Assembly (NCBI GenBank): GCA_038231435.1
Contig: JBBRLJ010000001.1
Coordinates: 1-64,000 of the forward strand
Source of the DNA: Planctomycetota bacterium
GTDB taxonomy: Bacteria > Planctomycetota > UBA11346
Length of the DNA stretch: 64,000 nucleotides
Reading direction: 5' to 3'
This document shows positions 1 to 64,000 of the stretch, one piece after another. The notes beneath the pieces are model-generated. The model saw only the letters and a program-made list of their open reading frames with translations, made no database searches and was not told where the DNA came from. The translations under genes and the position numbers were made by a program. Each line of letters starts with the position of its first letter. Position 1 is the first letter of the stretch.

Positions 1-4
1 CAAT

Positions 5-164
5 CGGGGCTCCGCCCCGCGCCCCCACGGGCTTTGTCGTGACTCGCATTCGCCGGACGCCGGCGAATGCGTGGGCGGATCGGCTATGCCGATTGTATCC
101 GCCCACCGTCACTCGGCGCCCGGCGGCTGGCGGCTGGCGCCGCGGTTTATACGGGGCTCCGCCC
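5..164 (+). repeat. Structured dispersed repeat, copy 1
   Basis: Begins with hairpin GGGGCTCCGCCCC, then the conserved core CCCCACGGGCTTTGTC, nested stems and CTCGGCGCCCG. Near-identical to the reverse complement of 1088-1223. Confidence 0.85.
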
Positions 165-326
165 TGGACGGCGTTGGCGGGCTCCGGCCGCGAAATAACA
201 AAGTGCTAGCAGATGCTGTGGAGGAATCGGGATCCCCGTCTCCCTGTGGGAAGGTGGGTCAGCACAATGCCGTGCTTCTGGAACCCCGAGCGGGCTAGCT
301 GCCCGCGGCATCCGAAGGGAGCCTAC

Positions 327-920
327 ATGAAGACCATCATTACCGACGCCGCCTCCGCAGTCTCGTCCGCAGTCACCGATGGCGTGCGCGCCGGCGCCAG
401 CGCCGTGAACGACGGCGTCCGCACCGCCGTGAAGGACCCGATGGGCGTCATGGCCGCCAATCCCTTGCGCTCGTTCGTGCACATGCACGCGACCGCGCAG
501 CCATCGCTCGCCTGCCTGAACACCTTCCTGCGTAGCGAATCGGCGGCCGTCGAAATCATCCGCCTGGTAGCCGACCGCATCGAGGTCTACCCATTCCAGT
601 CGCAGTTGCGCGAGATGCTGATCTCGCACGAGCGGCGAGTCGAGGCCCTGCGCCTGCACATCGGCCACGCTGGCGGCAAGCCGATCCCCGCCAATGGCTG
701 GTGGATCATCGGCCAACGCCTGCTCGGTCGCTTGACGCTGCTCGCCAGCGAGAAGAGCGCCCTGCGCCTGATCGCCGGCCGCGAGATGCTGACCCTGCGC
801 ACCTACCAGGGCCAGCACACCCAACTCGACGAAGACGCGAGTCGCATGCTCGCCTACGAACTCCTCCCCGAACAGGAGAAGTCCGCCGCCATCATGGCCG
901 GCCTCGCCAAGAAGCTTTAG
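327..920 (+). CDS. Ferritin-like DUF2383-type protein
   Basis: ATG at 327 follows AAGGGAG. LNTFLRSESAAVE...SHERRVEALR..I...GGKP...ELLPEQE resembles the four-helix DUF2383 family. Has an Ala/Val-rich N-terminal extension. Confidence 0.65.
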   Translation: MKTIITDAASAVSSAVTDGVRAGASAVNDGVRTAVKDPMGVMAANPLRSFVHMHATAQPSLACLNTFLRSESAAVEIIRLVADRIEVYPFQSQLREMLISHERRVEALRLHIGHAGGKPIPANGWWIIGQRLLGRLTLLASEKSALRLIAGREMLTLRTYQGQHTQLDEDASRMLAYELLPEQEKSAAIMAGLAKKL

Positions 921-923
921 TTG

Positions 924-1081
924 CGGGGGCTTTGCCCCCGGGCCCCCACGGGCTTTGTCGTCCCTACATCCTGGCCCCAAGGCCAGGATGTTTGCGTGAT
1001 GGGCTTCGCCCATTGTATCACGCAACCGGGACTCGGCGCACGGCGGCTGGCGCCGCGGTGTAATTTGGGGCTCCGCCCCCC
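924..1081 (+). repeat. Structured dispersed repeat, copy 2 (divergent stems)
   Basis: Same core and flanks as copy 1. Stem sequences differ but still pair: GTCCC/GGGAC, CATCCTGGCC/GGCCAGGATG, TTGCGTGAT/ATCACGCAA. Confidence 0.85.
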
Positions 1082-1087
1082 TTCGAC

Positions 1088-1223
1088 CCGCGGCGAAAGC
1101 CGCCGGGCGCCGAGTGACGGTGGGCGGATACAATCGGCATAGCCGATCCGCCCACGATTTCGCCGGCGTCCGGCGACATCGAGTCATGACAAAGCCCGTG
1201 GGGGTTCGGGGGCGAAGGCCCCG
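1088..1223 (-). repeat. Structured dispersed repeat, copy 3 (inverted, paired with copy 2)
   Basis: GGGCGCCGAGTGAC...GACAAAGCCCGTGGGGG is the reverse complement of the copy 1 core. Confidence 0.88.
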
Positions 1224-1225
1224 TA

Positions 1226-1786
1226 CTAAAACTTCATGATGTCGTCGGTCTTCTCTTTGAGCATCGACTCGGCCTTGGCTTCGCTCGTCTTGAGCATTTC
1301 GGAGATCTTCTCGGCGGTCTTCTTGATCGCGTCCTCGGGGGCCTTGTCGGCTTTGCCCTTGGTTTCGACCAGCTTGATCATGTCGCGGCGCACGTTGCGC
1401 ATCGAGACCTTGCACTTCTCGCACGATTCCTTGGCCTGGCCGGCGAGCTGGGTGCGGCGTTCGGTGGACAGCGCCGGCACGTTCAGGCGGATGACGATGC
1501 CGTCGCTCTGCGGGGTCATGCCCAGGTTGGCGTCGTTGAGGGCCTTCTCGATCGCCTTGATCAAGGCCTTGTCCCAGGGCTTGATCACCAACTGGGCGGG
1601 TTCGGGCACGGTGATGCCGGCGCACTGCGCGATCGGCATCGACGAGCCGTAGGCCTCGACCTGCACGTGCTCGACCATCGCCGTCGAGGCGCGTCCGGTG
1701 CGGATATGCTTGAAGTCGTGGGTCAGCGAGCCGAGGCCCTTCTCCATCTTGGACTTGGCGTCGGCGAGTTCGGCTTCGAAGGCCAT
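1226..1786 (-). CDS. frr: Ribosome recycling factor
   Basis: IRTGRAS, VEAYGS, IKPWDK..IKAIEKA, LSTERR and RNVRRD motifs; lies downstream of pyrH. Confidence 0.97.
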   Translation of the reverse strand: MAFEAELADAKSKMEKGLGSLTHDFKHIRTGRASTAMVEHVQVEAYGSSMPIAQCAGITVPEPAQLVIKPWDKALIKAIEKALNDANLGMTPQSDGIVIRLNVPALSTERRTQLAGQAKESCEKCKVSMRNVRRDMIKLVETKGKADKAPEDAIKKTAEKISEMLKTSEAKAESMLKEKTDDIMKF

Positions 1787-1863
1787 GGCGGAGATCCTTG
1801 GGATGAAGATGGAAAAAAAGAAAGGGAGGCGGGAAGACGGAAGGGTGACGGAGACGGCAGCAC

Positions 1864-2580
1864 TCAGCCGCGGCCCACGAGGGTTCCTGGCGGATTCGGG
1901 CCAAGGGCGGCGGTGATCGCGCCGGGCTTGGTCATGTCGAAGACGCGGATGCTGACATCGTGGTCGCGACACAGGGTGAACGCGGTGAGATCCATGACCC
2001 CGAAGCGACCCTCGACCGCCTGGTCGAAGGTCAGGACGTCGAAACGCTTGGCCTTGGGATCCTTTTTCGGATCGGAGCTGTAGATGCCGTCGACCTTGCT
2101 GCCTTTGATGAGCTCGGCGGCGCCGATCTCGGCGGCGCGCAGCGCCGCCGCGGTGTCGGTGGTGAAGAAGGGATGGCCGGTGCCGCCGCCGAAGACCACG
2201 ATCACGCCGGCCGCGAGCCAGGTCATCGCCTGCTGACGGTCGTACGCGCGGGCCACGTTGGCGATCGCCTGCGGCGCCATCACTTCGCAGCGACCGCCGG
2301 CGCGTTCGATGCCGTCCTTCAGCGCCAGGGCGTTGATCAGGGTGGCGAGCATGCCCATGTAGTCGCCGCGGGTCGGGTCGCTCGAACGCACCTTGAGGTC
2401 GGCGCCGCGCATGATGTTGCCGCCACCGACCACGATCGCGACCGGGGCGCCAGCGGAAGCACCGGCCACGACCTCGGCGCAGACGCGATCGAGCTCACGC
2501 TGATCGAGAATCCCCTCGGACGATCCCGACAACGCTTCGCCCGAGAGTTTCAGCAGCCGTGGACGCTTCGACGTATCCAT
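1864..2580 (-). CDS. pyrH: Uridylate kinase
   Basis: LLKLSGEAL, GGGNIMRG, GDYMGMLATLINAL, GGTGHPFFTTDTAAALRA, VDGIYSSDPKK. Confidence 0.97.
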   Translation of the reverse strand: MDTSKRPRLLKLSGEALSGSSEGILDQRELDRVCAEVVAGASAGAPVAIVVGGGNIMRGADLKVRSSDPTRGDYMGMLATLINALALKDGIERAGGRCEVMAPQAIANVARAYDRQQAMTWLAAGVIVVFGGGTGHPFFTTDTAAALRAAEIGAAELIKGSKVDGIYSSDPKKDPKAKRFDVLTFDQAVEGRFGVMDLTAFTLCRDHDVSIRVFDMTKPGAITAALGPNPPGTLVGRG

Positions 2581-2588
2581 CGTCCGCC

Positions 2589-2616
2589 AGTATTGAACGG
2601 GCAGGCTGGTTTACAA
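2589..2616 (-). promoter_or_regulatory. Putative sigma70 promoter for pyrH (near-leaderless)
   Basis: Minus strand reads TTGTAA-N16-AATACT, ending 8 nt before the ATG; no Shine-Dalgarno sequence. Confidence 0.4.
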
Positions 2617-2800
2617 CCGCATGGCGAGGGACCTGGGCCGCCCATGGGACAGCAGCTCGAACCGCTCCGATGCCGCGACGCCACGTGGAGGATCAGGACA
2701 ACCATGCGTCGCATCCAGACCAGCCTCGCATCGCCGTGGCGTCGTGGCAGAGCGATGGGTGTCCGGTCCATGTCCATCAGGGTTGATGGATGGCGCGTGT

Positions 2801-2834
2801 AAACGAAAGAACCCAGGGCGAGACCCTGGGTTCT
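2801..2834 (-). terminator. Intrinsic terminator after rpsI
   Basis: Perfect stem AGAACCCAGGG-cgaga-CCCTGGGTTCT followed by TTCGTTT on the minus strand. Confidence 0.75.
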
Positions 2835-2857
2835 GTGCTCGGCGCAGTTGAAGCGGA

Positions 2858-3253
2858 TCAGCGCTTCGAGAACTGGCAGCCGCGGCGGGCCTTGTGCAGA
2901 CCGTACTTCTTGCGCTCGACCATACGGCTGTCGCGCGTCAGCAGGCCGTGCTTGCGCAGCAGCGGCTCCGAGGCGGGCTCCGCCTTGATCAGGGCGCGGG
3001 AGATGCCGAGCACGCAGGCGCCGACCTGTCCGGTGATGCCGCCGCCGACCACGTTGACGTGGATGTCGAAGCGGCCGACGGTCTGGGCGACGTCCATCGG
3101 CACGTTGAAGAGCTTCTTCAGGCGCTCGACCTTGATGAAGTCCTCGAAGGTGCGGCGATTGATAGAGATCACGCCGGTGCCAGGAGCGATGCGCACGCGC
3201 GCCACACTCGTCTTGCGTCGGCCGAGGCCCCAGATGTACGTCTTACCAGCCAT
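2858..3253 (-). CDS. rpsI: 30S ribosomal protein S9
   Basis: GLGRRKTSVARV, GGGITGQ, LLTRDSRMVERKKYGLHKARRGCQFSKR. Confidence 0.98.
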   Translation of the reverse strand: MAGKTYIWGLGRRKTSVARVRIAPGTGVISINRRTFEDFIKVERLKKLFNVPMDVAQTVGRFDIHVNVVGGGITGQVGACVLGISRALIKAEPASEPLLRKHGLLTRDSRMVERKKYGLHKARRGCQFSKR

Positions 3254-3481
3254 GAAGAACCATCCCGGATGTTATGCGCGACAGGTGATCCCTATCGCAT
3301 TGGAGCGCAGCACGATATCCCCGAAAGCGTCGGGTCAAGGGTAGCCTGGGGTCCGACGGGCGGCGCACCGTGGCTGCCGACAAGGCATAACGGCCGTAGC
3401 GGTCTTTGCTTGTGGGTTAGCAGCCAGGCTGCCTGCGCCGGCCTGGACTTTTTGCTGCTCTATGTCGGCTATCGACGGCCG

Positions 3482-4411
3482 TCAGAAGCCCCAATTGATC
3501 GACCAGCTCGTCGAGCCGCTCGACCCTGCCGCGCGCACCACCAGGCCGGAGCGTGGCTGGCACGACGAATAGCTCGCCTGGGTGTAGCCGGCGTAGGTGC
3601 TCGGCCAGTACACCACCCGCGGCGCGTACGGGTAGCTGGAGTAGCCCCCTGCGTAGCCGTAGCTTGGGACTGACTGGTAGACGCCGAAATTAGCCTGCGG
3701 CTGCTGGTACGAGGCGACGGCGGCGTTGTCGGCGGCGCGCTGGTCCATCAGGCGCTTGCGCTCGATCTCCTGCTCCTGGCGAGCGCGCTCCTCGCTGGCG
3801 AGTATGGTCTCCTTCTCGGTCCAGCTGGTCCAGCGACCGCGAAAATACAGTTCGCCGCGCGCGGCCGCGGCCTCGCGCGGACGCATCCAGACGCCATTCT
3901 GCTTCACCTGGCCGAGCAGCTTGCGCGCCTCGGGGTGCTGGCGATCACGTTCGACGACGATCGCCGCCAGATCCTTGGCCAGCATCGGATCCCCGGATTT
4001 ACGCGCGTCGCTGGCGAGGGCCCACCACTCGTCGGCGCTGCCGCCGCCGTCGCTGCCCGCGAGCGCGACGCGCTTGGCGTTGATCGCGGCGATCGCCTGC
4101 TGGCGAGGGCTCGGCCCATGGCTGATGCTGACGACGTGCTTGGCCTCGAAGCGCTGCACGCCAGTCAGGCCGCCAATCGTCACCCGCACCTCGATCACCG
4201 CGGCATCTGGCGCCGACAGGATCTCGCCCTCGATCTCGCGGCCATCGTCCAGCTTCACCACGTCCGCGAAGCCGACCCCGCAGGCCAGCGAGCAGGCCAG
4301 GAGCACGCGCGTCCAACGCGCGCCGGATGCGCGCGCGACGACGAAGGCGGTCGAGCGGGCCGCGGCCCCGGAGATGACCTTCCTGACAACGCTGCCCATG
4401 ACGATGCCCAT
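3482..4411 (-). CDS. Secreted hypothetical protein (Planctomycete-style)
   Basis: GGAG RBS before ATG 4411; signal peptide ending GFA-DVVKLDDGREIEG; helical region with PEARKLLG..NGVW; coiled coil; Tyr/Gly-rich tail. Confidence 0.75.
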   Translation of the reverse strand: MGIVMGSVVRKVISGAAARSTAFVVARASGARWTRVLLACSLACGVGFADVVKLDDGREIEGEILSAPDAAVIEVRVTIGGLTGVQRFEAKHVVSISHGPSPRQQAIAAINAKRVALAGSDGGGSADEWWALASDARKSGDPMLAKDLAAIVVERDRQHPEARKLLGQVKQNGVWMRPREAAAARGELYFRGRWTSWTEKETILASEERARQEQEIERKRLMDQRAADNAAVASYQQPQANFGVYQSVPSYGYAGGYSSYPYAPRVVYWPSTYAGYTQASYSSCQPRSGLVVRAAGSSGSTSWSINWGF

Positions 4412-4490
4412 GTCGGTCTCCAATCAACCGAGCGTATCCGCCACGAAGAGCTGGTTAAGCGAAAAACTCAGGAAATTCACGTGATCGTCC

Positions 4491-4519
4491 TTGACCCTGG
4501 TGCGCAAAAGCCCTAGTTT
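4491..4519 (+). promoter_or_regulatory. Sigma70-like promoter of the FGGY/FtsB-like operon
   Basis: TTGACC-N17-TAGTTT ending 12 nt before ATG 4532. Confidence 0.6.
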
Positions 4520-4531
4520 CGTCAGATCAGT

Positions 4532-6034
4532 ATGGCCGCACCTGCGTACTTTCTGGGTCTCGATGTCGCCCGCACCGGCCTGGGGCTCGTGGTGGTGGCC
4601 GGCGACGGCACCATCGCCGCCTCGTTGCGCCGCGCCTATGGCGCCGAATCGGGCGGCCCGATGGACCCGCAAGACTGGTGGCGCGCCGCCCGCACTGGCA
4701 TCAAGGAGATCCTCCGCCGCGCCTCGCTGCGCCCCGAGCAGATCCGCTCGATCGGCGTCACCGGCGACGACGGCATCGTCGCCGTCGACAAGGAGGGCAA
4801 GGCCCTCTGCCCGACCTCGCTCGGCCCCGATCCACGCTGCGCCGACTACGTCGAGCAGCTGACCAAGACGGTGGGCGCACGGAATCTGCTCAATCTGGCC
4901 AGCGGCGTGGCGACCTCGTCGGCCGCCGCGGTCAAGCTGCTGTGGCTGCGCGACAACGAGAAGCGTGTCTGGCACGACCTCGCGCACATCCTGCCGGCTA
5001 AGGATTTCCTGCGCTTCCGACTCACCGACACGCTCGTCACCGACGCCTGCGACGCCGCTGGCACGCTGCTCTTCAACCCGAAGACGCGCTCGTGGTCGAA
5101 GCAGCTGCTCGGCCTGATCGACATCCACCCCGAGTGGCTGCCCACCATCAACAACGGCCAGGCCATGTCCGGCCGCGTCACCGACGCCGCCGCGCGCGAT
5201 TCTGGCCTGCAGGCCGGCACGCCGGTGGTCACCGGCGCCGGCCACGCCGCCGCCCTCGCCATCGCCACGCGCGTGCTCCAGCCCGGCTCCGCCGTGATCG
5301 AGCTCGGCGGCCAAGGCTCGCTCTTCGTCCCCACCGCCGAGGCGGTGAAGGATCCCCAGGGCCGTCTCGCCTCCACCTGCCACAGCCTCGCCGGAACCTG
5401 GGCGCTGTCGGGATCAGACCTCGCCAGCTCGCCCGGCCTCGATTGGATCATGGAGCAGGTGCTGCCCGCCGAGGTCGCGCAGGCGCGCCGCAATCAGCGC
5501 GATCCCATCGACCTGCTCGCCGAACTCGCGGCCGAGGTGCCACCCGGCGCCGACGGCCTGATCTATCTGTCGCCAACCGCGAAGCCCGCCTCCGGCGGCT
5601 TCCTCGGCCTCGAGCACCGCCATGGTCGCGGCCATCTCGTGCGCGCGGTGCTCGAAGGCGGCGCGCTCGCCTGCCGCCAGGCGCTCGCCACGCTCACCGA
5701 GCTCAAGCGCGCCCCCGACCATATCTTCGTCAGCGGCCCAGGCGCGACCAACCACCTGTGGTGCCAGATCCTCGCCGACGCGCTCGACCGCTCGATCACC
5801 GCCGTGCCGGTGCAGGAATCCGCGGCCTTCGGCGCCGCCGTGCTCGCTGGCTCGGCGGTGGGCGTGTTCAAGACCATCGAGGATGCCTGCGCCAAGTTGG
5901 TGAAGCCCAAGGGCTCATTCGCGCCGCGCCGCGCCGCGAGCGACGTCTACGCCGCGCTCGCCCCCATCTCCGCCCGTCTGTCCGAGGCCATCGCCGGCCC
6001 GAGCGCACCGAAATCGATCGAGGCCCAATCGTGA
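4532..6034 (+). CDS. FGGY-family (xylulokinase-like) protein with degenerate catalytic motifs
   Basis: YFLGLDV, DPQDWW, KLLWLRDNE, KDFLRFRLT, DAAGTLLF, RAVLEG and LWCQILAD support the FGGY fold; the GGGD motif reads GAGH. Confidence 0.85.
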   Translation: MAAPAYFLGLDVARTGLGLVVVAGDGTIAASLRRAYGAESGGPMDPQDWWRAARTGIKEILRRASLRPEQIRSIGVTGDDGIVAVDKEGKALCPTSLGPDPRCADYVEQLTKTVGARNLLNLASGVATSSAAAVKLLWLRDNEKRVWHDLAHILPAKDFLRFRLTDTLVTDACDAAGTLLFNPKTRSWSKQLLGLIDIHPEWLPTINNGQAMSGRVTDAAARDSGLQAGTPVVTGAGHAAALAIATRVLQPGSAVIELGGQGSLFVPTAEAVKDPQGRLASTCHSLAGTWALSGSDLASSPGLDWIMEQVLPAEVAQARRNQRDPIDLLAELAAEVPPGADGLIYLSPTAKPASGGFLGLEHRHGRGHLVRAVLEGGALACRQALATLTELKRAPDHIFVSGPGATNHLWCQILADALDRSITAVPVQESAAFGAAVLAGSAVGVFKTIEDACAKLVKPKGSFAPRRAASDVYAALAPISARLSEAIAGPSAPKSIEAQS

Positions 6035-6366
6035 GCATGGTCCGCCAGGTCCTGGTCGCCGTGCACGTCGCCATCGGCATCGCCGTCATCGCGCTGCTCT
6101 GCCGCAAGCTCGGCGACCGCGCGCAAGAGGTGAACACCGTCCGCCTCGCCGCCCACCAGGAGCGCGACGCCACTGTCGTCCAGCAGCGCGATATCGCGCA
6201 GATGGACGAGCTGCGCAAGGGCCTCGAAAAGAACGATCCCTATGTCATCGAACTGCTCGCGCGCGAGAAGCTGCAGTACGCCCGCTCGGGCGAGATGGTG
6301 CCGCCGCCAGCCGTCGTCCCTAAGCAGCCCGCACGCGACCGCGAGAGCTCCGACGACGCACGCTGA
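6031..6366 (+). CDS. Septum formation initiator (FtsB/DivIC-like) protein
   Basis: N-terminal TM segment, coiled coil, and DPYVIELLAREKLQYARSGE matching the FtsB/DivIC motif. GTGA overlap with the upstream gene; alternative ATG at 6037. Confidence 0.7.
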   Translation: MSMVRQVLVAVHVAIGIAVIALLCRKLGDRAQEVNTVRLAAHQERDATVVQQRDIAQMDELRKGLEKNDPYVIELLAREKLQYARSGEMVPPPAVVPKQPARDRESSDDAR

Positions 6367-6567
6367 TCCGGCGCGGCCCGCGCCGCGCTTTCCCGCCATT
6401 TCCCATCCAATTCGCCTCGTCTCGCCACCCCCCTCGCAGCCCATCCTGATTGACAGGGTTTGGACCGACGGTACCAAGTGATCTCCGTCGAGCGCAGCCG
6501 GTCAGGCGATGGTCCCAGCGACCCACCCTGACCAGCGACGCCTCCCGCGACGGCGGTTTCAGCTCAA

Positions 6568-6645
6568 CGGGGCGTAGCTCAGCTTGGCTAGAGCGTTGCG
6601 TTCGGGACGCAAAGGTCGCAGGTTCAAATCCTGTCGCCCCGACCA
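6568..6645 (+). tRNA. tRNA-Pro (anticodon CGG)
   Basis: Acceptor stem CGGGGCG/CGCCCCG, anticodon arm TTGCG-TTCGGGA-CGCAA, T-loop GGTTCAAATCC, encoded CCA. TTGACA at 6450 upstream. Confidence 0.97.
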
Positions 6646-6671
6646 TTCATACGTAAAGAGCTTTGCGTCCC

Positions 6672-6695
6672 GCCCTCGCGCGCGCGCGTGAGGGC
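6672..6695 (+). terminator. GC hairpin downstream of the tRNA
   Basis: GCCCTCGCG...CGTGAGGGC stem; no clear U-tract. Confidence 0.35.
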
Positions 6696-9264
6696 CTGTG
6701 CGGCAGCGAGCACTGGCTCCCCGGCTGCCCCAATCACTAACTCGACGGCCTGGGGCACTCTAACGCGGCGGTCCGTGGTCCGCCGCGGCACCGACATGAT
6801 CCGGCAGGCCGATCCGAACGCGAACGTCGAGCTCATGGCACCTGCCCCGTACGTCAGCGAGATCAAGCCGATCGCCGAGGACTTCGGCGGCGAGATGCAC
6901 GATACCGGAGCCATGTCCGGATTCTGGACCGACTACCTGCCGGTCATCGCGCGCGGCAGCGGGCTGCCATGCAGCCTCGAACCAGGCGGCCCCGCGACCA
7001 CCCCGGAGGACGTCCGCGCCTTCTTCGGACGCTGGCTCACCGAGGGCGTGGACGCGGTCGACTGGTTCATCCACATTGGCGACGTGGTGTTCCCCGAACA
7101 CGCAGTCATCAAGGCGTACTTCGACACCCATCTGCCGCTGTTGCGCGCGATCGGAAAATCCCACGTTCCGCGCGCCGAGGTCGCCTTCCTCTACAGCGAC
7201 CGCTGCGCCCGGCTCACCGGCTGGCCGTGGGATTTCGATGCGGGCGAGCGGCTCGAGAGCGGATTCTGGAACGACCAGCAGAACGAAGGGGCGCTGCGTG
7301 GATCCTTCCCGTTCGACGGCCTCACCGAGTCCGATTTCGCGCGCGGAAACGCTGACCAATACCGTGTGATCGCCGATTCGAACACCCAGATCCTCGACGA
7401 AAGTCAGCTCGCTGACATCGAGCGGTGGATCCGCGCCGGTGGCACCTTCATCACCTATGGCGACACCGGTCGCGACAGCTCGAACGGTTTCGACTCGTGG
7501 CCGATCTCACGCCTGACCGGCTATCAGGTCATCGGACGGGATATCCAGGGCGTCACGCCCCCGCGACCCGTGACCTGGGTATCGCAGTCGCTGCTGTCCA
7601 ACGGACCCTGGGCCAGCGGGTCCGGCGGCGGACTGAGGCTGCGACCTGTGGCTCCGGATTGCCAGGAACTCGCACTCTGGAGCGACGGCAGCGTCGCGGT
7701 CGGATCGCGCAGCCTCGGTCTCGGCCGCATCATCCAAGTCGGGACATTCGACACGAGCGGGGCTGGGGGCTGGGGCGGCAGCGTCAGGACGGCGGATCTC
7801 CTGCAGCGGGTGTGCGACCGCCTTGGCCTGGCGCGGGAGCCGGCGGTCCTGTCCTCGAGCGACCGGAGCCTGATCTTCCGGCACACCGTCAGCAATGACG
7901 GCCTCTACGACCTGTGGACGATCTATCGCGAGCATTATCCGCTGGCCGACCCGTCCATCACCACCGACATCGTCATCGCGGCTGGCCCCGCGCTCGCGTG
8001 GTGCATCGAAGTGAACACAGGCGGCGCCTATCCCATCACCACGGCGCCAGCCGGCTATCGCCTGGCGAACATTGCCATGGCTCCGCTGGATACACGCATG
8101 TTCAAGACTCCCCGCGCCGACATCGGCGCGGCGCCCCTGGACTGGTTCCGCCTGCAACGCTCGTGGTGGAAGGGGACCACGCCGGCATCCAGCATGCCGC
8201 TGCCGACGGTCGATCAGCAGTCGACCACGGATCTGAACTCCCGATGGGCCTTCAAACCGCTGGCCGTGGGCGACGACGGCTCGGCGTACGCACCCACCTC
8301 GATCGATGATTCGGGATGGGAGCATCGTGCGCTCGGCATATGGAGCGTGGAGCATCCCGGCATCACTCACGGAGTCTGGCGCAGGCGCTTCACCGTGCCC
8401 GCCGGTTGGAACGCGGGCCGGGTCTCCTTGTGGTGCCAGGCGAATTACACTCCCGCCTCCGTCACCCGCTCGCGCGTGTTCGTCGATGGAGTCCTGATCC
8501 GCGACTGGGCGAGCGACTGGGGAAGCAATCTCGTGGATGAGACCGTAGGCGGCAGCTTGCTGCCCGGTACCGAGCATCTCATCGTTCTCGATATCGCGGC
8601 CCCGTCATCGTATTCGTTGGCCGGTCCGCTCGGCGGATGCTGGCTGTCGTACCTTGCCGATCCCCAGGGAAGCATCGATCTCAGCGGCACGTGGACACCG
8701 TATCCCGACGGCGTGACACCCTCAGTCCCGGTGACGCTGCCAGGCACGCTCGCGAACGCCCTGATGGCCGAGAAGACGTTCCATGTCGACTTATCGCTGG
8801 CGGATCGCGCCATTTTCACCCATTTCACCGTCGATCTCCGCTATTCCCAGATCCTCGATGTGATCGTCAACGGCCATCTGCTGGAGAGCGTGAATCACGC
8901 GGGTTATGAACCGCTCTTCCGCTTGAACGTGACGCCCTGGATACGTTTCGGCGCAGAGAACCGCATCCAGATCGTTCCCAAGCCAGGTGGGAGCACGGCT
9001 CATTACCTGCCCGCGGCCACCTGCATCGTCACGATGATCCGTCTGGACGTCTGCGATCCCGCGACCGCTACCAATGACTTCGCGTCGTCCCCCGCTGGAG
9101 CGCCAGCAGGTGACGATGGCATCGATGGCATCGATGGATCGCCCGGTGAGGCGGGTGGGCATCCCGGTTGCGGTTTCGCCGGAGGATTCGCGATCCTGGT
9201 CACCGGGTCGCTCATCGCTTGGCGGCGCCGAGGCATGCGGCCGATTCCCGGAGTCGAACAGTGA
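6688..9264 (+). pseudogene. Probably 5'-truncated GH42-like multidomain glycoside hydrolase with C-terminal sorting signal
   Basis: No signal peptide or RBS; appears to start mid-domain (RRGTDMIRQADP, SLEPGGP). Followed by a trimerisation-like domain, GH2-like beta-sandwiches (DLNSRWAF, DLSGTW) and a GCG-TM-RRR tail. Confidence 0.6.
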
Positions 9265-9476
9265 ATCCCCCGAGCGCATCGCCTCTCGTTCATCGGGCCG
9301 TCTAGCAGGAAGCGCGCAGGGAAACGTGCCTGACCAATGCGCCCCCTCTCTGCAGGCACGCCCGCAGCGGGACAGTGATCGATGCCTATCGATCGTTGTG
9401 ACGTTCCGGGGCAATCGGTGTCTATTTCCGGTATTGCATGCCAGCATCGCGGCCGGTTGATGACCCTGGAGACAGC

Positions 9477-11540
9477 ATGACCCAGCCGCGCAATCCGCTC
9501 TGGCCGGAGACCATCTGGCACGGTGCCGACTACAATCCTGAGCAATGGCCCGAGACGATCCGCGCCGCGGATCCGGAGCTGATGCGCGCGGCCAACCTCA
9601 GCGCGGTGTCGTTGGGCATCTTCGCGTGGTCCACCATCGAGCCCGAGCCCGGGCGCTTCGATTGGACGATGCTCGACGAGGCCTTCTCGCGCCTGCACCG
9701 CGGCGGCCTGCGCATCGCGCTGGCGACTCCGAGCGCGGCGCACCCACGCTGGCTGAGCGCCCTGCACCCGGAGACGGTGGCCTGCGACGCCAACGGCGCG
9801 CGCCGCCGCCCCGGAGGCCGCCAAGCCTTCTGCCCCACCTCGCCCGTGTTCCGCGCGCGCGTGGGTGCGATCGATACCGCGCTCGCCGAGCGCTACGGCC
9901 GCCACCCTGCGCTGGCACTGTGGCACATCGGCAATGAATCGATGTCGGGCTGCTGGTGCGACCTGTGCGTCGCGCAGTGGCGCGTGTGGCTAGAGCGCCG
10001 CTACGGCTCGCTCGCCGAGCTCAATCGCCAGTGGTGGACCGCCTTCTGGAGCCAGACCTTCTCGAGCTGGGACGAGGTCATTCCGCCCTACGCCAACAGC
10101 GACGGATCGACCGGCCAGTGGCTCGACTGGCGCCGCTTCCAATCGCACCAGCTGTGCGAGCTGCTAAAACACGAGATCGCATGCGTACGCGCGCACTCGC
10201 CTAGCGTGCCGACGACCAGCAACCTCATGGGCTTCTATCCGTGGGTCGATTACGCGCAGGTCGCCGACGTGGTTGACCTGGTGTCGTGGGACTCCTACCC
10301 CGCTGTCGGTGGCGATCCGAGCCTGACTTCACTCACCCACGCGCTGATGCGCGGCCTGAAGCCATCCGCGCCCTGGCTGCTGCTCGAGCAGACTCCCAGC
10401 GCCACCAACTGGCAGGAGCATGCGACACTCAAACCGCCGGGCCTCTTGCGCGCTGAATCCTTCCAGGCAGTGGCTCACGGATCCGACAGCGTGATGTACT
10501 TCCAGTGGCGGCGTGGTCGCGGCGCCAACGAGAAGTTCCACGGCGCCATCCTCGAGCACTCGGGCCGCGACGACGCGCGGGTCTTCCGCGAAGTCTCAGC
10601 GCTCGGCGCCGAGCTGGCGCGCGTCGGACCGCGCGTTGCTCAGACCCAGGCCGCGCCAGCGCGCGTCGCCATCCTCCACGATTGGGAAAACCGTTGGGCG
10701 CTCGAGAAGGGAGCTCCTGCGCGCGACAAGCGCTACATCGAGACCATCCATCGCCACTACCGCGCGCTGTGGCGGCAGAACATCGCCGTGGACGTGACGC
10801 GCTCAGACGCCGACTGGTCGCAGTACCGGCTCCTGGTGGTGCCGATGCTCTACCTGCTCAAGACCGGCGCATTCCCGCTCGACGGTGCGCCCGAGGAACT
10901 CGCCGCGCGCATCGACTTCCCAGCACGTCTGGCGACGTGGATGCGCGCGGGCGGCACCTGCGTCGCCAGCTACCTCACCGGCATCGTCGACGAGTCGGAC
11001 CTGGCATTCACTGTTGGATACCCCGGTCCGCTCGGGCCGCTCTTCGGCGTGCGGGTCGAGGAGACTGACAACCGTCGCGCGGGCGACGCCAACCGCTTGG
11101 TCCTCGACCCGCCTCTCGCGGGCATGCGCAACGAGTACCCGTGCGAACGCTGGTTCGACCTCGTCCGTGCCGAAGGTGCTGATGTGCTCGCCACCTATGG
11201 CGACGGCTGGTATGCCGGCACCCCGTGCCTGACCAGCAACCATTTCGGCGCTGGCCGCGGCATCTGGCTCGGCACCGACGCGGACGACGCCTTCCTCGAA
11301 GATTTCTACCGAGGCCGATGCGCCGATGCCGGCATCGCCCCGCTGGTGGCGGCGGTCGACGGCGTCGAGGCTCAGGAGCGCGTCGGCGCTGCTGAACGAC
11401 TGCTCTTCCTCATCAACCATGCAGATACCTCGCGGACCATCATGCTCGGTGATCGTGTCGGCACCGATCTGCTCAGCGGCAGATCCGTTTCCGAAGCGAT
11501 CACCCTCGCGGCGCGCGGAGTGGCGATCATCGCGGACTAG
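9477..11540 (+). CDS. Beta-galactosidase, GH42
   Basis: GADYNPEQWPE, GIFAWS.IEP, WHIGNES, CWCDLC, LLEQTP, FQWRR...EKFHGA; GGAG RBS. Confidence 0.93.
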   Translation: MTQPRNPLWPETIWHGADYNPEQWPETIRAADPELMRAANLSAVSLGIFAWSTIEPEPGRFDWTMLDEAFSRLHRGGLRIALATPSAAHPRWLSALHPETVACDANGARRRPGGRQAFCPTSPVFRARVGAIDTALAERYGRHPALALWHIGNESMSGCWCDLCVAQWRVWLERRYGSLAELNRQWWTAFWSQTFSSWDEVIPPYANSDGSTGQWLDWRRFQSHQLCELLKHEIACVRAHSPSVPTTSNLMGFYPWVDYAQVADVVDLVSWDSYPAVGGDPSLTSLTHALMRGLKPSAPWLLLEQTPSATNWQEHATLKPPGLLRAESFQAVAHGSDSVMYFQWRRGRGANEKFHGAILEHSGRDDARVFREVSALGAELARVGPRVAQTQAAPARVAILHDWENRWALEKGAPARDKRYIETIHRHYRALWRQNIAVDVTRSDADWSQYRLLVVPMLYLLKTGAFPLDGAPEELAARIDFPARLATWMRAGGTCVASYLTGIVDESDLAFTVGYPGPLGPLFGVRVEETDNRRAGDANRLVLDPPLAGMRNEYPCERWFDLVRAEGADVLATYGDGWYAGTPCLTSNHFGAGRGIWLGTDADDAFLEDFYRGRCADAGIAPLVAAVDGVEAQERVGAAERLLFLINHADTSRTIMLGDRVGTDLLSGRSVSEAITLAARGVAIIAD

Positions 11541-13744
11541 CCCTCTCCCTCGGCGGTCGAGCTCCGGGCCTTGCCGGCATGGGGCGACGCATCCGACAGC
11601 GGTGACGGAGGTCGTCGGGACTGGCCCCAATCACCGGGTCGGTCTGAGAGCGTGAAACGCAGGGTACCGCCTCCGACGATCTCACCATGTCGCAGCCACG
11701 CGCGATCGAGCTGCTGGCCGTCGAGCGTCGCCGCGGCGATGTATTGGCGCAGCTGCGGACCGGCGCCGGGCGCCTCGATCACCAGCACGCGGCCGCCAGC
11801 GAGGGTGAGCTCGACGCGCGGCAAGGCGGGCGGGCTGAGCAGGTAGAGATCCTGGCCCATGATCGGATAGATCCCGATCGAGGCGCAGAGGTAGAATGCG
11901 CTCTGGCAGCCCATGTCCTCGTTGTCGTCGAGTCCATCGCGGGTCGGACGATAGTGCGCGGCGAGCATCTCGCGCGCGCGCTCGGCAGTGAGATCCGGCC
12001 TGCCCGCATAGGTGTAGAGATACGGCGTGTGGAGGACGATCTCCTTCCACGGATGGCGGCCGTCGGCGAAGAACTGGTCGAGGCGCGCGATAAAGGCGGC
12101 GTCGGAGCCCATGCGCGCGATCAATCCTGCGACATCGTGCTGGGTGTTGAACGACCACGCATGCCCGCTGCCCTCGTAGAAGTGTGGATCCGCCCAGCAG
12201 TCAGGACGGATCGCCGCCGGATCGTAGCCCGCGGCCCAAGAGCCATCGGGCCTGCGTGGCGCGAATGCATGGATGTCCTCGCGCCACAGGTTCCAGAGAT
12301 TGCGCGACGACGCTCCATAGCGCTCGGCGACCGCGTGATCGCCGAGGTGGCGTGCGAGCGCACCAATGCACCAGTCTTGATACGCATATTCGAGCTGGCG
12401 CGATACGCCCTGCCAGGTGTCGGTCGACAACCAGCCCCGATCCCGCCAGTCGCGCAGGTGGCGGCCGTGGTAACGCGGATCGTCGGGCTCGACCTCGGCG
12501 TTCTTGCGCATGAACGCCAATGCCTTGGAGTAATCGACTCCAGGCAGGCCCTTGAGCGCGGCTTCGCAGAACAGCACGTCGGCCGAACTCGCCCCCTGGA
12601 TCTGGGCGCTATGGCCAGCGATCCATGCGTCGGGCAGCCAGCCGGTGCGCTCGGCGGTGTCGAGCAGCGAGTTCAGCAGCGCACTCTCGAGCTCGGGCTC
12701 GATCAGCGCGAGCAGCGAGTTGGCATTGCGCACGCTGTCCCAGAGGCAGTAGAAGTCGCTGTAGTGGCGCACGCCCGAGCGCCACCACGGGTTCTCGTCG
12801 TCGATGCCGAGATCGGTGGGCATGCACAGCAGGCGACTGAGCATGGTGTAGAACATGGTGAGCTGCTTGTCGCTACCGCCCTCGACGCGCACGCGCGCGA
12901 GCGATTCGCTCCAAGTCGCTCGCGCGCGAGAGCGGATGTCGTCGAACGTCATCCCCGTCGTCTCGCGATCGATGCTGGCGCGCGCCTGCGCCACGCTCAC
13001 CAGCGAGATGCCGACACGCAGCTCGACGGCTTGGTCGCCGGCCTGGTTGCCGGCCGGGTTGCCGGCAAAGGAGGCGACCGCCTTGGCGTGCGCGCCATCG
13101 GTGCCGACGGCATTCCAGCAGCCGGTGGCATCGCCGACCAGGCGCGCGGTCGGGGCCCGCCCGAAGCGCACGCAGAAGAACACCGAGTAGGGATGCTGGT
13201 GTCCCCAACCTCCGCGGAAATCCCCCCGCCCGACCAGCTCGCCAGCAGAGGTGAATTCGACGAAGCCGCCGGTGCTGGCGCCCGTGCCTTCGCCAGGCCG
13301 ATTGTTGGCGACCTGGATCACCGCACCGACATCGATGAGCACATTCGCGGCGGAGCCGGCGGGGAAGGAATAGCGGTGCATGCCGACGCGCGGCGTCGAG
13401 GTAAGCTCGGCGCGGATCCCCGCGCGACCGAGCGTCACCGCGTAATACCCCGCGCTCGCTTCCTCATGCTCAGGCGAGCACGGCGATGGCGCATCCTGGG
13501 GCGGTCCGAGGAACGGCATGACACCGATGTTGCCATAGCGGCCGCCACCGCCGGTGCCGGCGACGTGGGTATGGCTGAAGCGCACGATGGCCGAACCCGA
13601 GCGGTAGCCGGTGGTATCGTGTGGGTGGACCGTGTCGGGACCGAGCCTCACCAGGCTGTGCGGCAGGTGCGGTCCGCACAGGCAGTTGCCTGGCCAGTCC
13701 ACGCCTATGAACGGGTCGATCCAACGCGCCGTGTCCTCGCCCAT
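11537..13744 (-). CDS. GH92 alpha-1,2-mannosidase family
   Basis: IDPFIG, FSHTHVAGTGGGG.YGN, VSRQLEYAY.DWCI, FYEGS, NEDMGCQSAF. Confidence 0.9.
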   Translation of the reverse strand: MGEDTARWIDPFIGVDWPGNCLCGPHLPHSLVRLGPDTVHPHDTTGYRSGSAIVRFSHTHVAGTGGGGRYGNIGVMPFLGPPQDAPSPCSPEHEEASAGYYAVTLGRAGIRAELTSTPRVGMHRYSFPAGSAANVLIDVGAVIQVANNRPGEGTGASTGGFVEFTSAGELVGRGDFRGGWGHQHPYSVFFCVRFGRAPTARLVGDATGCWNAVGTDGAHAKAVASFAGNPAGNQAGDQAVELRVGISLVSVAQARASIDRETTGMTFDDIRSRARATWSESLARVRVEGGSDKQLTMFYTMLSRLLCMPTDLGIDDENPWWRSGVRHYSDFYCLWDSVRNANSLLALIEPELESALLNSLLDTAERTGWLPDAWIAGHSAQIQGASSADVLFCEAALKGLPGVDYSKALAFMRKNAEVEPDDPRYHGRHLRDWRDRGWLSTDTWQGVSRQLEYAYQDWCIGALARHLGDHAVAERYGASSRNLWNLWREDIHAFAPRRPDGSWAAGYDPAAIRPDCWADPHFYEGSGHAWSFNTQHDVAGLIARMGSDAAFIARLDQFFADGRHPWKEIVLHTPYLYTYAGRPDLTAERAREMLAAHYRPTRDGLDDNEDMGCQSAFYLCASIGIYPIMGQDLYLLSPPALPRVELTLAGGRVLVIEAPGAGPQLRQYIAAATLDGQQLDRAWLRHGEIVGGGTLRFTLSDRPGDWGQSRRPPSPLSDASPHAGKARSSTAEGEG

Positions 13745-13770
13745 CGCGCTCACTCCTTGCTCGTATAACC

Positions 13771-13931
13771 GCTATATACTTATAAATGTACTGCTGCGTG
13801 CAACCTCCCATCATCACCCAGCAGGTCGCTTGCCTTCCCTGCTTTTCCCGCAAGCCGCGCGCACAATCAGACAGCACTGGTGGCGACGAGGGGAAATGGC
13901 TCGGAGCATAGTGATTCATATATATATATGG
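13771..13931. promoter_or_regulatory. AT-rich operator-like sites in the divergent promoter region
   Basis: GCTATATACTTATA at ~13771 and ATAGTGATTCATATATATATATG at 13908-13930. Confidence 0.5.
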
Positions 13932-13980
13932 GACTCCAGAGCCGAGTTCGCCATGACCGACACTGACCAAGGACCGACCC

Positions 13981-16128
13981 ATGCCCTTTTCGCGTCACCT
14001 CGCCCTGCTCGTCACCTTCGTCCTCTTGCTCGTAGGCGCGCTGACCGATGCGGCCGAACCCGTGCGCGTGCTCTTCGTCGGAGGTGACTGGAAGTCGCAG
14101 CTCGAGGATTTCCAAGGCAAGGGACCGTTGCGCGGCTACTTCGTGCAGCGCGAAGTCGACAAGGCAGCTCCAGGCCGCTTCGCTTTCACCCTGTGGACGA
14201 GCTACGAGTTTCTGCAGTACGCCGACGGCGACTCGCTGCGATGCTTCGATGTGGTGGTGATCGGAGACGTCATGGGCCAGAGCGTGGTGCCACGAGTGGT
14301 CGATGGCCTGCGTGAATTCGTCGGCGGCGGCGGCGGGTTGCTGTACTGCGACAACCACAAGGCGTTCAGCTTCTACACCAAGGAGCTGAGCTTCGACGAG
14401 GTCCTGCCCATCGACGTGGTGCCGTTCCGCGCCTACGACGCGCAAGGCAAGCAGCCGTACTGCGACGAGAAACCCCTGGCGATCACCCCCGTGGCTTCCA
14501 GCCACCCCATCATGGGCGGATTCGACTGGGCCTCGGCGCCGCCGTTGGAGGGAGCGCGCTACGGCGTGCTCAAACCCGGAGCCGTGGTACTCGCCACCTC
14601 GCCAGCCGGCAAACCGATCTGGGTGGAGTGGGACAAGGGCGAAGGACGCGCGCTATGGCTGGGCGGAGTGTTCGCCAATGACGAATTGTCCGAGAAGTTC
14701 AGCGCGTGGCCGCAGTTCGGCACCTTCTACGCCAAGACCCTGGGATGGCTCGCCGAGCATGCCCATTACCCACGCCGCTCCCTCACTCCGGCGATCGCCC
14801 ATGGCGAGGTCACCGTCGATATCGGGAGCCCAGGCCAGACCGTGACCCGCAAGCATTTCGGCATCCATGGCCAGGAGGAGGCCCCGGGCGCGTCGCCCAT
14901 GCAAGGCGCCGACCTGGCGCTGTACCAGGATCTCAAACTCGACCATGCCTTCGCGCGGACCAGCGCCTTCACCGGGATCAAGCGCGAAGGCCAGACCTTC
15001 GCGGACGACGGCGTCGACGCCGATCATCACGATGCCTCCAAGTACGATTGGGCCTCGGCCGACCGCACGGCGGCGGACATCGAGCGGATCCACGCCGACC
15101 CGTTGTTCCTGTTCTGGCTCCCGTGGTCAGGGCCCGCCTGGCCCGACGCCGCTCATTACACCACGTATTTCGCCGCCTCGATCGAGCATCTCAACGGCAA
15201 ACCCCCTGCCTACAAACCCCGCTTCGGATGGTTCGAGATCGCCAACGAACCCAATATCTACCCCGCAGCAGAAAACCTGCCGCGATTCGCCGACTTCTAC
15301 AACCGCTCGGTCGAGGCCCTGCGTCCGCGCGCGCCGGGCATGAAGTTCGGCTGCGGCGGCATCAACGAGTGGACGTACGTCCAGGCGCTCATCGATCGCT
15401 GCGGCAAGAATCTCGATTGGTTCAGCCGACATCCCTACGGCCACACCGGCGAGGCGATCTTCGCGCTCCAGGACCGCTATCGCGAGTACGCCGCCTCGAA
15501 AGGCATCCCCGACCTCAAGTTCATCATCACCGAATGGGATTTCTGGATCTACGGTGAACCCGCTTTCGATTATCTCATGACGCGCTGGAAGCCTCTGCTC
15601 GACCATGCGGACTCGTGCCTGGGCACCATGCAGTACCGCTGGCGCGAGTACCACGAGGGCGGGTATGTATTCGGCGTCCATGGCGAGTTCGATGGCGCGT
15701 ACGGAGCCCTGCCGCGCGAGTGGCCGAATCCGGGCAAGGACAAGCCGATCACCTACCGCTACAATGCCTTCTGGATCATGCGGGATTGCTGCGGCAAGGA
15801 ATTCGCGGCCAAGATCGTCAGCCCTGAACTGGCCGCCGCCAAGGGCCCGCGCGCCTACGCCGTCGCGACCAGCGACGGCAAGCAGTACAATCTCGTCCTG
15901 CATTACGGTTATGCGTTCAGTGATCCCAAGACCGGAGCGCGCTACGATCGCATCAAGCTGCATGTGCACGCCCCGATCCCACCTGGGATCACCGGCCGCA
16001 GCCTGGTCGTCTCCCACGCCGACTGCCGCGAGCGTCGCGAGGAGCCGCCGCGCACGATCGTCGGCGACGCCATCGACCTCGACCTCGATCTACCGGCGCA
16101 ATCCGCGGTGTCGTTCACCGTCAGATGA
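13981..16128 (+). CDS. Secreted protein: class I GATase-like domain fused to a GH39/clan-A-like domain
   Basis: Signal peptide; RVLFVGGD..DVVVIGDV..EFVGGGGGLL; later EIANEP and IITEWD (candidate catalytic Glu pair). Confidence 0.7.
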   Translation: MPFSRHLALLVTFVLLLVGALTDAAEPVRVLFVGGDWKSQLEDFQGKGPLRGYFVQREVDKAAPGRFAFTLWTSYEFLQYADGDSLRCFDVVVIGDVMGQSVVPRVVDGLREFVGGGGGLLYCDNHKAFSFYTKELSFDEVLPIDVVPFRAYDAQGKQPYCDEKPLAITPVASSHPIMGGFDWASAPPLEGARYGVLKPGAVVLATSPAGKPIWVEWDKGEGRALWLGGVFANDELSEKFSAWPQFGTFYAKTLGWLAEHAHYPRRSLTPAIAHGEVTVDIGSPGQTVTRKHFGIHGQEEAPGASPMQGADLALYQDLKLDHAFARTSAFTGIKREGQTFADDGVDADHHDASKYDWASADRTAADIERIHADPLFLFWLPWSGPAWPDAAHYTTYFAASIEHLNGKPPAYKPRFGWFEIANEPNIYPAAENLPRFADFYNRSVEALRPRAPGMKFGCGGINEWTYVQALIDRCGKNLDWFSRHPYGHTGEAIFALQDRYREYAASKGIPDLKFIITEWDFWIYGEPAFDYLMTRWKPLLDHADSCLGTMQYRWREYHEGGYVFGVHGEFDGAYGALPREWPNPGKDKPITYRYNAFWIMRDCCGKEFAAKIVSPELAAAKGPRAYAVATSDGKQYNLVLHYGYAFSDPKTGARYDRIKLHVHAPIPPGITGRSLVVSHADCRERREEPPRTIVGDAIDLDLDLPAQSAVSFTVR

Positions 16129-16305
16129 CCCTCAGACGTCCTCTGGGAAGAGGCGGCTCGCAAGCTTTCGCGACTCTCCCCATCCATGGAAAATCGTCTC
16201 ACAAGATCGGACTCCCGCATCGCCTCGCCCCGAGCCGGAGTCGGGATCCCAGATTCCAGAGCCAGGGAATACTCCAATCGGGGGCCCCATCGCCCCGCGA
16301 TGGGG

Positions 16306-16440
16306 CGGGCGCCGAGGGGCGGTCGGCGGACACCATCGGCGCAGCCGATCCGCCGACGATGTCGCAGCGAAGCGGAGACATCGAGCCCCGACAAAGCCCG
16401 TGGGGTAGGGCCCGCAAGGGCCGTAGGGGCGGAGCCCCCT
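16306..16440 (-). repeat. Structured dispersed repeat, copy 4
   Basis: GGGCGCCGAG...GACAAAGCCCGTGGGG...GGGGCGGAGCCCC with covarying stems; lies between convergent genes. Confidence 0.85.
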
Positions 16441-16453
16441 GAAACAATAAGCT

Positions 16454-18622
16454 TCAGCCAGGAAGGATCGGCACGTAGTGAGGCGTGAGTCCGGTGGCGA
16501 TATGGTATGCGAAACCGAACACGATCAGCGCCGCAAGCGCAACCAGTTCGGCGAGGATCATGCCCAGGAACAACGGCTTCAGATCCTGGTAGGTGCGTCC
16601 GCCGCCGAAGCGCATGACCCCCTCCTTCACCGCCCACCCGAGCAGGAATGACGGCCATGACAACGCTGCCGGCCACACCCCCCACACCAGGAACAGGACC
16701 GGGTGCAGGGGGAACGCCCGCCAGCTGAAGCGTAGGAATGAGAAGATCGCCACTCCCGCGGCGCCGAACGCCATCCAACCGTAGAATCTCCGCGCGCCGA
16801 AGTTGCTGGCGAGCAGCGGGATCTTATCGAGACCATGCGCGGCTCCAGCCGCCGGCAGCAGGCCGGCGTCGGCCAGTTCGTTCAGGCCTCGCGTGCCGAG
16901 ATCACCGGCACGCTCGGCGATTCCCGAGGCGTAACCGTCGCTGTACAGCCCACGGTTGTACACGCTGTAGGTCTGCACCACGAAGCCGATGCCGAGCGCC
17001 AGGACGATGGCGGCGGCTCCCACCGCCACCATCCGCCCGACGCCGAGGCCCGCGTCCTCGGAGACCTTCAGCGAGTTCGCGGCGTACGGCATCAGGCATT
17101 CGCGCGGATCGGCGCAGAGGATGTTGCCGATCCAACCCAGGGTTGCGGTTGCGCCCGGGCCGAGGAATGGGAGGCCGAACATGTGCGACATCGCCACCCC
17201 GACATCGAATCCCTGCAGGAACGGGATGCCGGTCTCGCAGATGACGCGCGTGAAGACCGCGAAGAACACCAGGAGCCCAGCGACGAAGATCGCCGCCACC
17301 GGCCAATCCAGATGCAACCCACCGACCAGCAGCGCGATCGTGGCGGCAGTCCCGACGATGGCGGCGCGCACGCCGTGCTCCGATGAGCGATCATCGAGAC
17401 GCGATCGCCTGAGCCAAAGTCCCCTGGCGATGGCGTCGGCGTAATATCGGCGCCCGATCCAGCACAGCACCACCGCATAGGCGACGTAGGCCCCCGCCAG
17501 CGTAGCCTGGTTGTCGATGTCGTTGGGTGGCGTGCCCGTCGCCAGGTAGACCTGGGCAGAGGCGGCCACCAGCACGGCGGCCGAGATGCCCATGCTCAGG
17601 CTCGCCTCGCTCGGGATGAAGTAGGCGATGCCGATGATCACGAAATACAGGCGGCCATTGACGATCTGCCATGACCCGCTGTGACCGAGGGTGGGGAAAA
17701 CGTCGTCGATCTCGGGCATCCGCCAGGCGAGCGGAATCGCCGGCAGCGAGGCCGGGAAATACGCCACCACGCAGTTGTAGGCATGGATCGCTACCACCGG
17801 CGCGAAGCCCATCCAGAACAGACGGCTGCGCAGCAGTAGCGGCATGCCGCGAGCGTCCGTCTGCACAAACGCGGTCATCACCGCCGCCAGTGGATAGACC
17901 AGCTGCTCATGCCGGGTCCACTGACGGTGCGCAAGGATGGCCAGGCCGACGACCGCGGTCGCGAGCGCGAGCACGATGGGTGTCCACATGGCGAGCGCGG
18001 GGAGCCAGGCCAGATACGGCGCCTCGCGTGGATCGAGCTCCTGGTCGCCGTGCCTGATCCCGTTGAGCGCGCCGTTGAACACCGTCTCGCGCGCCGACGC
18101 ACTTTCCGCCCGCGGCAGTGCCGCCGAGGGCATGTAGGATAGGGTTCCCGCCGCGCGCCAATCCGCCTTGGCTGAGGATATCGCCTGCGGGAGCGCCAGC
18201 TGGGCATGGAAATAGCGATAGAAGCCCGATCCGGGAATCCAGCTCGCGAAGAGCATCGCAGTCAGGATCAGGGCGGCCTCGGACCTGCGCACGCGCCAGG
18301 ATGGGCGGCGCCAAGACATCGCGTTCCACGCCGCCTGAGCGATCAGAGCTAGCACGATCGGCCCCACCGGCAGATGGTTGCCGATCAGGGGCGGCAGATG
18401 CATGAAGCGCTCGTTGTAGTCCGTGAGCGCCGCGATCACTGCGGTGCCGAGCAGGCCGATGAGGATGGCCGCGAGCCTGGGTCGCGTCGGATATCGGTCC
18501 ACGGCCTTCGCGGTTGGCCCGCTCGGAAGCATTGGTCCTGCAAGCGCCACGGAATCCCCGGCGGGACCCGTCGCGAGGGCTGGCGAGACCGTGATGTCGG
18601 ATCCGTAGGGCGTTCTGCTCAC
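16454..18622 (-). CDS. DUF6785/DUF6784-like polytopic membrane protein (putative transporter)
   Basis: Many TM segments; GNHLP, QWT.HEQLVYPL, TRVICETG.P and PLHPVLFLVW...YQDLKPLFLGMILAE motifs. Confidence 0.7.
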   Translation of the reverse strand: MSRTPYGSDITVSPALATGPAGDSVALAGPMLPSGPTAKAVDRYPTRPRLAAILIGLLGTAVIAALTDYNERFMHLPPLIGNHLPVGPIVLALIAQAAWNAMSWRRPSWRVRRSEAALILTAMLFASWIPGSGFYRYFHAQLALPQAISSAKADWRAAGTLSYMPSAALPRAESASARETVFNGALNGIRHGDQELDPREAPYLAWLPALAMWTPIVLALATAVVGLAILAHRQWTRHEQLVYPLAAVMTAFVQTDARGMPLLLRSRLFWMGFAPVVAIHAYNCVVAYFPASLPAIPLAWRMPEIDDVFPTLGHSGSWQIVNGRLYFVIIGIAYFIPSEASLSMGISAAVLVAASAQVYLATGTPPNDIDNQATLAGAYVAYAVVLCWIGRRYYADAIARGLWLRRSRLDDRSSEHGVRAAIVGTAATIALLVGGLHLDWPVAAIFVAGLLVFFAVFTRVICETGIPFLQGFDVGVAMSHMFGLPFLGPGATATLGWIGNILCADPRECLMPYAANSLKVSEDAGLGVGRMVAVGAAAIVLALGIGFVVQTYSVYNRGLYSDGYASGIAERAGDLGTRGLNELADAGLLPAAGAAHGLDKIPLLASNFGARRFYGWMAFGAAGVAIFSFLRFSWRAFPLHPVLFLVWGVWPAALSWPSFLLGWAVKEGVMRFGGGRTYQDLKPLFLGMILAELVALAALIVFGFAYHIATGLTPHYVPILPG

Positions 18623-18646
18623 GAGCGTCCTACGCGGGGTCCATCG

Positions 18647-19912
18647 TCAACCCGACGAGGGATCGGTCGTGGGCCCACCCACCACGGGCTCCAGCACGCG
18701 GGGCGGGGCCGCGGCCGAGGTGCGAGCCAATACCGACACCGGCACGACGATGCGCGCCGAGGTCTCCTCGGGATGATCGAACACTTGCCGCACGCTCGCC
18801 CTGCCAACCTCGATGCGATCGACATGTATGGTGGTCAATGGCGGTTCGCAGATCTGGCCAGCCGCGATATCGTCGAAACCGGTGACGCTGATCTCTCGCG
18901 GCACCTGTCGACCTTCCTCGCGCAGGTAGCGCATGGCCCCGATGGCCATGAGATCGTTGCCGGCCACCACCGCGGTGGCTTGGGGAACGGCCTGGAGCGC
19001 CAACTTCATGCACTCGTAGCCGGCCTCGATGCTGCCGCAATTCAGCGTGCTGTGGAATACCGGATTCGCGTGCGCGTCCAGCGACGCGCCCGTGATCGTG
19101 GCGCGATACGCGCGCTCGACCTCCACCCAGTGGGGCGTGCGTTCGCCGCTGTTGAGATGCACGAAGTGGCGATGACCCAATGCGAGCAGGTGCTCGACGA
19201 TCTGCCTGCCGCCCGAAGCGTGGTCGGGCATGACACCCGCGAGCCCGTCGTAGGTGCAATTGATGGTGACGACGGGCAATCCAACCGATGAGAACAGCCG
19301 CGCCCTAGCCTTGGTGTCGGAACCCTCGAGCGCGAGCACACCCTTGATGCGCCGACGCCTGATCTCTTCCACGGCCTGCGTGGTGGCCATTGGCGCCATA
19401 TCGTCGATGACGAGCATCAGGCCGCGGGCCTGCGCCTCCTCACGGATGCCGTCGAAGATATCGCGAAAGTACATCGAGTCCCAGCGCGATAGCGCCTCCA
19501 GCCTCCAGCCGGTGAACAGCAGGGAATCCTGGGAGCCGCCCGGCATGCGAGCGGCCAGCTTGCTCGCGGAGCCGAGGACGAAGGTCCCCGATCCGCGTTG
19601 GCGCGTGAGCAGGCGCTTCTCGACCAGCTCGTTGACGGCCTGACGCACCGTCAGCAGGCTGATCTCGAACATCTCCACCAGCTTGCGGTCCGAGTAATAC
19701 TTGTGTCCCGTGGGAAACCTGCCGCTCGCGATCTCTCCCTCGAGATACTGCGCGAGTTGGTGATAGAGCGGGATGGCGCTGTTGCGATCGAGCACCTTCG
19801 CGATGTTGCCTTCGCTGTCCGTCTTCGCGACCTTGCCCGGCTTTCGCCGCTTGTGGACTGGCGTCGCGACGATGGGCGCGGGCGTAGAACCGGAAACGCG
19901 GCGTTTCTTCAT
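18647..19912 (-). CDS. GntR-HTH plus LacI-type sugar-binding domain regulator (AraR-like architecture)
   Basis: PLYHQL..YSDRKL..ISLLTVRQAV.ELV..RGSGTFV; C-terminal NDLMAIG, ISVTGFDD, PPLTTI. Confidence 0.92.
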   Translation of the reverse strand: MKKRRVSGSTPAPIVATPVHKRRKPGKVAKTDSEGNIAKVLDRNSAIPLYHQLAQYLEGEIASGRFPTGHKYYSDRKLVEMFEISLLTVRQAVNELVEKRLLTRQRGSGTFVLGSASKLAARMPGGSQDSLLFTGWRLEALSRWDSMYFRDIFDGIREEAQARGLMLVIDDMAPMATTQAVEEIRRRRIKGVLALEGSDTKARARLFSSVGLPVVTINCTYDGLAGVMPDHASGGRQIVEHLLALGHRHFVHLNSGERTPHWVEVERAYRATITGASLDAHANPVFHSTLNCGSIEAGYECMKLALQAVPQATAVVAGNDLMAIGAMRYLREEGRQVPREISVTGFDDIAAGQICEPPLTTIHVDRIEVGRASVRQVFDHPEETSARIVVPVSVLARTSAAAPPRVLEPVVGGPTTDPSSG

Positions 19913-19921
19913 AGATATAAT

Positions 19922-19938
19922 CTATATATCAGTGAATC
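19922..19938. promoter_or_regulatory. Candidate operator CTATATATCAGTGAATC
   Basis: Lies 10-26 nt upstream of the regulator ATG; matches the sites at 39304 and 56586. Confidence 0.65.
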
Positions 19939-19998
19939 GGTACAAGTGCTCAACTGATGAGCAATATGCCTGTGAACCGCTGGGCTCAAGCGCGACGC

Positions 19999-21519
19999 TC
20001 ACGGGGCGATGGACTCCAGGAGCACGATGGTCGCTCCCCCCTCCAGATGCTCGGGGGCGCCCATCGCCTTGGCCTTGGCATCATCGGCCTTCGGCCATCC
20101 CGCTTCGCTTGTCGCCCCCGCCAGCGTCAGGCGGTACGCGCCGTCCTTGGCGATGATCTCGCTGCGTTGGCCATGGCGATCGACGATTACCGCCTTCGCG
20201 GCCTTGGCCGGGATCGTCGCTTCGGCGTCCTTAGCGGTATCGGCGAAGGCCATCACCAAGCGCCGGCCGGGCGCTGAGAACTCGAAGGCATCCCAACCAT
20301 CCTGACCTCCTCCATCGAACGGCCACCTGCCGTCGAGAAAGCCGACGCCGGCCGTACCGTGGATCTGCTTCAGGAAATGCGCGTCGGCGAACTCCTTCAC
20401 CAGCACATCGCGGTAGGCGGTGAGAGCTGGCTTGGGTTTGCCGAGCATGCCGTCGTAGAGGCCGTGCCCGTTCGAGTTATCGAGTTGGAAGTGGAAGAAG
20501 CGCTCGACCCCCGAGCGGCTCCCCCACGCGAATGACTGCAGCACGTAATCGCAATACTCGTCCGCGTTGCAGCCGAAGATTCCGCCCTGGTCGGGGCTGC
20601 CCATTTCGGTGATCCAGACCCGCACGTCGGTCTTGATGGTATCCCGGCAGAGCTTGCGCAGTACCGCGACATAATCGTAGAGGTCGCTCGCGCGGCTGTA
20701 CGAGTGCTGGTTCATGATGTCGAAATAGAAGTGGTGCTTCGCTGCCTCGGGATCCTTGGCGCATGCGTTCAGGTATTCCTCGAGGAAGCAGGCAGTTGGT
20801 GGATTCGGAGTCGGCGCCTTCAGGTGGTGCGCGCCCAGGTAGCCCTCGAACGAGGCGAAGCACAATCCGGCGAAGACTACGGTGCAGTCGGGATCGGCGG
20901 CCTTGGCGGCCAAGTAGCACGCGCGTTGATAGGGCAGGAAGTCCCGCCCGTCGCCCTTGAAGAAGGCATGGCCCGGCAGGTCCGGCTCGTTCCAGCTCTC
21001 CCAGGCGTGGATGACATCCTTGTAGCGCTTCACGGTCTCGAAGACGAAGTGCCCGTAGAGGTTCGCGGGATCGGTCGCGGGCATGACCTCGATGCCGCGC
21101 GGCGGGCGCGAGGGCTCACCGCCCGCGACGTCCTTGAAGCGTGGGTCCTCGGCCCACGCGGCGCCGTAGCCAAGGATGGGCAGGATGTCGAGATCCGGAT
21201 GCGCGGTGCGCAGCGCGCGCATCTTCTCGAGCTCGCCCCAGTTCCACTGAGCCGGGTCGTCGCCGGCCTTGGCACGCACGGTGCCGAACGAGCAGTCGAG
21301 GCGCACCATGCGCGCGCCCGCGTCGAGCATCGCCGTCGCATACGCGGGATTGCCAAGCATGTTGCCATTGGAGCACATCGCGAAGCGGTTGCCGTTGTCG
21401 CTACCCGTGGGCGCGGCTTCCGCCGCCGAGGCCGTGGAGAAGCCCGCCGATACCCAGGCCACGACGACGCAGGACGAGAACAGCGTGTGGATCATGGAGT
21501 GGTTCGGGACGGTGATCAT
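19999..21519 (-). CDS. Secreted clan-A-like glycoside hydrolase (GH5/GH39-like)
   Basis: Signal peptide; WESWNEPD, QHSY, WITEMG. Confidence 0.75.
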   Translation of the reverse strand: MITVPNHSMIHTLFSSCVVVAWVSAGFSTASAAEAAPTGSDNGNRFAMCSNGNMLGNPAYATAMLDAGARMVRLDCSFGTVRAKAGDDPAQWNWGELEKMRALRTAHPDLDILPILGYGAAWAEDPRFKDVAGGEPSRPPRGIEVMPATDPANLYGHFVFETVKRYKDVIHAWESWNEPDLPGHAFFKGDGRDFLPYQRACYLAAKAADPDCTVVFAGLCFASFEGYLGAHHLKAPTPNPPTACFLEEYLNACAKDPEAAKHHFYFDIMNQHSYSRASDLYDYVAVLRKLCRDTIKTDVRVWITEMGSPDQGGIFGCNADEYCDYVLQSFAWGSRSGVERFFHFQLDNSNGHGLYDGMLGKPKPALTAYRDVLVKEFADAHFLKQIHGTAGVGFLDGRWPFDGGGQDGWDAFEFSAPGRRLVMAFADTAKDAEATIPAKAAKAVIVDRHGQRSEIIAKDGAYRLTLAGATSEAGWPKADDAKAKAMGAPEHLEGGATIVLLESIAP

Positions 21520-22871
21520 GGAGTGGCTCCGTGTTGGCGAAGATAGTCGAGGATGCCGCTCAACCAGGCCTGCTTGCCGACGTCGATACCGTACCGGTTG
21601 TCGTGCCAGTCCTGGGCCATGGCCGCCGCGGCGGCGTACTGCGCCTTAGCCTTATCGGCGGCTCCGGCGAGGCGCCAGGTGTCGCCCATCCCGACCGTCG
21701 CGTCCATCACCTCGTCGCTCTGCGGATAGGTGCTGATCGCCTTGCGATAGGCCAGGATCGAATCCTCGAACGCGCCGTCCTCGGCGAGCAGGCGCGCCAG
21801 CGAAACCACCGATCTCGGAGCCAGCGAACTGGCCCCGTAGCGCTCGGCGAACGAGCGGTAGGTGGCTTCGGCCTTGGCGCGGTCCTTGAGCGCCTGCTCC
21901 TGGATGCGGCCGAGATCCAGCAGCGCGTATTCGGCGAGCAGATCCTGGGGATACATGCGCAGCAACTGCTCGAGCGCCGCGGCGGCCGCGGGCGCGTCGC
22001 CGAGCGACTTCGCGCCAGCCGGATCGAAGAGCGTGGTGGCCTTGCCGTACGCGGCGCGCGCCGCCACATCGGCTAGCGGGTATGTGGCGATGACCTCGCC
22101 GTAGGCTTTCACAGCCTCGGCGAAATGCGCGTCGTAGCGCTTTTGATCGGCGCCGCGCAGGAGATCGGAGGCTTCGTGGTTGTACACGTCAGCGGGATGG
22201 CGGATCGCGTCGGAGGCTGGCGGATCGAGCGAGATCTCGAGATCGGTGATCGGCTTGCCGCCATCGAGGAAGCGCGCGCAGATGATGTGCCCACCGATCA
22301 CCTGATCGACGGTGGCAAGCACGGTGTTCCAACCTTGCGCGAGCGGCGCCGCGCATTGGTCGCTGTCATATGTCGGGCTGCGCTGGATCTGGTTCGTCCA
22401 GACCAGCTTGTGGTTGAAAACCACCTTGAGGGCGTCGTCGGCGCTGCCGGCGAAGATCGCCTGCGGATGCGCGGCCGGACTATAGATGTAGGCGCAGCAG
22501 CAGGTGGCGGCGTAGTCGAATCCGTGGTTCGCCACCAGGAACAGGTCCGCCATCGATGGACCATTCACCGACGCCGGGAAATGCATCTTCCGCCAGGCCT
22601 CGCCTTGGACGCGGTCGCCTGAACGCGGACGCAGCGCGAGCTCGTCCGGAAACAGCGGCGCGCTCATCGAATCGCCGAGAAAACGAATGTCGTATTGGAG
22701 CGGGCTGATCGCCAGCCAATGCATGATCGAGCCCTCTTCGAGAGTCGGATAGACGAGCACATCCTTGGCGCCGGCGGCATCCGCGGACTCGGCGGACTCG
22801 GCGAAGGTGGTCGCCTGGCCGGACGTAAGCAACGCGAGCACGATCAGCATGCGGGATGTGGAGGTGATCAC
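21516..22871 (-). CDS. Secreted PA14-like plus TPR protein
   Basis: Signal peptide; GSADDALKV.FN...GWNTVL domain; several TPR-like repeats (YP..D.A, YPQS). Start uncertain. Confidence 0.7.
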   Translation of the reverse strand: MITSTSRMLIVLALLTSGQATTFAESAESADAAGAKDVLVYPTLEEGSIMHWLAISPLQYDIRFLGDSMSAPLFPDELALRPRSGDRVQGEAWRKMHFPASVNGPSMADLFLVANHGFDYAATCCCAYIYSPAAHPQAIFAGSADDALKVVFNHKLVWTNQIQRSPTYDSDQCAAPLAQGWNTVLATVDQVIGGHIICARFLDGGKPITDLEISLDPPASDAIRHPADVYNHEASDLLRGADQKRYDAHFAEAVKAYGEVIATYPLADVAARAAYGKATTLFDPAGAKSLGDAPAAAAALEQLLRMYPQDLLAEYALLDLGRIQEQALKDRAKAEATYRSFAERYGASSLAPRSVVSLARLLAEDGAFEDSILAYRKAISTYPQSDEVMDATVGMGDTWRLAGAADKAKAQYAAAAAMAQDWHDNRYGIDVGKQAWLSGILDYLRQHGATP

Positions 22872-22959
22872 GGGGTGCTTTCGATCAAGAGGACGATCAA
22901 CGGATCGATCATGGCGATGATTCCTCGGGATGTGACAGGATCGACCAGCAGAGCGGAAA

Positions 22960-25900
22960 TCATTCGCGTGGGCCATATGCCTCGACCTCCATGATGCCGA
23001 TGGTGCCCAACGCGTCGTTGGTCCCGTCGACCAGCACGCGGATCTTCTGGGCTTGGGTGCCGGACTTCAGCCGCGTGATGCGCGATACGCGGTCGTTTCC
23101 GGTGATGGTGTCGGCGGTCTCCCAGTCCTTGCCGTTCCATAGCTGGACGCGCCAGGCCTTGATGCCGCTGGTCGCGGGCGTCCAGTTGGCGAATGCGACG
23201 GTGTAGACGGTGACGGTGCTGAGCTTCCGCGCCGCGGGAAAATCGATCTGCAGCCACTGCTGGCCGGTGGCGGCGGGATCGGCGACCCAGGTGGTGGGAT
23301 AGAACTCGCGCCAGTCCTTGATCAGGCGCTTGCCATCGATCGCATTGCCGGCCCTGCCTTCGAGGAGGATCTTGTTGATCTTCGGGGTCTTCGCGCCCCA
23401 ATCCATCGTCGCCACCTGAACGTCCTTCTTCATCTCGGACGACGCGCTGGCCACGGCTCCGTTACTCGCGAGCGCCCAATTGACCAGCTCGATGGCGCCG
23501 GCGGCGGCGCCCGGCGAGAACACCTGCAGTTCGGCGATGTCCACGGTCTTCGACCGCACCGTCCAGGCATCGACCACGGTCAGGCGTACCTCGTCGGTGA
23601 CCATCGCCTTGAAGGTTTCGGCGCGGAAGCGGCGGTAGGGCTGCTCGCGCTTCGAGGCGAGGGTCACCCAAGCGCCGTCAGGACCGACCGCCTCGAGGAC
23701 GTAGCCGCGCGGGCTGTACCCCCAGATGCCGACGCGATCGATGGTGGTCGGCCCCGACAGGCGCACGCTTATCGACTGCGGCAGCTGGTTCGGCACCAGG
23801 CTCCGCCACGAACTGCTGCTCGCGACATTGCCATCGATCACCGATGCAGCCGAGCCGGTGCCCTGCTCCGAGCTCGCCTCGGCGGTCGCGCCCATCGCGG
23901 TGAGGGCAACGTTCGCACCCCAGTTCTCGGGCACAGGTTTGAGCGTCGTCGCCTTGGCCGCCACCAGGTAGATGGGATAGCTGCCGACCTCGAGCGCGAG
24001 CTTGCCATCCTTGGCGAGGATGGGCAGCGCGTTACCGAAGCAGTCGAAGCACTGGACGGGTCCATCGACGGTGAATTCGGCATGGGTGCTGGGATCAGGC
24101 GCATCCTCGGGGACATCGTTGGCCGAGGTCCACATCACCACCACCTGGCGCTCGGTGCCGGGATAGCGGAACGCGCGCAGCACGTCGACCGAGCCGAAAT
24201 CCAGGCGCTGGGCGCGCTCCTGCCCCTTCACAAAACCGGTGTAGGTGCGCATCGCCACCGCCGCAGGCGTCAGCTGGTTGGCGCGCAACCACATGTCGTA
24301 ATAGCCCATGCTGTCAGTGAAGTAATACATGTTGTGGCGATGGTCGATGCCCATCACTGCGTCCTGCCAGGCGTACTGCTCGACCACCTGCTTGATGACC
24401 TCACGCAGCGCCGGCATGCTGCTCCAGCCATTGTGGAAGTAGCCGGCCTCGGTGAAGTTGATCGGCTTGGCGACGTCGCCGTTCGCTGCGATCACCTGCA
24501 GCAGGCGCTGCATCGCCGGAACCGCCTCGCCGTCGTCGAAGTTGCCGGCGTAGGGATGGAAGGTCAGCTCGTCGGTGACGTCCTTGAGCCCGAGTTGGTA
24601 GAGCTCGTTGAGGTAGCGCGCCTGCTCCGGGCCGATGCCGCACAAGACCGGACCGAGGATCTTGGTGTTCGGCGATGTCTTCTTGATGCTGTCGTGCGCC
24701 GGGCGCAGGAAGGTCTCCATGTATTCCTTCGGCTGCATGGTGCCGTTCGGCTCGTTGATGATCTCGATGCGCGGGATGCGGTCTTGCACCTTCTCGAACA
24801 GCGCGGCGCAGACGTCGGCGAACTTCTTCGGATCGTTGCCGACCGGCGAACCATCGATCTGGAAGTCGAGGCTGACGTCGGTGCCTTCAGCGGCCTTGCG
24901 GTTCTCCTCGGCATTGCGCAACACCTCGTCGATCTTCTGGGGTTCGACCCCGAGGCGGATGAGGCCGAGTCCGATGGTGTAGTCGGTCTGGATCTGGTGG
25001 TCGAAGCGTTCGCCCATGCCGGCCTGGCGCTTGAGCAGCGAGAAGATCAGCCGTTCCTTCGCCGGCAACAGCGTCTGCTTCGCGTCCTCGACCCACAGGT
25101 AGGCGCGATACCAGCCGAGCTGTCCGACAGCGAGCGGCACGGCGATCTTCACCGGATCCGCGCCGGATGACAGGTCGAGCGGAGCCTGGCCCGCGCCGGC
25201 GCGATGCCCGAACGCATCCTCGATCTCGTATATGACGCGCAGCCCATCCAGCTTCGCGATCTTCTGATAGTCCGCCTTGGCGATCGAGACGTCGGCCGCC
25301 ACCGCATCGCCCTGCCAGAACACCGCGGGAGTCCCGGCCTGGGCGATGGACATCGCCGGCGAAGCCAGCACCGGCGCCGCGCCCTTCTCGGCGATCAGCG
25401 CGTAGGAGTATTCGCCGTTGGCGACATAACCGCCGCGCGAATACGCCATCTGCCCCACGCGGCCATTCTCGTTCGGGTTGTAGGGGTTGCCGGGGCCCTG
25501 GTTGACGATGCCGAGTGTCGCGCCGCTCGCATAGGTCACCTTCACGCGCATCCATGGCGAACGCGTCACTCGCGCCGGCAGCGGAATGGTCTCCTTGGAA
25601 TCGAGCGAGCGCACCAGCTGCGCGCCGGCGCCGAACTCGAGCGTTGGGCCGCTCCCGGCTACACCGCCCGCGCCGCCGGCGCTCGCCAGCACCCGCACTG
25701 TCAGTGAAGTCTCATCAGCGTCATAGATGATGCGCAGAGCGTGATCGATGACCTTGTCGCCCTGCTTGACCGCGAAGTAGGCGATCACCCGCGATGGACC
25801 CTCCTGCACCACCTCGCGCTTCACCACCGGTCCAACGCGGTCGAGATCGATCGACATCTTGGTGATCGCGTCCTCGCTCGCGCCGGCTCCGCTGATCGAC

Positions 25901-26070
25901 ATGCGCGAAAGCAGGCCGGACTCGCCGCTGACGCGCGCGCTGTAGACCCCGGTGGAGATCTGCAGATCGGCGCCATCCTTGGTGATGCCGACCGCCGCCG
26001 CGAGCGTGGAAGAGGCGCCAAAGATGAGCATGATGAGCCACGCAGGCCATGCTGCCACAGTGACATACAT
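22960..26070 (-). CDS. Large secreted clan-A-like hydrolase with two F5/8 (CBM32-like) domains
   Basis: EIINEPN, FHPY, NFTEAG; two discoidin-like repeats (NVAL..GATAEASS, NWALASNGAVASASS). Start uncertain. Confidence 0.72.
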   Translation of the reverse strand: MYVTVAAWPAWLIMLIFGASSTLAAAVGITKDGADLQISTGVYSARVSGESGLLSRMSISGAGASEDAITKMSIDLDRVGPVVKREVVQEGPSRVIAYFAVKQGDKVIDHALRIIYDADETSLTVRVLASAGGAGGVAGSGPTLEFGAGAQLVRSLDSKETIPLPARVTRSPWMRVKVTYASGATLGIVNQGPGNPYNPNENGRVGQMAYSRGGYVANGEYSYALIAEKGAAPVLASPAMSIAQAGTPAVFWQGDAVAADVSIAKADYQKIAKLDGLRVIYEIEDAFGHRAGAGQAPLDLSSGADPVKIAVPLAVGQLGWYRAYLWVEDAKQTLLPAKERLIFSLLKRQAGMGERFDHQIQTDYTIGLGLIRLGVEPQKIDEVLRNAEENRKAAEGTDVSLDFQIDGSPVGNDPKKFADVCAALFEKVQDRIPRIEIINEPNGTMQPKEYMETFLRPAHDSIKKTSPNTKILGPVLCGIGPEQARYLNELYQLGLKDVTDELTFHPYAGNFDDGEAVPAMQRLLQVIAANGDVAKPINFTEAGYFHNGWSSMPALREVIKQVVEQYAWQDAVMGIDHRHNMYYFTDSMGYYDMWLRANQLTPAAVAMRTYTGFVKGQERAQRLDFGSVDVLRAFRYPGTERQVVVMWTSANDVPEDAPDPSTHAEFTVDGPVQCFDCFGNALPILAKDGKLALEVGSYPIYLVAAKATTLKPVPENWGANVALTAMGATAEASSEQGTGSAASVIDGNVASSSSWRSLVPNQLPQSISVRLSGPTTIDRVGIWGYSPRGYVLEAVGPDGAWVTLASKREQPYRRFRAETFKAMVTDEVRLTVVDAWTVRSKTVDIAELQVFSPGAAAGAIELVNWALASNGAVASASSEMKKDVQVATMDWGAKTPKINKILLEGRAGNAIDGKRLIKDWREFYPTTWVADPAATGQQWLQIDFPAARKLSTVTVYTVAFANWTPATSGIKAWRVQLWNGKDWETADTITGNDRVSRITRLKSGTQAQKIRVLVDGTNDALGTIGIMEVEAYGPRE

Positions 26071-26285
26071 GCCAATCGCGGAGCACGTCCGCTTCCCCGT
26101 CTGGCGTCTCGTGATCATTCCGTCGCCATGCATGGGCAGCTCCAATCGGACCGGCATCGCCCGGTGTGATGATGTGATATATATCTACGTATCTGAACGA
26201 GCAACCACCCCGGGCGTGACCGCATGGGAGCCGAGCGAGTACGGGGACGCCCCAGGTCAGTCCCTGGCGCCTGCCAGGGGAAGGC

Positions 26286-28832
26286 TCAGTGACGGAAGTC
26301 GTTGCGACCCGGCCGCAGGCGCATCCGGCGCTTGCCCAGGCGTAGCTCTCCGGCGAGTCCGCGCGGCATGGATATGGTGCCGGTCAGGCCGCGGCCACGG
26401 CGTTCTACCTCCATGGTGATATCTCCGGCCGCGTGCACGAGCGTGCCCGTCGCCCAACCCAGCGGGCCGAGGCGCGGAACGATGGTCACCGAGCCCGTTC
26501 CCAATCCAGTTGGGCGGATGCCGAGGATGGTGGTGAGCGCGTGATAGAGCGGATGCGCGCCCCAGGCATGGCAGTCGGATCTGGCCGGCTCGGGCTCTTC
26601 ACTGGTGGTGAGCAGTCCGGTGCGCGTGAGGGGATACCAGATGCGTTCGAGGCCATCGAATACGGCGTCGATGCCGCCGCCATGATGCACGGCCTCAAAG
26701 CGGTAGTGCGTAAAGTAGATGGTCGCGCGCGCCATCGTGTCGCGATCCCCGGCGTGCAACGCCGCGGCGAGGCGCGCGCGGCGCGAGGCGGGAACGGCGC
26801 CGCTGATCAACGCGAGGCATTGCGCGTGCTCCGAGCGGTGGCGCATGGCCTTGTCGTCGGCATAGAGTCCGCGCCGCGCATCCCAGAAAGAACGGTCGGT
26901 CCGCTGCGCGAGTTCGGCGGCGTGGCGGCGCCAACGCCGCGCGAGCTCCGGTTCGCCGAGCCAGTCCTCGAGCTCGGCGACCTGCCTCAGTACCCCCACC
27001 GCCTGCCAATTGATCACCGAGGAGGCCGAATCCATGGCCCCGGGCGGCACGCCCCAGTTGCGCACGTCTCGCGTCGTCGCGGTCCATTCCGGGACCCAAT
27101 CGGTGAAGTTCCAGCCCGGCAGCGCCGAGATCAGCCCCTGCCGATCACGACAGGCGAGCAGCGCCTCGAGCACCGAGCGCGCGCCCGGCATCAGTCCAGA
27201 CGAGAACTCACGATCGCCACGCCATAGCGCGTGATCGTGCACCATGGCCAGCCACCACATCGAGAACGGCGGAATGATCTGCGTCACCCGCGCCGGGTAA
27301 CGCGAGCAGGTCAGGCCTCGATCGGGCAGGCGCGACGCGTCGAACATGCGCAGCGCCTTGCGCACCAGACGATCGTCGCGCGCCCAGGTCATGGTGACCA
27401 GTGCCTGGAGGCGCGTGTCGCCGATGTACTGCAGCTGCTCGTAGTACGGGCAGTCGATGTAGGTCTCGTGCGAGCACGCCTGCAGGGTAGCCCAGGCCGC
27501 GTCCGCGACGGCATTCCAGCGCGGGTCATCGCAGGCGAATGCGCCATCCTTGCGCAGCGGATACCCGGTCGCATGCAGGGCGAAGCCATCGAACGCCAGC
27601 GGCTGGGCGCCAGTCTGCACAAACAGCTCGAGGTAGCGGCCGGCCTGCCACCACAGCGGCTCGAAGCGCCGGCCGCGTCCGCCATCGGGCCGGAAGATGT
27701 CGGACACGCCGATGAAGCACTTGTCGAGGATGACCGAACGATCGCCCTTGGCCCTCGCGTTGGCCTCGCCGCCGCCGCTGAGATGGCCGCTCGTGCCTTC
27801 GTACAATCCCTCGGCCCAGCCGAGCCGCACCAACGATCCGGCTCCGCCCGAGAGCGTCACGATGGGATAGGCGCACCGGTACGCTTCGAGATCGATGATG
27901 ATGCGACGGGACGTGCGCGCGGGCACGACCACCCGGCCGCCGTCGAGCAGCCGCTGCCAGGAGTGATGCTCGCTGCTGAGATCGTCAGCTGCGGTCACCG
28001 GGATCGCGGTGGTGTCCTCGCGAGCGGGCTGATCGATGAAACGGATGCACCCGGCGGGCAATGCCTCGGACCTTTGCGCGGGCAGCATCGCCGGTCTCAG
28101 TTGCTGCGTGCGCTCGTACTCGTTGCACAACGCGCCATCGACGGCGTGATGCATGCGCACGGCCGGCTTCCAGCCGGTGATGCCTCGGCCTGTTTCCAGG
28201 CCCCATGGCAGGAGTTTGCCATCGAGATCGGATTTATGTCCGGTTCCCCAGGCCACCGTGGGATCGAGGCAGCCATAGCCATCAAGCCGCACCGCGTCCC
28301 AGGGCGCGGTGCCAGTCGAGAACCGCTCGGCATGCGCGCCGTCCACGGCGAGCAGGAATCCCGGCCGCACCGTCATCTGCGCGTACGCGGCCTTGTCGCC
28401 GAGCGTCCACACCCGGGCCACCAGGGTGTGTGTACCGGCGGGCAGGCGAAGGCGGTACGACTCGAAGAACCAGTGGCGCTGATCGCCGCGTTCGGGTCCG
28501 CGGCCGACACGCTCGCCGTCGACCAGCAGATCATAGCGTTCGTCGGCGCTGACATGCATCACCAGACTCTGCGCACGGCGCAAGCGTACCCGCAGCCTGA
28601 ATGCGGTGGCAAACGGCGCGTCGGCGGCGCGCAGCGCGGAACCGTCGGATCCAGGACATCCGATCCACCATGCCGGCCAACGGCCGACCTGTCCCCACGG
28701 ACGCCCCGCCTGCAGCGACGCGAACGGATCCGCGTCGAGCATGACGCGCGCGCACGCAAAAGGCTTGGCACGGTTCCGCCCGGATCGGCTTCGATGCGCA
28801 TGGAGAGCCGACCCGGGCGATGCCCGACTCAT
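26286..28832 (-). CDS. Alpha-L-rhamnosidase family (GH78-like)
   Basis: HVSADERY, DCPYYEQLQYIGD, RSDCHAWGAHP; ATGA overlap with the upstream gene. Confidence 0.88.
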   Translation of the reverse strand: MSRASPGSALHAHRSRSGRNRAKPFACARVMLDADPFASLQAGRPWGQVGRWPAWWIGCPGSDGSALRAADAPFATAFRLRVRLRRAQSLVMHVSADERYDLLVDGERVGRGPERGDQRHWFFESYRLRLPAGTHTLVARVWTLGDKAAYAQMTVRPGFLLAVDGAHAERFSTGTAPWDAVRLDGYGCLDPTVAWGTGHKSDLDGKLLPWGLETGRGITGWKPAVRMHHAVDGALCNEYERTQQLRPAMLPAQRSEALPAGCIRFIDQPAREDTTAIPVTAADDLSSEHHSWQRLLDGGRVVVPARTSRRIIIDLEAYRCAYPIVTLSGGAGSLVRLGWAEGLYEGTSGHLSGGGEANARAKGDRSVILDKCFIGVSDIFRPDGGRGRRFEPLWWQAGRYLELFVQTGAQPLAFDGFALHATGYPLRKDGAFACDDPRWNAVADAAWATLQACSHETYIDCPYYEQLQYIGDTRLQALVTMTWARDDRLVRKALRMFDASRLPDRGLTCSRYPARVTQIIPPFSMWWLAMVHDHALWRGDREFSSGLMPGARSVLEALLACRDRQGLISALPGWNFTDWVPEWTATTRDVRNWGVPPGAMDSASSVINWQAVGVLRQVAELEDWLGEPELARRWRRHAAELAQRTDRSFWDARRGLYADDKAMRHRSEHAQCLALISGAVPASRRARLAAALHAGDRDTMARATIYFTHYRFEAVHHGGGIDAVFDGLERIWYPLTRTGLLTTSEEPEPARSDCHAWGAHPLYHALTTILGIRPTGLGTGSVTIVPRLGPLGWATGTLVHAAGDITMEVERRGRGLTGTISMPRGLAGELRLGKRRMRLRPGRNDFRH

Positions 28833-31120
28833 GGCTTGGCGACGTAGCTGGTGCGCCACGCGAAAGTGCGGCGTGGACCGGCTTCGACGACGATTTCGCT
28901 CACCGGCACCGTTGGCCTTGGGCCGTCCAATGCGAACAGGTCGGCGACGATAGCGGGACGCGGAAGGTGGATGACCTTGCGGCCGCCGGTCTGGGTATGC
29001 AGCGCCACGATCGAGCGGCAGGCGTACACCGCGTCGTCCTGATCCGACCACACGTGGGCGCCGGCGAAACGCGCGAGATTGCGCAGCAGCGCCGGACCGA
29101 AGTTCAGCATCCCCAGATACACCGAACGCCACGAGCCCAGATTCTTGACGGTGAATGCGGCCTCGCCCCCATCGCGCAGCCGGCCGAGCACGGTCGCCTG
29201 CGGATCATCAGCGAAGAACACCGGCCCGACCGAACCCTCGGTGCCGAAATCGAGCGCCGGTCCGCCGGCTGTCAACGCATCGCCATGGTCCTGGATCTGG
29301 ACTCGGATCTGCTGGCGTTGGCTGCGCCAGCCGAGCCGCGTGCCGATCAACTCGCTGGAGAGGTCGGCGCGCAGGCCGCTCTCGTCGAGAACGCCCGCGG
29401 CGTAGGTCCAACACATCACGCGGCCGTCCTTCTGCCACCGTCGGACGCCGTCCGCGCCCTTGGCGCTGATGTTTGGACAATTCACGAACACCATCAGCTT
29501 GTAACGGTTTCCCGGAAAATCCGCGTGGGCGAGATCCTCGATCTCGTAGATGTCGAACGGCACGCCGGCCAGGCCCCAGGCGCGATTAGCGAGATCGACC
29601 AGCAGGCCGTGGATCGATTCCAGCTCGAACCGCACCATCTCACCGTTCATCGCCGCCTGGAAGGGCGGCGAGCTCTCTGAGAGCACGAAGGCGATCTCGG
29701 CGCTCGAGGTGCGATCCCAGCCCACCGCCTGCTTTCCGATCGCCGACAGCTGGGCGATGGAGCGGACGAACGCGGGCCGCTGGTAGTCCCGACCGCGAAT
29801 ATCGAACCACCAGTACGGGCTGCCGGTGATGACGTTGCGCAGGTGCTCACGCTGGAAGATCGCGATCTGCTCTGCCTCGTCGCGGCCGCAATAGTTGCTG
29901 GTCCAGTTCCACACTCGTTCCGGAATGATCCCGCCGCAGGTCCGGGTCGGGATGTCCGAGGTATCGGCGGCCGCCCATGCGTCCTGCGCGTCCTGCGGTA
30001 GCGTTGAGGTGGTGACCAGGTCGACCTCGGTGTAGTGCAGCTTGCCATTGAGGTTCAGCGAATGCGGAACGCCGAGATAGCCGGACGGACCGCCTGGATA
30101 GCGGCAGTCATAGCTGGTGATGTCCGAGACGAAGTCGATCCACGAACTGCGGTTCAGGCGCTGGATCAGGCCGTGGCCATATTCCTGGATGTAGCTGTAG
30201 ACGCCGCTCTCCCACCACAGGTAGCTGTGGAATCCGCCGACGATGATCGGCGTGCGGGTGGCTTCCTTGGCCACGCGACAGAACGAGATCAACGCGTCGG
30301 CCAGCGATTCGGCGAGGAAGCGGTAGTAGTCGATCGCCTGGCGATCTTCCTTGGGATCGCGCAGGCTGTAGGGCCCCCAGATATGGCTGCCCTTGCGGAT
30401 GTGGCCGGTGGGGCAGGACGCGGTCGCGAAGGTCGGCAGGTCGCGCGCGACGACACGGCCGTTGACGGTGCCGGCGTCCACGCCCTTCCACGCCGCCTGC
30501 AGGGCGCGCTCGTCACCGCCATAGGCGCGGCTCAGCCAGGAGCGGAATTCGCGGGTGTACACCTGGTGGTAGTTGCCGCGCGTGAGTTCGCCAACGTCGA
30601 ACGGCAACCACTCCTCGGTCGCTCCGGCGTTGAGCATGAACCCGACGACGCGTGGACTCCATTCGGTGCCTTCGATCCATGCGACGAAATCACCGATCAC
30701 CTCGCGGATCGCCGCCTGCCAGACTGACGAGTGGATGACGCACACCGACATTCCCTGCGGCGATCCGGGACTCGCGGGGATGACCTGGTGCACTTCCGTG
30801 GGATTCGCCTCGCCGAACCAGCCAGCGACCAGACCGAGACGCACGCGGATGATCCACTTGGTGTCCCCTGCATGCGCCGCGAAATGCGCGAGCTTCTTCT
30901 GCGCGTAGCTCCAATCGTACTTCCGCGGACCCTTCCAGCACTGCAACGGCACCTCGATCCAGATCATCATCACCTCGACGCCGCTGGCGACGAAATCACG
31001 GATCACCGCCGGATCATCGAACGCGGTACTGGTGGCGGTCATGCCGTGCAGGGCCTGGCCTCCGGCGACCATGGTCGGTACGCCTCCGATGGTTTCGATC
31101 ACGGTTGGGCAGAAGGTCAC
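28829..31120 (-). CDS. GH42-like hypothetical glycoside hydrolase
   Basis: TIM-barrel-like N-terminus (YDWS, GATEEW, YTEVD) and a trimerisation-like C-terminus; no signal peptide. Confidence 0.65.
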   Translation of the reverse strand: MTFCPTVIETIGGVPTMVAGGQALHGMTATSTAFDDPAVIRDFVASGVEVMMIWIEVPLQCWKGPRKYDWSYAQKKLAHFAAHAGDTKWIIRVRLGLVAGWFGEANPTEVHQVIPASPGSPQGMSVCVIHSSVWQAAIREVIGDFVAWIEGTEWSPRVVGFMLNAGATEEWLPFDVGELTRGNYHQVYTREFRSWLSRAYGGDERALQAAWKGVDAGTVNGRVVARDLPTFATASCPTGHIRKGSHIWGPYSLRDPKEDRQAIDYYRFLAESLADALISFCRVAKEATRTPIIVGGFHSYLWWESGVYSYIQEYGHGLIQRLNRSSWIDFVSDITSYDCRYPGGPSGYLGVPHSLNLNGKLHYTEVDLVTTSTLPQDAQDAWAAADTSDIPTRTCGGIIPERVWNWTSNYCGRDEAEQIAIFQREHLRNVITGSPYWWFDIRGRDYQRPAFVRSIAQLSAIGKQAVGWDRTSSAEIAFVLSESSPPFQAAMNGEMVRFELESIHGLLVDLANRAWGLAGVPFDIYEIEDLAHADFPGNRYKLMVFVNCPNISAKGADGVRRWQKDGRVMCWTYAAGVLDESGLRADLSSELIGTRLGWRSQRQQIRVQIQDHGDALTAGGPALDFGTEGSVGPVFFADDPQATVLGRLRDGGEAAFTVKNLGSWRSVYLGMLNFGPALLRNLARFAGAHVWSDQDDAVYACRSIVALHTQTGGRKVIHLPRPAIVADLFALDGPRPTVPVSEIVVEAGPRRTFAWRTSYVAKP

Positions 31121-31148
31121 GGCGGACTCCAGGATGCTGGGAAGAGGT

Positions 31149-31213
31149 TGGCGGATGGCGGATGGCGGATGGCGGATGGCGGATGGGAGATGGGAGAGGG
31201 AAGAGGGAAGAGG
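31149..31213 (+). repeat. Heptamer tandem repeat (TGGCGGA)5 grading to (TGGGAGA)2 and (GGGAAGA)2
   Basis: Read directly from the sequence. Confidence 0.92.
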
Positions 31214-31267
31214 GTATGCAGAGGTCGAAGCGCGCTCGCGCGACCGGCTAGCGGCGGTGGGTCAGGA

Positions 31268-31423
31268 TTAGTAGCATTCGATCTCGGGGATCCACGCGAC
31301 GAGGAGGAGGAGCAGCAGAGCGCGATGCACGCCACGAATGGGGTGCCAGGCGGTGCGATTCTGGTCTCGGCGATCCCGGTTTGTTGTGTGGTAGCAGTGG
31401 TGTTGGGCACGCATCGAGGGCAT
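31268..31423 (-). CDS. Small 51-aa ORF with one hydrophobic stretch
   Basis: AGGAG-N6-ATG; MPSMRAQHHCYHTTNRDRRDQNRTAWHPIRGVHRALLLLLLVAWIPEIECY. Confidence 0.4.
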   Translation of the reverse strand: MPSMRAQHHCYHTTNRDRRDQNRTAWHPIRGVHRALLLLLLVAWIPEIECY

Positions 31424-31774
31424 GGACGGCTCCTGGAAACCCTGATGGGGCCCTCAATCATATATACATATATATCACTAGGACAACGGACGACCCGGGC
31501 GATGGTGACGGCAGCGCGTGGGAAGGCAGGAGACCTCCCGGCATGTCTCCGCCAGTTCGTCGAATGCCTAAACCAAAGCCTGGTCTACACCTAGGCAACC
31601 CCCTCGACGCGTCCCCGTCCATAAGCTATACTCATGTATATGACTTTGGGACGGCCCAGGGAGCTGGCATGAAGGCCGCTGTGCCCGTCACTGCGCCAGG
31701 CCGCTGGCCCATCCCGTGCCGGCGACGGTGCACCGAGGTCGGCACGGGTTATCGTATCTTTCCAGGGGGGACGG

Positions 31775-34700
31775 GTGGGCGAGGCTGCTGACGATCCGTA
31801 CGAGTTGGGTCCGCCCATCGAGCAGCCTCCCGCAGCGGAGGGTGAGGCCGCGGGGGCGCCGGCCCCCGACAGCCCTTCGGCTGATTCCCCGCCTGCCGGC
31901 GAAGGGTCCGCTGCGACGGTCGCCGATGGCCCGGTGGTCAGCATGCCGATCAATCGCCCAACGCTGACCCAGCGGCTGGATCGCTACGGCATCAAGCGCA
32001 ACCAGGATCCCGCACCGACTTGCCCGGCTCCGACCGCTGGCGCTCCACCGTCCGCCGCATCACCGCTTGCCGCGGCCGGCGCGGCGCACTCGGCCGATCC
32101 GGCGGTGGATCTTCCGATCAACCGCCCACCGCTGACCCAGCGTCTCAACCGATACGGCGTCAAGCGCGCGACCTCGAGCGGGCAGCGCTTTTCGCCCGAT
32201 CACCAGTTGGGCGCAGGATCGGCCGGCATCGTCATGTCGATGCGCGACCGCAACCTCGCGCGCTCGGTGGCCGTCAAGTACATGCCCGGTCAGCTCAGCA
32301 ACATTGCGAGCGCGGACATCGAGGACTTCATCTCTGAAGGCCAGATCATCGCATCCTTGCAGCATCCGAACATCCTGCCGGTCTGCGATCTCGACGTCGA
32401 CGACGAGGGCCGTATCTACTACATGATGAAGGAGGTCGACGGGCATTCCCTCGGTTCGGTCATCCAGCTCTCCAAACCCGGAGCCCGCGCCGCCGAGATC
32501 GCCGACATCAATAGCGTGCTGCACATCTTCCTATCGATCGCGCGAGCCATCGCCTACGCGCACAGCAAGGGCGTCATACACCAGGACATCAAGCCCGAGA
32601 ACATCATCCTCGGCAAGTTCGGCGAGATCTTGCTGATCGACTGGGGCAGTGCTTTCCGCGTCAGCGACGTGAAAGAGAAATCACCGCAAGGCACGCCGCT
32701 GTACATGAGTCCCGAGCAGGCTCGTCTGCAGCAGGCGGATGCGCGCAGCGACATCTACTGCCTCGGCGCCACCCTCTTCCACGCTCTCGCCCTGCGCCCG
32801 CCGACCTGGTCGGACGATCCGACGACGTTCGAGGAGATGAAGAAGGAAGGCACCGTCATCGGTTTCAGCAAGGATGAGCTGCGCTTCATCCCTAAGGATC
32901 TCGCGGCCATCACCCTGAAAGCCATCGCCAGCGCGCCCGAGGCCCGTTACCCGACGGCCGACGATCTGGTTCGTGATCTCGAGAACGTCCAGGCGGGACT
33001 CGCGGTGAGCGCACGGCCGGCCGGCCCCATCGAATCGGTCGCGCGCGCCTTCCGCCGCCACCGCAAGGCCATCCTCGCTGTCTCCATTCCAGCCTTGGTG
33101 ATAACCTTGCTGCTCGCTGCGCTCATGGGTGAACGCATCAAGGAGCTGGCGAACTGGGGCATGCCCATCGCCACCGCGATCGAGGAAGGCCAACTGAGGG
33201 CGGATTGGCACGTCCTCTCTGGCGATTTCGACCTGAAAGACGGCAAGCTGGTGAGCCAGGCTGACAACATGTCGCTGCTGCTCTACGATAAGAAGCTGTG
33301 GGGCGACGCCGCCATCGAGTGCGACGCCACCATGCTTCCGGGTGGTCCGCCGTGCGACCTGTCGATCATGTTCGCCAGGACCGCCACCTTCGATGACAAG
33401 GGCCGCGGCGGAGCAAAGGACTACTACCAGCTGAAGTTCGGCGCCTTCGACGGCGCATACGCGTGCATCATGGGGCCGAAGGACCAGTACCTCGCGTACT
33501 CGGCCAAGCGGCCCGAACTCGGGCGGACCTACCACCTCCGGGCCGAGGTCGCCTGGGACACCATCACCATGTACATCGATGGCGAACGCATCCTCACCTA
33601 CCGGCACGACGTTCCGCTCAGTGGCGGATACCTCGGAGTCTTCGGTTACTACAAAGGCAAGCAGTTCGAGAACATCAGGATCTATTCCCATTCGGTGCCG
33701 CAGAAGGTGCCCGCGCTCGCGATCGGCGATTCGTACTACGAGAACGGGCTCTTCGAGCAGGCCGGCGAGCAGTACCAGAAGCTGATGAATTCGCATCCGG
33801 GGTCCGACCTCGGCGCCTGCGCCGCTTATAAGCGCGGCCTGTGCCTCGCCGCTCTCGACAAGCACGAGGAGGCTTCCGCGCAGTGGGCCCAGATCGCCGG
33901 CACCGCCTATGAGCCGCTGGCCCATCTCCAGGAGGTGAACCACCTGTTCGCGCAGAACGATCACGACGGCGTGATCGCCGGCATGAAGAACGTCGCCAAG
34001 TTCTGGCGTTCACAGGAAGCGCAGCAACAGATGCCGGTGCTGTGGGCGACCTATGTGAAGGATCTGATGTCGCGCAGCACCGAGTCGCCGCAAACGATCG
34101 CGAAATACCTCAAGCTCCACGACGACAGCCTCAAGGACTACCATTCCGCCGATTTCCAGGCCGCCGAAGCCCTGATCTATCTCGGCAGGTTCGACGAGGT
34201 GCTGTCGCTCTATCCGCTGCAGGAGCCGGTGTGCTGCTCTGCGTTGATCTACCAAGGCCGGCCCGAGGACGTACCCAAGCTCTACCCGCGTCAGCGCGCC
34301 AAGGCCGCGGATGCGCTGTTCACGATGGGGCTCTCCGAGCAGGTGGATCAGCTCTATCCCGAGGTCACCTGGATACGGCTGCGCGGGCTGATCGCGCGCG
34401 GCAAGGCCGATCAGGTCGAGAAGGTCTTCCCCGACGCGACCTGGGGCAAGGCCGAGGCCGCGGTCGTCCTCGGTCGGCTCGACGACATCGAGTGGATGAA
34501 GGACCAGGGCATCGGATACGTCACCGCGCTGCTGTTCAACGGCAAGGTGAAGGAGATCCCGAAGGAGCAGCCCGGTTACGAGGATTTCACCTGCATGATG
34601 GTCGAGGGCCATCCGCAGGAAGCTCTCGAGAAGCACCCGTATGACTTCACCCGCGCACTGTGGGCCCGCCACTATCTCGGCCTGCGCGAGTTCATCGCCG

Positions 34701-35149
34701 GCGACCAAGCCCAGGCCTTTGCGTCGTTCGAGCTGCCGATCGGCAGCGAGTTCCACCAGGAGCACTTCGCCTTCACCCACTACGTGATGGTGCCGATGCT
34801 GCATCAGCTCGGAGGCCAGAAGAACAGGCTCGCCGAAGCGTGCCGCCAGGTGGTCGAGACCAGGCGTTACGCCTACGAGCAGAAGCCCTGGCATTACGCC
34901 ATGTACCTGCTGGGGAGCATGGACGACACGGCCTTCCTGGCCCAGCCGCACTGCGTCTACGCCTCGGCCGACCTGGTGCTGTGCAAGGGCGTGCGCGCCG
35001 ACTCCGCCGGGGACAGCGAGCTGGCGCTGGCATCCTACCGCGACTACCTGCAGATCCCGCTCTACCGGCGAGCCAAGACCATCGATCCGGTGATCAATAC
35101 CTTCGTCGAATGGCGGGTGAAATCACTTTCGGAGCCCCAGCCGCGCTGA
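31775..35149 (+). CDS. Membrane Ser/Thr protein kinase with ConA/LamG-like and TPR domains
   Basis: LGAGSAG.V, VAVK, HQDIKPEN, DWG, GTPLYMSPEQ, SDIYCLG; TM helix; beta-sandwich; TPRs. Confidence 0.9.
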   Translation: MGEAADDPYELGPPIEQPPAAEGEAAGAPAPDSPSADSPPAGEGSAATVADGPVVSMPINRPTLTQRLDRYGIKRNQDPAPTCPAPTAGAPPSAASPLAAAGAAHSADPAVDLPINRPPLTQRLNRYGVKRATSSGQRFSPDHQLGAGSAGIVMSMRDRNLARSVAVKYMPGQLSNIASADIEDFISEGQIIASLQHPNILPVCDLDVDDEGRIYYMMKEVDGHSLGSVIQLSKPGARAAEIADINSVLHIFLSIARAIAYAHSKGVIHQDIKPENIILGKFGEILLIDWGSAFRVSDVKEKSPQGTPLYMSPEQARLQQADARSDIYCLGATLFHALALRPPTWSDDPTTFEEMKKEGTVIGFSKDELRFIPKDLAAITLKAIASAPEARYPTADDLVRDLENVQAGLAVSARPAGPIESVARAFRRHRKAILAVSIPALVITLLLAALMGERIKELANWGMPIATAIEEGQLRADWHVLSGDFDLKDGKLVSQADNMSLLLYDKKLWGDAAIECDATMLPGGPPCDLSIMFARTATFDDKGRGGAKDYYQLKFGAFDGAYACIMGPKDQYLAYSAKRPELGRTYHLRAEVAWDTITMYIDGERILTYRHDVPLSGGYLGVFGYYKGKQFENIRIYSHSVPQKVPALAIGDSYYENGLFEQAGEQYQKLMNSHPGSDLGACAAYKRGLCLAALDKHEEASAQWAQIAGTAYEPLAHLQEVNHLFAQNDHDGVIAGMKNVAKFWRSQEAQQQMPVLWATYVKDLMSRSTESPQTIAKYLKLHDDSLKDYHSADFQAAEALIYLGRFDEVLSLYPLQEPVCCSALIYQGRPEDVPKLYPRQRAKAADALFTMGLSEQVDQLYPEVTWIRLRGLIARGKADQVEKVFPDATWGKAEAAVVLGRLDDIEWMKDQGIGYVTALLFNGKVKEIPKEQPGYEDFTCMMVEGHPQEALEKHPYDFTRALWARHYLGLREFIAGDQAQAFASFELPIGSEFHQEHFAFTHYVMVPMLHQLGGQKNRLAEACRQVVETRRYAYEQKPWHYAMYLLGSMDDTAFLAQPHCVYASADLVLCKGVRADSAGDSELALASYRDYLQIPLYRRAKTIDPVINTFVEWRVKSLSEPQPR

Positions 35150-35212
35150 TGCGGTATCGGGCACGCTCGTTGCCCCTCACTGGCGCCACGGCGACGGGCT
35201 CCAGGACAGCGC

Positions 35213-35794
35213 CTAGTTCGTGCGTTCCCAGGTCCCGGTCGAGCTCGTGTAGGTGAACACGATGTCGTCCTGGGTCTTGGCGGGTGTCCCGGCCACGCTG
35301 GTCACCACGACGGAGTTCACGTAGTATCGTGGCAGGCCGCCTGGGATCGCCCGCGACCCATTGGTGATCGTGAAGCGCAGCCTGGATGTCTCGGGATCGC
35401 CGCTGAACGCATCGCAGATCTGGTCGGCCGTGCTCGACGTGGCGGCATTGGCGTAGGGGCCGCTGCCGCTCGCGAGGCGGTTCAACGGCAATTCGAGGTA
35501 CGGTGTCTTGCCGATGGTCGGCGGATTGCGCGCGAGGAACGTCCATGGCGAGGCGATGAAGTCCGCAGACGTGGGCGAGTCTCCCAGCACCGGATAGTCC
35601 GATAGGTAGAGTGTAAGGGCGCTGGTCACCTGCTCGATGATGCGCGTGGTGGCGACGCGCTGCTGCTGCCGTTTCAGCATCCCCATGACCGCCAGCACCA
35701 GCCCCGCGAGCATCAGCACGATGGCGATGGTGATCATCAACTCCAAGATGGTGAAACCGCGGGCGCGCAGACGTGGGAGCTGGTGGTCGCTCAT
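35213..35794 (-). CDS. Prepilin-type protein (GspG-like paralog 4)
   Basis: RG|FTILELMITIAIVLML; C-terminal DDI. Confidence 0.85.
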   Translation of the reverse strand: MSDHQLPRLRARGFTILELMITIAIVLMLAGLVLAVMGMLKRQQQRVATTRIIEQVTSALTLYLSDYPVLGDSPTSADFIASPWTFLARNPPTIGKTPYLELPLNRLASGSGPYANAATSSTADQICDAFSGDPETSRLRFTITNGSRAIPGGLPRYYVNSVVVTSVAGTPAKTQDDIVFTYTSSTGTWERTN

Positions 35795-36777
35795 TTGATC
35801 TCGATCGGAGTCGACAGCAGGGATTCGTAGCGGCGCGTCAGTCCGGCGGGCACGCGTTTGCCGAGCTTGGTCCCCGACCACGGCGGAGAGGCGAAGCTCG
35901 ACGACGACCAAGTGGAGGCCTCGCATACCAGGCTCGTCTGCGACCAGATGCTTGCCAGATCCGCGGGAGTTCCGGCGAGGGGCGTGATGAGCACCGGCCC
36001 CGCGGAGGCGACCGCAAGATAGACGCTGCGGTTGTACTGGTAGACGGTGCTGGCCTTCTTGAGCCGGTCATTGATCAGCGTCGATGGCGGCGGACCGGGA
36101 ATCGCCTGCGCGGTAACGGTGGGCTGGAACAGGCCGTAGACGATGACCAGCGGGTGACCCCATGCGTCGTTCCAGCCCTTCTTGGCGCTGCGATCATTCT
36201 GGTACGCGTCCAATGCTTCGTCGGGCACGGTCATGGCGTCGTCCCGGGGCAGGACATTCGCCGCCAGCTTCATCAATTCCACCGTCTTGAGCGGATTGAG
36301 ATCGGCGAGCGTCGCGGTGCTGACGAATCTCCGCCCTGGTCCAACCTGCTTCGCATCCGGCTCACCCTGGCTGATGGCCGCCGGCACCGCGGGAGCGGCG
36401 ATCACGGGATCGTCCTGATCGAGGAGATCGTCCTTGTTCCACGGGAAGCCGAAGTTGTGGATCTTGGTGACGTCCAGCCATGGGTTGACCGTCGGATCAG
36501 GATTCGGCGTGATGCCATCGAGAAACTTGATGTCGGTGACGCCGCCAAGACCGGCGTCGCGCTGCAGGACGAACGCCGCTGAGCCTTCCTGGATGCCGAC
36601 CTCCGACAGCGCCTTCTGGATGTTGTCCATGCGCTGGGTGGTATTGAGCACCTGGGCTGAGAAGCGCATGCGGCCGAGCATCGGAAGGAGCAGACCAATC
36701 AGTATCGAGATCACCACGACGACGATCAGCAGTTCGAGCAGGGTGAAGCCCCGGCGTTGCGCGCGCTGAATGGCCAT
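35791..36777 (-). CDS. Prepilin-type protein (GspG-like paralog 3)
   Basis: RRG|FTLLELLIVVVVISIL; DAWGHPL...SAGP. Confidence 0.87.
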   Translation of the reverse strand: MAIQRAQRRGFTLLELLIVVVVISILIGLLLPMLGRMRFSAQVLNTTQRMDNIQKALSEVGIQEGSAAFVLQRDAGLGGVTDIKFLDGITPNPDPTVNPWLDVTKIHNFGFPWNKDDLLDQDDPVIAAPAVPAAISQGEPDAKQVGPGRRFVSTATLADLNPLKTVELMKLAANVLPRDDAMTVPDEALDAYQNDRSAKKGWNDAWGHPLVIVYGLFQPTVTAQAIPGPPPSTLINDRLKKASTVYQYNRSVYLAVASAGPVLITPLAGTPADLASIWSQTSLVCEASTWSSSSFASPPWSGTKLGKRVPAGLTRRYESLLSTPIEIK

Positions 36778-37802
36778 CACTGATCTCCGTGCACGATGTT
36801 GTCGCGCGAGCCGTCGAGATCATCTCCCGCGGGCACGACGGCATCCGCGGTGGTCTGCAGGATCCCATCCGGACCCGGATCCCAGCGGAACACCCCGTCA
36901 GGGCCGGCGGACATCAGCCGCAGCGCTCCGCCACGAGAGTAGCTGCTGAGTATCTCGTGCCCCCAGGCGTCGTAGAGCCCGAGACCGCGCAAGCGGTAGA
37001 GCTTGTACGCCCCCCCATCCAGAATCCGTCCTGGCTTCCATCTCGACTCGCCACCGGAAGGCTCGGGAGACCACAGCAGACCGGCGTGGATCAGCGCCGC
37101 GTCGTCGGGCGGACTGAACAGCGCCTTGAGACGGGCGAGCTCCGTGGAGACGTTGCTGTTCCCGAACAGGTAGTCGATCGCCTGCTGGTTATCCTGCGGC
37201 GTTCCCGCGGAGATGACATGGCTGAGCTTCTCTGTGTAGAGCGGATTGCTGTTGTCGTACGGCGGCGGAATGGTGGTCGCCGGAGGCGCCGGTTTGGGCA
37301 GCCTGAAATAGTCGGTGACCGCCGACTGGTCCGCGCCTATCACGTACAAGTACTCGCGGCGCATGCCGAAGAGGATCGGCACCGCCGGATCGGCGAACAG
37401 GTCGTCAGGCATCATCACCCGGTCGCCGTTCGAGGTCACCGACCATTCGTCGACGCCCTTGAGCGCTTGCCCCGCTGGATTCACCACGGTCATCGCTCCG
37501 CCGACGACGCTGCCGTCCGGCTGCAGGATGCGTCCACGCAAGCCGACGAATGGCGAGCGAGGGGCCTTCGAACCCGCGAGCGGGTGCTCGCTGGGGGCGG
37601 GCGCTCCGCCCTTGTTGGCCACCGTCAGCTCGATGCCCTGGCGGATCTCGGCGAGGATCACGTTGGTCTTGGATTTGGCGGTGGACCTCTTCAAGACGTT
37701 CACCGTTCCGAGGACGATGCCCGCGAGTATGCTGATGATCACCACCACCATCAGCAGTTCGATCAGGGTGAACGCCCGAGCGAACTCAGAACTCCTGCGC
37801 AT
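36777..37802 (-). CDS. Prepilin-type protein (GspG-like paralog 2)
   Basis: RA|FTLIELLMVVVIISIL; DAWGHEI...MSAGPDG...DNI. Confidence 0.87.
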   Translation of the reverse strand: MRRSSEFARAFTLIELLMVVVIISILAGIVLGTVNVLKRSTAKSKTNVILAEIRQGIELTVANKGGAPAPSEHPLAGSKAPRSPFVGLRGRILQPDGSVVGGAMTVVNPAGQALKGVDEWSVTSNGDRVMMPDDLFADPAVPILFGMRREYLYVIGADQSAVTDYFRLPKPAPPATTIPPPYDNSNPLYTEKLSHVISAGTPQDNQQAIDYLFGNSNVSTELARLKALFSPPDDAALIHAGLLWSPEPSGGESRWKPGRILDGGAYKLYRLRGLGLYDAWGHEILSSYSRGGALRLMSAGPDGVFRWDPGPDGILQTTADAVVPAGDDLDGSRDNIVHGDQ

Positions 37803-38367
37803 TCGCCACTCCGATCGAATAGATCGCGATTCCCACGCGGACCTGGTCGTCCAGGCTGCGCACGCTGAACGGAGCATCCGGAACGGCGCCGATGTTGGTC
37901 GGCACCATCGGCGATCCCGTCTGGATCGGAAAGCCGGTCCGGGACTGGTACTGCCAACCTTTGTTGGATGTCATCGGCACATTGCCGTCGAAGACCACCA
38001 CGTTGCGATTGAATGGGATCCTGCATACCGGCTTAGCGGGAGCGCCACCGTCCGTCAGGATGGTCGCGCGCGTCGCGTCGAGGCCGTAGGTCACCGCCAC
38101 GTAGGAAGGGAGGCCGTCATCGACCACCACCACCACGCCGTAGCGCATCGGCGAGGCTTGGCCGGATCTGGCGAGCCCCGTGGCGATGGACGAGGCGTTC
38201 ATGATGCTGCTCGCGGCGTCCGAGATCCGCCCCTTGCGCAACGCCCCGAGCAGGCCGGGAAGCGACATGCTGGCGAGGAGCATGATGATGCCGAGCACCA
38301 CCACCATCTCGATGGCGGTGAAGCCAACGCGGGCGCGCGGGCACCGATGCGCGGAGCGGTCACTCAT
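37786..38367 (-). CDS. Prepilin-type protein (GspH/FimT-like)
   Basis: VG|FTAIEMVVVLGIIMLL..SLP; AASSI..A...AR pattern. Confidence 0.85.
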   Translation of the reverse strand: MSDRSAHRCPRARVGFTAIEMVVVLGIIMLLASMSLPGLLGALRKGRISDAASSIMNASSIATGLARSGQASPMRYGVVVVVDDGLPSYVAVTYGLDATRATILTDGGAPAKPVCRIPFNRNVVVFDGNVPMTSNKGWQYQSRTGFPIQTGSPMVPTNIGAVPDAPFSVRSLDDQVRVGIAIYSIGVANAQEF

Positions 38368-38980
38368 TGTTGGCGCCCGACCAGCTGGTGATGTCGTCCA
38401 GCGTGCCGTCCTGGCCATCGGGACCGAGCGACCAGACGCCGAAGCCGTCCGCCCCGTAGGTCTTGACCGAGAACGCGATGTGCAGTGGATGCCGCCATGC
38501 GTCCACGACCTGGCGCTGCGCGTTCATCTGCTCCTTGCGCAACGGCACGTTCGGGTTCATGGCCACGAAGCCACCGTACCCCGACTTGATGAGTTCGTCC
38601 CAGAAGGGCCCGTCGCAGGTCGGCCCGGCGGCGGCTCCGGGGAGTCCGTCGAGAATCCCGTCGCCCTGCATGAGGTTAGGGCCTCCGCCGGGCGGCTCAT
38701 TCATGTCCCAGAGATGACCGAGGCGTTCAAGCCTCGGGCCGGTCGGATCCGATGGGTCCGGAGCCGACACGGTCCAGGTGCGGGTGGAGTAGACGTTGAT
38801 CGCCGTGGCGACGGCATGGACCAGCATGCGCGTGCCCTGGATGCGCGCGCGATTCCTGGTCGAGGTCAGGATGCCGTAGCCCATTCCGGACAATGCCGCG
38901 ATGATCGAGACGACGATCATCATCTCGAGCAGTGAAAACGCATGGCGGCTGGGCCGTCGAATCCGGACTGCGACGCGCAC
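38360..38980 (-). CDS. Prepilin-type protein (GspG-like paralog 1)
   Basis: HA|FSLLEMMIVVSII; VVDAWRHPL...VWSLGPDGQDGTLDDITSW (GspG C-terminal signature); GTG follows GAGGA. Confidence 0.88.
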   Translation of the reverse strand: MRVAVRIRRPSRHAFSLLEMMIVVSIIAALSGMGYGILTSTRNRARIQGTRMLVHAVATAINVYSTRTWTVSAPDPSDPTGPRLERLGHLWDMNEPPGGGPNLMQGDGILDGLPGAAAGPTCDGPFWDELIKSGYGGFVAMNPNVPLRKEQMNAQRQVVDAWRHPLHIAFSVKTYGADGFGVWSLGPDGQDGTLDDITSWSGANNE

Positions 38981-39303
38981 GATCAAATCCTCGACTGGGA
39001 TAGTATACCCGCCGACCACTCGCCGTGCGCGACCCCGCAGGTGCTCCCCGCCCACGCTTGCTAAATGGGTCGGATGGTCGCCGCCTCGATCGTGGCTAAC
39101 GCCCGATTGCAACCTTCGCAACCGATGGCGCGGCATCTGCGGCATATCCTCCTCCGATCTCATGCGGTATCCTCTCCGGTTAGGGCACTCGGCGATCATG
39201 CCTCCGTCCGGACGGAGCCTCCTGACCGTTCAACCCGGGTGGCACGCCCGGGGCCGAGTGGCCTTGCGGGTACTGGACGTCCGGTTTACCTCGGTAAGCA
39301 TAT

Positions 39304-39320
39304 CTATATATTAGTGAATC
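39304..39320. promoter_or_regulatory. Candidate operator CTATATATTAGTGAATC in the pilin divergon
   Basis: Matches the sites at 19922 and 56586; overlaps TTTACC-N16-TATATT. Confidence 0.65.
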
Positions 39321-39431
39321 ACTATAGGCTGCCCGTCTCCCGTTCCACGGAAAGGCCCTGATGACGTCTCCCGCCTGCTCCGCTAGCATGTCCGCCACGA
39401 CCGCAGGAATTCGCCGCCCTTGAAACCGACC

Positions 39432-41462
39432 ATGCGCAAATCATTGAACACGCTGAATTTGCACAGGCGCGGCATGACCCTCTTCGAGGTCGCCATCTCG
39501 CTGGTCATCATGACCGTCGGCATCCTCAGCTGTATCATGCTGTTTCCGGCGGGCATCAAGGCGCAGCAGATGGCGAAGATGAAGCTGCTCGCCGGGGCCA
39601 AGGCCCAGGAGATGGTCGACAGCTTCGTGTCCTCGACCACCGCCAACCCGACCATCGATGTCGAGGCGTACAATCCCTGGGACGTCCCCGTCACCTATCG
39701 TAGCCTGAGCTGGGACCTCGAAACCAGACTGTCATCGCACCGCTTCGGCATCATGCCCCTGCCACTCGAGATCGCGCGCCGCCTCGATTCGGAGAACGAC
39801 GAGATCCAGACCATCCTCGACCAGGGCGGCTACATCTACTATTCGCAGCCGAACGCCGTCTCGAGCATGCAGGAGACCTCGCTCGAGGCCGCGCCCGCCA
39901 ACGAAAACCAGACCCTCATCTTCGCGGTGACGGGCTACGCACAGCAGGATTCGCTGACGATCTTCCCGTGGAAGGCCTGGCCCTATGTGGGCAACTATCC
40001 CTCGCCGCCGCTGCACGCGTACCGGCCGACGGGCGGAGCGGAGAATATATTCACCTCGGGGCTGACCGGGAACTTCGTCTTCCATTACTGGACGCATTGG
40101 GACTTCGGCGACTCGACCGGCGTGACTCCCGAAGAGCTCGTCGATCCGAGGATGGTCACCGTGCTGCAGGCGTACGAGGACTACGAATACGGCACGTCGC
40201 CCACCGACCAGGGTCCGACCGAGGCGAAGTGCATCGCCTACATCCAGGCCGCACTGGCGTACTGCGTGGCAGTGGGCGTGCCGTCCTACTTCTACGATCC
40301 ACCGGTGGCGCCGGATCCCACCTTCATGCCCGGGGTCGGCCTCCAGTTCACGCCGATCAAGGAGTTCGAGGGCTGGACATCCGCGCAGACCGCGGCTCCT
40401 GCTGCGCACCTGCAGGTCCAGGCGATCCGCTTCCTCGCCCACGCCGCCGCATGCATCACCTATTACCACCGGCTCAACGAATTGGGCGGACAGCCGTCGG
40501 TGGCGGGCAGCGGTTTCCCCATACCCGCGGCCGCCACCGCTATCGGCGCATCGCCCGCCGTCGAGTTGACCCACGACAAGCTGCTCTACTACCACGAGAG
40601 CTGCCTGAATCTCGCGATGCTGTTCGCGTCGCGTTTCCCCTACGACTTCGGCGCGCCCCGGCCGATCCAGCGCTCGATCATGATGGATCACCCCCTGTTC
40701 GAGCCCGACCTCTTCGGCGCGCCGCTGTCGGGCACCCATTTCAACGGCAATCCGCTCGCGCCTGGGGTCTCCACCGCGCAGCATTGGCGACCGATACCCG
40801 GGCAGCCGCTGAAGAATCCCGGCGCCAGCTATTCGTTCCCCAACCGTCCGCTGCCGGCCGCCGGGAACCCGTTCTGGGGCGACCAGGCCCACTTCACCCT
40901 GACCAGGAAGTTCCAGCCCAAGGAGCGTTGCCGTCAGATCGTCTTCTGGTCGGCCGATTGGCAGAGCTACCAGGATTTCGAAACCGCGCCGAGCGCGCCG
41001 GTCGACGCTGGCAAGTATCCCATCGCCGCGCCGCTCGCCGGCGTCACCTTCGACCAGCGGCTGTCGGCGGTGAGCTTCCGCGACGAGATGATGTACGCGT
41101 TCCGCAATCCCGAGAAGACGCTGCTCTTCGTCCACGACATGACCGGGACCATTGCCACGCCACCGCCGGCGCCCTCGCGGGTACAGACGGGGACCATCCT
41201 GTCGAAGAAGAACGAGGTCGACATCCTGCTCACTCCGAACGACGCGAATCCCCACGTGCCGCCGGACCGCATCCCCTCGGCCCCGGCAACCCCGGATCAG
41301 ATCGCGACGGCCAAGATGATCTTCACTGGCCAATACGGCGCCGATCGCAACTTCAATTACCGCCTCGACCGTGGGCCGGTGCCCCCCTCGGTCCGCCTGC
41401 GCGCGACGCAGGTCGCCCGCTTCAACTTCTACGATGGGCGCGTCCCCGCGCCCATCCGGTGA
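39432..41462 (+). CDS. Large prepilin-type protein (PilV/GspI-like N-terminus)
   Basis: RRG|MTLFEVAISLVIMTVGILS..LFP.G followed by ~640 aa of unassigned domain. Confidence 0.82.
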   Translation: MRKSLNTLNLHRRGMTLFEVAISLVIMTVGILSCIMLFPAGIKAQQMAKMKLLAGAKAQEMVDSFVSSTTANPTIDVEAYNPWDVPVTYRSLSWDLETRLSSHRFGIMPLPLEIARRLDSENDEIQTILDQGGYIYYSQPNAVSSMQETSLEAAPANENQTLIFAVTGYAQQDSLTIFPWKAWPYVGNYPSPPLHAYRPTGGAENIFTSGLTGNFVFHYWTHWDFGDSTGVTPEELVDPRMVTVLQAYEDYEYGTSPTDQGPTEAKCIAYIQAALAYCVAVGVPSYFYDPPVAPDPTFMPGVGLQFTPIKEFEGWTSAQTAAPAAHLQVQAIRFLAHAAACITYYHRLNELGGQPSVAGSGFPIPAAATAIGASPAVELTHDKLLYYHESCLNLAMLFASRFPYDFGAPRPIQRSIMMDHPLFEPDLFGAPLSGTHFNGNPLAPGVSTAQHWRPIPGQPLKNPGASYSFPNRPLPAAGNPFWGDQAHFTLTRKFQPKERCRQIVFWSADWQSYQDFETAPSAPVDAGKYPIAAPLAGVTFDQRLSAVSFRDEMMYAFRNPEKTLLFVHDMTGTIATPPPAPSRVQTGTILSKKNEVDILLTPNDANPHVPPDRIPSAPATPDQIATAKMIFTGQYGADRNFNYRLDRGPVPPSVRLRATQVARFNFYDGRVPAPIR

Positions 41463-41469
41463 TCCGCCA

Positions 41470-43005
41470 ATGACCCCCTCGCGACGTCATGTACCCGGCT
41501 TCACGCTCATCGAGCTGATCATCGCGGTCTCGCTGTCGACCGTCATCGTCTACATGGCATTTTCGGCGTTTCGCGTCGCGGCCCAGTCGATCTCGATCGC
41601 CAACCGCATGTCGCTCGAGAACCAATTGATGCGCGCCGGCTTCGTCTACGCCAACGAGGCGGTGGATTTCTGGACGGATCTCGACAACCCCGACAGCGCC
41701 GCTCCACTCGCCCACCCGCTGCGCGGGACCGACGACAACGGCTGCGCGCCGCTTCCTGGCATGCCGGCGGACTGCTACCAGCAGGGCCTGCCGTTCACGC
41801 CCTTCGCCTCGACCTTCCCCGCGCCCATCGCCCCCGCGCCGCTCGATCCCGAGCGCAAGCCGGAATGGGACGGTTCCGACATGGCCTGGAGCGCATCCAA
41901 TCCCGCCGCGTGGTGGCGCGGCGATACCTGCCAGTCCTGGCAGTTCGACCTCACCCACGGCTTCTACTCGATCTTCGCCAACGCCGATTCGGACAGCGCC
42001 ACTCCGTCGAGCGTCGACAGCTACTGGACGACCTACGATGCCGACCCCGCGCTCGGCAACGGCAATCCCGCATGGAACGGCTACGATCCGACGCGTTCGC
42101 CCTACCAGGATTACTGGCAGACCCGCGCCTACGCCTCGACCGCGAGCGGGCTCACCGTCAGGTCGCCACATCCGTGGCTTTACCGGCAGATGCGCGCACT
42201 GTTCAAGAGCATCGGCTATTTCGGCTTCTGCGATTACCTCCCGGCCAACAGCATGCTGGGCTGGTACCAGCGGTTCTCGCATCAGGAACAGGGCACGAAC
42301 CCGCGCAGCCCAATGTGGCTGCGCCTGCGACCGTCGCAGCTGCAGGATACCGATCAAGGCGGCGTGCCCCTCAAGCTCATCGCCAATGGCGGCCAGTGCG
42401 ACGGCAACTTCAATCGCGGACGGGACTTCTTCAACGAGACCGACTGGGACGCGCGCACCATTCCAGGGCGTTTCAACCTCACGCACCAGGGCCTGGTGGC
42501 GCTGCCGGCTCCGGTCATGCGCATGACCTACAAGGCGATCTACGACACCAACGGCATCCTCGGCTACCGGCCGCTACCCGGTCAGCAATCGCAGGCTCCC
42601 CTGGTGGTGTCCGACCTGTTCAGGTACTCCTACTTCAACTGGGCATGGGTCTCGATGTGGACGGGAGCCGGCCCGGGCGGATTCGCGGACCAGAGCACCC
42701 TGCAGTGGTTCAACGACCACACCGCGATGGGAGATTGGCCGCTGCAGGTCCGTCCGTCGCACTGGCCCAATCTCACCATCGGCGTCCAACGCTACCTGCG
42801 CGACTCGCACTTCTTCAATCTCTGCCGTGTGAACATCACCTCGCCGCTCACCGGGGAAGCCAAGGAGCTGAACTTCACCACCTTCGGCACCACCTTGCGC
42901 GGTGCCCGGCAGCAGCGCGGCAAGAACGCCGGCTGGGCGAAGTGGGATGACGCCGGGACAAGCTTCACCTACGATCCAGCGATCTCGCACTTGGACGCCC
43001 CATGA
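41470..43005 (+). CDS. Prepilin-type protein (PilW/GspJ-like)
   Basis: PG|FTLIELIIAVSLSTVIVYMAF; aromatic-rich body. Confidence 0.85.
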   Translation: MTPSRRHVPGFTLIELIIAVSLSTVIVYMAFSAFRVAAQSISIANRMSLENQLMRAGFVYANEAVDFWTDLDNPDSAAPLAHPLRGTDDNGCAPLPGMPADCYQQGLPFTPFASTFPAPIAPAPLDPERKPEWDGSDMAWSASNPAAWWRGDTCQSWQFDLTHGFYSIFANADSDSATPSSVDSYWTTYDADPALGNGNPAWNGYDPTRSPYQDYWQTRAYASTASGLTVRSPHPWLYRQMRALFKSIGYFGFCDYLPANSMLGWYQRFSHQEQGTNPRSPMWLRLRPSQLQDTDQGGVPLKLIANGGQCDGNFNRGRDFFNETDWDARTIPGRFNLTHQGLVALPAPVMRMTYKAIYDTNGILGYRPLPGQQSQAPLVVSDLFRYSYFNWAWVSMWTGAGPGGFADQSTLQWFNDHTAMGDWPLQVRPSHWPNLTIGVQRYLRDSHFFNLCRVNITSPLTGEAKELNFTTFGTTLRGARQQRGKNAGWAKWDDAGTSFTYDPAISHLDAP

Positions 43006-44075
43006 CCACCTTCAGGCAGATGAGCCGCATTCGCCAGGGAACCCTGCTGATCATCGTCTCCGGACTGTGCGCGATGCTGATGTCGCTCAGCCTGATGTTT
43101 CTGGCGCGCATGCGTGGCGACGCGCGCGACATCCTGCTGGTGACGCGCATGTCCCAGGCCCGGCTCATGCTGGTTGCCGGTTGCAACTACATCCAGGAAG
43201 CCTCGCGCCTCGGTTGGGAATACCATCCCGCCCCGGCCGGATGGGCGGGATCGGCGACCTCGATCGCCATCAACCCCGCGGATCCCTCGCAGCGCGAGAG
43301 CTACGGCTGGATCGACGTGCGCGACGGCTACATGGGCCCGAAGAACACCGAATACACCGACGTCAACGGCTTCGACGCGGCCTGGCGCGCCGCCCACCCG
43401 AAAGCGACTACCCCCAGCCAGAACTTTCCGATCGGCTCAGTGGCGCGCTGTCCGATGTATGTGATGCGCCGGCCGCCATGCGCGATCCAGCTCACCGTCA
43501 CCTACAACCCGATCTCCAGCGATCCGGCGTCTCCCGATTTCGGCCTGCCCTACTTCAAGAACCTGGATCCCAAGCCGCAGCTCGGCCCGGGCGCACCGAG
43601 CTACGCCGACTGGGTCGACCCTCAGGCGTCGGATCCCGACCAGCCGCTCAGCCCGCGCCAGGAATCGGTGAACCTCGCCTGGTTCCGCGTCTACCGCGAT
43701 GGCCCGGCCACCTTCGTCATCACCTGCGGCGCCGGCCCCACCCAGGGCTTCCGCTCGTGGGCAGAGATGACCGCGGCCGACCGCGACATATACGGGAACG
43801 ACCAGCCGTACTTCGAGGATCTGCTCGCCCAGGAATACTGCACCTGGTACCGCGTCGAATGGAGTGCCGCCGTGCAGGACCTCGAATACCACATCATGCC
43901 GCAGGAGCACAATCGCAACGTCTACCTCTACGACTCGATGAACATCAGCCACATGTTCGGCTTCGCGGCCGGACCGAACCAGAACACGTGGAACTGGGGC
44001 CTGACCCACCAGCGCAACATGGTAGGCACCATCAAGTGGGTACAGCGACTGGTCGATCCGCCGACGAAGTGGTGA
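43002..44075 (+). CDS. Prepilin-type protein (PilX/GspK-like)
   Basis: RQG|TLLIIV with no Glu5, as is typical of K/X pilins; QARLML.AG; ATGA overlap. Confidence 0.78.
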   Translation: MTTFRQMSRIRQGTLLIIVSGLCAMLMSLSLMFLARMRGDARDILLVTRMSQARLMLVAGCNYIQEASRLGWEYHPAPAGWAGSATSIAINPADPSQRESYGWIDVRDGYMGPKNTEYTDVNGFDAAWRAAHPKATTPSQNFPIGSVARCPMYVMRRPPCAIQLTVTYNPISSDPASPDFGLPYFKNLDPKPQLGPGAPSYADWVDPQASDPDQPLSPRQESVNLAWFRVYRDGPATFVITCGAGPTQGFRSWAEMTAADRDIYGNDQPYFEDLLAQEYCTWYRVEWSAAVQDLEYHIMPQEHNRNVYLYDSMNISHMFGFAAGPNQNTWNWGLTHQRNMVGTIKWVQRLVDPPTKW

Positions 44076-44204
44076 CGTCCACCTACGGCAGGTGACAGAC
44101 GACCGGTGATGGTGAGAGGCAGATGGCGGACGAGTGGTTTTTCGTGAAAATTCCTGTTCCTGACTCAGGCCGTGGAAAAGGAACCGATCGTCACGCGACA
44201 GCAG

Positions 44205-46856
44205 TTACCCAGCGACGAGTCCCACTGTCTGGAACCGATAGGTTCCAGATCCCACGCGGAATTCGATGCGCCCGTCTCCGGTGCCTGCAAATTCCACTCC
44301 CTCCGCGGCGACAGCGGGCCCGCTACCCTCGCTGACTCCGTCGAGCGACGCCGCCGGGATGCGCACCGTCGCTGTGACGTTGGCGGGGATGGTCACCACG
44401 AGGGTGAACACCCCGCCTTCCTTCGTCCATGAGCTCGAGATCGCACCGCGGACAGAGTCGTAGGTCGCCGACGCATGGGTGATATCGCCCACCGGATGTG
44501 GAGCGATCACCACCCGGGCGAACCCGGGAATCTCGGGATCGCAGCTGATGCCGGCGATGGTCTCCACCATCCACGCCGCGATGTCGCCGAACATCACGTG
44601 GTTGAGTGAGTTCCCGCCATTCCAATCCTCCCACAGGGTGGTCGCGCCACGGCTGATCATGTTGCCCCAGCCCGGCCACTCGTCGGTCGCGGCCATGCGG
44701 TAGGCCAGGTCCGCGCGGCCGCCCGCGGACAGTGCCCGCGGTACGTACTTCGCGCCGAGGATGCCGCAGTCGATGCGATGGCCGCGCCGAGCGACTTCGT
44801 CGGCGAGTGCCGCGAGCACCTTGGGCCTTTCCGCATCCTCGGCCAAGCCCTGGTAGAGGGCGCAGGCGAGCGCGGTTTGCGAACCGTCGGCGTAGGTGCC
44901 CTCGCCGGGATGGTAGAAGCGGCGATTGAACGCGTCGCGGATCGAAGACGCCAGGGCGGAGTAGCGCTCGGCCTCGGCGGTCAGGCCGAGCAGACGCGCG
45001 GTCTCGGCGACGATGCGCGTATCGACGAACCAATAGGCGGTCGAAGTCAGCGCGGCGGGCGTCTCGACCCTCGGCGGCAGCCAATCGCCAAGTCCGATCG
45101 AGACGATGCCGTCGACGGACATCATGCCGAGGTAGTCGACATAGCGCTTGAGACGCTGGTAATGCCGGATCAGCGCGGTGGGGTCGCCGTAATAACGGTA
45201 CAGATACCAGGCGATCAGATGGTAGGCGCTGTCCCACGCTGGCCCGTTTCCCCATGCGTAGCCCCAGCCGCTGGTGGGGACGATGCCGGGAAGCTCGCCG
45301 CTGTCGCGCTGCTCATCGAAAAGATCGTCGAGCCACTTTTCATAGTAGGTGATGGCGTCGAAGTTGAGCAGGCCGAGTTCGGCGGCCAGATGCGCATCGC
45401 CAGTCCAGCCGTTCTTCTCGCGGTGCGGGCAATCCGTGGGAATGCCCTGGTTGTTCGAGCGGTAGGCCCACAGCGACGCGCGATGGATCTTCTCAAGCAT
45501 GGCGTTTGAGCAGGCGAAGCTGCCCGCGGGCGTGAAGCCCGTATGATGGACCCTTCCGACCAGATTGTCGGCGCTCAGTTCGCCAGGCCAGCCACTGATC
45601 TCGGCGTACTGGAAACCGTGGTAGGTGAAGCGCGCCTCCCAGGTCTCGCGCCCGCGGCCATGGCAGGTGTAGACGTCGGTCTGGAAGCGTTGCGGTGGAT
45701 CCGTCTTCACCATGTGCTCGCCGGTCTTCGTGGTGACCAGCGTGCCATCTTCGGCGAGGATTTCGCCATAGCGGATGGTCACCTCGGTTCCGGCAGCTCC
45801 TTCGAGCGAGATGCGCAGGTGGCCAGCGAAGTTCTGGCCCATGTCCACTACGTGGATGCCTGGGCGAGGCCGGGTGATGCGCACAGGACGCAGCTCCCCA
45901 GTCACCCGGATCGGCGGCATGCGCTGCGCCGAGAGCACGCCTCCGGGCGGCTTCGCCATGACGGTCTGCTGCCAGAGGGCGTCGTCGTATCCGGGGGTGT
46001 CCCAGCCAGGCCGCTCCAGCCGAGCGTCGTAGCTCTCGCCTCCGTAGATGCTGTCGTAGACGATGGGGCCGGTCGCGGTCCTCCAGCGCTCGTCGCTGGC
46101 GATCGTCTCGGCGCGACCGTCGGCATACTCGATGTGCAGCTGCGCGAGCAGGCGCGGCGCGCCGCGCCACGGCGCGCGGTCAAAATACCAGACCGCCTGG
46201 GCGTGGACATTGTACCAGCCGGTGCCCAGGATCACGCCCAAGCAGTTGCCCCCCTGCCGGATCAGCGCGGTGACATCGTGCACGGCGTACAGGGCGCGGC
46301 GGTCGTAGCGAGTGTAGCCTGGATCCAACAGCCGATCGCCGACGACCGCGCCGTTGAGCGAGAGCTCGTGGTAGCCCAGGCCGCAGATGAAGATGCGCGC
46401 GCGTGTCACCACGCCCGCGGCGGAGAACTCGTGCCGAAACATGGGTGCAGGTGCCGCCGCCGTATCGGAATTGCGGCCGATCCACCTGCCGGTCCAGTCC
46501 CCGATGTCCAGCATCCCCATCTCCCAGCACGCGGGCGGGCTCCAATCGCCGGCCACGCCGTCGCGGTCCCAGACGCGGACTATCCAATGGCAGAGCCGGC
46601 GCGAAGTGAGCGGCGTGCCGGCGTAGGCCACGTGCGCGGTCTGGCCGGAGGCGACGCGGCCGCTGTCCCACAGATCCGCCGCGCCGTCACGCAGCAGCGC
46701 CGGTGAACTGGCCACCAGTACCCGCCACGCGCTCTGGGATTGGGCGCGTTCGGTCGACCGCACTTCCCAGCTCAGTCGCGGAGCCGGACTGTCCACCCCC
46801 AATGGATCGTCGGAGTATTCGCAGCGCAGACGATGGATCGTGAGGGCGCAGGGCAT
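44205..46856 (-). CDS. Alpha-L-rhamnosidase, GH78
   Basis: LRCEY..DPLG, DMGQNFAG, FTYHGFQY, PTDCPHREKNGWTGDA, GATTLWEDW, SLNHVMFG. Confidence 0.93.
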   Translation of the reverse strand: MPCALTIHRLRCEYSDDPLGVDSPAPRLSWEVRSTERAQSQSAWRVLVASSPALLRDGAADLWDSGRVASGQTAHVAYAGTPLTSRRLCHWIVRVWDRDGVAGDWSPPACWEMGMLDIGDWTGRWIGRNSDTAAAPAPMFRHEFSAAGVVTRARIFICGLGYHELSLNGAVVGDRLLDPGYTRYDRRALYAVHDVTALIRQGGNCLGVILGTGWYNVHAQAVWYFDRAPWRGAPRLLAQLHIEYADGRAETIASDERWRTATGPIVYDSIYGGESYDARLERPGWDTPGYDDALWQQTVMAKPPGGVLSAQRMPPIRVTGELRPVRITRPRPGIHVVDMGQNFAGHLRISLEGAAGTEVTIRYGEILAEDGTLVTTKTGEHMVKTDPPQRFQTDVYTCHGRGRETWEARFTYHGFQYAEISGWPGELSADNLVGRVHHTGFTPAGSFACSNAMLEKIHRASLWAYRSNNQGIPTDCPHREKNGWTGDAHLAAELGLLNFDAITYYEKWLDDLFDEQRDSGELPGIVPTSGWGYAWGNGPAWDSAYHLIAWYLYRYYGDPTALIRHYQRLKRYVDYLGMMSVDGIVSIGLGDWLPPRVETPAALTSTAYWFVDTRIVAETARLLGLTAEAERYSALASSIRDAFNRRFYHPGEGTYADGSQTALACALYQGLAEDAERPKVLAALADEVARRGHRIDCGILGAKYVPRALSAGGRADLAYRMAATDEWPGWGNMISRGATTLWEDWNGGNSLNHVMFGDIAAWMVETIAGISCDPEIPGFARVVIAPHPVGDITHASATYDSVRGAISSSWTKEGGVFTLVVTIPANVTATVRIPAASLDGVSEGSGPAVAAEGVEFAGTGDGRIEFRVGSGTYRFQTVGLVAG

Positions 46857-47016
46857 CGGTGGTCTCCGGGATCGGAGCAGACTCGGGACATCCGCCGCTG
46901 GACAAGGGTGGTGTGCGGTCGAGGCACGACGGCGGGAGATGCACCTCCTCGTCCGTGTCGTCGGAACGGTCGGAGCGCCGTCGTGTCGTCGCTCGACGAG
47001 CGTCAGTCACGAATGG

Positions 47017-48498
47017 CTATCGGCTCGGCGAGGTCCCTGGCGGATCCCAATCGTCGCTGCGAAACGGTTCCGCGGGAAGCCCCTCCTTGCCGTAGAGATC
47101 GCACCCGACTGGATCGCCGCTGAACGCGTACCTGACCGCCACCGGATGTGGCACGGTGTCGCTCCATGCCACCAGCGTGTCGCCATCGACGCGCGCCTGG
47201 GCCCAGGAAAACTTCCGGTCATCGCCGCTGACCGCGAGCTGCATGATCGCCGGTCCGCGGATGACAAGGCCGCCGCCAAGATGGGAGAATCTCAGGCGCA
47301 CCTTGCCGCCCTCGACGCTCATGCCCTCGTAGCGCGGGCCCAGCCATTCGACTCTCTGGCCGTAGACGAAGCCTTCGGCGGCGAGCGCCAGACGCCGCGC
47401 CACCTCCGGCTTGTTGTGTGGATGGATGTCCCAGGTGCACCCGATGTCGATGGTCGCGACCATGGTGGTCCTGGGCTCGGTCGCGGCGACCCGCGCCTGC
47501 GCCTCGCGGAGGCGCGCCCAGCCAAGAGGCGTCTGGTCCGGCGGCAGCAGCGGAGGGATCTCGGGCGCATCCTTCGGCCGGCCGTTCGCCGTGAAGTTCG
47601 GCAACTGCACCAGCAGGAACGCGAACTCGCTGCCCCAGGCCTTGCGCCAACTGGCGATCAGCTGGCGCAGCAGCGGAGCGTACTCGCGTGCGGCATCGGC
47701 GTTGCTCTCGCCCTGATACCACAACACGCCGGTGAGCGCGTACGGGATGAGCGGTGCGATCTGCGCGTTGAATACCGAGCCGGGAGCCTTCTCGGCGGCC
47801 GACGGAGCCGCATCGGGAGCTAGGACACGGCGATCGATGAACGGCTCGATCGGACAGCCCCACGACGTGCTCATGATCATTCCCACCGGCACGCCGATCT
47901 CGTGCTGGATCCTGCGCGCGAAGAAGAAGCCGGCGGTCGAGAACTCGAATGCGGCCAGAGGCGAACAGCGCTGCCATGAGGCGGCGATCGCCGTCGCCGG
48001 CTCAGCCGCGCGCGCACTCGGGACATGCAGGAGGCGGATCATCGGCAGGTCCGCCTCCGAGCATTCCTCCATCCAGTTCGGCGATCCGGCCAGGGTGGTG
48101 CCCATGTTCGATTGACCGGCACACAGCCAGACATCGCCGACCACCACGTCATGGAGCGTGATGGCATTCGTCGCGGTGACGGTCAACTCGAACGGTCCGC
48201 CCGCCTCGCGCGCGGCGAGGCGCGCCATCCAGGCCCCATGGACGTCAGCCACCGCCGAGCAGGTGGCCTCGCCCAGCTTGACGGTCACGCGTTCGTCCGG
48301 CGCGGCTGTCCCCCACACCGGGATCGGCGTCCGCCGCTGCAGGATCGCGTGATCGCTGAAGATCGGCGCCACCTGGACCTCGGCCGAGAGGGTACCGACG
48401 CCCACCATCGCCGCCGATGCCGTCATCCAGGCCGATGCCCACGCGGCGGTCGGCCGCGGACATATCCATGCCAGACGCTTGAGCCAGGTCAGTTGCAC
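47017..48498 (-). CDS. Sialate O-acetylesterase (SASA/SGNH)
   Basis: FSDHAILQR, GDVWLCAGQSNM, WYQGESN, DIHP.NK. Start uncertain. Confidence 0.9.
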   Translation of the reverse strand: MQLTWLKRLAWICPRPTAAWASAWMTASAAMVGVGTLSAEVQVAPIFSDHAILQRRTPIPVWGTAAPDERVTVKLGEATCSAVADVHGAWMARLAAREAGGPFELTVTATNAITLHDVVVGDVWLCAGQSNMGTTLAGSPNWMEECSEADLPMIRLLHVPSARAAEPATAIAASWQRCSPLAAFEFSTAGFFFARRIQHEIGVPVGMIMSTSWGCPIEPFIDRRVLAPDAAPSAAEKAPGSVFNAQIAPLIPYALTGVLWYQGESNADAAREYAPLLRQLIASWRKAWGSEFAFLLVQLPNFTANGRPKDAPEIPPLLPPDQTPLGWARLREAQARVAATEPRTTMVATIDIGCTWDIHPHNKPEVARRLALAAEGFVYGQRVEWLGPRYEGMSVEGGKVRLRFSHLGGGLVIRGPAIMQLAVSGDDRKFSWAQARVDGDTLVAWSDTVPHPVAVRYAFSGDPVGCDLYGKEGLPAEPFRSDDWDPPGTSPSR

Positions 48499-49442
48499 GA
48501 GGCCACCCAAAGCGCACACAAGGAATCAATGACGGGCGCGTCGACAGCGCCATCCCAGACGGCGACGCCGTAGCGCAGCGCCACCGGCTTCGTCGCGGAC
48601 AGCGGGATTGGCGCGCCGCCGGCGGCGATGGTCGCCGAGAGGTAGGTGAAATCCCGCATGGTGTACCACACCGTCGGCGTGCGTGGATTGCCCGGAGAGG
48701 CGAACAGCGCCACCGTCACGGGGTGGCCTTCCGCCGTCGCAGTGTAGCCGATCCACGGCGCTGGTCCCGACCACCATTTTGCCTGCGCCGGACGCTCGGT
48801 GCCGGCTGGCAGGATGAAACGCGGATCCTTGTCCATGCTGTCGACGAAGCGCATGCCCAGCCCGTCATAGGTCCGGCCGCGCAGCTCCGCCGCTCCAGAG
48901 CCGTCCGCGGCGGTGAGCTCGGACGTCCACGTCACCAGCGTGGCGTTGCCATCCTGTGCGAGCGTCACCACGATCGAGCGACGCTCCCTGGCCAAAGGCG
49001 CGAGCGGCGTCGCGACCGGATACCATTCCAGGTGTTCGACCATGCCATCTCCGCTCGAGGACACCGCGGCGTCGACATGGCGCTGCCGTCCGGGATGCTC
49101 GGGGTAGCGCTCGTTCCAGAAATCGACGTCGTTCACCTCGCAGGCGAACATCAGGCCGTGGTGGTGATCGTGGCCGTCGCTTCCGTCGCGAAGTATGTTG
49201 ATGCCCGACGGAGAGCGCAGCGCCAGGGCGTACGGCTTCGACTTCGCGGGATCGATCGAGTAGTCGAGCAGGCGATGGCCGGCGGAGCTCAGCGTGATCA
49301 CCGTCGGCACGATCGCGGACTCGGCGCCGATCACCGGCGCTGCGACTCCGCACGCGATGGCGGCGGCTGTGCGGAGCGGGCACAGCATGCTCGCAATGAT
49401 TCTCGCAATGCTCCTCTCAACGCTCATCGCGATGATCGTCAT
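48489..49442 (-). CDS. DUF6807 (PmoA-like-named) secreted protein
   Basis: KPY...SPSG, DHHHGLMF, VDFWNE, YDGLGMRF. Confidence 0.75.
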   Translation of the reverse strand: MTIIAMSVERSIARIIASMLCPLRTAAAIACGVAAPVIGAESAIVPTVITLSSAGHRLLDYSIDPAKSKPYALALRSPSGINILRDGSDGHDHHHGLMFACEVNDVDFWNERYPEHPGRQRHVDAAVSSSGDGMVEHLEWYPVATPLAPLARERRSIVVTLAQDGNATLVTWTSELTAADGSGAAELRGRTYDGLGMRFVDSMDKDPRFILPAGTERPAQAKWWSGPAPWIGYTATAEGHPVTVALFASPGNPRTPTVWYTMRDFTYLSATIAAGGAPIPLSATKPVALRYGVAVWDGAVDAPVIDSLCALWVASCN

Positions 49443-50326
49443 GCCGGCGTCCGACCGCCGCCAGCGCGCAACTCGACCTGCGCGGCGCGCACCCACTCTG
49501 GCCAATCGGCGCGACGCGGGGCGGTGGGGGTGAAGGTAAAGCGTTCGCGACCCAGGGCGCGCAGCACCGCCTGTTCGACCAGGGAGTGGTCGGCAGGATC
49601 GGTGCGGTCGAAGCGCATCGGCTCACGCAGGAATACCGGAGGATTGCAGATGATGCGCGGAATGCCGAGATGGTTCTGCGATACCGCGTGCAGCATGAAG
49701 GGATGCAGCAGCACCACGTCGCCGGCCCGGGCCGTCAGCTCGGTGAATTCGCGGCAGCCGTCGATCAGAGCTCCGAACGCATCCGGAGCGGTGCCTTCGG
49801 GGCGTTCGGCGAGGAAGCGCGAGACCACGCCGACCGAATCGGGCGCGATGAAAGTGCCTCCGCCGCGCGGCTTGATGTCGGTCCACACCGTGATCACCAG
49901 CAACCCCTGCTCGGGCGAATCGAGGAAGTGCCGGAAGAAATAGCCATCCTTGTGCCAACCCGGGATGCTCGCTGAGGGCGGCTCCCACGGGCGTTCGGCC
50001 CCCTCGCGAAGATTGATCACGAAGTTGTCGCCCCACACGCACGGGGTATCGACCCGCTCTTCGCCGCCGAGCACGTCGCAGATCGCCGCGAATGCCTTGG
50101 GCGCGAAGCGCGCCGCATCGACCGTGCGCGACGGCGAGGTGTGCACGCGCGGCTCCGCCCAGGTCTTCGGATCCTGCGGATCGTAGCCGCAGCGCGCGAA
50201 GGCGTGATCAACCCATTCGCGGCACGTGTCCGCGGGCACGCATCCCGGCACGACCACGTAGCCGCGCTCGACGAACTGTCGTGCCTGGTCCTGGCTGAGC
50301 TCTCGGTACGGCTTGGTCTGGCTCAT
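49439..50326 (-). CDS. Phytanoyl-CoA dioxygenase-family (Fe/2OG) protein
   Basis: F..RGYVVV, GWHKDG (HxD), GGGT..APDS, GDVVLLHPFMLH. Confidence 0.85.
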   Translation of the reverse strand: MSQTKPYRELSQDQARQFVERGYVVVPGCVPADTCREWVDHAFARCGYDPQDPKTWAEPRVHTSPSRTVDAARFAPKAFAAICDVLGGEERVDTPCVWGDNFVINLREGAERPWEPPSASIPGWHKDGYFFRHFLDSPEQGLLVITVWTDIKPRGGGTFIAPDSVGVVSRFLAERPEGTAPDAFGALIDGCREFTELTARAGDVVLLHPFMLHAVSQNHLGIPRIICNPPVFLREPMRFDRTDPADHSLVEQAVLRALGRERFTFTPTAPRRADWPEWVRAAQVELRAGGGRTPA

Positions 50327-50396
50327 GACGGGAAGCGCCACGTGGGCTCCAGGCGTTCGGGGTGATCGGAGGCGGCCATGGCGAGCAGACCGGGCA

Positions 50397-52328
50397 TCAC
50401 GATGGAAGCTCGCCGATGCGTGGCACCGCGGCGGTATCGTCGATCTCGGCGCCATGCAGCCCGTAGATCAGCGCCTGGAGCTCGCCTCCTATGCCGGTGA
50501 GCATCACGCTGTTGTCGTTGTCGCGGCACTCGTAGGGGATGAAGTGGGGTCCACGGGTGTACTCGCGCATCCCCTTCAGCAGGTGATCGAGGCCGACCTG
50601 CTTGTCGCCCAGGCGCATGAGGATGCATGCCTCGATCTCGGAGTTCATCAGCGGCCCGTAATACATCACCTTGCCGCGGTAGTGCTTGAAATTGCGCAGC
50701 ATCGACGCCTTGTCGCTCGCGAATCCGAGCGGGTAGTACGCGAGGATGAGGTCGGCCTGTTTGATGCCGCCACCACTGTAGCCGGCGTACTCCGGGATGA
50801 TGCCTTGGGCGTCAGCGGCGGGCAGGAACATGCCGTCGGCGACCTCTGCCCAGCGCGCGGGGGCTGTCTCGCCCACCAGGTCAGCGCAACGCCTGGCGAT
50901 CTCCATGACGCGCTTCACGCCGACATTGGTCAGGAAATTGTCGTCGCACGTGCCGGGCCCGAATTCGCATACCGCCTCGTCGGGGCCGATCACGCCGAGC
51001 AGGTGGTAGCGGCCATCGGAACCTGTCACCACCCGCGACGCGAAGAAGTCGGCGATGCCGCTGGAGAGCGGCCACGCCGTCTCACGCACGAAGCCCAGAT
51101 CCCGGGTGGCGGCATAGTACTCCCAGGCGGCGAGCGCGATCCACACATTCAGGTGCAGCTCCTGTTCGTAGTGCGGATGAGTCATGTTCATGCCGGCATC
51201 ATCGGTCATCCATCCGAACCATGCGCCCTGGTAGCCCGCCTCGCGCGCGTGGATGCGCGCGCCCTCGAGATGCTTGCGCCGGTATTCCACGATCGGCTTG
51301 GCGAGCTCCGGCCACAGCGGCAGGATCGCGCGGAACATCCATAGGTCGGCGTCCCACAGCTGGCTGCCCGACCATCCAGCCTCTGACAACCCGAGCGCAC
51401 CGAGCGGATGGGCCTCGGTGCCAAGACTGCTGAGCAGGTAGAACTGGTGCGCCATGACCATGCGTACCGCATCGCGATCCTGGTGTTCGAAGGCGAGCGC
51501 GCGCGCCCACAGTGAGCGCCAGGCCAGGGCATTGCCCTCGCGCAGCGCGGTCTCGCCGCTGTCCCGGAGGCTCTCGAGCGTGCGAGCGCAGCTGCCGCGG
51601 GCGTCCGGTCCGTCGGCGAAGCAGCCAACGGCGTGGTACAGGGTGATGGTGCCGCCGCGCGCCGCGGTGGCGCGCGTGTCGATGGAATGATCCGCGCGAC
51701 TGGTCCCATCGATCAGGAAGCCGTCGACGGACCAGCCAAGGGACTGGCTCACCGCACGGCCCTGCTTGGTGGTGTGGTAGTCGCCGTGCATCGCATCGCC
51801 CGATGATGAGAATCGCATCGCGTAGGCGTTAGCGACGTGCGCGCCGAGCAGGCCGAAGCGGACGGTCGCGGGAGCGTCCGTGGCGGAGATCGAGAGCGAC
51901 AGGCACGAACCGAGCCGATGGGTGCGTGGCACCAGCATGCGGATGGCCACGCGCGCGCGCCTTCCGGGTGCGAATTCCCAATCGTCCTCGAGTGACACCT
52001 CGCCGGTGCGCAGGTCGAGCGTCTGGGTGAGGGCATGGGTTCCGGCCGTCGGCTCGTAAGCCACGCCGCCGATGTGCAGATCGACGTGATTCCACGCCGG
52101 CAGATAGAGCTGCTGCCCGCCGTCGTAGATGCAGCGGGTGAGCGTGTGCAGGGGCTTGTCGCTCCAGCGCGCGATCACCAGCTTCTCGAAACGGCTCGCC
52201 ATCATGCCATTGCCGACGTACGGCCGATGGAAACGTGGAAAATCCGCGGCGGTGATACTCAGCTTCCAGAGCGCGGCCGCGTCGGAGGCCGGAGCGCGCG
52301 ATGCGGACATCGCTGGATTCGAGGACAT
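50397..52328 (-). CDS. GH65-like glycoside hydrolase/phosphorylase
   Basis: YVGNG, WDADLW, GPDE, IKQADLIL. Confidence 0.8.
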   Translation of the reverse strand: MSSNPAMSASRAPASDAAALWKLSITAADFPRFHRPYVGNGMMASRFEKLVIARWSDKPLHTLTRCIYDGGQQLYLPAWNHVDLHIGGVAYEPTAGTHALTQTLDLRTGEVSLEDDWEFAPGRRARVAIRMLVPRTHRLGSCLSLSISATDAPATVRFGLLGAHVANAYAMRFSSSGDAMHGDYHTTKQGRAVSQSLGWSVDGFLIDGTSRADHSIDTRATAARGGTITLYHAVGCFADGPDARGSCARTLESLRDSGETALREGNALAWRSLWARALAFEHQDRDAVRMVMAHQFYLLSSLGTEAHPLGALGLSEAGWSGSQLWDADLWMFRAILPLWPELAKPIVEYRRKHLEGARIHAREAGYQGAWFGWMTDDAGMNMTHPHYEQELHLNVWIALAAWEYYAATRDLGFVRETAWPLSSGIADFFASRVVTGSDGRYHLLGVIGPDEAVCEFGPGTCDDNFLTNVGVKRVMEIARRCADLVGETAPARWAEVADGMFLPAADAQGIIPEYAGYSGGGIKQADLILAYYPLGFASDKASMLRNFKHYRGKVMYYGPLMNSEIEACILMRLGDKQVGLDHLLKGMREYTRGPHFIPYECRDNDNSVMLTGIGGELQALIYGLHGAEIDDTAAVPRIGELPS

Positions 52329-52381
52329 GGGCGGGCGCTCCGGCGAGGCGAAGGGTGTATGGGGGGCCGTGGTCGGTCAGA

Positions 52382-55300
52382 TCAGGGCTTGCGGGGCGCG
52401 AACACCAGATCGGGCATCTTCGCACCGTTGGCGGCGAGGATGTCGCAATAGAAGCCCCATCCGCCGCCGCCCTGGGTGATCTTCAACAGCACCTCATTCC
52501 AGCCGGCCTTGAGATCGATCTCCGGCTTGAACTGTCCGGGCGAAGCACCGTGGGCGCCATCCTCGGCGTGTACCAGCTTGCCGTTCACCCATGCCTTGTC
52601 GCCGTCGTCGGCACCGATCCACATCACCGCCTTGCGGACGTCCGGAGACTGTACGTAGGCAACGGCGTAGGCGCAGACGTTGTCGTGCGGATTGAAATGC
52701 GGGGAGAGATCGACGAAGCCGTTGCTTCCACTGGTGGCGGACTGCCACTTCTGTTCGTTGCCCATCTGGTCGCTGTAGGTCTTGGTGAAGTCCACCTTGG
52801 TTTCGGGCCCGAAATCCTTGGCGAAGTCCTTTGCGAACGGACCGATCACCGACCACGCGCGTACCGACATGTCCTGGGTGGTGGTCGCGACCAGGTTGTT
52901 GGCGCGGACGGTATACGTGGCCTTCCACGCCCCGCCGGCGAGGTCGAGGTCGGGGACGCTGAAGGTCACGGTGGCCGACTGGCCGGACGCGATGGGCCCG
53001 AACGCCTGCTCGACCGGCGGCAACGCCGTGCGGCCCGATAGTTCGACGCGCGCACTCCCGGAAACCGCCTCTTTGCTGACGTTCTTGATCGCGATCGACA
53101 GTGGCTGCGCCGTCTTGTCGAGCGCCGTGGGCGCCTGCGCCGCGAGTTCTACCGGCGAGGCCACGGTCAGGGTGAGCCAGGTCAGGCCGATCTGCTTGCC
53201 CGAGGCGTCCACCAGCGCCACGTCGATCCCGGTGGCGCCGATCGGCATGTCCTTTGGCGGCACGATCGTCACGGTCGCGGTCCCGGTCTTTCCTGCGTCG
53301 ACCTTCAGCGGCGCCTCGGCCGGCGTTGCCGACCAACCGGCCGGCAGCAGCGCCTTGATCTTGCCGTCGACGCTCTTGGCCGAGCGATTCGCCACCGATA
53401 CCGTCAGGGTCTCCTGGGCGAAAGCCGCGGTCTTCTCGGCGGAGCCAAGGCTCGCCGTCATCTCGACCGGCGACGGCGGGCCGTAGACCTCGAGCTCGCG
53501 CAGCATCAGCTTGCATGGGATGATGTTGCCCCAGGCGCGGCTCTTGTCGTCGGGGACGAAGCCGTGGGTCACGCGCCTGATCACCAGGCGCAGCTGGCTG
53601 GTCATGACCGGAGCAAAGCTGTTCACGAACAGATTGTTGTCGAGGTACCAGGTGTTGGCCTTGCTCATCTGCGACGAGGACGCCTCGCTCGCGGGGCACG
53701 GCGTGCGCACCTCCTCGATGGTCTTCCAGGCCTTCCCATCCAGATACTGCAGATCGTAGTCGAGCAGCGCGCAGAAGGCGTTGTCGGCGCGGACCCCTTG
53801 GAGCACCACCTTGTCGATCGGTCGCGCCTGGTCGAAGACGATGTCGAGATTCTTCGGGCCAGTGGCGAGATCGGCGGTCCAGATGTTCTTGCCCTCGGTG
53901 CCGCCTTGGGGATGCCCGGCGTGGACGGTCTCGAGGACGCCGTTGGTGAGCAGCTTGACGTCGTTCTCGACCGCTCCGGAATACGCGATGGTCGCGCGCG
54001 GGGCCATGTTCTTGCCGAAATCGAAGGTGGGCAGCGTGGCGTCCTGACCCTTCTTGAGGCGCAGGTAGATCGGCATCTGGCGCACGGCGACGCGGACCTT
54101 GCCGTCCTTAACCGGCATTGACTGCTCGTTGCCCATCCCATCGACGACGTCCAGTGCCGGCCCGCCGGTAACGCCGATGTCCATGGTACCGTCCAGGGCG
54201 CCGAGGTTGCGCAGCACGATCGTCGAGCCGTCGTCGCCGACGTAGCGCAGGCCGAGGTAGATGTCGTTGCCATTCTTGCCGAAGTCGATGGCGCCCTTGT
54301 ACGCGCGCCCCGTGGTCATGGCGTGACGGACGCGCAGGGCGAGGGCGGCTGGGTGCGGACCCGATCCCGACCACACGAACGACGGGCAACCACCGAAGCC
54401 ATGGTCGTTGATGTAGAAATGGTTGTTATGCTCGGGCGAGACGCCGAGGCTTTCGAGCAGGTCGCGGTGCAGGGTGGTGCGCACCGCCTGGGTCGAGCCC
54501 AGGAAATTGTCGCCGCGCACCGCGGTGATGGCGCGCTCGGTCTGCCATAGGGGCTTGTCCTTATCGCCGTTCGCCGCCATCAGCTTGCGCAGTTCGGCGA
54601 ACTTCCAGCGCCAGTGCGCGGGGTCGATGCCCTCGTGGCCTTCGTAGTCGTGGATCGAGAGGATGTCGGTGACGTCCTTGCCGCCCGCCTTGTAGAATGC
54701 CTCGTACCAGCCGATGTTGACGCCGCACACGTCCGGACCCATGACCTTGGCGGCGGGGTCGATCTCCTTGATGATCGCATACGCCTGCTTGAGAACCGCG
54801 ACGTAGTCGGCGGGATTGCCGAACGAGAAGTTCGGCTCATTCATGATCTCCCACACCTTCACCTGGCCCTTGAAGCGCGTCACCGCGGCGCGCACATTCT
54901 CGGGCGTGCAGTCGGCCTTGTCTGAGAGCTGCACGAACCATGTCGTGCCGGCGGCCTGCGAACCCTTGATCTGGCCTTCGAGCGCGTCGAACGACTCCTT
55001 GGTGTGGCTCGCGTGCAGGCGTTCGTTGAGGAGTCCGCTGAACATCTGGCGCATCGGGTCGGGCATGCCGCCTTTCGAGACGCCTTCGTCGAGCGCGACC
55101 ATGCCCGGGTAGCGGTGGGTGACGCCGAAGAACTTCGATATGCTGGAGAGCAGCTTGCCCTTTCCGGTGAACTCGCAGCTCATCAGGTACCAGCCGTACG
55201 CGGGCGGGGTGAAATCGACGTGGCTCTTGGCCTCGACCCCGTCCTCGAGCGGTACATTCACGGTGCCGTGCGCGACGTCGGCGTGGTACATGTCGTAGAT

Positions 55301-56551
55301 ATGCCAGTTCACCGACGTCTGATCGACCTGGCGCGCGGATTTCTTCAGGATGATGTCGATCGGCACTGGCTTGAGGTCGTAGGTGACCGATGACGGCGCG
55401 CCGATGACGATGTCCGGCTTCAGGCCGAGGACGAGCGTGCTCGCCTGGGTGACGCCTGAGACCCCGACCTCGAAATAGTTGGGAACGGCACGGACCAGAG
55501 CTGGAGCCGGATTGTAGTGCTTGTAGTTGGGGTTGTCCGGCGTGAATTCATGGCAGATCGCCGCCCACATCCGGTCGTGGCTGTCGACCGCGAGCGCGGT
55601 GTAACCGCTGTGCATGGACCAGGGATCCGCCCATTTGAATTCGCCAGGGCGGGTGGTCACGGTCTCGAAATCGGCGCTGAACTGCACCACGACACCCGGA
55701 TTGCCGTAAGCCATGGTGAAGATCTTGCCAGTCGAATCGACGGCGACGGTATGCAGCAGCTCGCTGCCGTCTTCGGCGCGCGTGCTCTCACCAGTGCCCA
55801 TGGTCCGCAACAGCGCGCCTTTGGAGTCGAACTTGTAGAGCTGGCTGCTGTCGGCGATGGCGTAGAGGTTGCCCGCGCGATCGGTGGCGATGTCGCTCAC
55901 GCTGGTCAGCAGGTGCGCCAGCTTCACCGGAGTGCCGAGGACGCCTTCGGAGGTGATGACATCAACCTGCTCGCCGCCCATCTTGGCCCATTTGCCGTTG
56001 ACCACCTCGTCCGCCGCCGCGACCACCGCGATCTGGCTATGGCCATCGACCGTCCACGGGGCGATGGCGTTGGCGCGCGGCAGTTTGATCAGGGAATCGG
56101 GTTTCCCATCGGGCTTGAAGCGCTGCACGATGCCCGCGTTGGTATGCGTGACGTAGATGAAACCCTTGGCGTCGACAGCGATGTGCCGCGGGTCGAGACG
56201 CTCGCCGAGGGCCTCGTCGCGAATGCTGAACTGCAGCAGTGGCTTGCCAGCGGGATCGAACTTCTGCACCCGGCAGCTGCCGACGAACGTCTTGGTCTTG
56301 TCGTCGAACCTGCCGGCCTCGAGGGTGAAGATGTTGTCTTGGGCATCGAAGGCGAGGTCGCGGAGGTCGTGGAACTGGCCCGGGCCATCGCCGGCACCGC
56401 CGAGCTCGAGGTCCGATCCGGTCGCCGCCGCGAAGGCCACGCTGGGCACGCCGCAGGCGGTCGCCAGGAGCAGCGCGCGCGCGCCGGCCGAGACCAGGCC
56501 CCGGGTACGGTTCATGCGGTCGGGTTTGGGGGCGGTGGGCATGGTGGTCAT
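52382..56551 (-). CDS. Giant secreted NHL-repeat, clan-A-like hydrolase, discoidin, NEW3-like and PA14-like protein
   Basis: G.GPGQF..L.D.AFD NHL repeats; WEIMNEPN, SIHDYEG, WQTER; LPAGWS; GADDGDKAWVNG...GWNEVLLKITQG. Alternative start at 56560. Confidence 0.78.
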   Translation of the reverse strand: MTTMPTAPKPDRMNRTRGLVSAGARALLLATACGVPSVAFAAATGSDLELGGAGDGPGQFHDLRDLAFDAQDNIFTLEAGRFDDKTKTFVGSCRVQKFDPAGKPLLQFSIRDEALGERLDPRHIAVDAKGFIYVTHTNAGIVQRFKPDGKPDSLIKLPRANAIAPWTVDGHSQIAVVAAADEVVNGKWAKMGGEQVDVITSEGVLGTPVKLAHLLTSVSDIATDRAGNLYAIADSSQLYKFDSKGALLRTMGTGESTRAEDGSELLHTVAVDSTGKIFTMAYGNPGVVVQFSADFETVTTRPGEFKWADPWSMHSGYTALAVDSHDRMWAAICHEFTPDNPNYKHYNPAPALVRAVPNYFEVGVSGVTQASTLVLGLKPDIVIGAPSSVTYDLKPVPIDIILKKSARQVDQTSVNWHIYDMYHADVAHGTVNVPLEDGVEAKSHVDFTPPAYGWYLMSCEFTGKGKLLSSISKFFGVTHRYPGMVALDEGVSKGGMPDPMRQMFSGLLNERLHASHTKESFDALEGQIKGSQAAGTTWFVQLSDKADCTPENVRAAVTRFKGQVKVWEIMNEPNFSFGNPADYVAVLKQAYAIIKEIDPAAKVMGPDVCGVNIGWYEAFYKAGGKDVTDILSIHDYEGHEGIDPAHWRWKFAELRKLMAANGDKDKPLWQTERAITAVRGDNFLGSTQAVRTTLHRDLLESLGVSPEHNNHFYINDHGFGGCPSFVWSGSGPHPAALALRVRHAMTTGRAYKGAIDFGKNGNDIYLGLRYVGDDGSTIVLRNLGALDGTMDIGVTGGPALDVVDGMGNEQSMPVKDGKVRVAVRQMPIYLRLKKGQDATLPTFDFGKNMAPRATIAYSGAVENDVKLLTNGVLETVHAGHPQGGTEGKNIWTADLATGPKNLDIVFDQARPIDKVVLQGVRADNAFCALLDYDLQYLDGKAWKTIEEVRTPCPASEASSSQMSKANTWYLDNNLFVNSFAPVMTSQLRLVIRRVTHGFVPDDKSRAWGNIIPCKLMLRELEVYGPPSPVEMTASLGSAEKTAAFAQETLTVSVANRSAKSVDGKIKALLPAGWSATPAEAPLKVDAGKTGTATVTIVPPKDMPIGATGIDVALVDASGKQIGLTWLTLTVASPVELAAQAPTALDKTAQPLSIAIKNVSKEAVSGSARVELSGRTALPPVEQAFGPIASGQSATVTFSVPDLDLAGGAWKATYTVRANNLVATTTQDMSVRAWSVIGPFAKDFAKDFGPETKVDFTKTYSDQMGNEQKWQSATSGSNGFVDLSPHFNPHDNVCAYAVAYVQSPDVRKAVMWIGADDGDKAWVNGKLVHAEDGAHGASPGQFKPEIDLKAGWNEVLLKITQGGGGWGFYCDILAANGAKMPDLVFAPRKP

Positions 56552-56585
56552 GATGGGCATCCTTCAGGCGCGGCGTAAGCCAAGT

Positions 56586-56629
56586 GATTCGCTTATATAT
56601 AGTATGCGCAAACCTGTTCCATGTGACAA
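56586..56629 (-). promoter_or_regulatory. Sigma70 promoter TTGTCA-N17-CATACT overlapped by operator CTATATATAAGCGAATC
   Basis: Read on the minus strand; the operator spans the end of the -10 element and the transcription start region. Confidence 0.65.
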
Positions 56630-56697
56630 TCACGGTCGCGCACCCATATCATACCACATGTCCGCGAGTGGCGGCTGAGGTGCTAGGCCACGCGAGC

Positions 56698-58320
56698 CTA
56701 CTCCTCAAGTCCTTCGGCCCACAAGGGTTGATCGAATTCCCCCTCGAGATCGTAGGTCTTCCACTGGTCCACTCCCGGTGGCGCGATGGCGCTCAGACGG
56801 ACCCGTAGCCGTGCACCCGGAACTAGACTCGCGGCTGGCTGGAGCTGGCGTTTGAGCATGACCGGGGTCTGGAAGAGCACGGTCTCCTGGTCGAAGGTGC
56901 CCGACACGACCGTGGTGACGCGCAGCTTCAGGGTGGCCAGCGCGTTCTCGTAGGTGCCGTCGGTCTCGATCGGCCCTACCGCCGGGCTGATCAGCTCGCC
57001 CTCGATCACCAGGTCGATTCCGTGGGCGGGGGTGGGCTTCGGCTTCGCGACCCTGCCAGCCGGCAGGCTGATGATCCGCCAGGCCACCGCCTCGTCGTAG
57101 AGATCGCGCGCCGACACCTCCCACACCACCACCTTGGCGTGCTCGAGCGGCGCGGGTTCGTTGGCTAGGGCCTGCCTGACGTCGGAAGCCCCGCCGCCGT
57201 TCTTGGCGATGGCGAACACTCCCTGGCCGAGACGGCGCATGAGCTGTTGCGCGAGTCCGGCCCCCTCGCCCCAGCCAAGATCGCGGCTGCTGTAGATGTT
57301 GGTGTAGCTGTCGCCGAGGAGCAGGATGGGCGCCTCGGGATCGTTGGCGATCGCCGGCGCTCCATCGACCAGCGTCTGCGTGAGCTCCGCCGTCTCCAAC
57401 GCGAAGCGACCCGGGCGTGCCGCGATCCCCAGCATGCCGAGCAGGTCGCCGGAATTCGCGATGGACCCTGCGCGAGCCACGTACGCGCGCGTGGGCATGC
57501 CCGGCACTGGATGGGGCATGAAGTCGCGCAGTTTTTCCGCCAGGCGATCCGCTGCGATACCGAGGCCTCGCTGCGACCAGTGCGTGTCGCGCGCGAGGAA
57601 CATGCGGCCGGCCTCCTTGCCAGCCCACAGATCTGGTGTGATGTCCAACGCGTCGACACCGACGGCGGCGAGGCGGCGCATGAAGATCTCGTGGTCCAGG
57701 TTCCATGCCGGTCCCGACGCCGCCGGATATCCGGCCCACACCTCCTCCGGATAGATCACCGGCTTGACCGGCACCAGCATGAATACCAGGTGGATGCCGC
57801 GTTGGTCGAGCTGGCGGCGGAAATCGGCGATCGCCTCGACCGGATCCTGCGCGGTGCCCGCGGCGATGCGACGGCGGCGTGAGGCAGCCGACTGCGCGCC
57901 CGGTCCGCAGGCGAGGTCGATCTCCTTGCGGAAGAACAAGAAGCCATCGCGGCCGACCACGATCTTTTCGGTGCCCTGGCCGAGGAGCGAGGTGACCAGA
58001 TCCTGGTAGGGGCCGCGAACCCGTTTGGCGAGCAGCGAGTCGCGCGAGAGGTCATTCTCGAAGCGCTTGAGCGATGCGGCGGTCGGGAACTCATGGAACA
58101 GCCGTGGAATGGACCATCCGCCATCGGTGGCGAGTTCGTGCAGGGACTGATGCAGCGGCGGGATGCAGATGCACAGCATGAACGCCGCCGCCATCGCCCA
58201 GGCGATCCCGCGAGATATGTGCGCGTCAGCCATCACCTCGGTGACGGGCTTGTCGTCGCCCGGCGACGGTGGATGCCCGTGGGTGCGGTCGAGCGGGGTG
58301 GGTGGTTTGATGGCGGTCAT
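56698..58320 (-). CDS. AlgJ/AlgX-like O-acetyltransferase (SGNH) with extra C-terminal domain
   Basis: TM helix; VVGRDGFLF, VPVK..IYPE, DTHWS, GDL, LLGDSY. Confidence 0.85.
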   Translation of the reverse strand: MTAIKPPTPLDRTHGHPPSPGDDKPVTEVMADAHISRGIAWAMAAAFMLCICIPPLHQSLHELATDGGWSIPRLFHEFPTAASLKRFENDLSRDSLLAKRVRGPYQDLVTSLLGQGTEKIVVGRDGFLFFRKEIDLACGPGAQSAASRRRRIAAGTAQDPVEAIADFRRQLDQRGIHLVFMLVPVKPVIYPEEVWAGYPAASGPAWNLDHEIFMRRLAAVGVDALDITPDLWAGKEAGRMFLARDTHWSQRGLGIAADRLAEKLRDFMPHPVPGMPTRAYVARAGSIANSGDLLGMLGIAARPGRFALETAELTQTLVDGAPAIANDPEAPILLLGDSYTNIYSSRDLGWGEGAGLAQQLMRRLGQGVFAIAKNGGGASDVRQALANEPAPLEHAKVVVWEVSARDLYDEAVAWRIISLPAGRVAKPKPTPAHGIDLVIEGELISPAVGPIETDGTYENALATLKLRVTTVVSGTFDQETVLFQTPVMLKRQLQPAASLVPGARLRVRLSAIAPPGVDQWKTYDLEGEFDQPLWAEGLEE

Positions 58321-58331
58321 GCGCGTGGCTG

Positions 58332-59861
58332 TCAGAATTGGAAGTAGAGGAAGGGGTTGTAGCTCTGCGTGCTGAGCGCCACGACCGACCACAGGAACAA
58401 GGCGATGGCCGCGAACGCGCGTGGCGGCGTCACGCGCTTCGACAGATCCCAGGTCTGCACCCCGAAGAAGGCGATGCCCGCCGCGATCGCCATCCACGCC
58501 AGGTGGTCTGGCGAGAACAGCACCGAGCGGGTCAGCAGCGCGGTCGCTTGGAGCGGTCCGTTCAGCCCGAACATCCAGCCGAGGTAGTCGATCGCCGCCG
58601 GCAGATCCTTGGCGCGGAAGAACACCCAGGCGAGATTGACGATCACGAAGGTGACAGCGACCCGCGCGACGGTCGGCGCGCGCGCATAGAAGCTCTCCTT
58701 GCCCTGGGTACGCTCGAAGGCCAGCCACGCGCCGTGGATGCCGCCCCAGATCAGGAAGTTCCACGATGCCCCGTGCCAGAATCCGCCGAGCAGCATCACC
58801 GTCAGCAGGTTGGCGTAGGTGCGGCCGACGCCGAGACGGTTCCCACCGAGCGGGATGTACAGGTAGTCGCGCAGCCAGGTCGACAGCGAGATGTGCCAGC
58901 GCCGCCAAAATTCGGTGATGCTTCGGGATTTGTAGGGCGAGTCGAAGTTCTTATTGAACTCGAACCCGAGCATCAGCGCCAGGCCGATGGCCATGTCCGA
59001 GTAGCCAGAGAAGTCGAAATAGATCTGGAACGCATAGCCGAACAGCCCGTACCAGGCGTCGGCGCAGTGCAGCTGGCCGCCCATGAACGCGGCATCGGCG
59101 ATCTCGCCCATCGGGTTGGCGATGAGGATCTTCTTCCCCAGCCCGAGCGAGAAGAAGAACACGCCGCGCGAGAATTTCTCGATCGTATGCGTGCGCCGGT
59201 GCAGCTGCCGCTCCATGTCCTGGTAGCGGATGATGGGGCCCGCGACCAAATGCGGGAACTGGGTGATATAGCAGGCGAACGCGTTGAGCGCGCGTGCCTC
59301 GCGCCACAGTTTTGCGCGCATGGTCGCGGCGACACTGCCGCGGGCGCGATCGATGGCGTCGATCCACGCGCTCGCCGGCTTGGCGAGGCCGGTGTAGATG
59401 TCGAGATTGTAGCTGATCGACTCGAAGGTGTAGAACGAGATGCCCGCGGGCAGCAGAATCGACATGACCTGGAACCCGTCCCTGCCGAACACCGCAAGCA
59501 GGCGGTTCACGTTCTCCTCTGCGAACATGACGTACTTGAAGAAGAACAGCATGCCGATGTTGCTGATCAGCGAGACCGTCAGGAACAGCTTGCGCTGGAC
59601 GGTGCCCGCGCGCGGCGCGCCGTCGGGCCCAATTCCCAGCGGTCCGATCAGGCGCCAGTGGCCGTGGATGAGGTTGCCGCAGGTGAAGTCGACGATCGTC
59701 GACCACATGATCAGCAGGATGAACCAGGGGTTGGTCCAGCCGTAGAACACGTAACTCGCCGCGGTGAGCACCGGCATGCGCATGGCGCGCGGCGACGAGT
59801 AGTACGCCAGCAGCGTCAGCGGCAGGAAGTAGAAGATGAAGATGTGCGAGCTGAAGACCAT
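58332..59861 (-). CDS. MBOAT O-acyltransferase (AlgI/PatA/DltB-like)
   Basis: MVFSS.IF, LPAGISFYTF, FPHLVAGPIIRY, QIYFDFSGYSDMAIG, FWRRWHISLS, GFWHGA, FLYFQF. Confidence 0.93.
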   Translation of the reverse strand: MVFSSHIFIFYFLPLTLLAYYSSPRAMRMPVLTAASYVFYGWTNPWFILLIMWSTIVDFTCGNLIHGHWRLIGPLGIGPDGAPRAGTVQRKLFLTVSLISNIGMLFFFKYVMFAEENVNRLLAVFGRDGFQVMSILLPAGISFYTFESISYNLDIYTGLAKPASAWIDAIDRARGSVAATMRAKLWREARALNAFACYITQFPHLVAGPIIRYQDMERQLHRRTHTIEKFSRGVFFFSLGLGKKILIANPMGEIADAAFMGGQLHCADAWYGLFGYAFQIYFDFSGYSDMAIGLALMLGFEFNKNFDSPYKSRSITEFWRRWHISLSTWLRDYLYIPLGGNRLGVGRTYANLLTVMLLGGFWHGASWNFLIWGGIHGAWLAFERTQGKESFYARAPTVARVAVTFVIVNLAWVFFRAKDLPAAIDYLGWMFGLNGPLQATALLTRSVLFSPDHLAWMAIAAGIAFFGVQTWDLSKRVTPPRAFAAIALFLWSVVALSTQSYNPFLYFQF

Positions 59862-59871
59862 CAGGCTTTCG

Positions 59872-59895
59872 GTTGGGGGGCTACGGCCCCCCAAC
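59872..59895. repeat. REP-like hairpin GTTGGGGGGC-TACG-GCCCCCCAAC
   Basis: Perfect inverted repeat similar to the terminal hairpins of the dispersed repeat. Confidence 0.6.
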
Positions 59896-60090
59896 ATCGC
59901 GCTCCGCGCTGCCCCCCGAGCAGCCAGAGGTGGAGAAGCGTGGATATCGGTGATGGGCCTTGCGCGGCGTCCTCTTCAGCTTCTGCAACAGCACCTCTGT
60001 CAGCAGGACATCTGTCAGGCAGGCTCGACGTCCGCTCCACGCATGGTCCTCTCGTTCATCCGGTCTGGAAGTGCGCGACTGCGACCATGC

Positions 60091-61140
60091 TCAGGGGCGG
60101 ATGACCGGAATGCGCTGCCAGCCCTGGATGGATTCGGTGAACTCGCGGCAGGTGAAGCACCACACCACGCAGCGCTTGCCGGCCAGGTTGTCCTTGCGGC
60201 GTGCGAGGATCATGCGGCTGCCGTTGGCGCCACTGCCCTTCACGCCGACCAGGTCTGGGGCGAAACCGAGCTCGCCGGCCAGCAGATCGGGCAGGCCGGC
60301 GTGGCTGGTCAGCAGGTCGCGGCTGAAGACCAGCGTATGGCTGTCGCCCATCAGCAGCAGCGGGCTCTTGGCGTCGCTCTCCACGTCAGCGCCGTCGAGC
60401 TTCACGGTCTCGACCGCAAGCGTTTCGGTCGCCGTCTCGTCGCCGAGCAGCTGCGCGAGATCACCATGCGCCGCGATGGTGCCCGCCGTGGCCGTGACCG
60501 CCTTCTTCGGCACGCCGGCGAACCAGGGCTGGGGCGACACCAGCGCAGCGATCGCCTTCGCGGCTACCCGCACCGCGGCCGGCGACCAGTGCGAATCCGA
60601 GCGGCAGTAGGCGTCGGTCCCGGAGGCGCGCAACGCGGCCAGCTCGGGCTGGAGATCGATGGTTGTCACGCCGCGTCCGGCGAGCACCTCGCAGAACCTC
60701 CGCTGCGGTTCGTCCCAGCGCTTCGACGACGGCAGTCTCGGATCGAGCTCGTCGCCGTAGACCGCCACTTTCCCCGGCACTGGCACCACGATCAGGGTGA
60801 TCCCCTGGGTGGCCAGCTGGTCGTGAAACTCAAGGATTGCGGGCAGCGGATCCTGGTTCTTCTCGCACGATGCGGCCGCCACCGCGGCATCGCCCCAGAA
60901 TTCCCCGCGGCTGTAGCTGCGCAATTCACGCGCGAGAAAGCACCAACCGTCGCCACCGCGCACCGCCGAGGCCTTGGCGGTCTCTGCCTGGACGAAGGCG
61001 GCGGCCAGGACTCCGCGCGCTTCGTCGGGTACCGCGGCACGGGCCCATGGAGCGGATGCGCTCACAAGCACGAGCAGCGCCGCCGCCATCCGCCACGGCA
61101 CTCCAGCGGCGCGAGGACGAGGTGAGCGCGAGAGATTCAT
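60091..61140 (-). CDS. Second AlgJ/AlgX-like SGNH O-acetyltransferase
   Basis: Signal peptide; G.DGWCF, VPVPGK, DSHWS, GDL, MGDSH. Confidence 0.85.
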   Translation of the reverse strand: MNLSRSPRPRAAGVPWRMAAALLVLVSASAPWARAAVPDEARGVLAAAFVQAETAKASAVRGGDGWCFLARELRSYSRGEFWGDAAVAAASCEKNQDPLPAILEFHDQLATQGITLIVVPVPGKVAVYGDELDPRLPSSKRWDEPQRRFCEVLAGRGVTTIDLQPELAALRASGTDAYCRSDSHWSPAAVRVAAKAIAALVSPQPWFAGVPKKAVTATAGTIAAHGDLAQLLGDETATETLAVETVKLDGADVESDAKSPLLLMGDSHTLVFSRDLLTSHAGLPDLLAGELGFAPDLVGVKGSGANGSRMILARRKDNLAGKRCVVWCFTCREFTESIQGWQRIPVIRP

Positions 61141-61781
61141 TCGGAAGACCCGGGTTTCGGCACCGCGGGAGCCGTTGCGGGCGCCGTTGCGGTCGTGGAA
61201 GCCGGCTTGGCCGGCTTCTCCGCTGTCACGCCAGGCGACGTCGCCAACTCGGGCTCATAGAGCGTGACCATGTCCACGTCCCAGTCGATGCTGCACGAGC
61301 GGTCGAGCTCGTCGAACTGCGGCGTGTCCTCGCTGTCCTGGATCGCCATGGTGCGCACGTCGCCGACCTTCGCGTCCGCCAAGGCCGTCTTCTTCGACTT
61401 CAGCACGCCCCACTGCAAGACCTGCACCTCTTGGCCGACGACCAGGCGGTGACGCGCGTCATCGGGCCAACCCGCTCCAGTGGACACCACCTTGGTCACC
61501 CGGTAGCGGTTGCAGGACAGGCACTCGACGTACGGCGCGATCGAGCGCGGATCCGGTACGGTCGACAGCGCCACCGCGGTGACCTCGACGGTGATCTTCG
61601 GCATTGCCTTCGCTGCTGGCGAGACTTTCGGTGATGGCGTCGGTGACACTGCGACGGCTGGATCGCCCGCGGGGTCTCCGGTGGAACCCGCGTCAGCGGC
61701 CATCGCGGCGGCGCCACTGATCAGGAGGGCGATCACGCCGCTTGCCGCCGATGCGCGCGAGGCCTTCCAATACTCCCTCAT
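61137..61781 (-). CDS. Secreted hypothetical protein resembling the C-terminal domain of the 56698-58320 protein
   Basis: Signal peptide, Pro/Ala linkers, central beta-domain; overlaps the downstream gene. Confidence 0.7.
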   Translation of the reverse strand: MREYWKASRASAASGVIALLISGAAAMAADAGSTGDPAGDPAVAVSPTPSPKVSPAAKAMPKITVEVTAVALSTVPDPRSIAPYVECLSCNRYRVTKVVSTGAGWPDDARHRLVVGQEVQVLQWGVLKSKKTALADAKVGDVRTMAIQDSEDTPQFDELDRSCSIDWDVDMVTLYEPELATSPGVTAEKPAKPASTTATAPATAPAVPKPGSSE

Positions 61782-61815
61782 GGCCATGCCCTCCGGTACA
61801 TCATGCTATTGCCGC

Positions 61816-64000
61816 TCACGGCTTCGTCGTCGAGTAGGTCAATTCCGCCATCGGACGGCCATCGAGGCTGAGTAGATCGAAATAGAAGCCCCATCCGTAT
61901 CCGCCTTGGGTGACCTTGACCAGCACCTCGTTCCATCCAGCAACCAGATTGACGTTGGCGCGATCCTGTCCTGGCGCGGCGCCACGGTTGGCGTCGTCCG
62001 CCACCACTTCCTTGCGATTGAGCCAGATCTTCACGCCGTCGTCGGAACCCGCCGACAGGTACGAAGCGCACGCGGTGGGCGACTTGACCCACAGCGCGGC
62101 ATAGGCGCAGACGTTATCGTGCGGATCGAAGGCCTTGCCGAGATCCACCAGGCCATTGGATTCGCTGCGCACGGTCTTCCAGGCGCATGCGGCGCCAGTG
62201 ATCCCGGGATACGTCGCGATGGGATCGAGCGCGACCGCTTCCGGTCCGAAGTCCTTGGCGAAATCGCGCGCGAACGGGCCGACAGCAAGCCATTCGCGCA
62301 CCGCGTAGTCGTGGATCGTGACGGTAGCGACGTGATCGGCGAGGGCCTTGTAGGATACCTGCCAGCGTCCGCTGCCGAGCTCGATCCCTTTGAGCGTGAT
62401 CGGCACCAGCGCCGACGCACCGGGCTCGAGCGGACCGAACGGCATCGATGCCGCGACGGTGCGATGCGCACCGCCGATCTCGACCGCCTCGACCGACAGC
62501 GTCCCCTGCACGGCCTTGGCGGTGGAGTTGGTCACGTCGGCCGGCAACGCCTGCTCCCCCTTGTCCAGGTGATCGGGATCGCGCGGCTTGACCGCGACGA
62601 CCGGATCGACGGTGAACGAGGCGGCATCCGAGTTGATCACCACGCCGTCCACCTTGAGCTCGACCGCAACGCTGGCGCTGCCAGCGGAGACCACGTCCCC
62701 GGACTTCAGCTCGAAGCTGACCGTCGTGTCAGCGTGGGCGGCGAGCGCTACTGCACTTTGCGCCGGGACCACCGACCATCCGGAAGGCGCGACTACGGAC
62801 AGGCTTGCCTTCAACGACTGCGCGCCGTTGTTGCGTAGCGACACCGTCAGCGCGCGTGCGCCCTTGCCTTCACCCCCCTTGACCGCATCGGACACACGCG
62901 AGCGCATGGCCGCGACGGGTTCCGGGCCGTAGATTCCGACTTCGCGCAGCATCAGGTGGCGCGGGCCGGCCTGGCCGCCAGCCTCGAGGATGATCGGCGT
63001 GGCGCCGCCACCGCAGGTGACGTCGTGCACCAGCAGGCGCAGCTTGCTCGCCGTCACCGGAGCGAAGCGGTGCTCGAAGATCCAGCGATCCGCGAAGAAG
63101 CTGTCGACGGTGGTGCGGGTAGCCGCGCTGAAGGAGCCGAACGTCTTGGTGGGCTCGACCACGCGATCCACGCTGACCCAGGCGCCGTCGCGTTCATACT
63201 GGATCTCGTGGTCGATGATCGTGCCCTGCCACTGCCAGGGTGGCGCGGCGTACACGACCACGCGCGAGATCTGCTGCGCCTTCGGCAGATCGAATTCGAC
63301 CCAGGCGGGGAAGCTCGGCGTGTCGTCCATCCATGGCTGATCGGGAGCCTGCTGTGTGTAATACCAGTTCTCGAGCACGCCATTGGTCAGCTTGTCGATC
63401 GAATTCGGGATGCCCTTGTCGATCGGGTGCTTGCCGCTGCCCGATGAGGTAACCGCCACGCCGGGCTGGCGCGCGAGGTTCGTGCCCCAGTCCATCGACA
63501 CCGGCGTGAGATCCTGGCCCTTGGCGAGTTCGACGTACAGAGGCAGCTCTGGCACCTGCAACGTGGCGACGCCGTCCACCACGGACACTTGCGATTCGAC
63601 ACCGAACGCGGACACCACCGTGAGCGACTTAGCGCCTGTGACCGACACCGGTACGGACGCGACCCCACAGCCGGCGTTCATCAGCGCGACCACCGAGCGG
63701 TCCGCGCCGTCGAAGCGGCTGCCGACGTACAACTGCTCGCCGTCCTTGCCGAAATCCAGGCGCTTGGCGAAGGTGGTGCCGAACAGCTCCTCGGACCACA
63801 CGCGGATCAGCGGCGCCGCCGGATTCAGGCTGCGGTCGTCGTTCTCCCAGAAGCATGGACAATCCCAGAAGCCGTGGCTGATGTCGTACCAGAGGTGGTT
63901 GTGCTCCTTCGGTATGCCGTACTGCTCGAAGACCATGAGCTCGAGCATGGTCCAGCGGCCATTCAGGCGCGGCTGGTAGCTCCCGTAGATCGCCGCCATG
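61816..64000 (-). CDS. Partial (5' end outside window) giant paralog of the 52382 protein
   Basis: GIPKEHNHLWY..HGF, LDFGK.G, LTNGVLE, PSGWS, GPFARDFAKDFGPE, GSDDGVKIWLN...GWNEVLVKVTQG. Confidence 0.8.
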   Translation of the reverse strand, partial: MAAIYGSYQPRLNGRWTMLELMVFEQYGIPKEHNHLWYDISHGFWDCPCFWENDDRSLNPAAPLIRVWSEELFGTTFAKRLDFGKDGEQLYVGSRFDGADRSVVALMNAGCGVASVPVSVTGAKSLTVVSAFGVESQVSVVDGVATLQVPELPLYVELAKGQDLTPVSMDWGTNLARQPGVAVTSSGSGKHPIDKGIPNSIDKLTNGVLENWYYTQQAPDQPWMDDTPSFPAWVEFDLPKAQQISRVVVYAAPPWQWQGTIIDHEIQYERDGAWVSVDRVVEPTKTFGSFSAATRTTVDSFFADRWIFEHRFAPVTASKLRLLVHDVTCGGGATPIILEAGGQAGPRHLMLREVGIYGPEPVAAMRSRVSDAVKGGEGKGARALTVSLRNNGAQSLKASLSVVAPSGWSVVPAQSAVALAAHADTTVSFELKSGDVVSAGSASVAVELKVDGVVINSDAASFTVDPVVAVKPRDPDHLDKGEQALPADVTNSTAKAVQGTLSVEAVEIGGAHRTVAASMPFGPLEPGASALVPITLKGIELGSGRWQVSYKALADHVATVTIHDYAVREWLAVGPFARDFAKDFGPEAVALDPIATYPGITGAACAWKTVRSESNGLVDLGKAFDPHDNVCAYAALWVKSPTACASYLSAGSDDGVKIWLNRKEVVADDANRGAAPGQDRANVNLVAGWNEVLVKVTQGGYGWGFYFDLLSLDGRPMAELTYSTTKP

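Follow-up and report, generated by a model that had tools for sequence, protein, structure and literature searches.

The window, i.e. the whole stretch of DNA analysed here, covers positions 1-64,000 of contig JBBRLJ010000001.1 in a 5.2-Mb, 87.6% complete MAG of a Planctomycetota bacterium (UBA11346; GCA_038231435.1). It contains exactly four copies of a structured repeat, whose cores lie at 23-122 and 944-1042 on the plus strand and at 1104-1203 and 16306-16405 on the minus strand. A covariance model of the repeat (R1) scores these cores at 99.8-116.9 bits, the next-best match in the window reaching 16.3 bits. The 16-mer CCCCACGGGCTTTGTC is found at 23+, 944+, 1188- and 16390-, exact in all four cases though up to two mismatches were permitted; four matches compare with 0.03 expected, and none of 100 shuffles gets to four. 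The copies and their neighbours are:

1..166, plus strand: copy 1 (R1 116.9 bits for core 23-122), with a small GC hairpin at 5-19, the three-way-junction core at 23-122 and 3' hairpins at ~119-164, which overlap the 3' box
213..920: ORF with a TAG stop (918-920); no Pfam family matched
921..1063, plus strand: copy 2 (R1 99.8 bits; type B arm TTGCGTGAT; fold z = -5.0), with the leader TTGC at 921-924 directly 3' of that stop, a 5' hairpin at 925-939, the core at 944-1042 and a 3' hairpin at ~1039-1060
1084..1225, minus strand: copy 3 (R1 108.4 bits), tail to tail with copy 2; in minus-strand order TAC, then a 5' hairpin at 1207-1222, the core at 1104-1203 and a 3' hairpin at ~1084-1107
1226..1972, minus strand: frr, the housekeeping gene of ribosome recycling factor (PF01765, 177.5 bits), its TAG stop (1226-1228) separated by 3 nt from copy 3's first hairpin
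16279..16453, minus strand: copy 4 (R1 100.3 bits; type A); in minus-strand order the leader AGCTTATTGTTTCA, two hairpins with TAC after each, the core at 16306-16405 and a 3' hairpin CCCCATCGC..GCGATGGGG
16454..18622, minus strand: gene of a DUF6785/DUF6784 protein, its TGA stop (16454-16456) directly before the leader of copy 4

Copy 1 sits at the extreme start of the contig, so that its leader and upstream gene are missing; its RNA minimum-energy fold includes P1-P4 (z = -4.2). The initial annotation had placed four copies at these sites, and our data agree for the window, but genome-wide this count is a large underestimate (see below).

The constant part of the repeat is a core of 100 nt, which opens with a 5' box (CCCC-N-CGG-S-CTTTGTCG) and closes with a 3' box (CTCGGCG-S-CCG). 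The single-stranded fold comprises an outer helix, an internal loop (conserved) and a three-way junction. From the junction extend a hairpin of ~11 bp and a bulged arm, whose bulge (ATTGTAT) is conserved and whose tip reads GGGC-TNC-GCCC. Among 49 distinct copies 91.2% of the cells are paired, compared to 75.0% after shuffling and 36-47% when the partner is slid, and 25 of 34 pairs are altered on both sides; none of 500 shuffles equals the observed values. This bears out the compensatory covariation that the initial annotation had read from four copies: the closing-stem variants GTGAC/GTCAC, GTCCC/GGGAC and GGGGC/GCCCC, the two versions of hairpin A and the three of arm B are all present and pair as described, and the outer helix, which had been overlooked, likewise covaries (CGGGC/GCCCG, CGGCC/GGCCG, CGACC/GGTCG). 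In 62 distinct copies from other genomes, in an alignment fitted to the model, 95.5% of the cells are paired versus 74.3%, and 29 of the 34 pairs are altered on both sides. The 100-nt three-way junction is therefore strongly supported. Rfam 15 yielded nothing above gathering thresholds in the whole window except a tRNA at 6568-6642, and a permissive scan of positions 1-1300 gave seven matches, all far under gathering (the best 20.3 bits against 112), in agreement with the earlier statement that no known family was recognised.

The pairing is almost purely Watson-Crick, with G·T no commoner than A·C: there are 12 G·T and 20 A·C among 2094 cells in the relatives (a G·T wobble of 0.6%), and 72 versus 111 in 187 copies of the genome itself. 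Both strands fold equally well (z from -4.0 to -5.8 in three copies). Watson-Crick-only pairs that are equal on both strands point to a constraint at the DNA level, and covariation alone is no proof of an RNA. The earlier proposal that selection acts on a branched structure stands insofar as the fold is maintained, either by selection or by templated correction, and its loops and junction are conserved in sequence throughout 16 genera.

The repeat is present throughout the genome. With at most one mismatch the 5' box is matched 224 times in the MAG (reversed control: 0), with at most two mismatches 254 times (reversed control: 2), and the copies are scattered over dozens of contigs. Such repeats break assemblies: no more than 400 nt separate 114 of the 254 copies from a contig end, and the k-mer depth at the box is ~3850 in the best-matching run, compared to ~11-16 on single-copy contigs. 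When 48 genomes of the lineage, from 18 genera of one family, were scanned with the covariance model, R1 matches were obtained in 36 genomes and 16 genera; in the genome set used, this family makes up the whole Planctomycetota class. The element is missing from the remaining 12 genomes, close relatives of rich ones among them, and its presence varies inside genera (1/3 genomes in g5, 6/11 in g7). For 15 element-bearing genes of relatives a homologue exists in the present genome, and only two of these homologues have the element downstream, one of them on a 100%-identical contig. Within the genome, the nearest-neighbour identity among copies has a median of 0.97; an identical twin exists for 24 of 198 copies, and the nearest neighbour is the tandem neighbour in only 38 of the 198. 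Between genomes of the same genus the repeats are mostly 75-86% alike, with a few short pieces higher, and the flanking coding DNA gave one match of 68%. That repeats are more alike than the coding DNA around them would also fit a selected RNA. A polymorphic empty site was sought and none was caught; transposition would account for the dispersal.

The core is combined with exchangeable flanks. Upstream lies a module consisting of a T-rich leader and one or two small GC hairpins, and downstream one of several 3' hairpins. In type A a TAC follows each upstream hairpin, which corresponds to a GTAG-tagged REP on the opposite strand (in copy 4, the reverse complement of hairpin plus TAC is GTAG plus a palindrome); the type B hairpins are untagged. 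Accordingly, the type A 5' hairpins conform to the short palindrome with a GTAG tag, and the 100-nt core and the type B 5' module do not. The motif GGGGC-NNN-GCCCC-TAC occurs 167 times in the genome, 142 times joined to a core. Among 25 pairs of dispersed copies whose cores share at least 97% identity, 20 lose their similarity precisely where the 3' box ends. Partial units truncated at the 3' side, rearranged copies and tandem arrays are present, one array in genome G006 comprising at least 12 units. An ISL3-like IS occupies the identical site of type B copies in 11 places, all of them contig ends. The element does not look like a MITE in the strict sense, with the terminal inverted repeats of a parent IS and target-site duplications: the aligned ends, whose exact termini are uncertain, show neither recognisable terminal inverted repeats nor a target-site duplication, and do not resemble the TIR of the ISL3-like IS, the sole IS seen touching the element.

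With respect to genes the placement is narrow. The upstream gene is in sense orientation for 174 copies and antisense for 52, with 25 copies at a contig edge. Where both flanks were called, 62 copies lie in convergent, 37 in tandem-sense, 15 in tandem-antisense and 13 in divergent gaps, against a background of 537 convergent and 418 divergent gaps in the genome. Between the end of the stop codon and the first hairpin there are -2 to +16 nt in 111 of 125 cases, and in relatives -2 to +13 nt in 17 of 19. When filled and empty sites were compared, the stop was found at the orthologous codon with the leader beginning right behind it in three of four cases. Only 18 of the 254 copies fall within stop-to-stop ORFs, 15 of these at most 300 nt from the 5' limit of the ORF. 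The orientation is independent of GC skew (97 versus 101), and therefore depends on the neighbouring gene. A selected RNA would also account for the strict sense orientation, the short spacing to the stop and the loops conserved across genera.

In sum, the element has amplified into hundreds of copies, which lie at differing genes in related species and stand in one orientation 0-16 nt behind stops. We consider it, with reasonable though not high confidence, a mobile DNA repeat of the REP/BIME/MITE kind that is lineage-specific, non-autonomous and mosaic. The initial annotation had left the choice between a structured ncRNA and a non-autonomous mobile element; of the two the mobile element is favoured, because positions are non-orthologous, presence is variable, near-identical copies are dispersed, modules are shuffled, and arrays and truncated units occur, and the ncRNA option is not helped by the covariation itself. 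The element is probably not a dedicated RNA gene, and any RNA effects are probably secondary; it would represent a new family of a familiar, REP/BIME-like kind of repeat.

A mechanism can be sketched for such a mobile repeat. The fold may be read as folded single-stranded DNA by a putative enzyme, which would recognise the conserved loops. Pairing of the stems might persist because propagation is restricted to paired master copies, or through mutual correction of the hairpin arms. Orientation and placement could result from insertion into transcribed DNA, the first harmless site being just behind the stop. The element would then become part of the upstream mRNA's 3' end by co-transcription, and, by analogy with E. 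coli REPs, its stable hairpins should influence mRNA decay and translation termination. Such an RNA-level influence would have arisen incidentally or by later exaptation.

Alternatively, the element might be a selected cis-acting 3'-UTR RNA module, i.e. an mRNA 3'-end stabiliser, a platform for a global RNA-binding protein or a translation-termination brake, for which mobility is only a route to new genes. The only pointer to an RNA-level role is the sense orientation behind genes, overall as well as in tandem pairs, with the first hairpin 0-16 nt past the stop in other genera too and an orientation that follows the local gene. The conserved loops and junction are compatible with this explanation, only the sense strand can lengthen P1 by two invariant U·G pairs and one G-C, and E. 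coli REPs are reported to show such RNA effects (PMC5082802). However, the sense strand has no wobble excess and folds no better than its complement, positions are unconserved between species, close relatives of rich genomes manage without the element, and truncated, rearranged and IS-disrupted copies are tolerated. About one quarter of the copies are antisense or in promoter regions, and arrays of up to at least 12 units behind one gene are unlike a dosage-sensitive signal. We therefore regard an RNA module as unlikely, though it is the strongest competitor of the mobile repeat.

Somewhat less likely still is strand-specific homing to the first nucleotides behind the stops of unrelated genes, coupled to transcription or translation termination and independent of a RAYT, in which the branched fold would be the recognition site of a putative class-wide enzyme or RNA-binding protein. 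Such homing, if true, would add a new targeting principle to those of bacterial mobile elements and would supply a ready-made, transferable 3'-end module.

A mobile intrinsic terminator that ends the upstream transcript is improbable. The site at gene ends, the sense orientation and the very stable GC hairpins would suit it, and a loose terminator scan accepts one of the 3' hairpins (1043-1056). Nevertheless, a hairpin followed by a T run is found in just one of the four window copies, a weak case, and the tails are mostly GGTTTGA-like with 2-4 T. Canonical terminators exist elsewhere, at 2834-2808 in the window and behind an element in a relative, and some elements lie between closely packed co-directional genes, seemingly operon partners.

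A search of the 87.6% complete genome for a mobilising enzyme of the repeat found none, MAGs being prone to lose repeats and ISs. Its sole Y1_Tnp match is a protein of 348 aa (33.9 bits in Pfam), which reaches 39.3 bits against the RAYT model NF047646 (cut-off 80) and is not flanked by the repeat; no repeat-flanked RAYT was found. Y1_Tnp counts do not track element counts among the 48 genomes, which are MAGs, and only two of 29 Y1_Tnp loci have an element within ~1.5 kb, about the chance level by a rough, uncomputed estimate from element density.

A scaffold, guide RNA or end of an RNA-guided transposon (TnpB/IscB omega RNA, IS110 bridge RNA), or a retron- or retroelement-derived SINE-like repeat, is hardly credible: the multi-stem fold of 100-170 nt, the conserved loops, the many copies and a variable T-rich leader that is an A-rich tail on the opposite strand would fit, but TnpB (PF07282), reverse transcriptase (PF00078) and the IS110 transposase domain (PF02371) have no match in this 87.6% complete genome (they were found in 8, 3 and 6 of 14 known genomes used as positive controls), Rfam gave no match, and stems vary while loops are constant, the reverse of a programmable guide. 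Just as implausible are attC-like sites of an integron or other tyrosine recombinase, with gene and element pairs as scattered cassettes. Sites of the attC type measure 60-140 bp, have conserved ends and variable paired middles, are recognised as folded single strands and follow the cassette ORF immediately, with a fixed orientation. The element resembles them (e.g. the VCR type) in size, fold, ends, covarying stems under a constraint at the ssDNA level and one-way position behind the ORF, and the genome encodes a true integron integrase (TIGR02249, 466 bits, cut-off 265). However, the resident sites are canonical and unrelated to the element: attI has GTTAGGC, and the attC at C17 ~108350-108495 has R'' ACCTAAC and R' GTTAGGC. 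The element lacks such an R''/R' core (RYYYAAC / GTTRRRY) at its ends, forms ORF-less arrays, and stands behind housekeeping genes such as frr on dozens of contigs instead of in a single array beside intI.

Returning to the mobile repeat, the closest comparison is with REP and BIME elements, with which it shares hundreds of extragenic copies mostly 3' of genes, covarying stems, mosaics, dimers and clusters, and the role of an IS target. REPINs are reportedly doublets of inverted REPs, folded into a single long hairpin, and occur together with a single-copy RAYT (Bertels and Rainey 2011). Non-autonomous hairpin repeats, subfamilies within a genome, near-identical dispersed copies and compensatory stem changes are common to both, but our element is branched, forms no inverted doublet and is not tracked by Y1 transposase genes. 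Multi-hairpin, MITE-like repeats of 100-200 bp, modular and co-transcribed with the genes beside them, are further represented by ERIC/IRU, pneumococcal BOX (boxA-B-C), Neisseria Correia elements and mycobacterial MIRUs, the latter lying in one orientation between genes and touching stop and start codons. The element is of the same size, modular and stably folded. In contrast to them, it belongs to a different phylum and has no sequence relation, and unlike Correia elements it has no terminal inverted repeats or TA-type duplication; we know of no conserved three-way junction described for any of these families.

A REP proper is a palindrome of 20-40 bp, while here the unit that stays constant is a three-way junction of 100 nt in which junction and bulge sequences are conserved, the GTAG hairpins are swappable accessories, and the orientation relative to the upstream gene is strongly biased. 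The branched core with conserved junction loops is no described feature of REPs. The GTAG-tagged REP superfamily, described from E. coli, Pseudomonas and Stenotrophomonas (Di Nocera et al. 2013, PMC3733652), is reported there to lie mostly downstream of genes and to occur in Planctomycetes and the PVC group too; the type A 5' module, made of small palindromes with GTAG on the opposite strand, is similar to it, and the element shares its high-copy, extragenic and 3'-of-gene distribution. Many E. coli REPs are likewise close to stops, and those at most 15 nt from the stop codon are reported to stall ribosomes (PMC5082802).

With its 100-nt core folded as a three-way junction, exchangeable REP-like flanks and a copy number in the hundreds per rich genome, the family adds a well-defined member and a covariance model to the poorly charted repeats of Planctomycetota. 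It is also a warning for ncRNA discovery, in that overwhelming covariation may mark a constraint at the DNA level. The oriented, tight placement behind stops recurs across genera, and is testable in culturable planctomycetes. Finally, such repeats can shift apparent stop-codon usage: the stops adjoining elements are TAG in 43, TGA in 42 and TAA in 15 cases, compared to 2119 TGA, 618 TAG and 173 TAA elsewhere.

The four copies claimed in the initial annotation are exactly those recovered in the 64-kb window by R1, a covariance model of the element core made in the present analysis: their cores score 99.8-116.9 bits, against 16.3 bits for the next best match.

Copies of the element core in the window, as delimited by R1
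23-122, plus strand: copy 1
944-1042, plus strand: copy 2
1104-1203, minus strand: copy 3; the upstream gene is frr
16306-16405, minus strand: copy 4; the upstream gene is a DUF6785 gene

The 16-mer described as invariant occurs four times in the window, where 0.03 occurrences are expected, and all stem variants quoted with it were found in the sequence, pairing as claimed. The suggestion that the element belongs to no described family is borne out by Rfam 15, in which it has no match: at gathering thresholds a tRNA was the sole match in the whole window, and a permissive scan of positions 1-1300 yielded noise only. The tRNA gene lies at 6568-6642 and scores 65.7 bits.

The constant part of the element is a core of 100 nt, bounded by a 5' box and a 3' box.

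Parts of the core
5' end: CCCC-N, then helix P1 (CGG-S-C, which pairs with G-S-CCG)
Conserved internal loop: TTTGTC opposite CTCGGC
Helix P2: 5 bp, leading into the three-way junction
Hairpin P3: about 11-12 bp
Arm P4: 9 bp and the tip GGGC-TNC-GCCC; five bulged nucleotides within ATTGTAT are conserved

A T-rich leader, with a consensus of roughly GCTGTTTA..TCA, opens the 5' flank and is followed, ahead of the core, by a small GC hairpin or a pair of them. In the type-A variant of arm and 5' module, each small hairpin is followed by TAC, and the opposite strand therefore carries GTAG plus a palindrome, which is the signature of GTAG-tagged REPs; the type-B module has one hairpin, which is untagged. 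The GTAG-type hairpins do not form an independent population, 142 of 167 being joined to a core. The 3' side carries a hairpin, of which at least three kinds exist; it overlaps the last CCCG of the 3' box and is usually trailed by letters similar to GGTTTGA. Arms of type A were found in 138 of 198 complete cores, those of type B in 56, and others in 4.

The compensatory covariation reported initially is right, because the alignments exceed both shuffled and slid controls and helix P1 occurs in three states (CGGGC/GCCCG, CGGCC/GGCCG and CGACC/GGTCG). In an alignment of 49 distinct cores (29 from the source genome and 20 from other MAGs) 91.2% of cells hold standard pairs, compared with 75.0% after shuffling and 36-47% with slid partners; two-sided changes occur at 25 of 34 pairs, and none of 500 shuffles attains any of five measures. 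A second alignment comprises 62 distinct cores from other genomes only and leans towards the model because it was fitted to it: 95.5% of its cells pair (shuffled 74.3%, slid 32-51%), and both partners vary at 29 of the 34 pairs, a single position showing as many as four or five pair types.

Such covariation is no proof of an RNA, because G·U and A·C are alike unfavoured, and selection on the RNA of one strand should allow only G·U. The element pairs almost purely by Watson-Crick rules: in the relatives' set 1988 cells are Watson-Crick, G·T fills 12 and A·C 20, and the remaining 74 include 56 with T·C or C·T; most non-pairs in this 62-core alignment are concentrated at two positions of P3. Among 187 distinct copies of the source genome we counted 72 G·T versus 111 A·C. 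In the four window copies the two strands differ little in how well they fold (z from -2.1 to -5.8). Near-pure Watson-Crick pairing and the like folding of both strands fit a constraint at the DNA level, acting either on single-stranded DNA of either strand or through correction between hairpin arms. A primary function as RNA we consider rather unlikely.

The source genome (5.2 Mb in 108 contigs, 67.4% G+C, 87.6% complete) contains 224 matches to the 5' box with at most one mismatch (reversed control 0) and 254 with at most two (control 2), and 114 of the 254 are no more than 400 nt away from the end of a contig. Metagenome contigs compared with window positions 1-20000 break at the repeats, where k-mers are deep; in the best-matching run the box k-mers reach a depth of about 3850, to which other organisms may add, versus about 11-16 for single-copy contigs. 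Positions 13900-18700 of the window are present in four DNA metagenome runs of one study, and no RNA run containing them was among the run matches. Among 48 genomes of the family 36 have the element by R1, as do 16 of 18 genera (a class-level search yields the same 48 genomes); with at most 85 candidates scored per genome, the counts for eight genomes at or near 85 are minimum figures. Sixteen genomes from other families of the phylum gave 0-1 pattern matches, as in controls. A scan of 185,579 species genomes returned at least 104 stretches, and 14 of 100 rescored loci are real (above 80 bits with R1); among the matches listed, 10 real loci are labelled Planctomycetota and 2 lie in one MAG titled only 'bacterium', and the 86 chance matches come from many phyla. 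In the viral genomes of IMG/VR none of 23 exact pattern matches is real, the best reaching 23.7 bits with R1.

Genes were called with a crude GC3-based ORF picker, which missed frr (1226-1972), and the following counts of gene context are approximate. The gene on the 5' side of 251 copies is in sense orientation in 174 cases and antisense in 52, and 25 copies lie at a contig edge. Where both flanks were called, 62 copies are in convergent, 37 in tandem-sense, 15 in tandem-antisense and 13 in divergent position; the genome background has 537 convergent and 418 divergent gaps. A sense coding region stands upstream of the first element of an array in 125 of 167 instances, and for 111 of the 125 the distance from the end of the stop codon to the first hairpin is -2 to +16 nt, a closeness that recurs at 17 of 19 loci from many other genomes. 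From the 3' box to the stop of a convergent gene the median distance is about 60 nt (range 12-179). Stops adjacent to the element comprise 43 TAG, 42 TGA and 15 TAA, and those of 2910 other genes 618 TAG, 2119 TGA and 173 TAA. The T-rich leader is not a common feature of gene ends in the source genome. Four comparisons of filled with empty orthologues were made (75-84% amino acid identity): in three the stop is at the orthologous codon with the leader right behind it, and in the fourth the element lies between two genes that nearly abut in the source genome. The orientation of the element is unrelated to the replication strand, its strand agreeing or disagreeing with the sign of GC skew in 97 versus 101 cases.

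Several observations indicate that the element behaves as mobile DNA. Fifteen element-bearing genes of other genomes have a homologue in the source genome, and the element stands behind only 2 of these homologues; one of the two shared positions is not independent because the contig is 100% identical. Its presence varies within genera (1 of 3 genomes in genus g5, 6 of 11 in g7, 6 of 7 in g2), genomes without any match occurring beside rich ones. In the source genome the nearest-neighbour identity of cores has a median of 0.97, an identical twin exists for 24 of 198 cores, and the tandem neighbour is also the nearest neighbour for only 38 of 198. In 20 of 25 dispersed pairs with cores at least 97% identical, similarity reaches the last letter of the 3' box and goes no further; the extension was ungapped, and the left boundary is underestimated where 5' hairpins differ by indels. 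Some of these pairs possess 5' modules of unlike type: flanking modules are shuffled between cores. Partial units that keep the 5' part only, inverted 5' modules around hairpin P3, recurrent composites and arrays all occur in the family.

The same composite is found at two separate loci of the source genome (C36:51620-52150 and C18:60889-61449) and consists of a 5' half of type B, a full copy of the same type, a type-A copy in inverted orientation and, starting at GTTTGCG, a 3' half of type B; either blocks have moved, or insertions prefer the T-rich joint of P3. In G006, a better-assembled relative with a 5'-box variant CCCCCCGGCCTTGGTC, the family consists chiefly of tandem arrays, in which the period is about 149-165 bp and the units number up to 12 or more; one array has at least 12.

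Arrays of the element in G006
C7:176381-178547
C9:32478-33128
C3:62060-62405
C10:159184-159518

A contig of G047 (locus L164, C38:1-1616) shares with positions 56001-56750 of source-genome contig C33 a protein that is 100% identical over 227 aa and the same junction to the element; G047 is assigned to a genus other than that of the source genome, and the identity could stem from mis-binning, from a contig common to both or from transfer in the very recent past.

No terminal inverted repeat or target-site duplication was recognised in aligned ends of the element. Two genomes of the same genus revealed no empty site, the flanking DNA being too diverged (one 68% match), and the single orthologue recovered has a different neighbour gene. 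Metagenome contigs covering window positions 1-20000 likewise contain no joint that cleanly skips an element. Around copy 4 (15300-17300) the repeat is better conserved than the surrounding genes in comparison with the same-genus genomes G001 and G002: copies of the repeat mostly share 75-86% identity, with higher values in a few short pieces, and in the flanking coding DNA only a 260-nt stretch at 68% and two short stretches matched.

No link between the element and a RAYT (REP-associated Y1 transposase) was found in the source genome or its relatives. The sole Y1_Tnp match of the genome is a protein of 348 aa with the HUH-type motif HFH, a homologue of IS200-like transposases, which scores 33.9 bits in Pfam and 39.3 against a cut-off of 80 for the RAYT model. 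Its gene (G000:C28:22443-24500; 685-2736 of extracted locus L031) has as its back-to-back neighbour a tyrosine-recombinase-like gene for 316 aa; the repeat was not found flanking it, and the two genes may belong to a mobile island of their own. Y1_Tnp genes of three sorts occur across the 48 genomes, none of which tracks the element counts, and the element lies within about 1.5 kb of 0 of 11 and 2 of 18 Y1_Tnp loci. TnpB, reverse transcriptase and IS110 transposase have no match in the source genome at its 87.6% completeness.

An integron origin can be discarded, because the attI and attC sites of the resident integron are canonical (GTTAGGC; ACCTAAC...GTTAGGC) and unlike the element. This chromosomal integron (G000:C17:106635-108500) has an intI to which TIGR02249 (cut-off 265) gives 466 bits; near 107826 lies an attI containing GTTAGGC, and after it come a markedly AT-rich cassette and an attC of about 145 bp, and the contig stops about 180 bp beyond. 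By a terminator scan of the window copies, the element is not a canonical terminator.

The data agree best with a mosaic mobile element of the REP/BIME kind, in which the constant part is an unusually large, branched unit. REPs with GTAG and CGTC tags are described by Di Nocera et al. (2013; PMC3733652), who record them from the PVC group, for the most part on the 3' side of genes and in mosaic arrangements, and who mention RAYT-like genes flanked by other repeats. We found no description of the present family in literature on REPs of Planctomycetes or on miniature inverted-repeat elements of Planctomycetota. Some enzyme would recognise the fold and its conserved loops in single-stranded DNA, and the single orientation behind stop codons would best be explained by insertions into DNA under transcription, those within genes being lost through selection. 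The element is presumably transcribed along with the upstream gene and would then be expected to influence mRNA decay and translation termination, effects that are stated for REPs of E. coli within 15 nt of a stop (PMC5082802).

REPs are also targets of insertion sequences, according to the reference list of PMC5082802, and so is the element. An ISL3-like IS, with the terminal inverted repeat GGTTCTTCACG at both ends, occupies one identical site in type-B copies at 11 places, the A/T-rich joint of P3 and P4, with an apparent 8-bp duplication AAAAGTTT. All 11 are at contig ends of the source genome (C6, C7, C8, C11, C18, C20, C60, C64, C70 and C85), and a C-terminal transposase fragment has the ISL3-type ending. 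Two further copies, at C13:117296 (in P3) and C25:84332 (at the tip of P4), are split by strongly AT-rich foreign DNA from a source other than the ISL3-like IS.

Follow-up and report, generated by a model that had tools for sequence, protein, structure and literature searches.

Planctomycetota are, to our knowledge, mostly without SusC/D systems, and it has long been asked how they attach to polymers and take them up. Multi-copy cassettes consisting of pilin genes alone occur in PVC genomes, among them Verru_Chthon A-D and the DUF1559 pilins. A 64,000-nucleotide stretch of a Planctomycetota genome (C1:1-64000, hereafter the window) contains eight pilin-like genes inside a glycan-utilisation island, which raises the question of what these genes build, with which machinery, and whether the product serves glycan capture. 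The original prediction was a swappable, substrate-specific filament or tip module that uses a single core machine encoded elsewhere, in a system where pilins replace SusC/D. The swappable module and the remote core are borne out below; the single core is not, and the glycan role is weak.

Layout and products of the cassette

All eight predicted open reading frames are present, arranged as an eight-gene pseudopilin cassette in two divergent operons. The left operon, on the minus strand, holds G1-H-G2-G3-G4, each gene overlapping the next by 1-17 nt. G1 (38360..38980), which starts with GTG preceded by GAGG, encodes the most GspG-like pilin (192 aa mature, N_methyl 24.5 bits; best match at locus L123, 48%) and is the candidate shaft subunit, while H (37786..38367) encodes a GspH/FimU-like pilin (178 aa mature) with a weak N_methyl match. 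G2 (36777..37802, 331 aa mature) and G3 (35791..36777, 318 aa mature, N_methyl 30.9 bits) encode enlarged GspG-like pilins whose best matches are also at L123 (41% and 38%), and G3 paralogues occur in all eight other cassettes of the genome. G4 (35213..35794, 180 aa mature, N_methyl 23.1 bits) ends this five-gene base operon, as its orthologues do at L120-L124. The divergent intergenic region (38981..39419, about 440 bp), with an AT-rich core at about 39296-39329, likely holds both promoters, judging from its sequence. On the plus strand follow I (39420/39432-41462), a giant GspI/PilV-like pilin of 662 aa mature; J (41470..43005), an enlarged GspJ/PilW-like pilin of 501 aa mature (N_methyl 22.8 bits); and K (43002..44075), a GspK/PilX-like pilin of about 345 aa mature. 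I and J are separated by 7 nt, and J and K overlap in ATGA. One contig of a sequencing run that is the possible source of the genome (X1) spans 32692-43873, and a contig from a second sample of the same study (X2) bridges 38886-40156 with zero differences; on the evidence of this second sample an assembly artefact at the divergent junction was rejected.

The setting is as originally described. The island is rich in glycoside hydrolases, with Pfam matches to GH42, GH92, two GH78, GH65/95-like, a SASA esterase, F5/8 proteins and a GntR/LacI regulator, and the cassette is flanked by a kinase and a GH78 gene, both convergent with it. The kinase was rejected as a part of the system given its at least 22 paralogues genome-wide and its convergent orientation. 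Repeat-mediated switching was likewise rejected, the sole repeats being the N-terminal codons of the pilins.

Seven of the eight proteins carry a class III signal motif; the exception, K, starts G/TLLII, with G-1 and the helix retained and Glu5 missing, and has no N_methyl match. In one scan G1-G4 and J exceeded the Pfam N_methyl cut-off while H and I fell below it; in a second scan I was above and H borderline. The variably degraded GspG-like C-terminal motifs that had been reported are indeed present: G1 (DAWR..SLGPDG..DDI) has the whole motif, as does G2 (DAWG..SAGPDG..DNI), while G3 retains part of it (DAWG) and G4 a degraded form. GspG-type motifs in the G subunits would point to a periplasmic secretion pseudopilus, counter to a surface pilus. 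Pfam T2SSG matched G1 alone (E 0.008, below cut-off), and no cassette protein reached the cut-off of a T2SS equivalog (score/cut-off of 34.8/88.85 for GspG with G1, TIGR01710; 26.8/80 for GspH; 13.7/64.85 for GspJ). I scored 35.6 against TIGR02523 PilV (cut-off 52.2), K matched no Pfam or NCBIfam family, and beyond the N-terminal motif none of the eight proteins matched a family model at cut-off. A Pfam scan of 44 K rows gave stray weak matches only, and the ESM Atlas leads for K were PilX_N and T2SSK_1st, all below 0.9. I was placed by the Atlas in an unnamed Planctomycetota cluster; its 164 homologues, where named, are from Planctomycetota, and J has 251. Although the cassette resembles the Verru_Chthon and DUF1559 systems in being multi-copy and pilin-only in a PVC genome, membership of either family was not borne out: TIGR02596-TIGR02600 gave at most 23.5 bits, over the N-terminal helix only, against cut-offs of at least 70, and the DUF1559 Pfam domain was absent from all eight proteins at E 0.01.

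The right-operon proteins had been described as unusually large. This clearly holds for I and J only, since the length of K is presumably normal for a GspK-type protein. Aromatic residues make up 11.5, 14.0 and 11.8% of I, J and K (genome mean 7.0%, 95th percentile 11.2%) and proline 10.3, 8.0 and 8.4% (95th percentile 8.6%). Aromatics account for 15.8-18.6% of conserved columns versus 7.5-8.2% of variable columns, and we rejected aromatic richness as a lectin signature because these residues concentrate in the conserved frame and the variable columns lie near the genome mean. Aromatic columns are often conserved in any family, and a conserved aromatic site may still exist.

The model of I (pLDDT 86, pTM 0.84) has a long N-terminal helix, dispersed beta-strands and a helical-bundle insertion, and the conservation profile of the protein shows hypervariable loops within a conserved frame. 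That of J (pLDDT 77.6, pTM 0.79) has a helix at 13-67 and three consecutive C-terminal strands at 434-470, with a large insertion between. In both models the N-terminal helix and terminal strands thus enclose large insertions, at 154-485 and 494-644 in I and at 68-433 in J. Foldseek searches of the PDB with the whole I and J models gave zero matches at E<=0.001, and the sugar-binding folds sought under the lectin proposal were not among the matches to either; since the queries were whole models of more than 400 residues, from which single domains may escape, these results establish no new fold and leave room for a lectin domain. The top VIA-align hit of I (Z 5.6, residues 179-397) was a generic helical bundle and that of J (Z 4.8) covered the N-terminal helix only. 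Pilin structures were absent from the fold-search matches of both models, and the I and K profiles had no meaningful sequence match to solved structures; the labels I, J and K are for this reason based on N-termini, gene order and topology.

Core machinery and copies among relatives

No ATPase, platform protein, secretin or prepilin peptidase was matched in the window, in agreement with the original observation. An ATPase at C1:72272 was rejected as the motor of the cassette, being an HTH_17 fusion without MshEN that scores below the GspE/PilB cut-offs. Elsewhere the genome encodes three PilB/GspE, about five PilT-like ATPases (both candidates tested pass TIGR01420), four PilC, five secretins, at least three PilM (on C69, C23 and C30) and a single prepilin peptidase (C40). 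PilM and PilT, both expected alongside a T4aP priming cluster, are therefore encoded in the genome. With at least three partial PilM/secretin loci, these are the genes of several machines and not of one core. Core genes did not usually adjoin such cassettes in related genomes, where one (PilM) was among the nearest flanks at 1 of 32 loci.

The cassette is one of a family. This genome has nine paralogous cassettes, and the I-J-K trio occurs in 22 of 36 genomes of the same family, with a highly uneven copy number (0-41). K is third in the trio at all loci, and the order I-J-K was found in 35 assembled trios. Among 40 relative loci, 30 were I-J(-K) without G or H genes, five included G/H and five had unusable gene calls. 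The full order G1-H-I-J-K-G2-G3-G4, with H directly upstream of I, was found on C26 and at C11:217-11929 in this genome and on contig C44 of relative G015. A stand-alone G1-H-G2-G3-G4 operon in the order of the window was found in G031, G008 and G015, and in G035 with G2 doubled; in all four a gene for a Wzy_C membrane protein lies downstream, which we take to be compatible with pilin glycosylation.

Trios multiply as units, apart from the five-gene set. The numbers of K and H matches were 41/2 in G015, 11/1 in G031, 9/1 in G008, 9/1 in G035 and 3/1 in G023. H and K counts are similar in this genome (9/9) and in G014 (14 H, 18 K), G018 (11 H, 16 K), G010 (4/4) and G006 (4/4), so the sharing of H is lineage-specific. 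Across the 36 genomes K was found in all 21 holders of H and H in 21 of 22 holders of K, with neither in 14. The distances of I, J and K co-vary across the 35 trios (Mantel rho 0.63-0.77), which shows co-inheritance of the three proteins, not binding. In the I tree (FastTree support 97) the protein of the window clusters with stand-alone trios from other genera, and K tentatively does so in a quick tree (SH-aLRT 82). The best matches of G1, G2, G3 and H lie in the stand-alone base operons of relatives and that of G4 on C11 of this genome. The arrangement in the window was considered as an inversion of the genome's own eight-gene operon and rejected on the grouping of I and the matches of G1, G2, G3 and H. 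With nine paralogous cassettes here, and many trios per single H-containing operon in relatives, a swappable module served by a core encoded elsewhere is supported, and the five-gene set and the repeated oversized trio likely allow many exchangeable tips on one filament machine.

Candidate functions of the filament

On the basis of the class III motifs, the K protein without Glu5, the fixed I-J-K order and the location of core genes elsewhere, we think it probable that the eight proteins form one exchangeable tip (I-J-K) and an adaptor-shaft set (H, G1-G4) of a type IV filament built by remote machinery. The prepilins would be cleaved by the single peptidase, I-J-K would prime and cap the filament with K as predicted capping subunit, and H, by analogy with GspH, is predicted to be the adaptor that joins the trio to the G-type subunits of the shaft. 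A PilB/PilC/PilMNO/secretin machine would extend the filament and PilT may retract it. Each trio would offer a distinct binding surface, with transcription regulated locally to select among them. The filament would most likely serve for attachment to, or sampling of, an external surface, and in the case of this copy that surface may be a polysaccharide particle.

An alternative that we consider unlikely is cargo-selective type II secretion, in which the trio would be a periplasmic pseudopilus tip recognising a particular large exoprotein that is pushed through a secretin, the cargo being the island enzymes here and FG-GAP/ASPIC proteins elsewhere. The motifs of G1 and G2 and the five secretins fit this reading, a crude hydropathy check showed N-termini resembling signal peptides in several of the island's proteins, and all five ASPIC/FG-GAP genes found in the genome adjoin three paralogous cassettes. 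T2SS export of alginate lyases is also suggested in a report on a member of Verrucomicrobiota (PMC13274419). However, the three ASPIC-linked cassettes are one clade and may thus stem from a single co-duplication, the adjacent GH78 has no signal-peptide-like start, and the core loci examined are of the PilM/PilT type. Most trios, moreover, lie beside housekeeping or unrelated genes: at 19 of 32 relative loci there were zero glycan-related genes among the up to four flanking genes considered.

A broader proposal, quite unlikely in our estimation, is a modular receptor library in which the constant G1-H-G2-G3-G4 base would accept any of up to about 40 interchangeable giant I-J-K heads of undescribed fold, each turned on by local regulators of the ECF or sugar-responsive kind. 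Some of the heads, that of this copy among them, would capture polysaccharides, and retraction would bring these to enzymes in the periplasm, so that the filament would take over the task of SusC/D in planctomycetes with almost no TonB-dependent transporters.

The originally proposed system, in which the tip would bind a specific glycan and retraction bring it to the periplasm in place of SusC/SusD, we regard as very unlikely for the cassettes. It has in its favour the CAZyme-rich island, the adjacency of the closest in-genome paralogue (C26) to LacI and GH29 genes, and FecR-PA14 and ECF sigma genes beside 2 of 32 trios. Also in its favour, SusD had 0 matches and TonB-dependent receptors only three (none on C1) in a genome 88% complete; a SusC/SusD pair beside CAZymes was not found. 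When 116 flanking genes were compared with 142 control genes, LacI/GntR/AraC regulators were commoner beside trios (9/116 versus 3/142, p=0.04), as was a broad glycan class (18/116 versus 7/142, p=0.005), although this class was drawn after inspection of the data and flanking genes are non-independent. In contrast, strict CAZymes (GH/CE) were not significantly enriched (6/116 versus 4/142, p=0.35), and just one of the eight other cassettes of the genome had a named GH within two genes. Of these two gene classes, only the broad, post hoc one is enriched. Against a replacement of SusC/D by pilins there further stand the unmatched sugar-binding folds, the aromatics in conserved rather than variable columns, the convergent orientation of both neighbours and the scatter of glycan-labelled trios across the I tree, and the claim is poorly supported. 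A pulG-like gene lies inside an alginate-induced cluster of a Verrucomicrobiota isolate (PMC13274419), which keeps the glycan idea tenable for a subset.

Receptor variation, in which all trios would share one structural job and diversify to evade pilus-binding phages or predators, fits the hypervariable loops on a fixed frame, the uneven copy number and the scattered insertion sites, but is most improbable, as certain clades of trios persist from genus to genus beside similar genes (FecR-PA14 for L055/L063, a signal peptidase for L057/L070), a pattern in keeping with fixed roles, and neither long repeats nor a recombinase were seen at the cassette.

Comparison with known systems

The pseudopilins GspH-I-J-K form the tip complex of the T2SS, with a cap subunit without Glu5, according to a review of the field (PMC10191384). 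The cassette is similar in its class III motifs, the H-I-J-K order of full cassettes, the GspG-like motif of G1 and G2, and a K without Glu5 that, like the T2SS cap, is positioned after I and J. It differs in that its proteins fall below every equivalog cut-off, in the size of I, 662 aa where the PilV model has 139 positions, and of J, 501 aa where the GspJ model has 192, and in having four G-like genes, no linkage to core genes and as many as about 40 trios in one genome. Closer in principle are Myxococcus xanthus, in which FimU-PilV-PilW-PilX-PilY1 clusters 1-3 provide several minor-pilin sets to one T4aP machine (PMC7541494), and the cyanobacterium Synechocystis, in which Com and EPS minor-pilin sets share a machine (PMC13759059). 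These are likewise alternative priming or tip sets unlinked from the core and using shared machinery. They number two or three in those accounts and nine to about 40 here, where one H is common to many trios in some lineages. Unlike the M. xanthus sets, no PilY1-type family was matched among the neighbours scanned, and most of the extra mass lies within I and J themselves, as insertions. Streptococcus sanguinis PilB and PilC, covered in the same review (PMC10191384), are modular pilins onto which a known adhesive domain is grafted. They resemble I and J as oversized minor pilins thought to supply the binding function of the tip; here the insertions lie between core elements and were unmatched to solved folds in the searches run. 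Verruconatronum alginivorum (PMC13274419) has an expanded pseudopilin family of 67 homologues with a member in a polysaccharide-degradation locus of a PVC bacterium, as here; that member is a single pulG-like gene from another phylum, whereas the present locus has an I-J-K trio and a five-gene partner operon. The full-text literature searched, which largely excludes subscription journals, contained no published description of these cassettes.

The clean division into a constant base operon and a large set of variable trios makes direct tests feasible, and I and J, confidently modelled and unmatched to solved folds in the searches run, are targets for structural work. Should the glycan link fail, the family would still hold an unusually large tip repertoire. 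The gene counts suggest that these Planctomycetota use the alternative-tip principle of Myxococcus and cyanobacteria at a tenfold scale.

Composition of the cassette and its paralogues

All eight ORFs of the cassette (35213..44075) were confirmed where the original prediction had placed them. On the minus strand G1, H, G2, G3 and G4, in transcription order, overlap their neighbors by 1-17 nt, and beyond a 440-bp divergent spacer I, J and K lie on the plus strand; a contig from another sample taken in the same study spans the divergent junction without differences. The labels were assigned by analogy, and no GspG/H/J, PilV or Verru_Chthon model matched a cassette protein at cut-off. In the tests run the proteins did not fall within the GspG-K equivalogs, Verru_Chthon or DUF1559; their named homologues are from Planctomycetota.

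Seven of the eight proteins have a G/A-F/M-x-x-x-E start; K shares the glycine and a hydrophobic helix but lacks Glu5. As predicted, the GspG-like C-terminal motif is variably degraded: G1 and G2 have it in full, G3 in part and G4 in degraded form. I, J and K are, again as predicted, rich in aromatic residues, each at or above the 95th percentile of the genome. Alignments show conserved blocks with hypervariable loops between them, and aromatics make up 15.8-18.6% of conserved columns compared with 7.5-8.2% of variable columns, so that aromatic richness lies mainly in the frame. The predicted structures of I (pLDDT 86; helix 3-53; strands 148-153, 486-493 and 645-653, with a helical bundle between) and J (pLDDT 77.6; helix 13-67; strands 434-470; a long, partly uncertain insertion) are compatible with a pilin core bearing large internal insertions, but fold searches with these two models returned neither a pilin nor any clear fold.

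In the 88%-complete genome, where N_methyl gives 92 matches at E<=10, nine cassettes of this type were found in all, the window's included. The full order G1-H-I-J-K-G2-G3-G4 occurs on contig C26 and at C11:217-11929; the other paralogues retain H-I-J-K-G3, one of them with G1. The length of I varies between 662 and 1337 aa in these cassettes, its N- and C-terminal parts being conserved and its middle variable. The five FG-GAP/ASPIC-UnbV proteins that turned up in the genome (C11:12473-14731, C11:26954-32558 and C27:34644-40218), which may be cargo or PilY1-like adhesins, all flank three long-type cassettes of one clade. A second cassette type combines pilins with a K/PilX-like giant of 936-1849 aa (C18:52017-59923, C19:357-9118, C27:16051-23908, C27:70743-78243 and C33:41478-50088); the copy at C27:16k adjoins GH16 and a GntR/LacI regulator, and that at C27:74k adjoins GH9.

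Two modules across relatives

Of 36 same-family genomes, 22 gave a match to the I family, as did, weakly, one of 24 genomes from other families. Around I, 30 of 40 relative loci, which are not a random sample (29 come from four genomes), carry I-J(-K) without G or H, five carry G or H, and five had unusable gene calls. A separate stand-alone G1-H-G2-G3-G4 operon, ordered like the window's left operon, is present in relatives G031, G008, G035 and G015, with G2 doubled in G035. In all four a Wzy_C membrane protein of 700-750 aa, possibly a pilin glycosyltransferase, follows G4 (L120-L123); its homologue in the window's own genome (C23:60028-62211) is unlinked.

When K and H matches were counted over the 36 family genomes, all 21 genomes with H carried K, 21 of the 22 with K carried H, and 14 had neither. 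K matches exceed H matches in G015 (41/2, with 60 of 91 K candidates scored and a few matches being fragments), G031 (11/1), G008 and G035 (9/1 each) and G023 (3/1), and the numbers are similar in G014 (18/14), G018 (16/11), G010 and G006 (4/4 each) and the window's genome (9/9). Some lineages therefore duplicate the whole cassette, and others have one base operon and multiply the I-J-K trio. The window carries one of each, back to back. Its I clusters with stand-alone trios from other genera (FastTree 97), its K does so weakly (SH-aLRT 82, quick tree), and four of the five left-operon proteins have their best matches in relatives' stand-alone base operons. Distances of I, J and K co-vary over 35 trios (rho 0.63-0.77), which shows that the three are inherited together, not that they bind. 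Two related trios from two genera (L055 and L063) each have an ECF sigma factor and a FecR-PA14 anti-sigma as neighbors, which suggests that these copies are under sugar-sensing control.

Core machines and a proposed tip

The absence of core genes from the window was upheld, the ATPases, PilC, secretins, PilM and peptidase all lying outside it. Of the ten T2SSE-family ATPases in the genome, three are full PilB/GspE proteins and five are PilT-like, with TIGR01420 passed by both of the PilT-like proteins that were tested; a short GspE-like protein and an HTH fusion make up the rest. PilM occurs at three loci, and the genome also encodes four two-domain PilC proteins, five secretins and a single prepilin peptidase. 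A single core machine was not borne out, as partial PilM/N/O-secretin loci number three or more (C22 with C69, C23 and C30; the N and O labels are our own reading). In this 88%-complete genome a search for SusD gave no match, and only three TonB-dependent receptors were found. The HTH fusion (C1:72272-73771; L017:8273-9772, minus strand), an excisionase-like HTH_17 joined to a GspE/PilB-type ATPase without MshEN, lies 28 kb past the cassette, unlinked to other core genes. At C23:79436-91959 (L020) a PilM-like gene and two further genes precede three tandem secretin genes (778-839 aa), and C16:15815-18092 holds three near-identical 210-aa pilins in tandem, a candidate conventional major pilin.

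Known type IV filaments begin from a minor-pilin tip complex with a capping subunit without Glu5 (PMC10191384), and one machine can serve several minor-pilin priming sets (PMC7541494, PMC13759059). By analogy, I-J-K would form such a priming tip, H would be an adaptor and G1-G4 shaft or accessory subunits, with variable loops giving every tip its own binding surface. We consider this reading as a whole probable, with attachment to an outside surface the likeliest job. The cassette would work like the known unlinked alternative priming sets.

Glycan neighbors and competing roles

In the original prediction the pilins replaced SusC/D, binding or importing glycans or exporting enzymes of the surrounding island. 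That island is real: a scan of 42 ORFs identified GH42, GH92, two GH78 and a GH65/95-like protein, together with a SASA esterase, F5/8-domain proteins and a GntR/LacI regulator. A DUF6785-DUF6784 membrane protein, possibly a transporter, adjoins the regulator (window:16454-18622), and an MBOAT with two AlgX-like SGNH proteins (window:56698-61140) forms an AlgI/J-type polysaccharide O-acetylation set. The two genes that directly flank the cassette, a Ser/Thr kinase and GH78, are both convergent with it. The kinase (window:31775-35149) probably has a membrane segment, its C-terminus is TPR-like, and the genome contains at least 22 long paralogues of it.

Genes flanking 32 relative loci, at most two per side, were scanned (116 genes; L071, L073, L076, L088 and L090-L092 were set aside because of contig ends or poor gene calls, and three L089 genes because of a size cap) and compared with 142 of the 147 genes in 19 stretches picked arbitrarily from four of the same genomes. 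Strict GH/CE families account for 6/116 flanking and 4/142 control genes (p=0.35), a broad glycan class drawn post hoc (adding beta-helix, PA14, GDSL, LamG, Sde182 and similar) for 18 and 7 (p=0.005), and LacI/GntR/AraC regulators for 9 and 3 (p=0.04), p-values that overstate the case because neither the genes of one locus nor the related genomes are independent. By locus, 6 of the 32 have a strict glycan neighbor, 13 a broad one and one PilM. Among the genome's eight other cassettes, one lies no more than two genes from a named GH (C26: LacI, GH29) and one more has a beta-helix neighbor. The cassettes do stand apart from core genes, as the prediction supposed, but most are not beside CAZymes either, so that half of the outcome which the prediction had named as counting against it is seen.

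Cargo-selective secretion is, in our view, rather unlikely. The reading in which the pilins capture and import glycans instead of SusC/D is left weak by the controlled comparison and is quite improbable. PMC13274419 describes a pulG-like gene with 67 homologues inside a gene cluster that alginate induces in a Verrucomicrobiota isolate (proteome with one replicate per treatment), so that a glycan role stays plausible for some copies. Phage evasion is most improbable.

Our literature searches found no description of these cassettes. Along with the controlled test of the glycan link, what is new here is the co-occurrence of H and K and a five-gene module, present once per genome, that is common to many trios.
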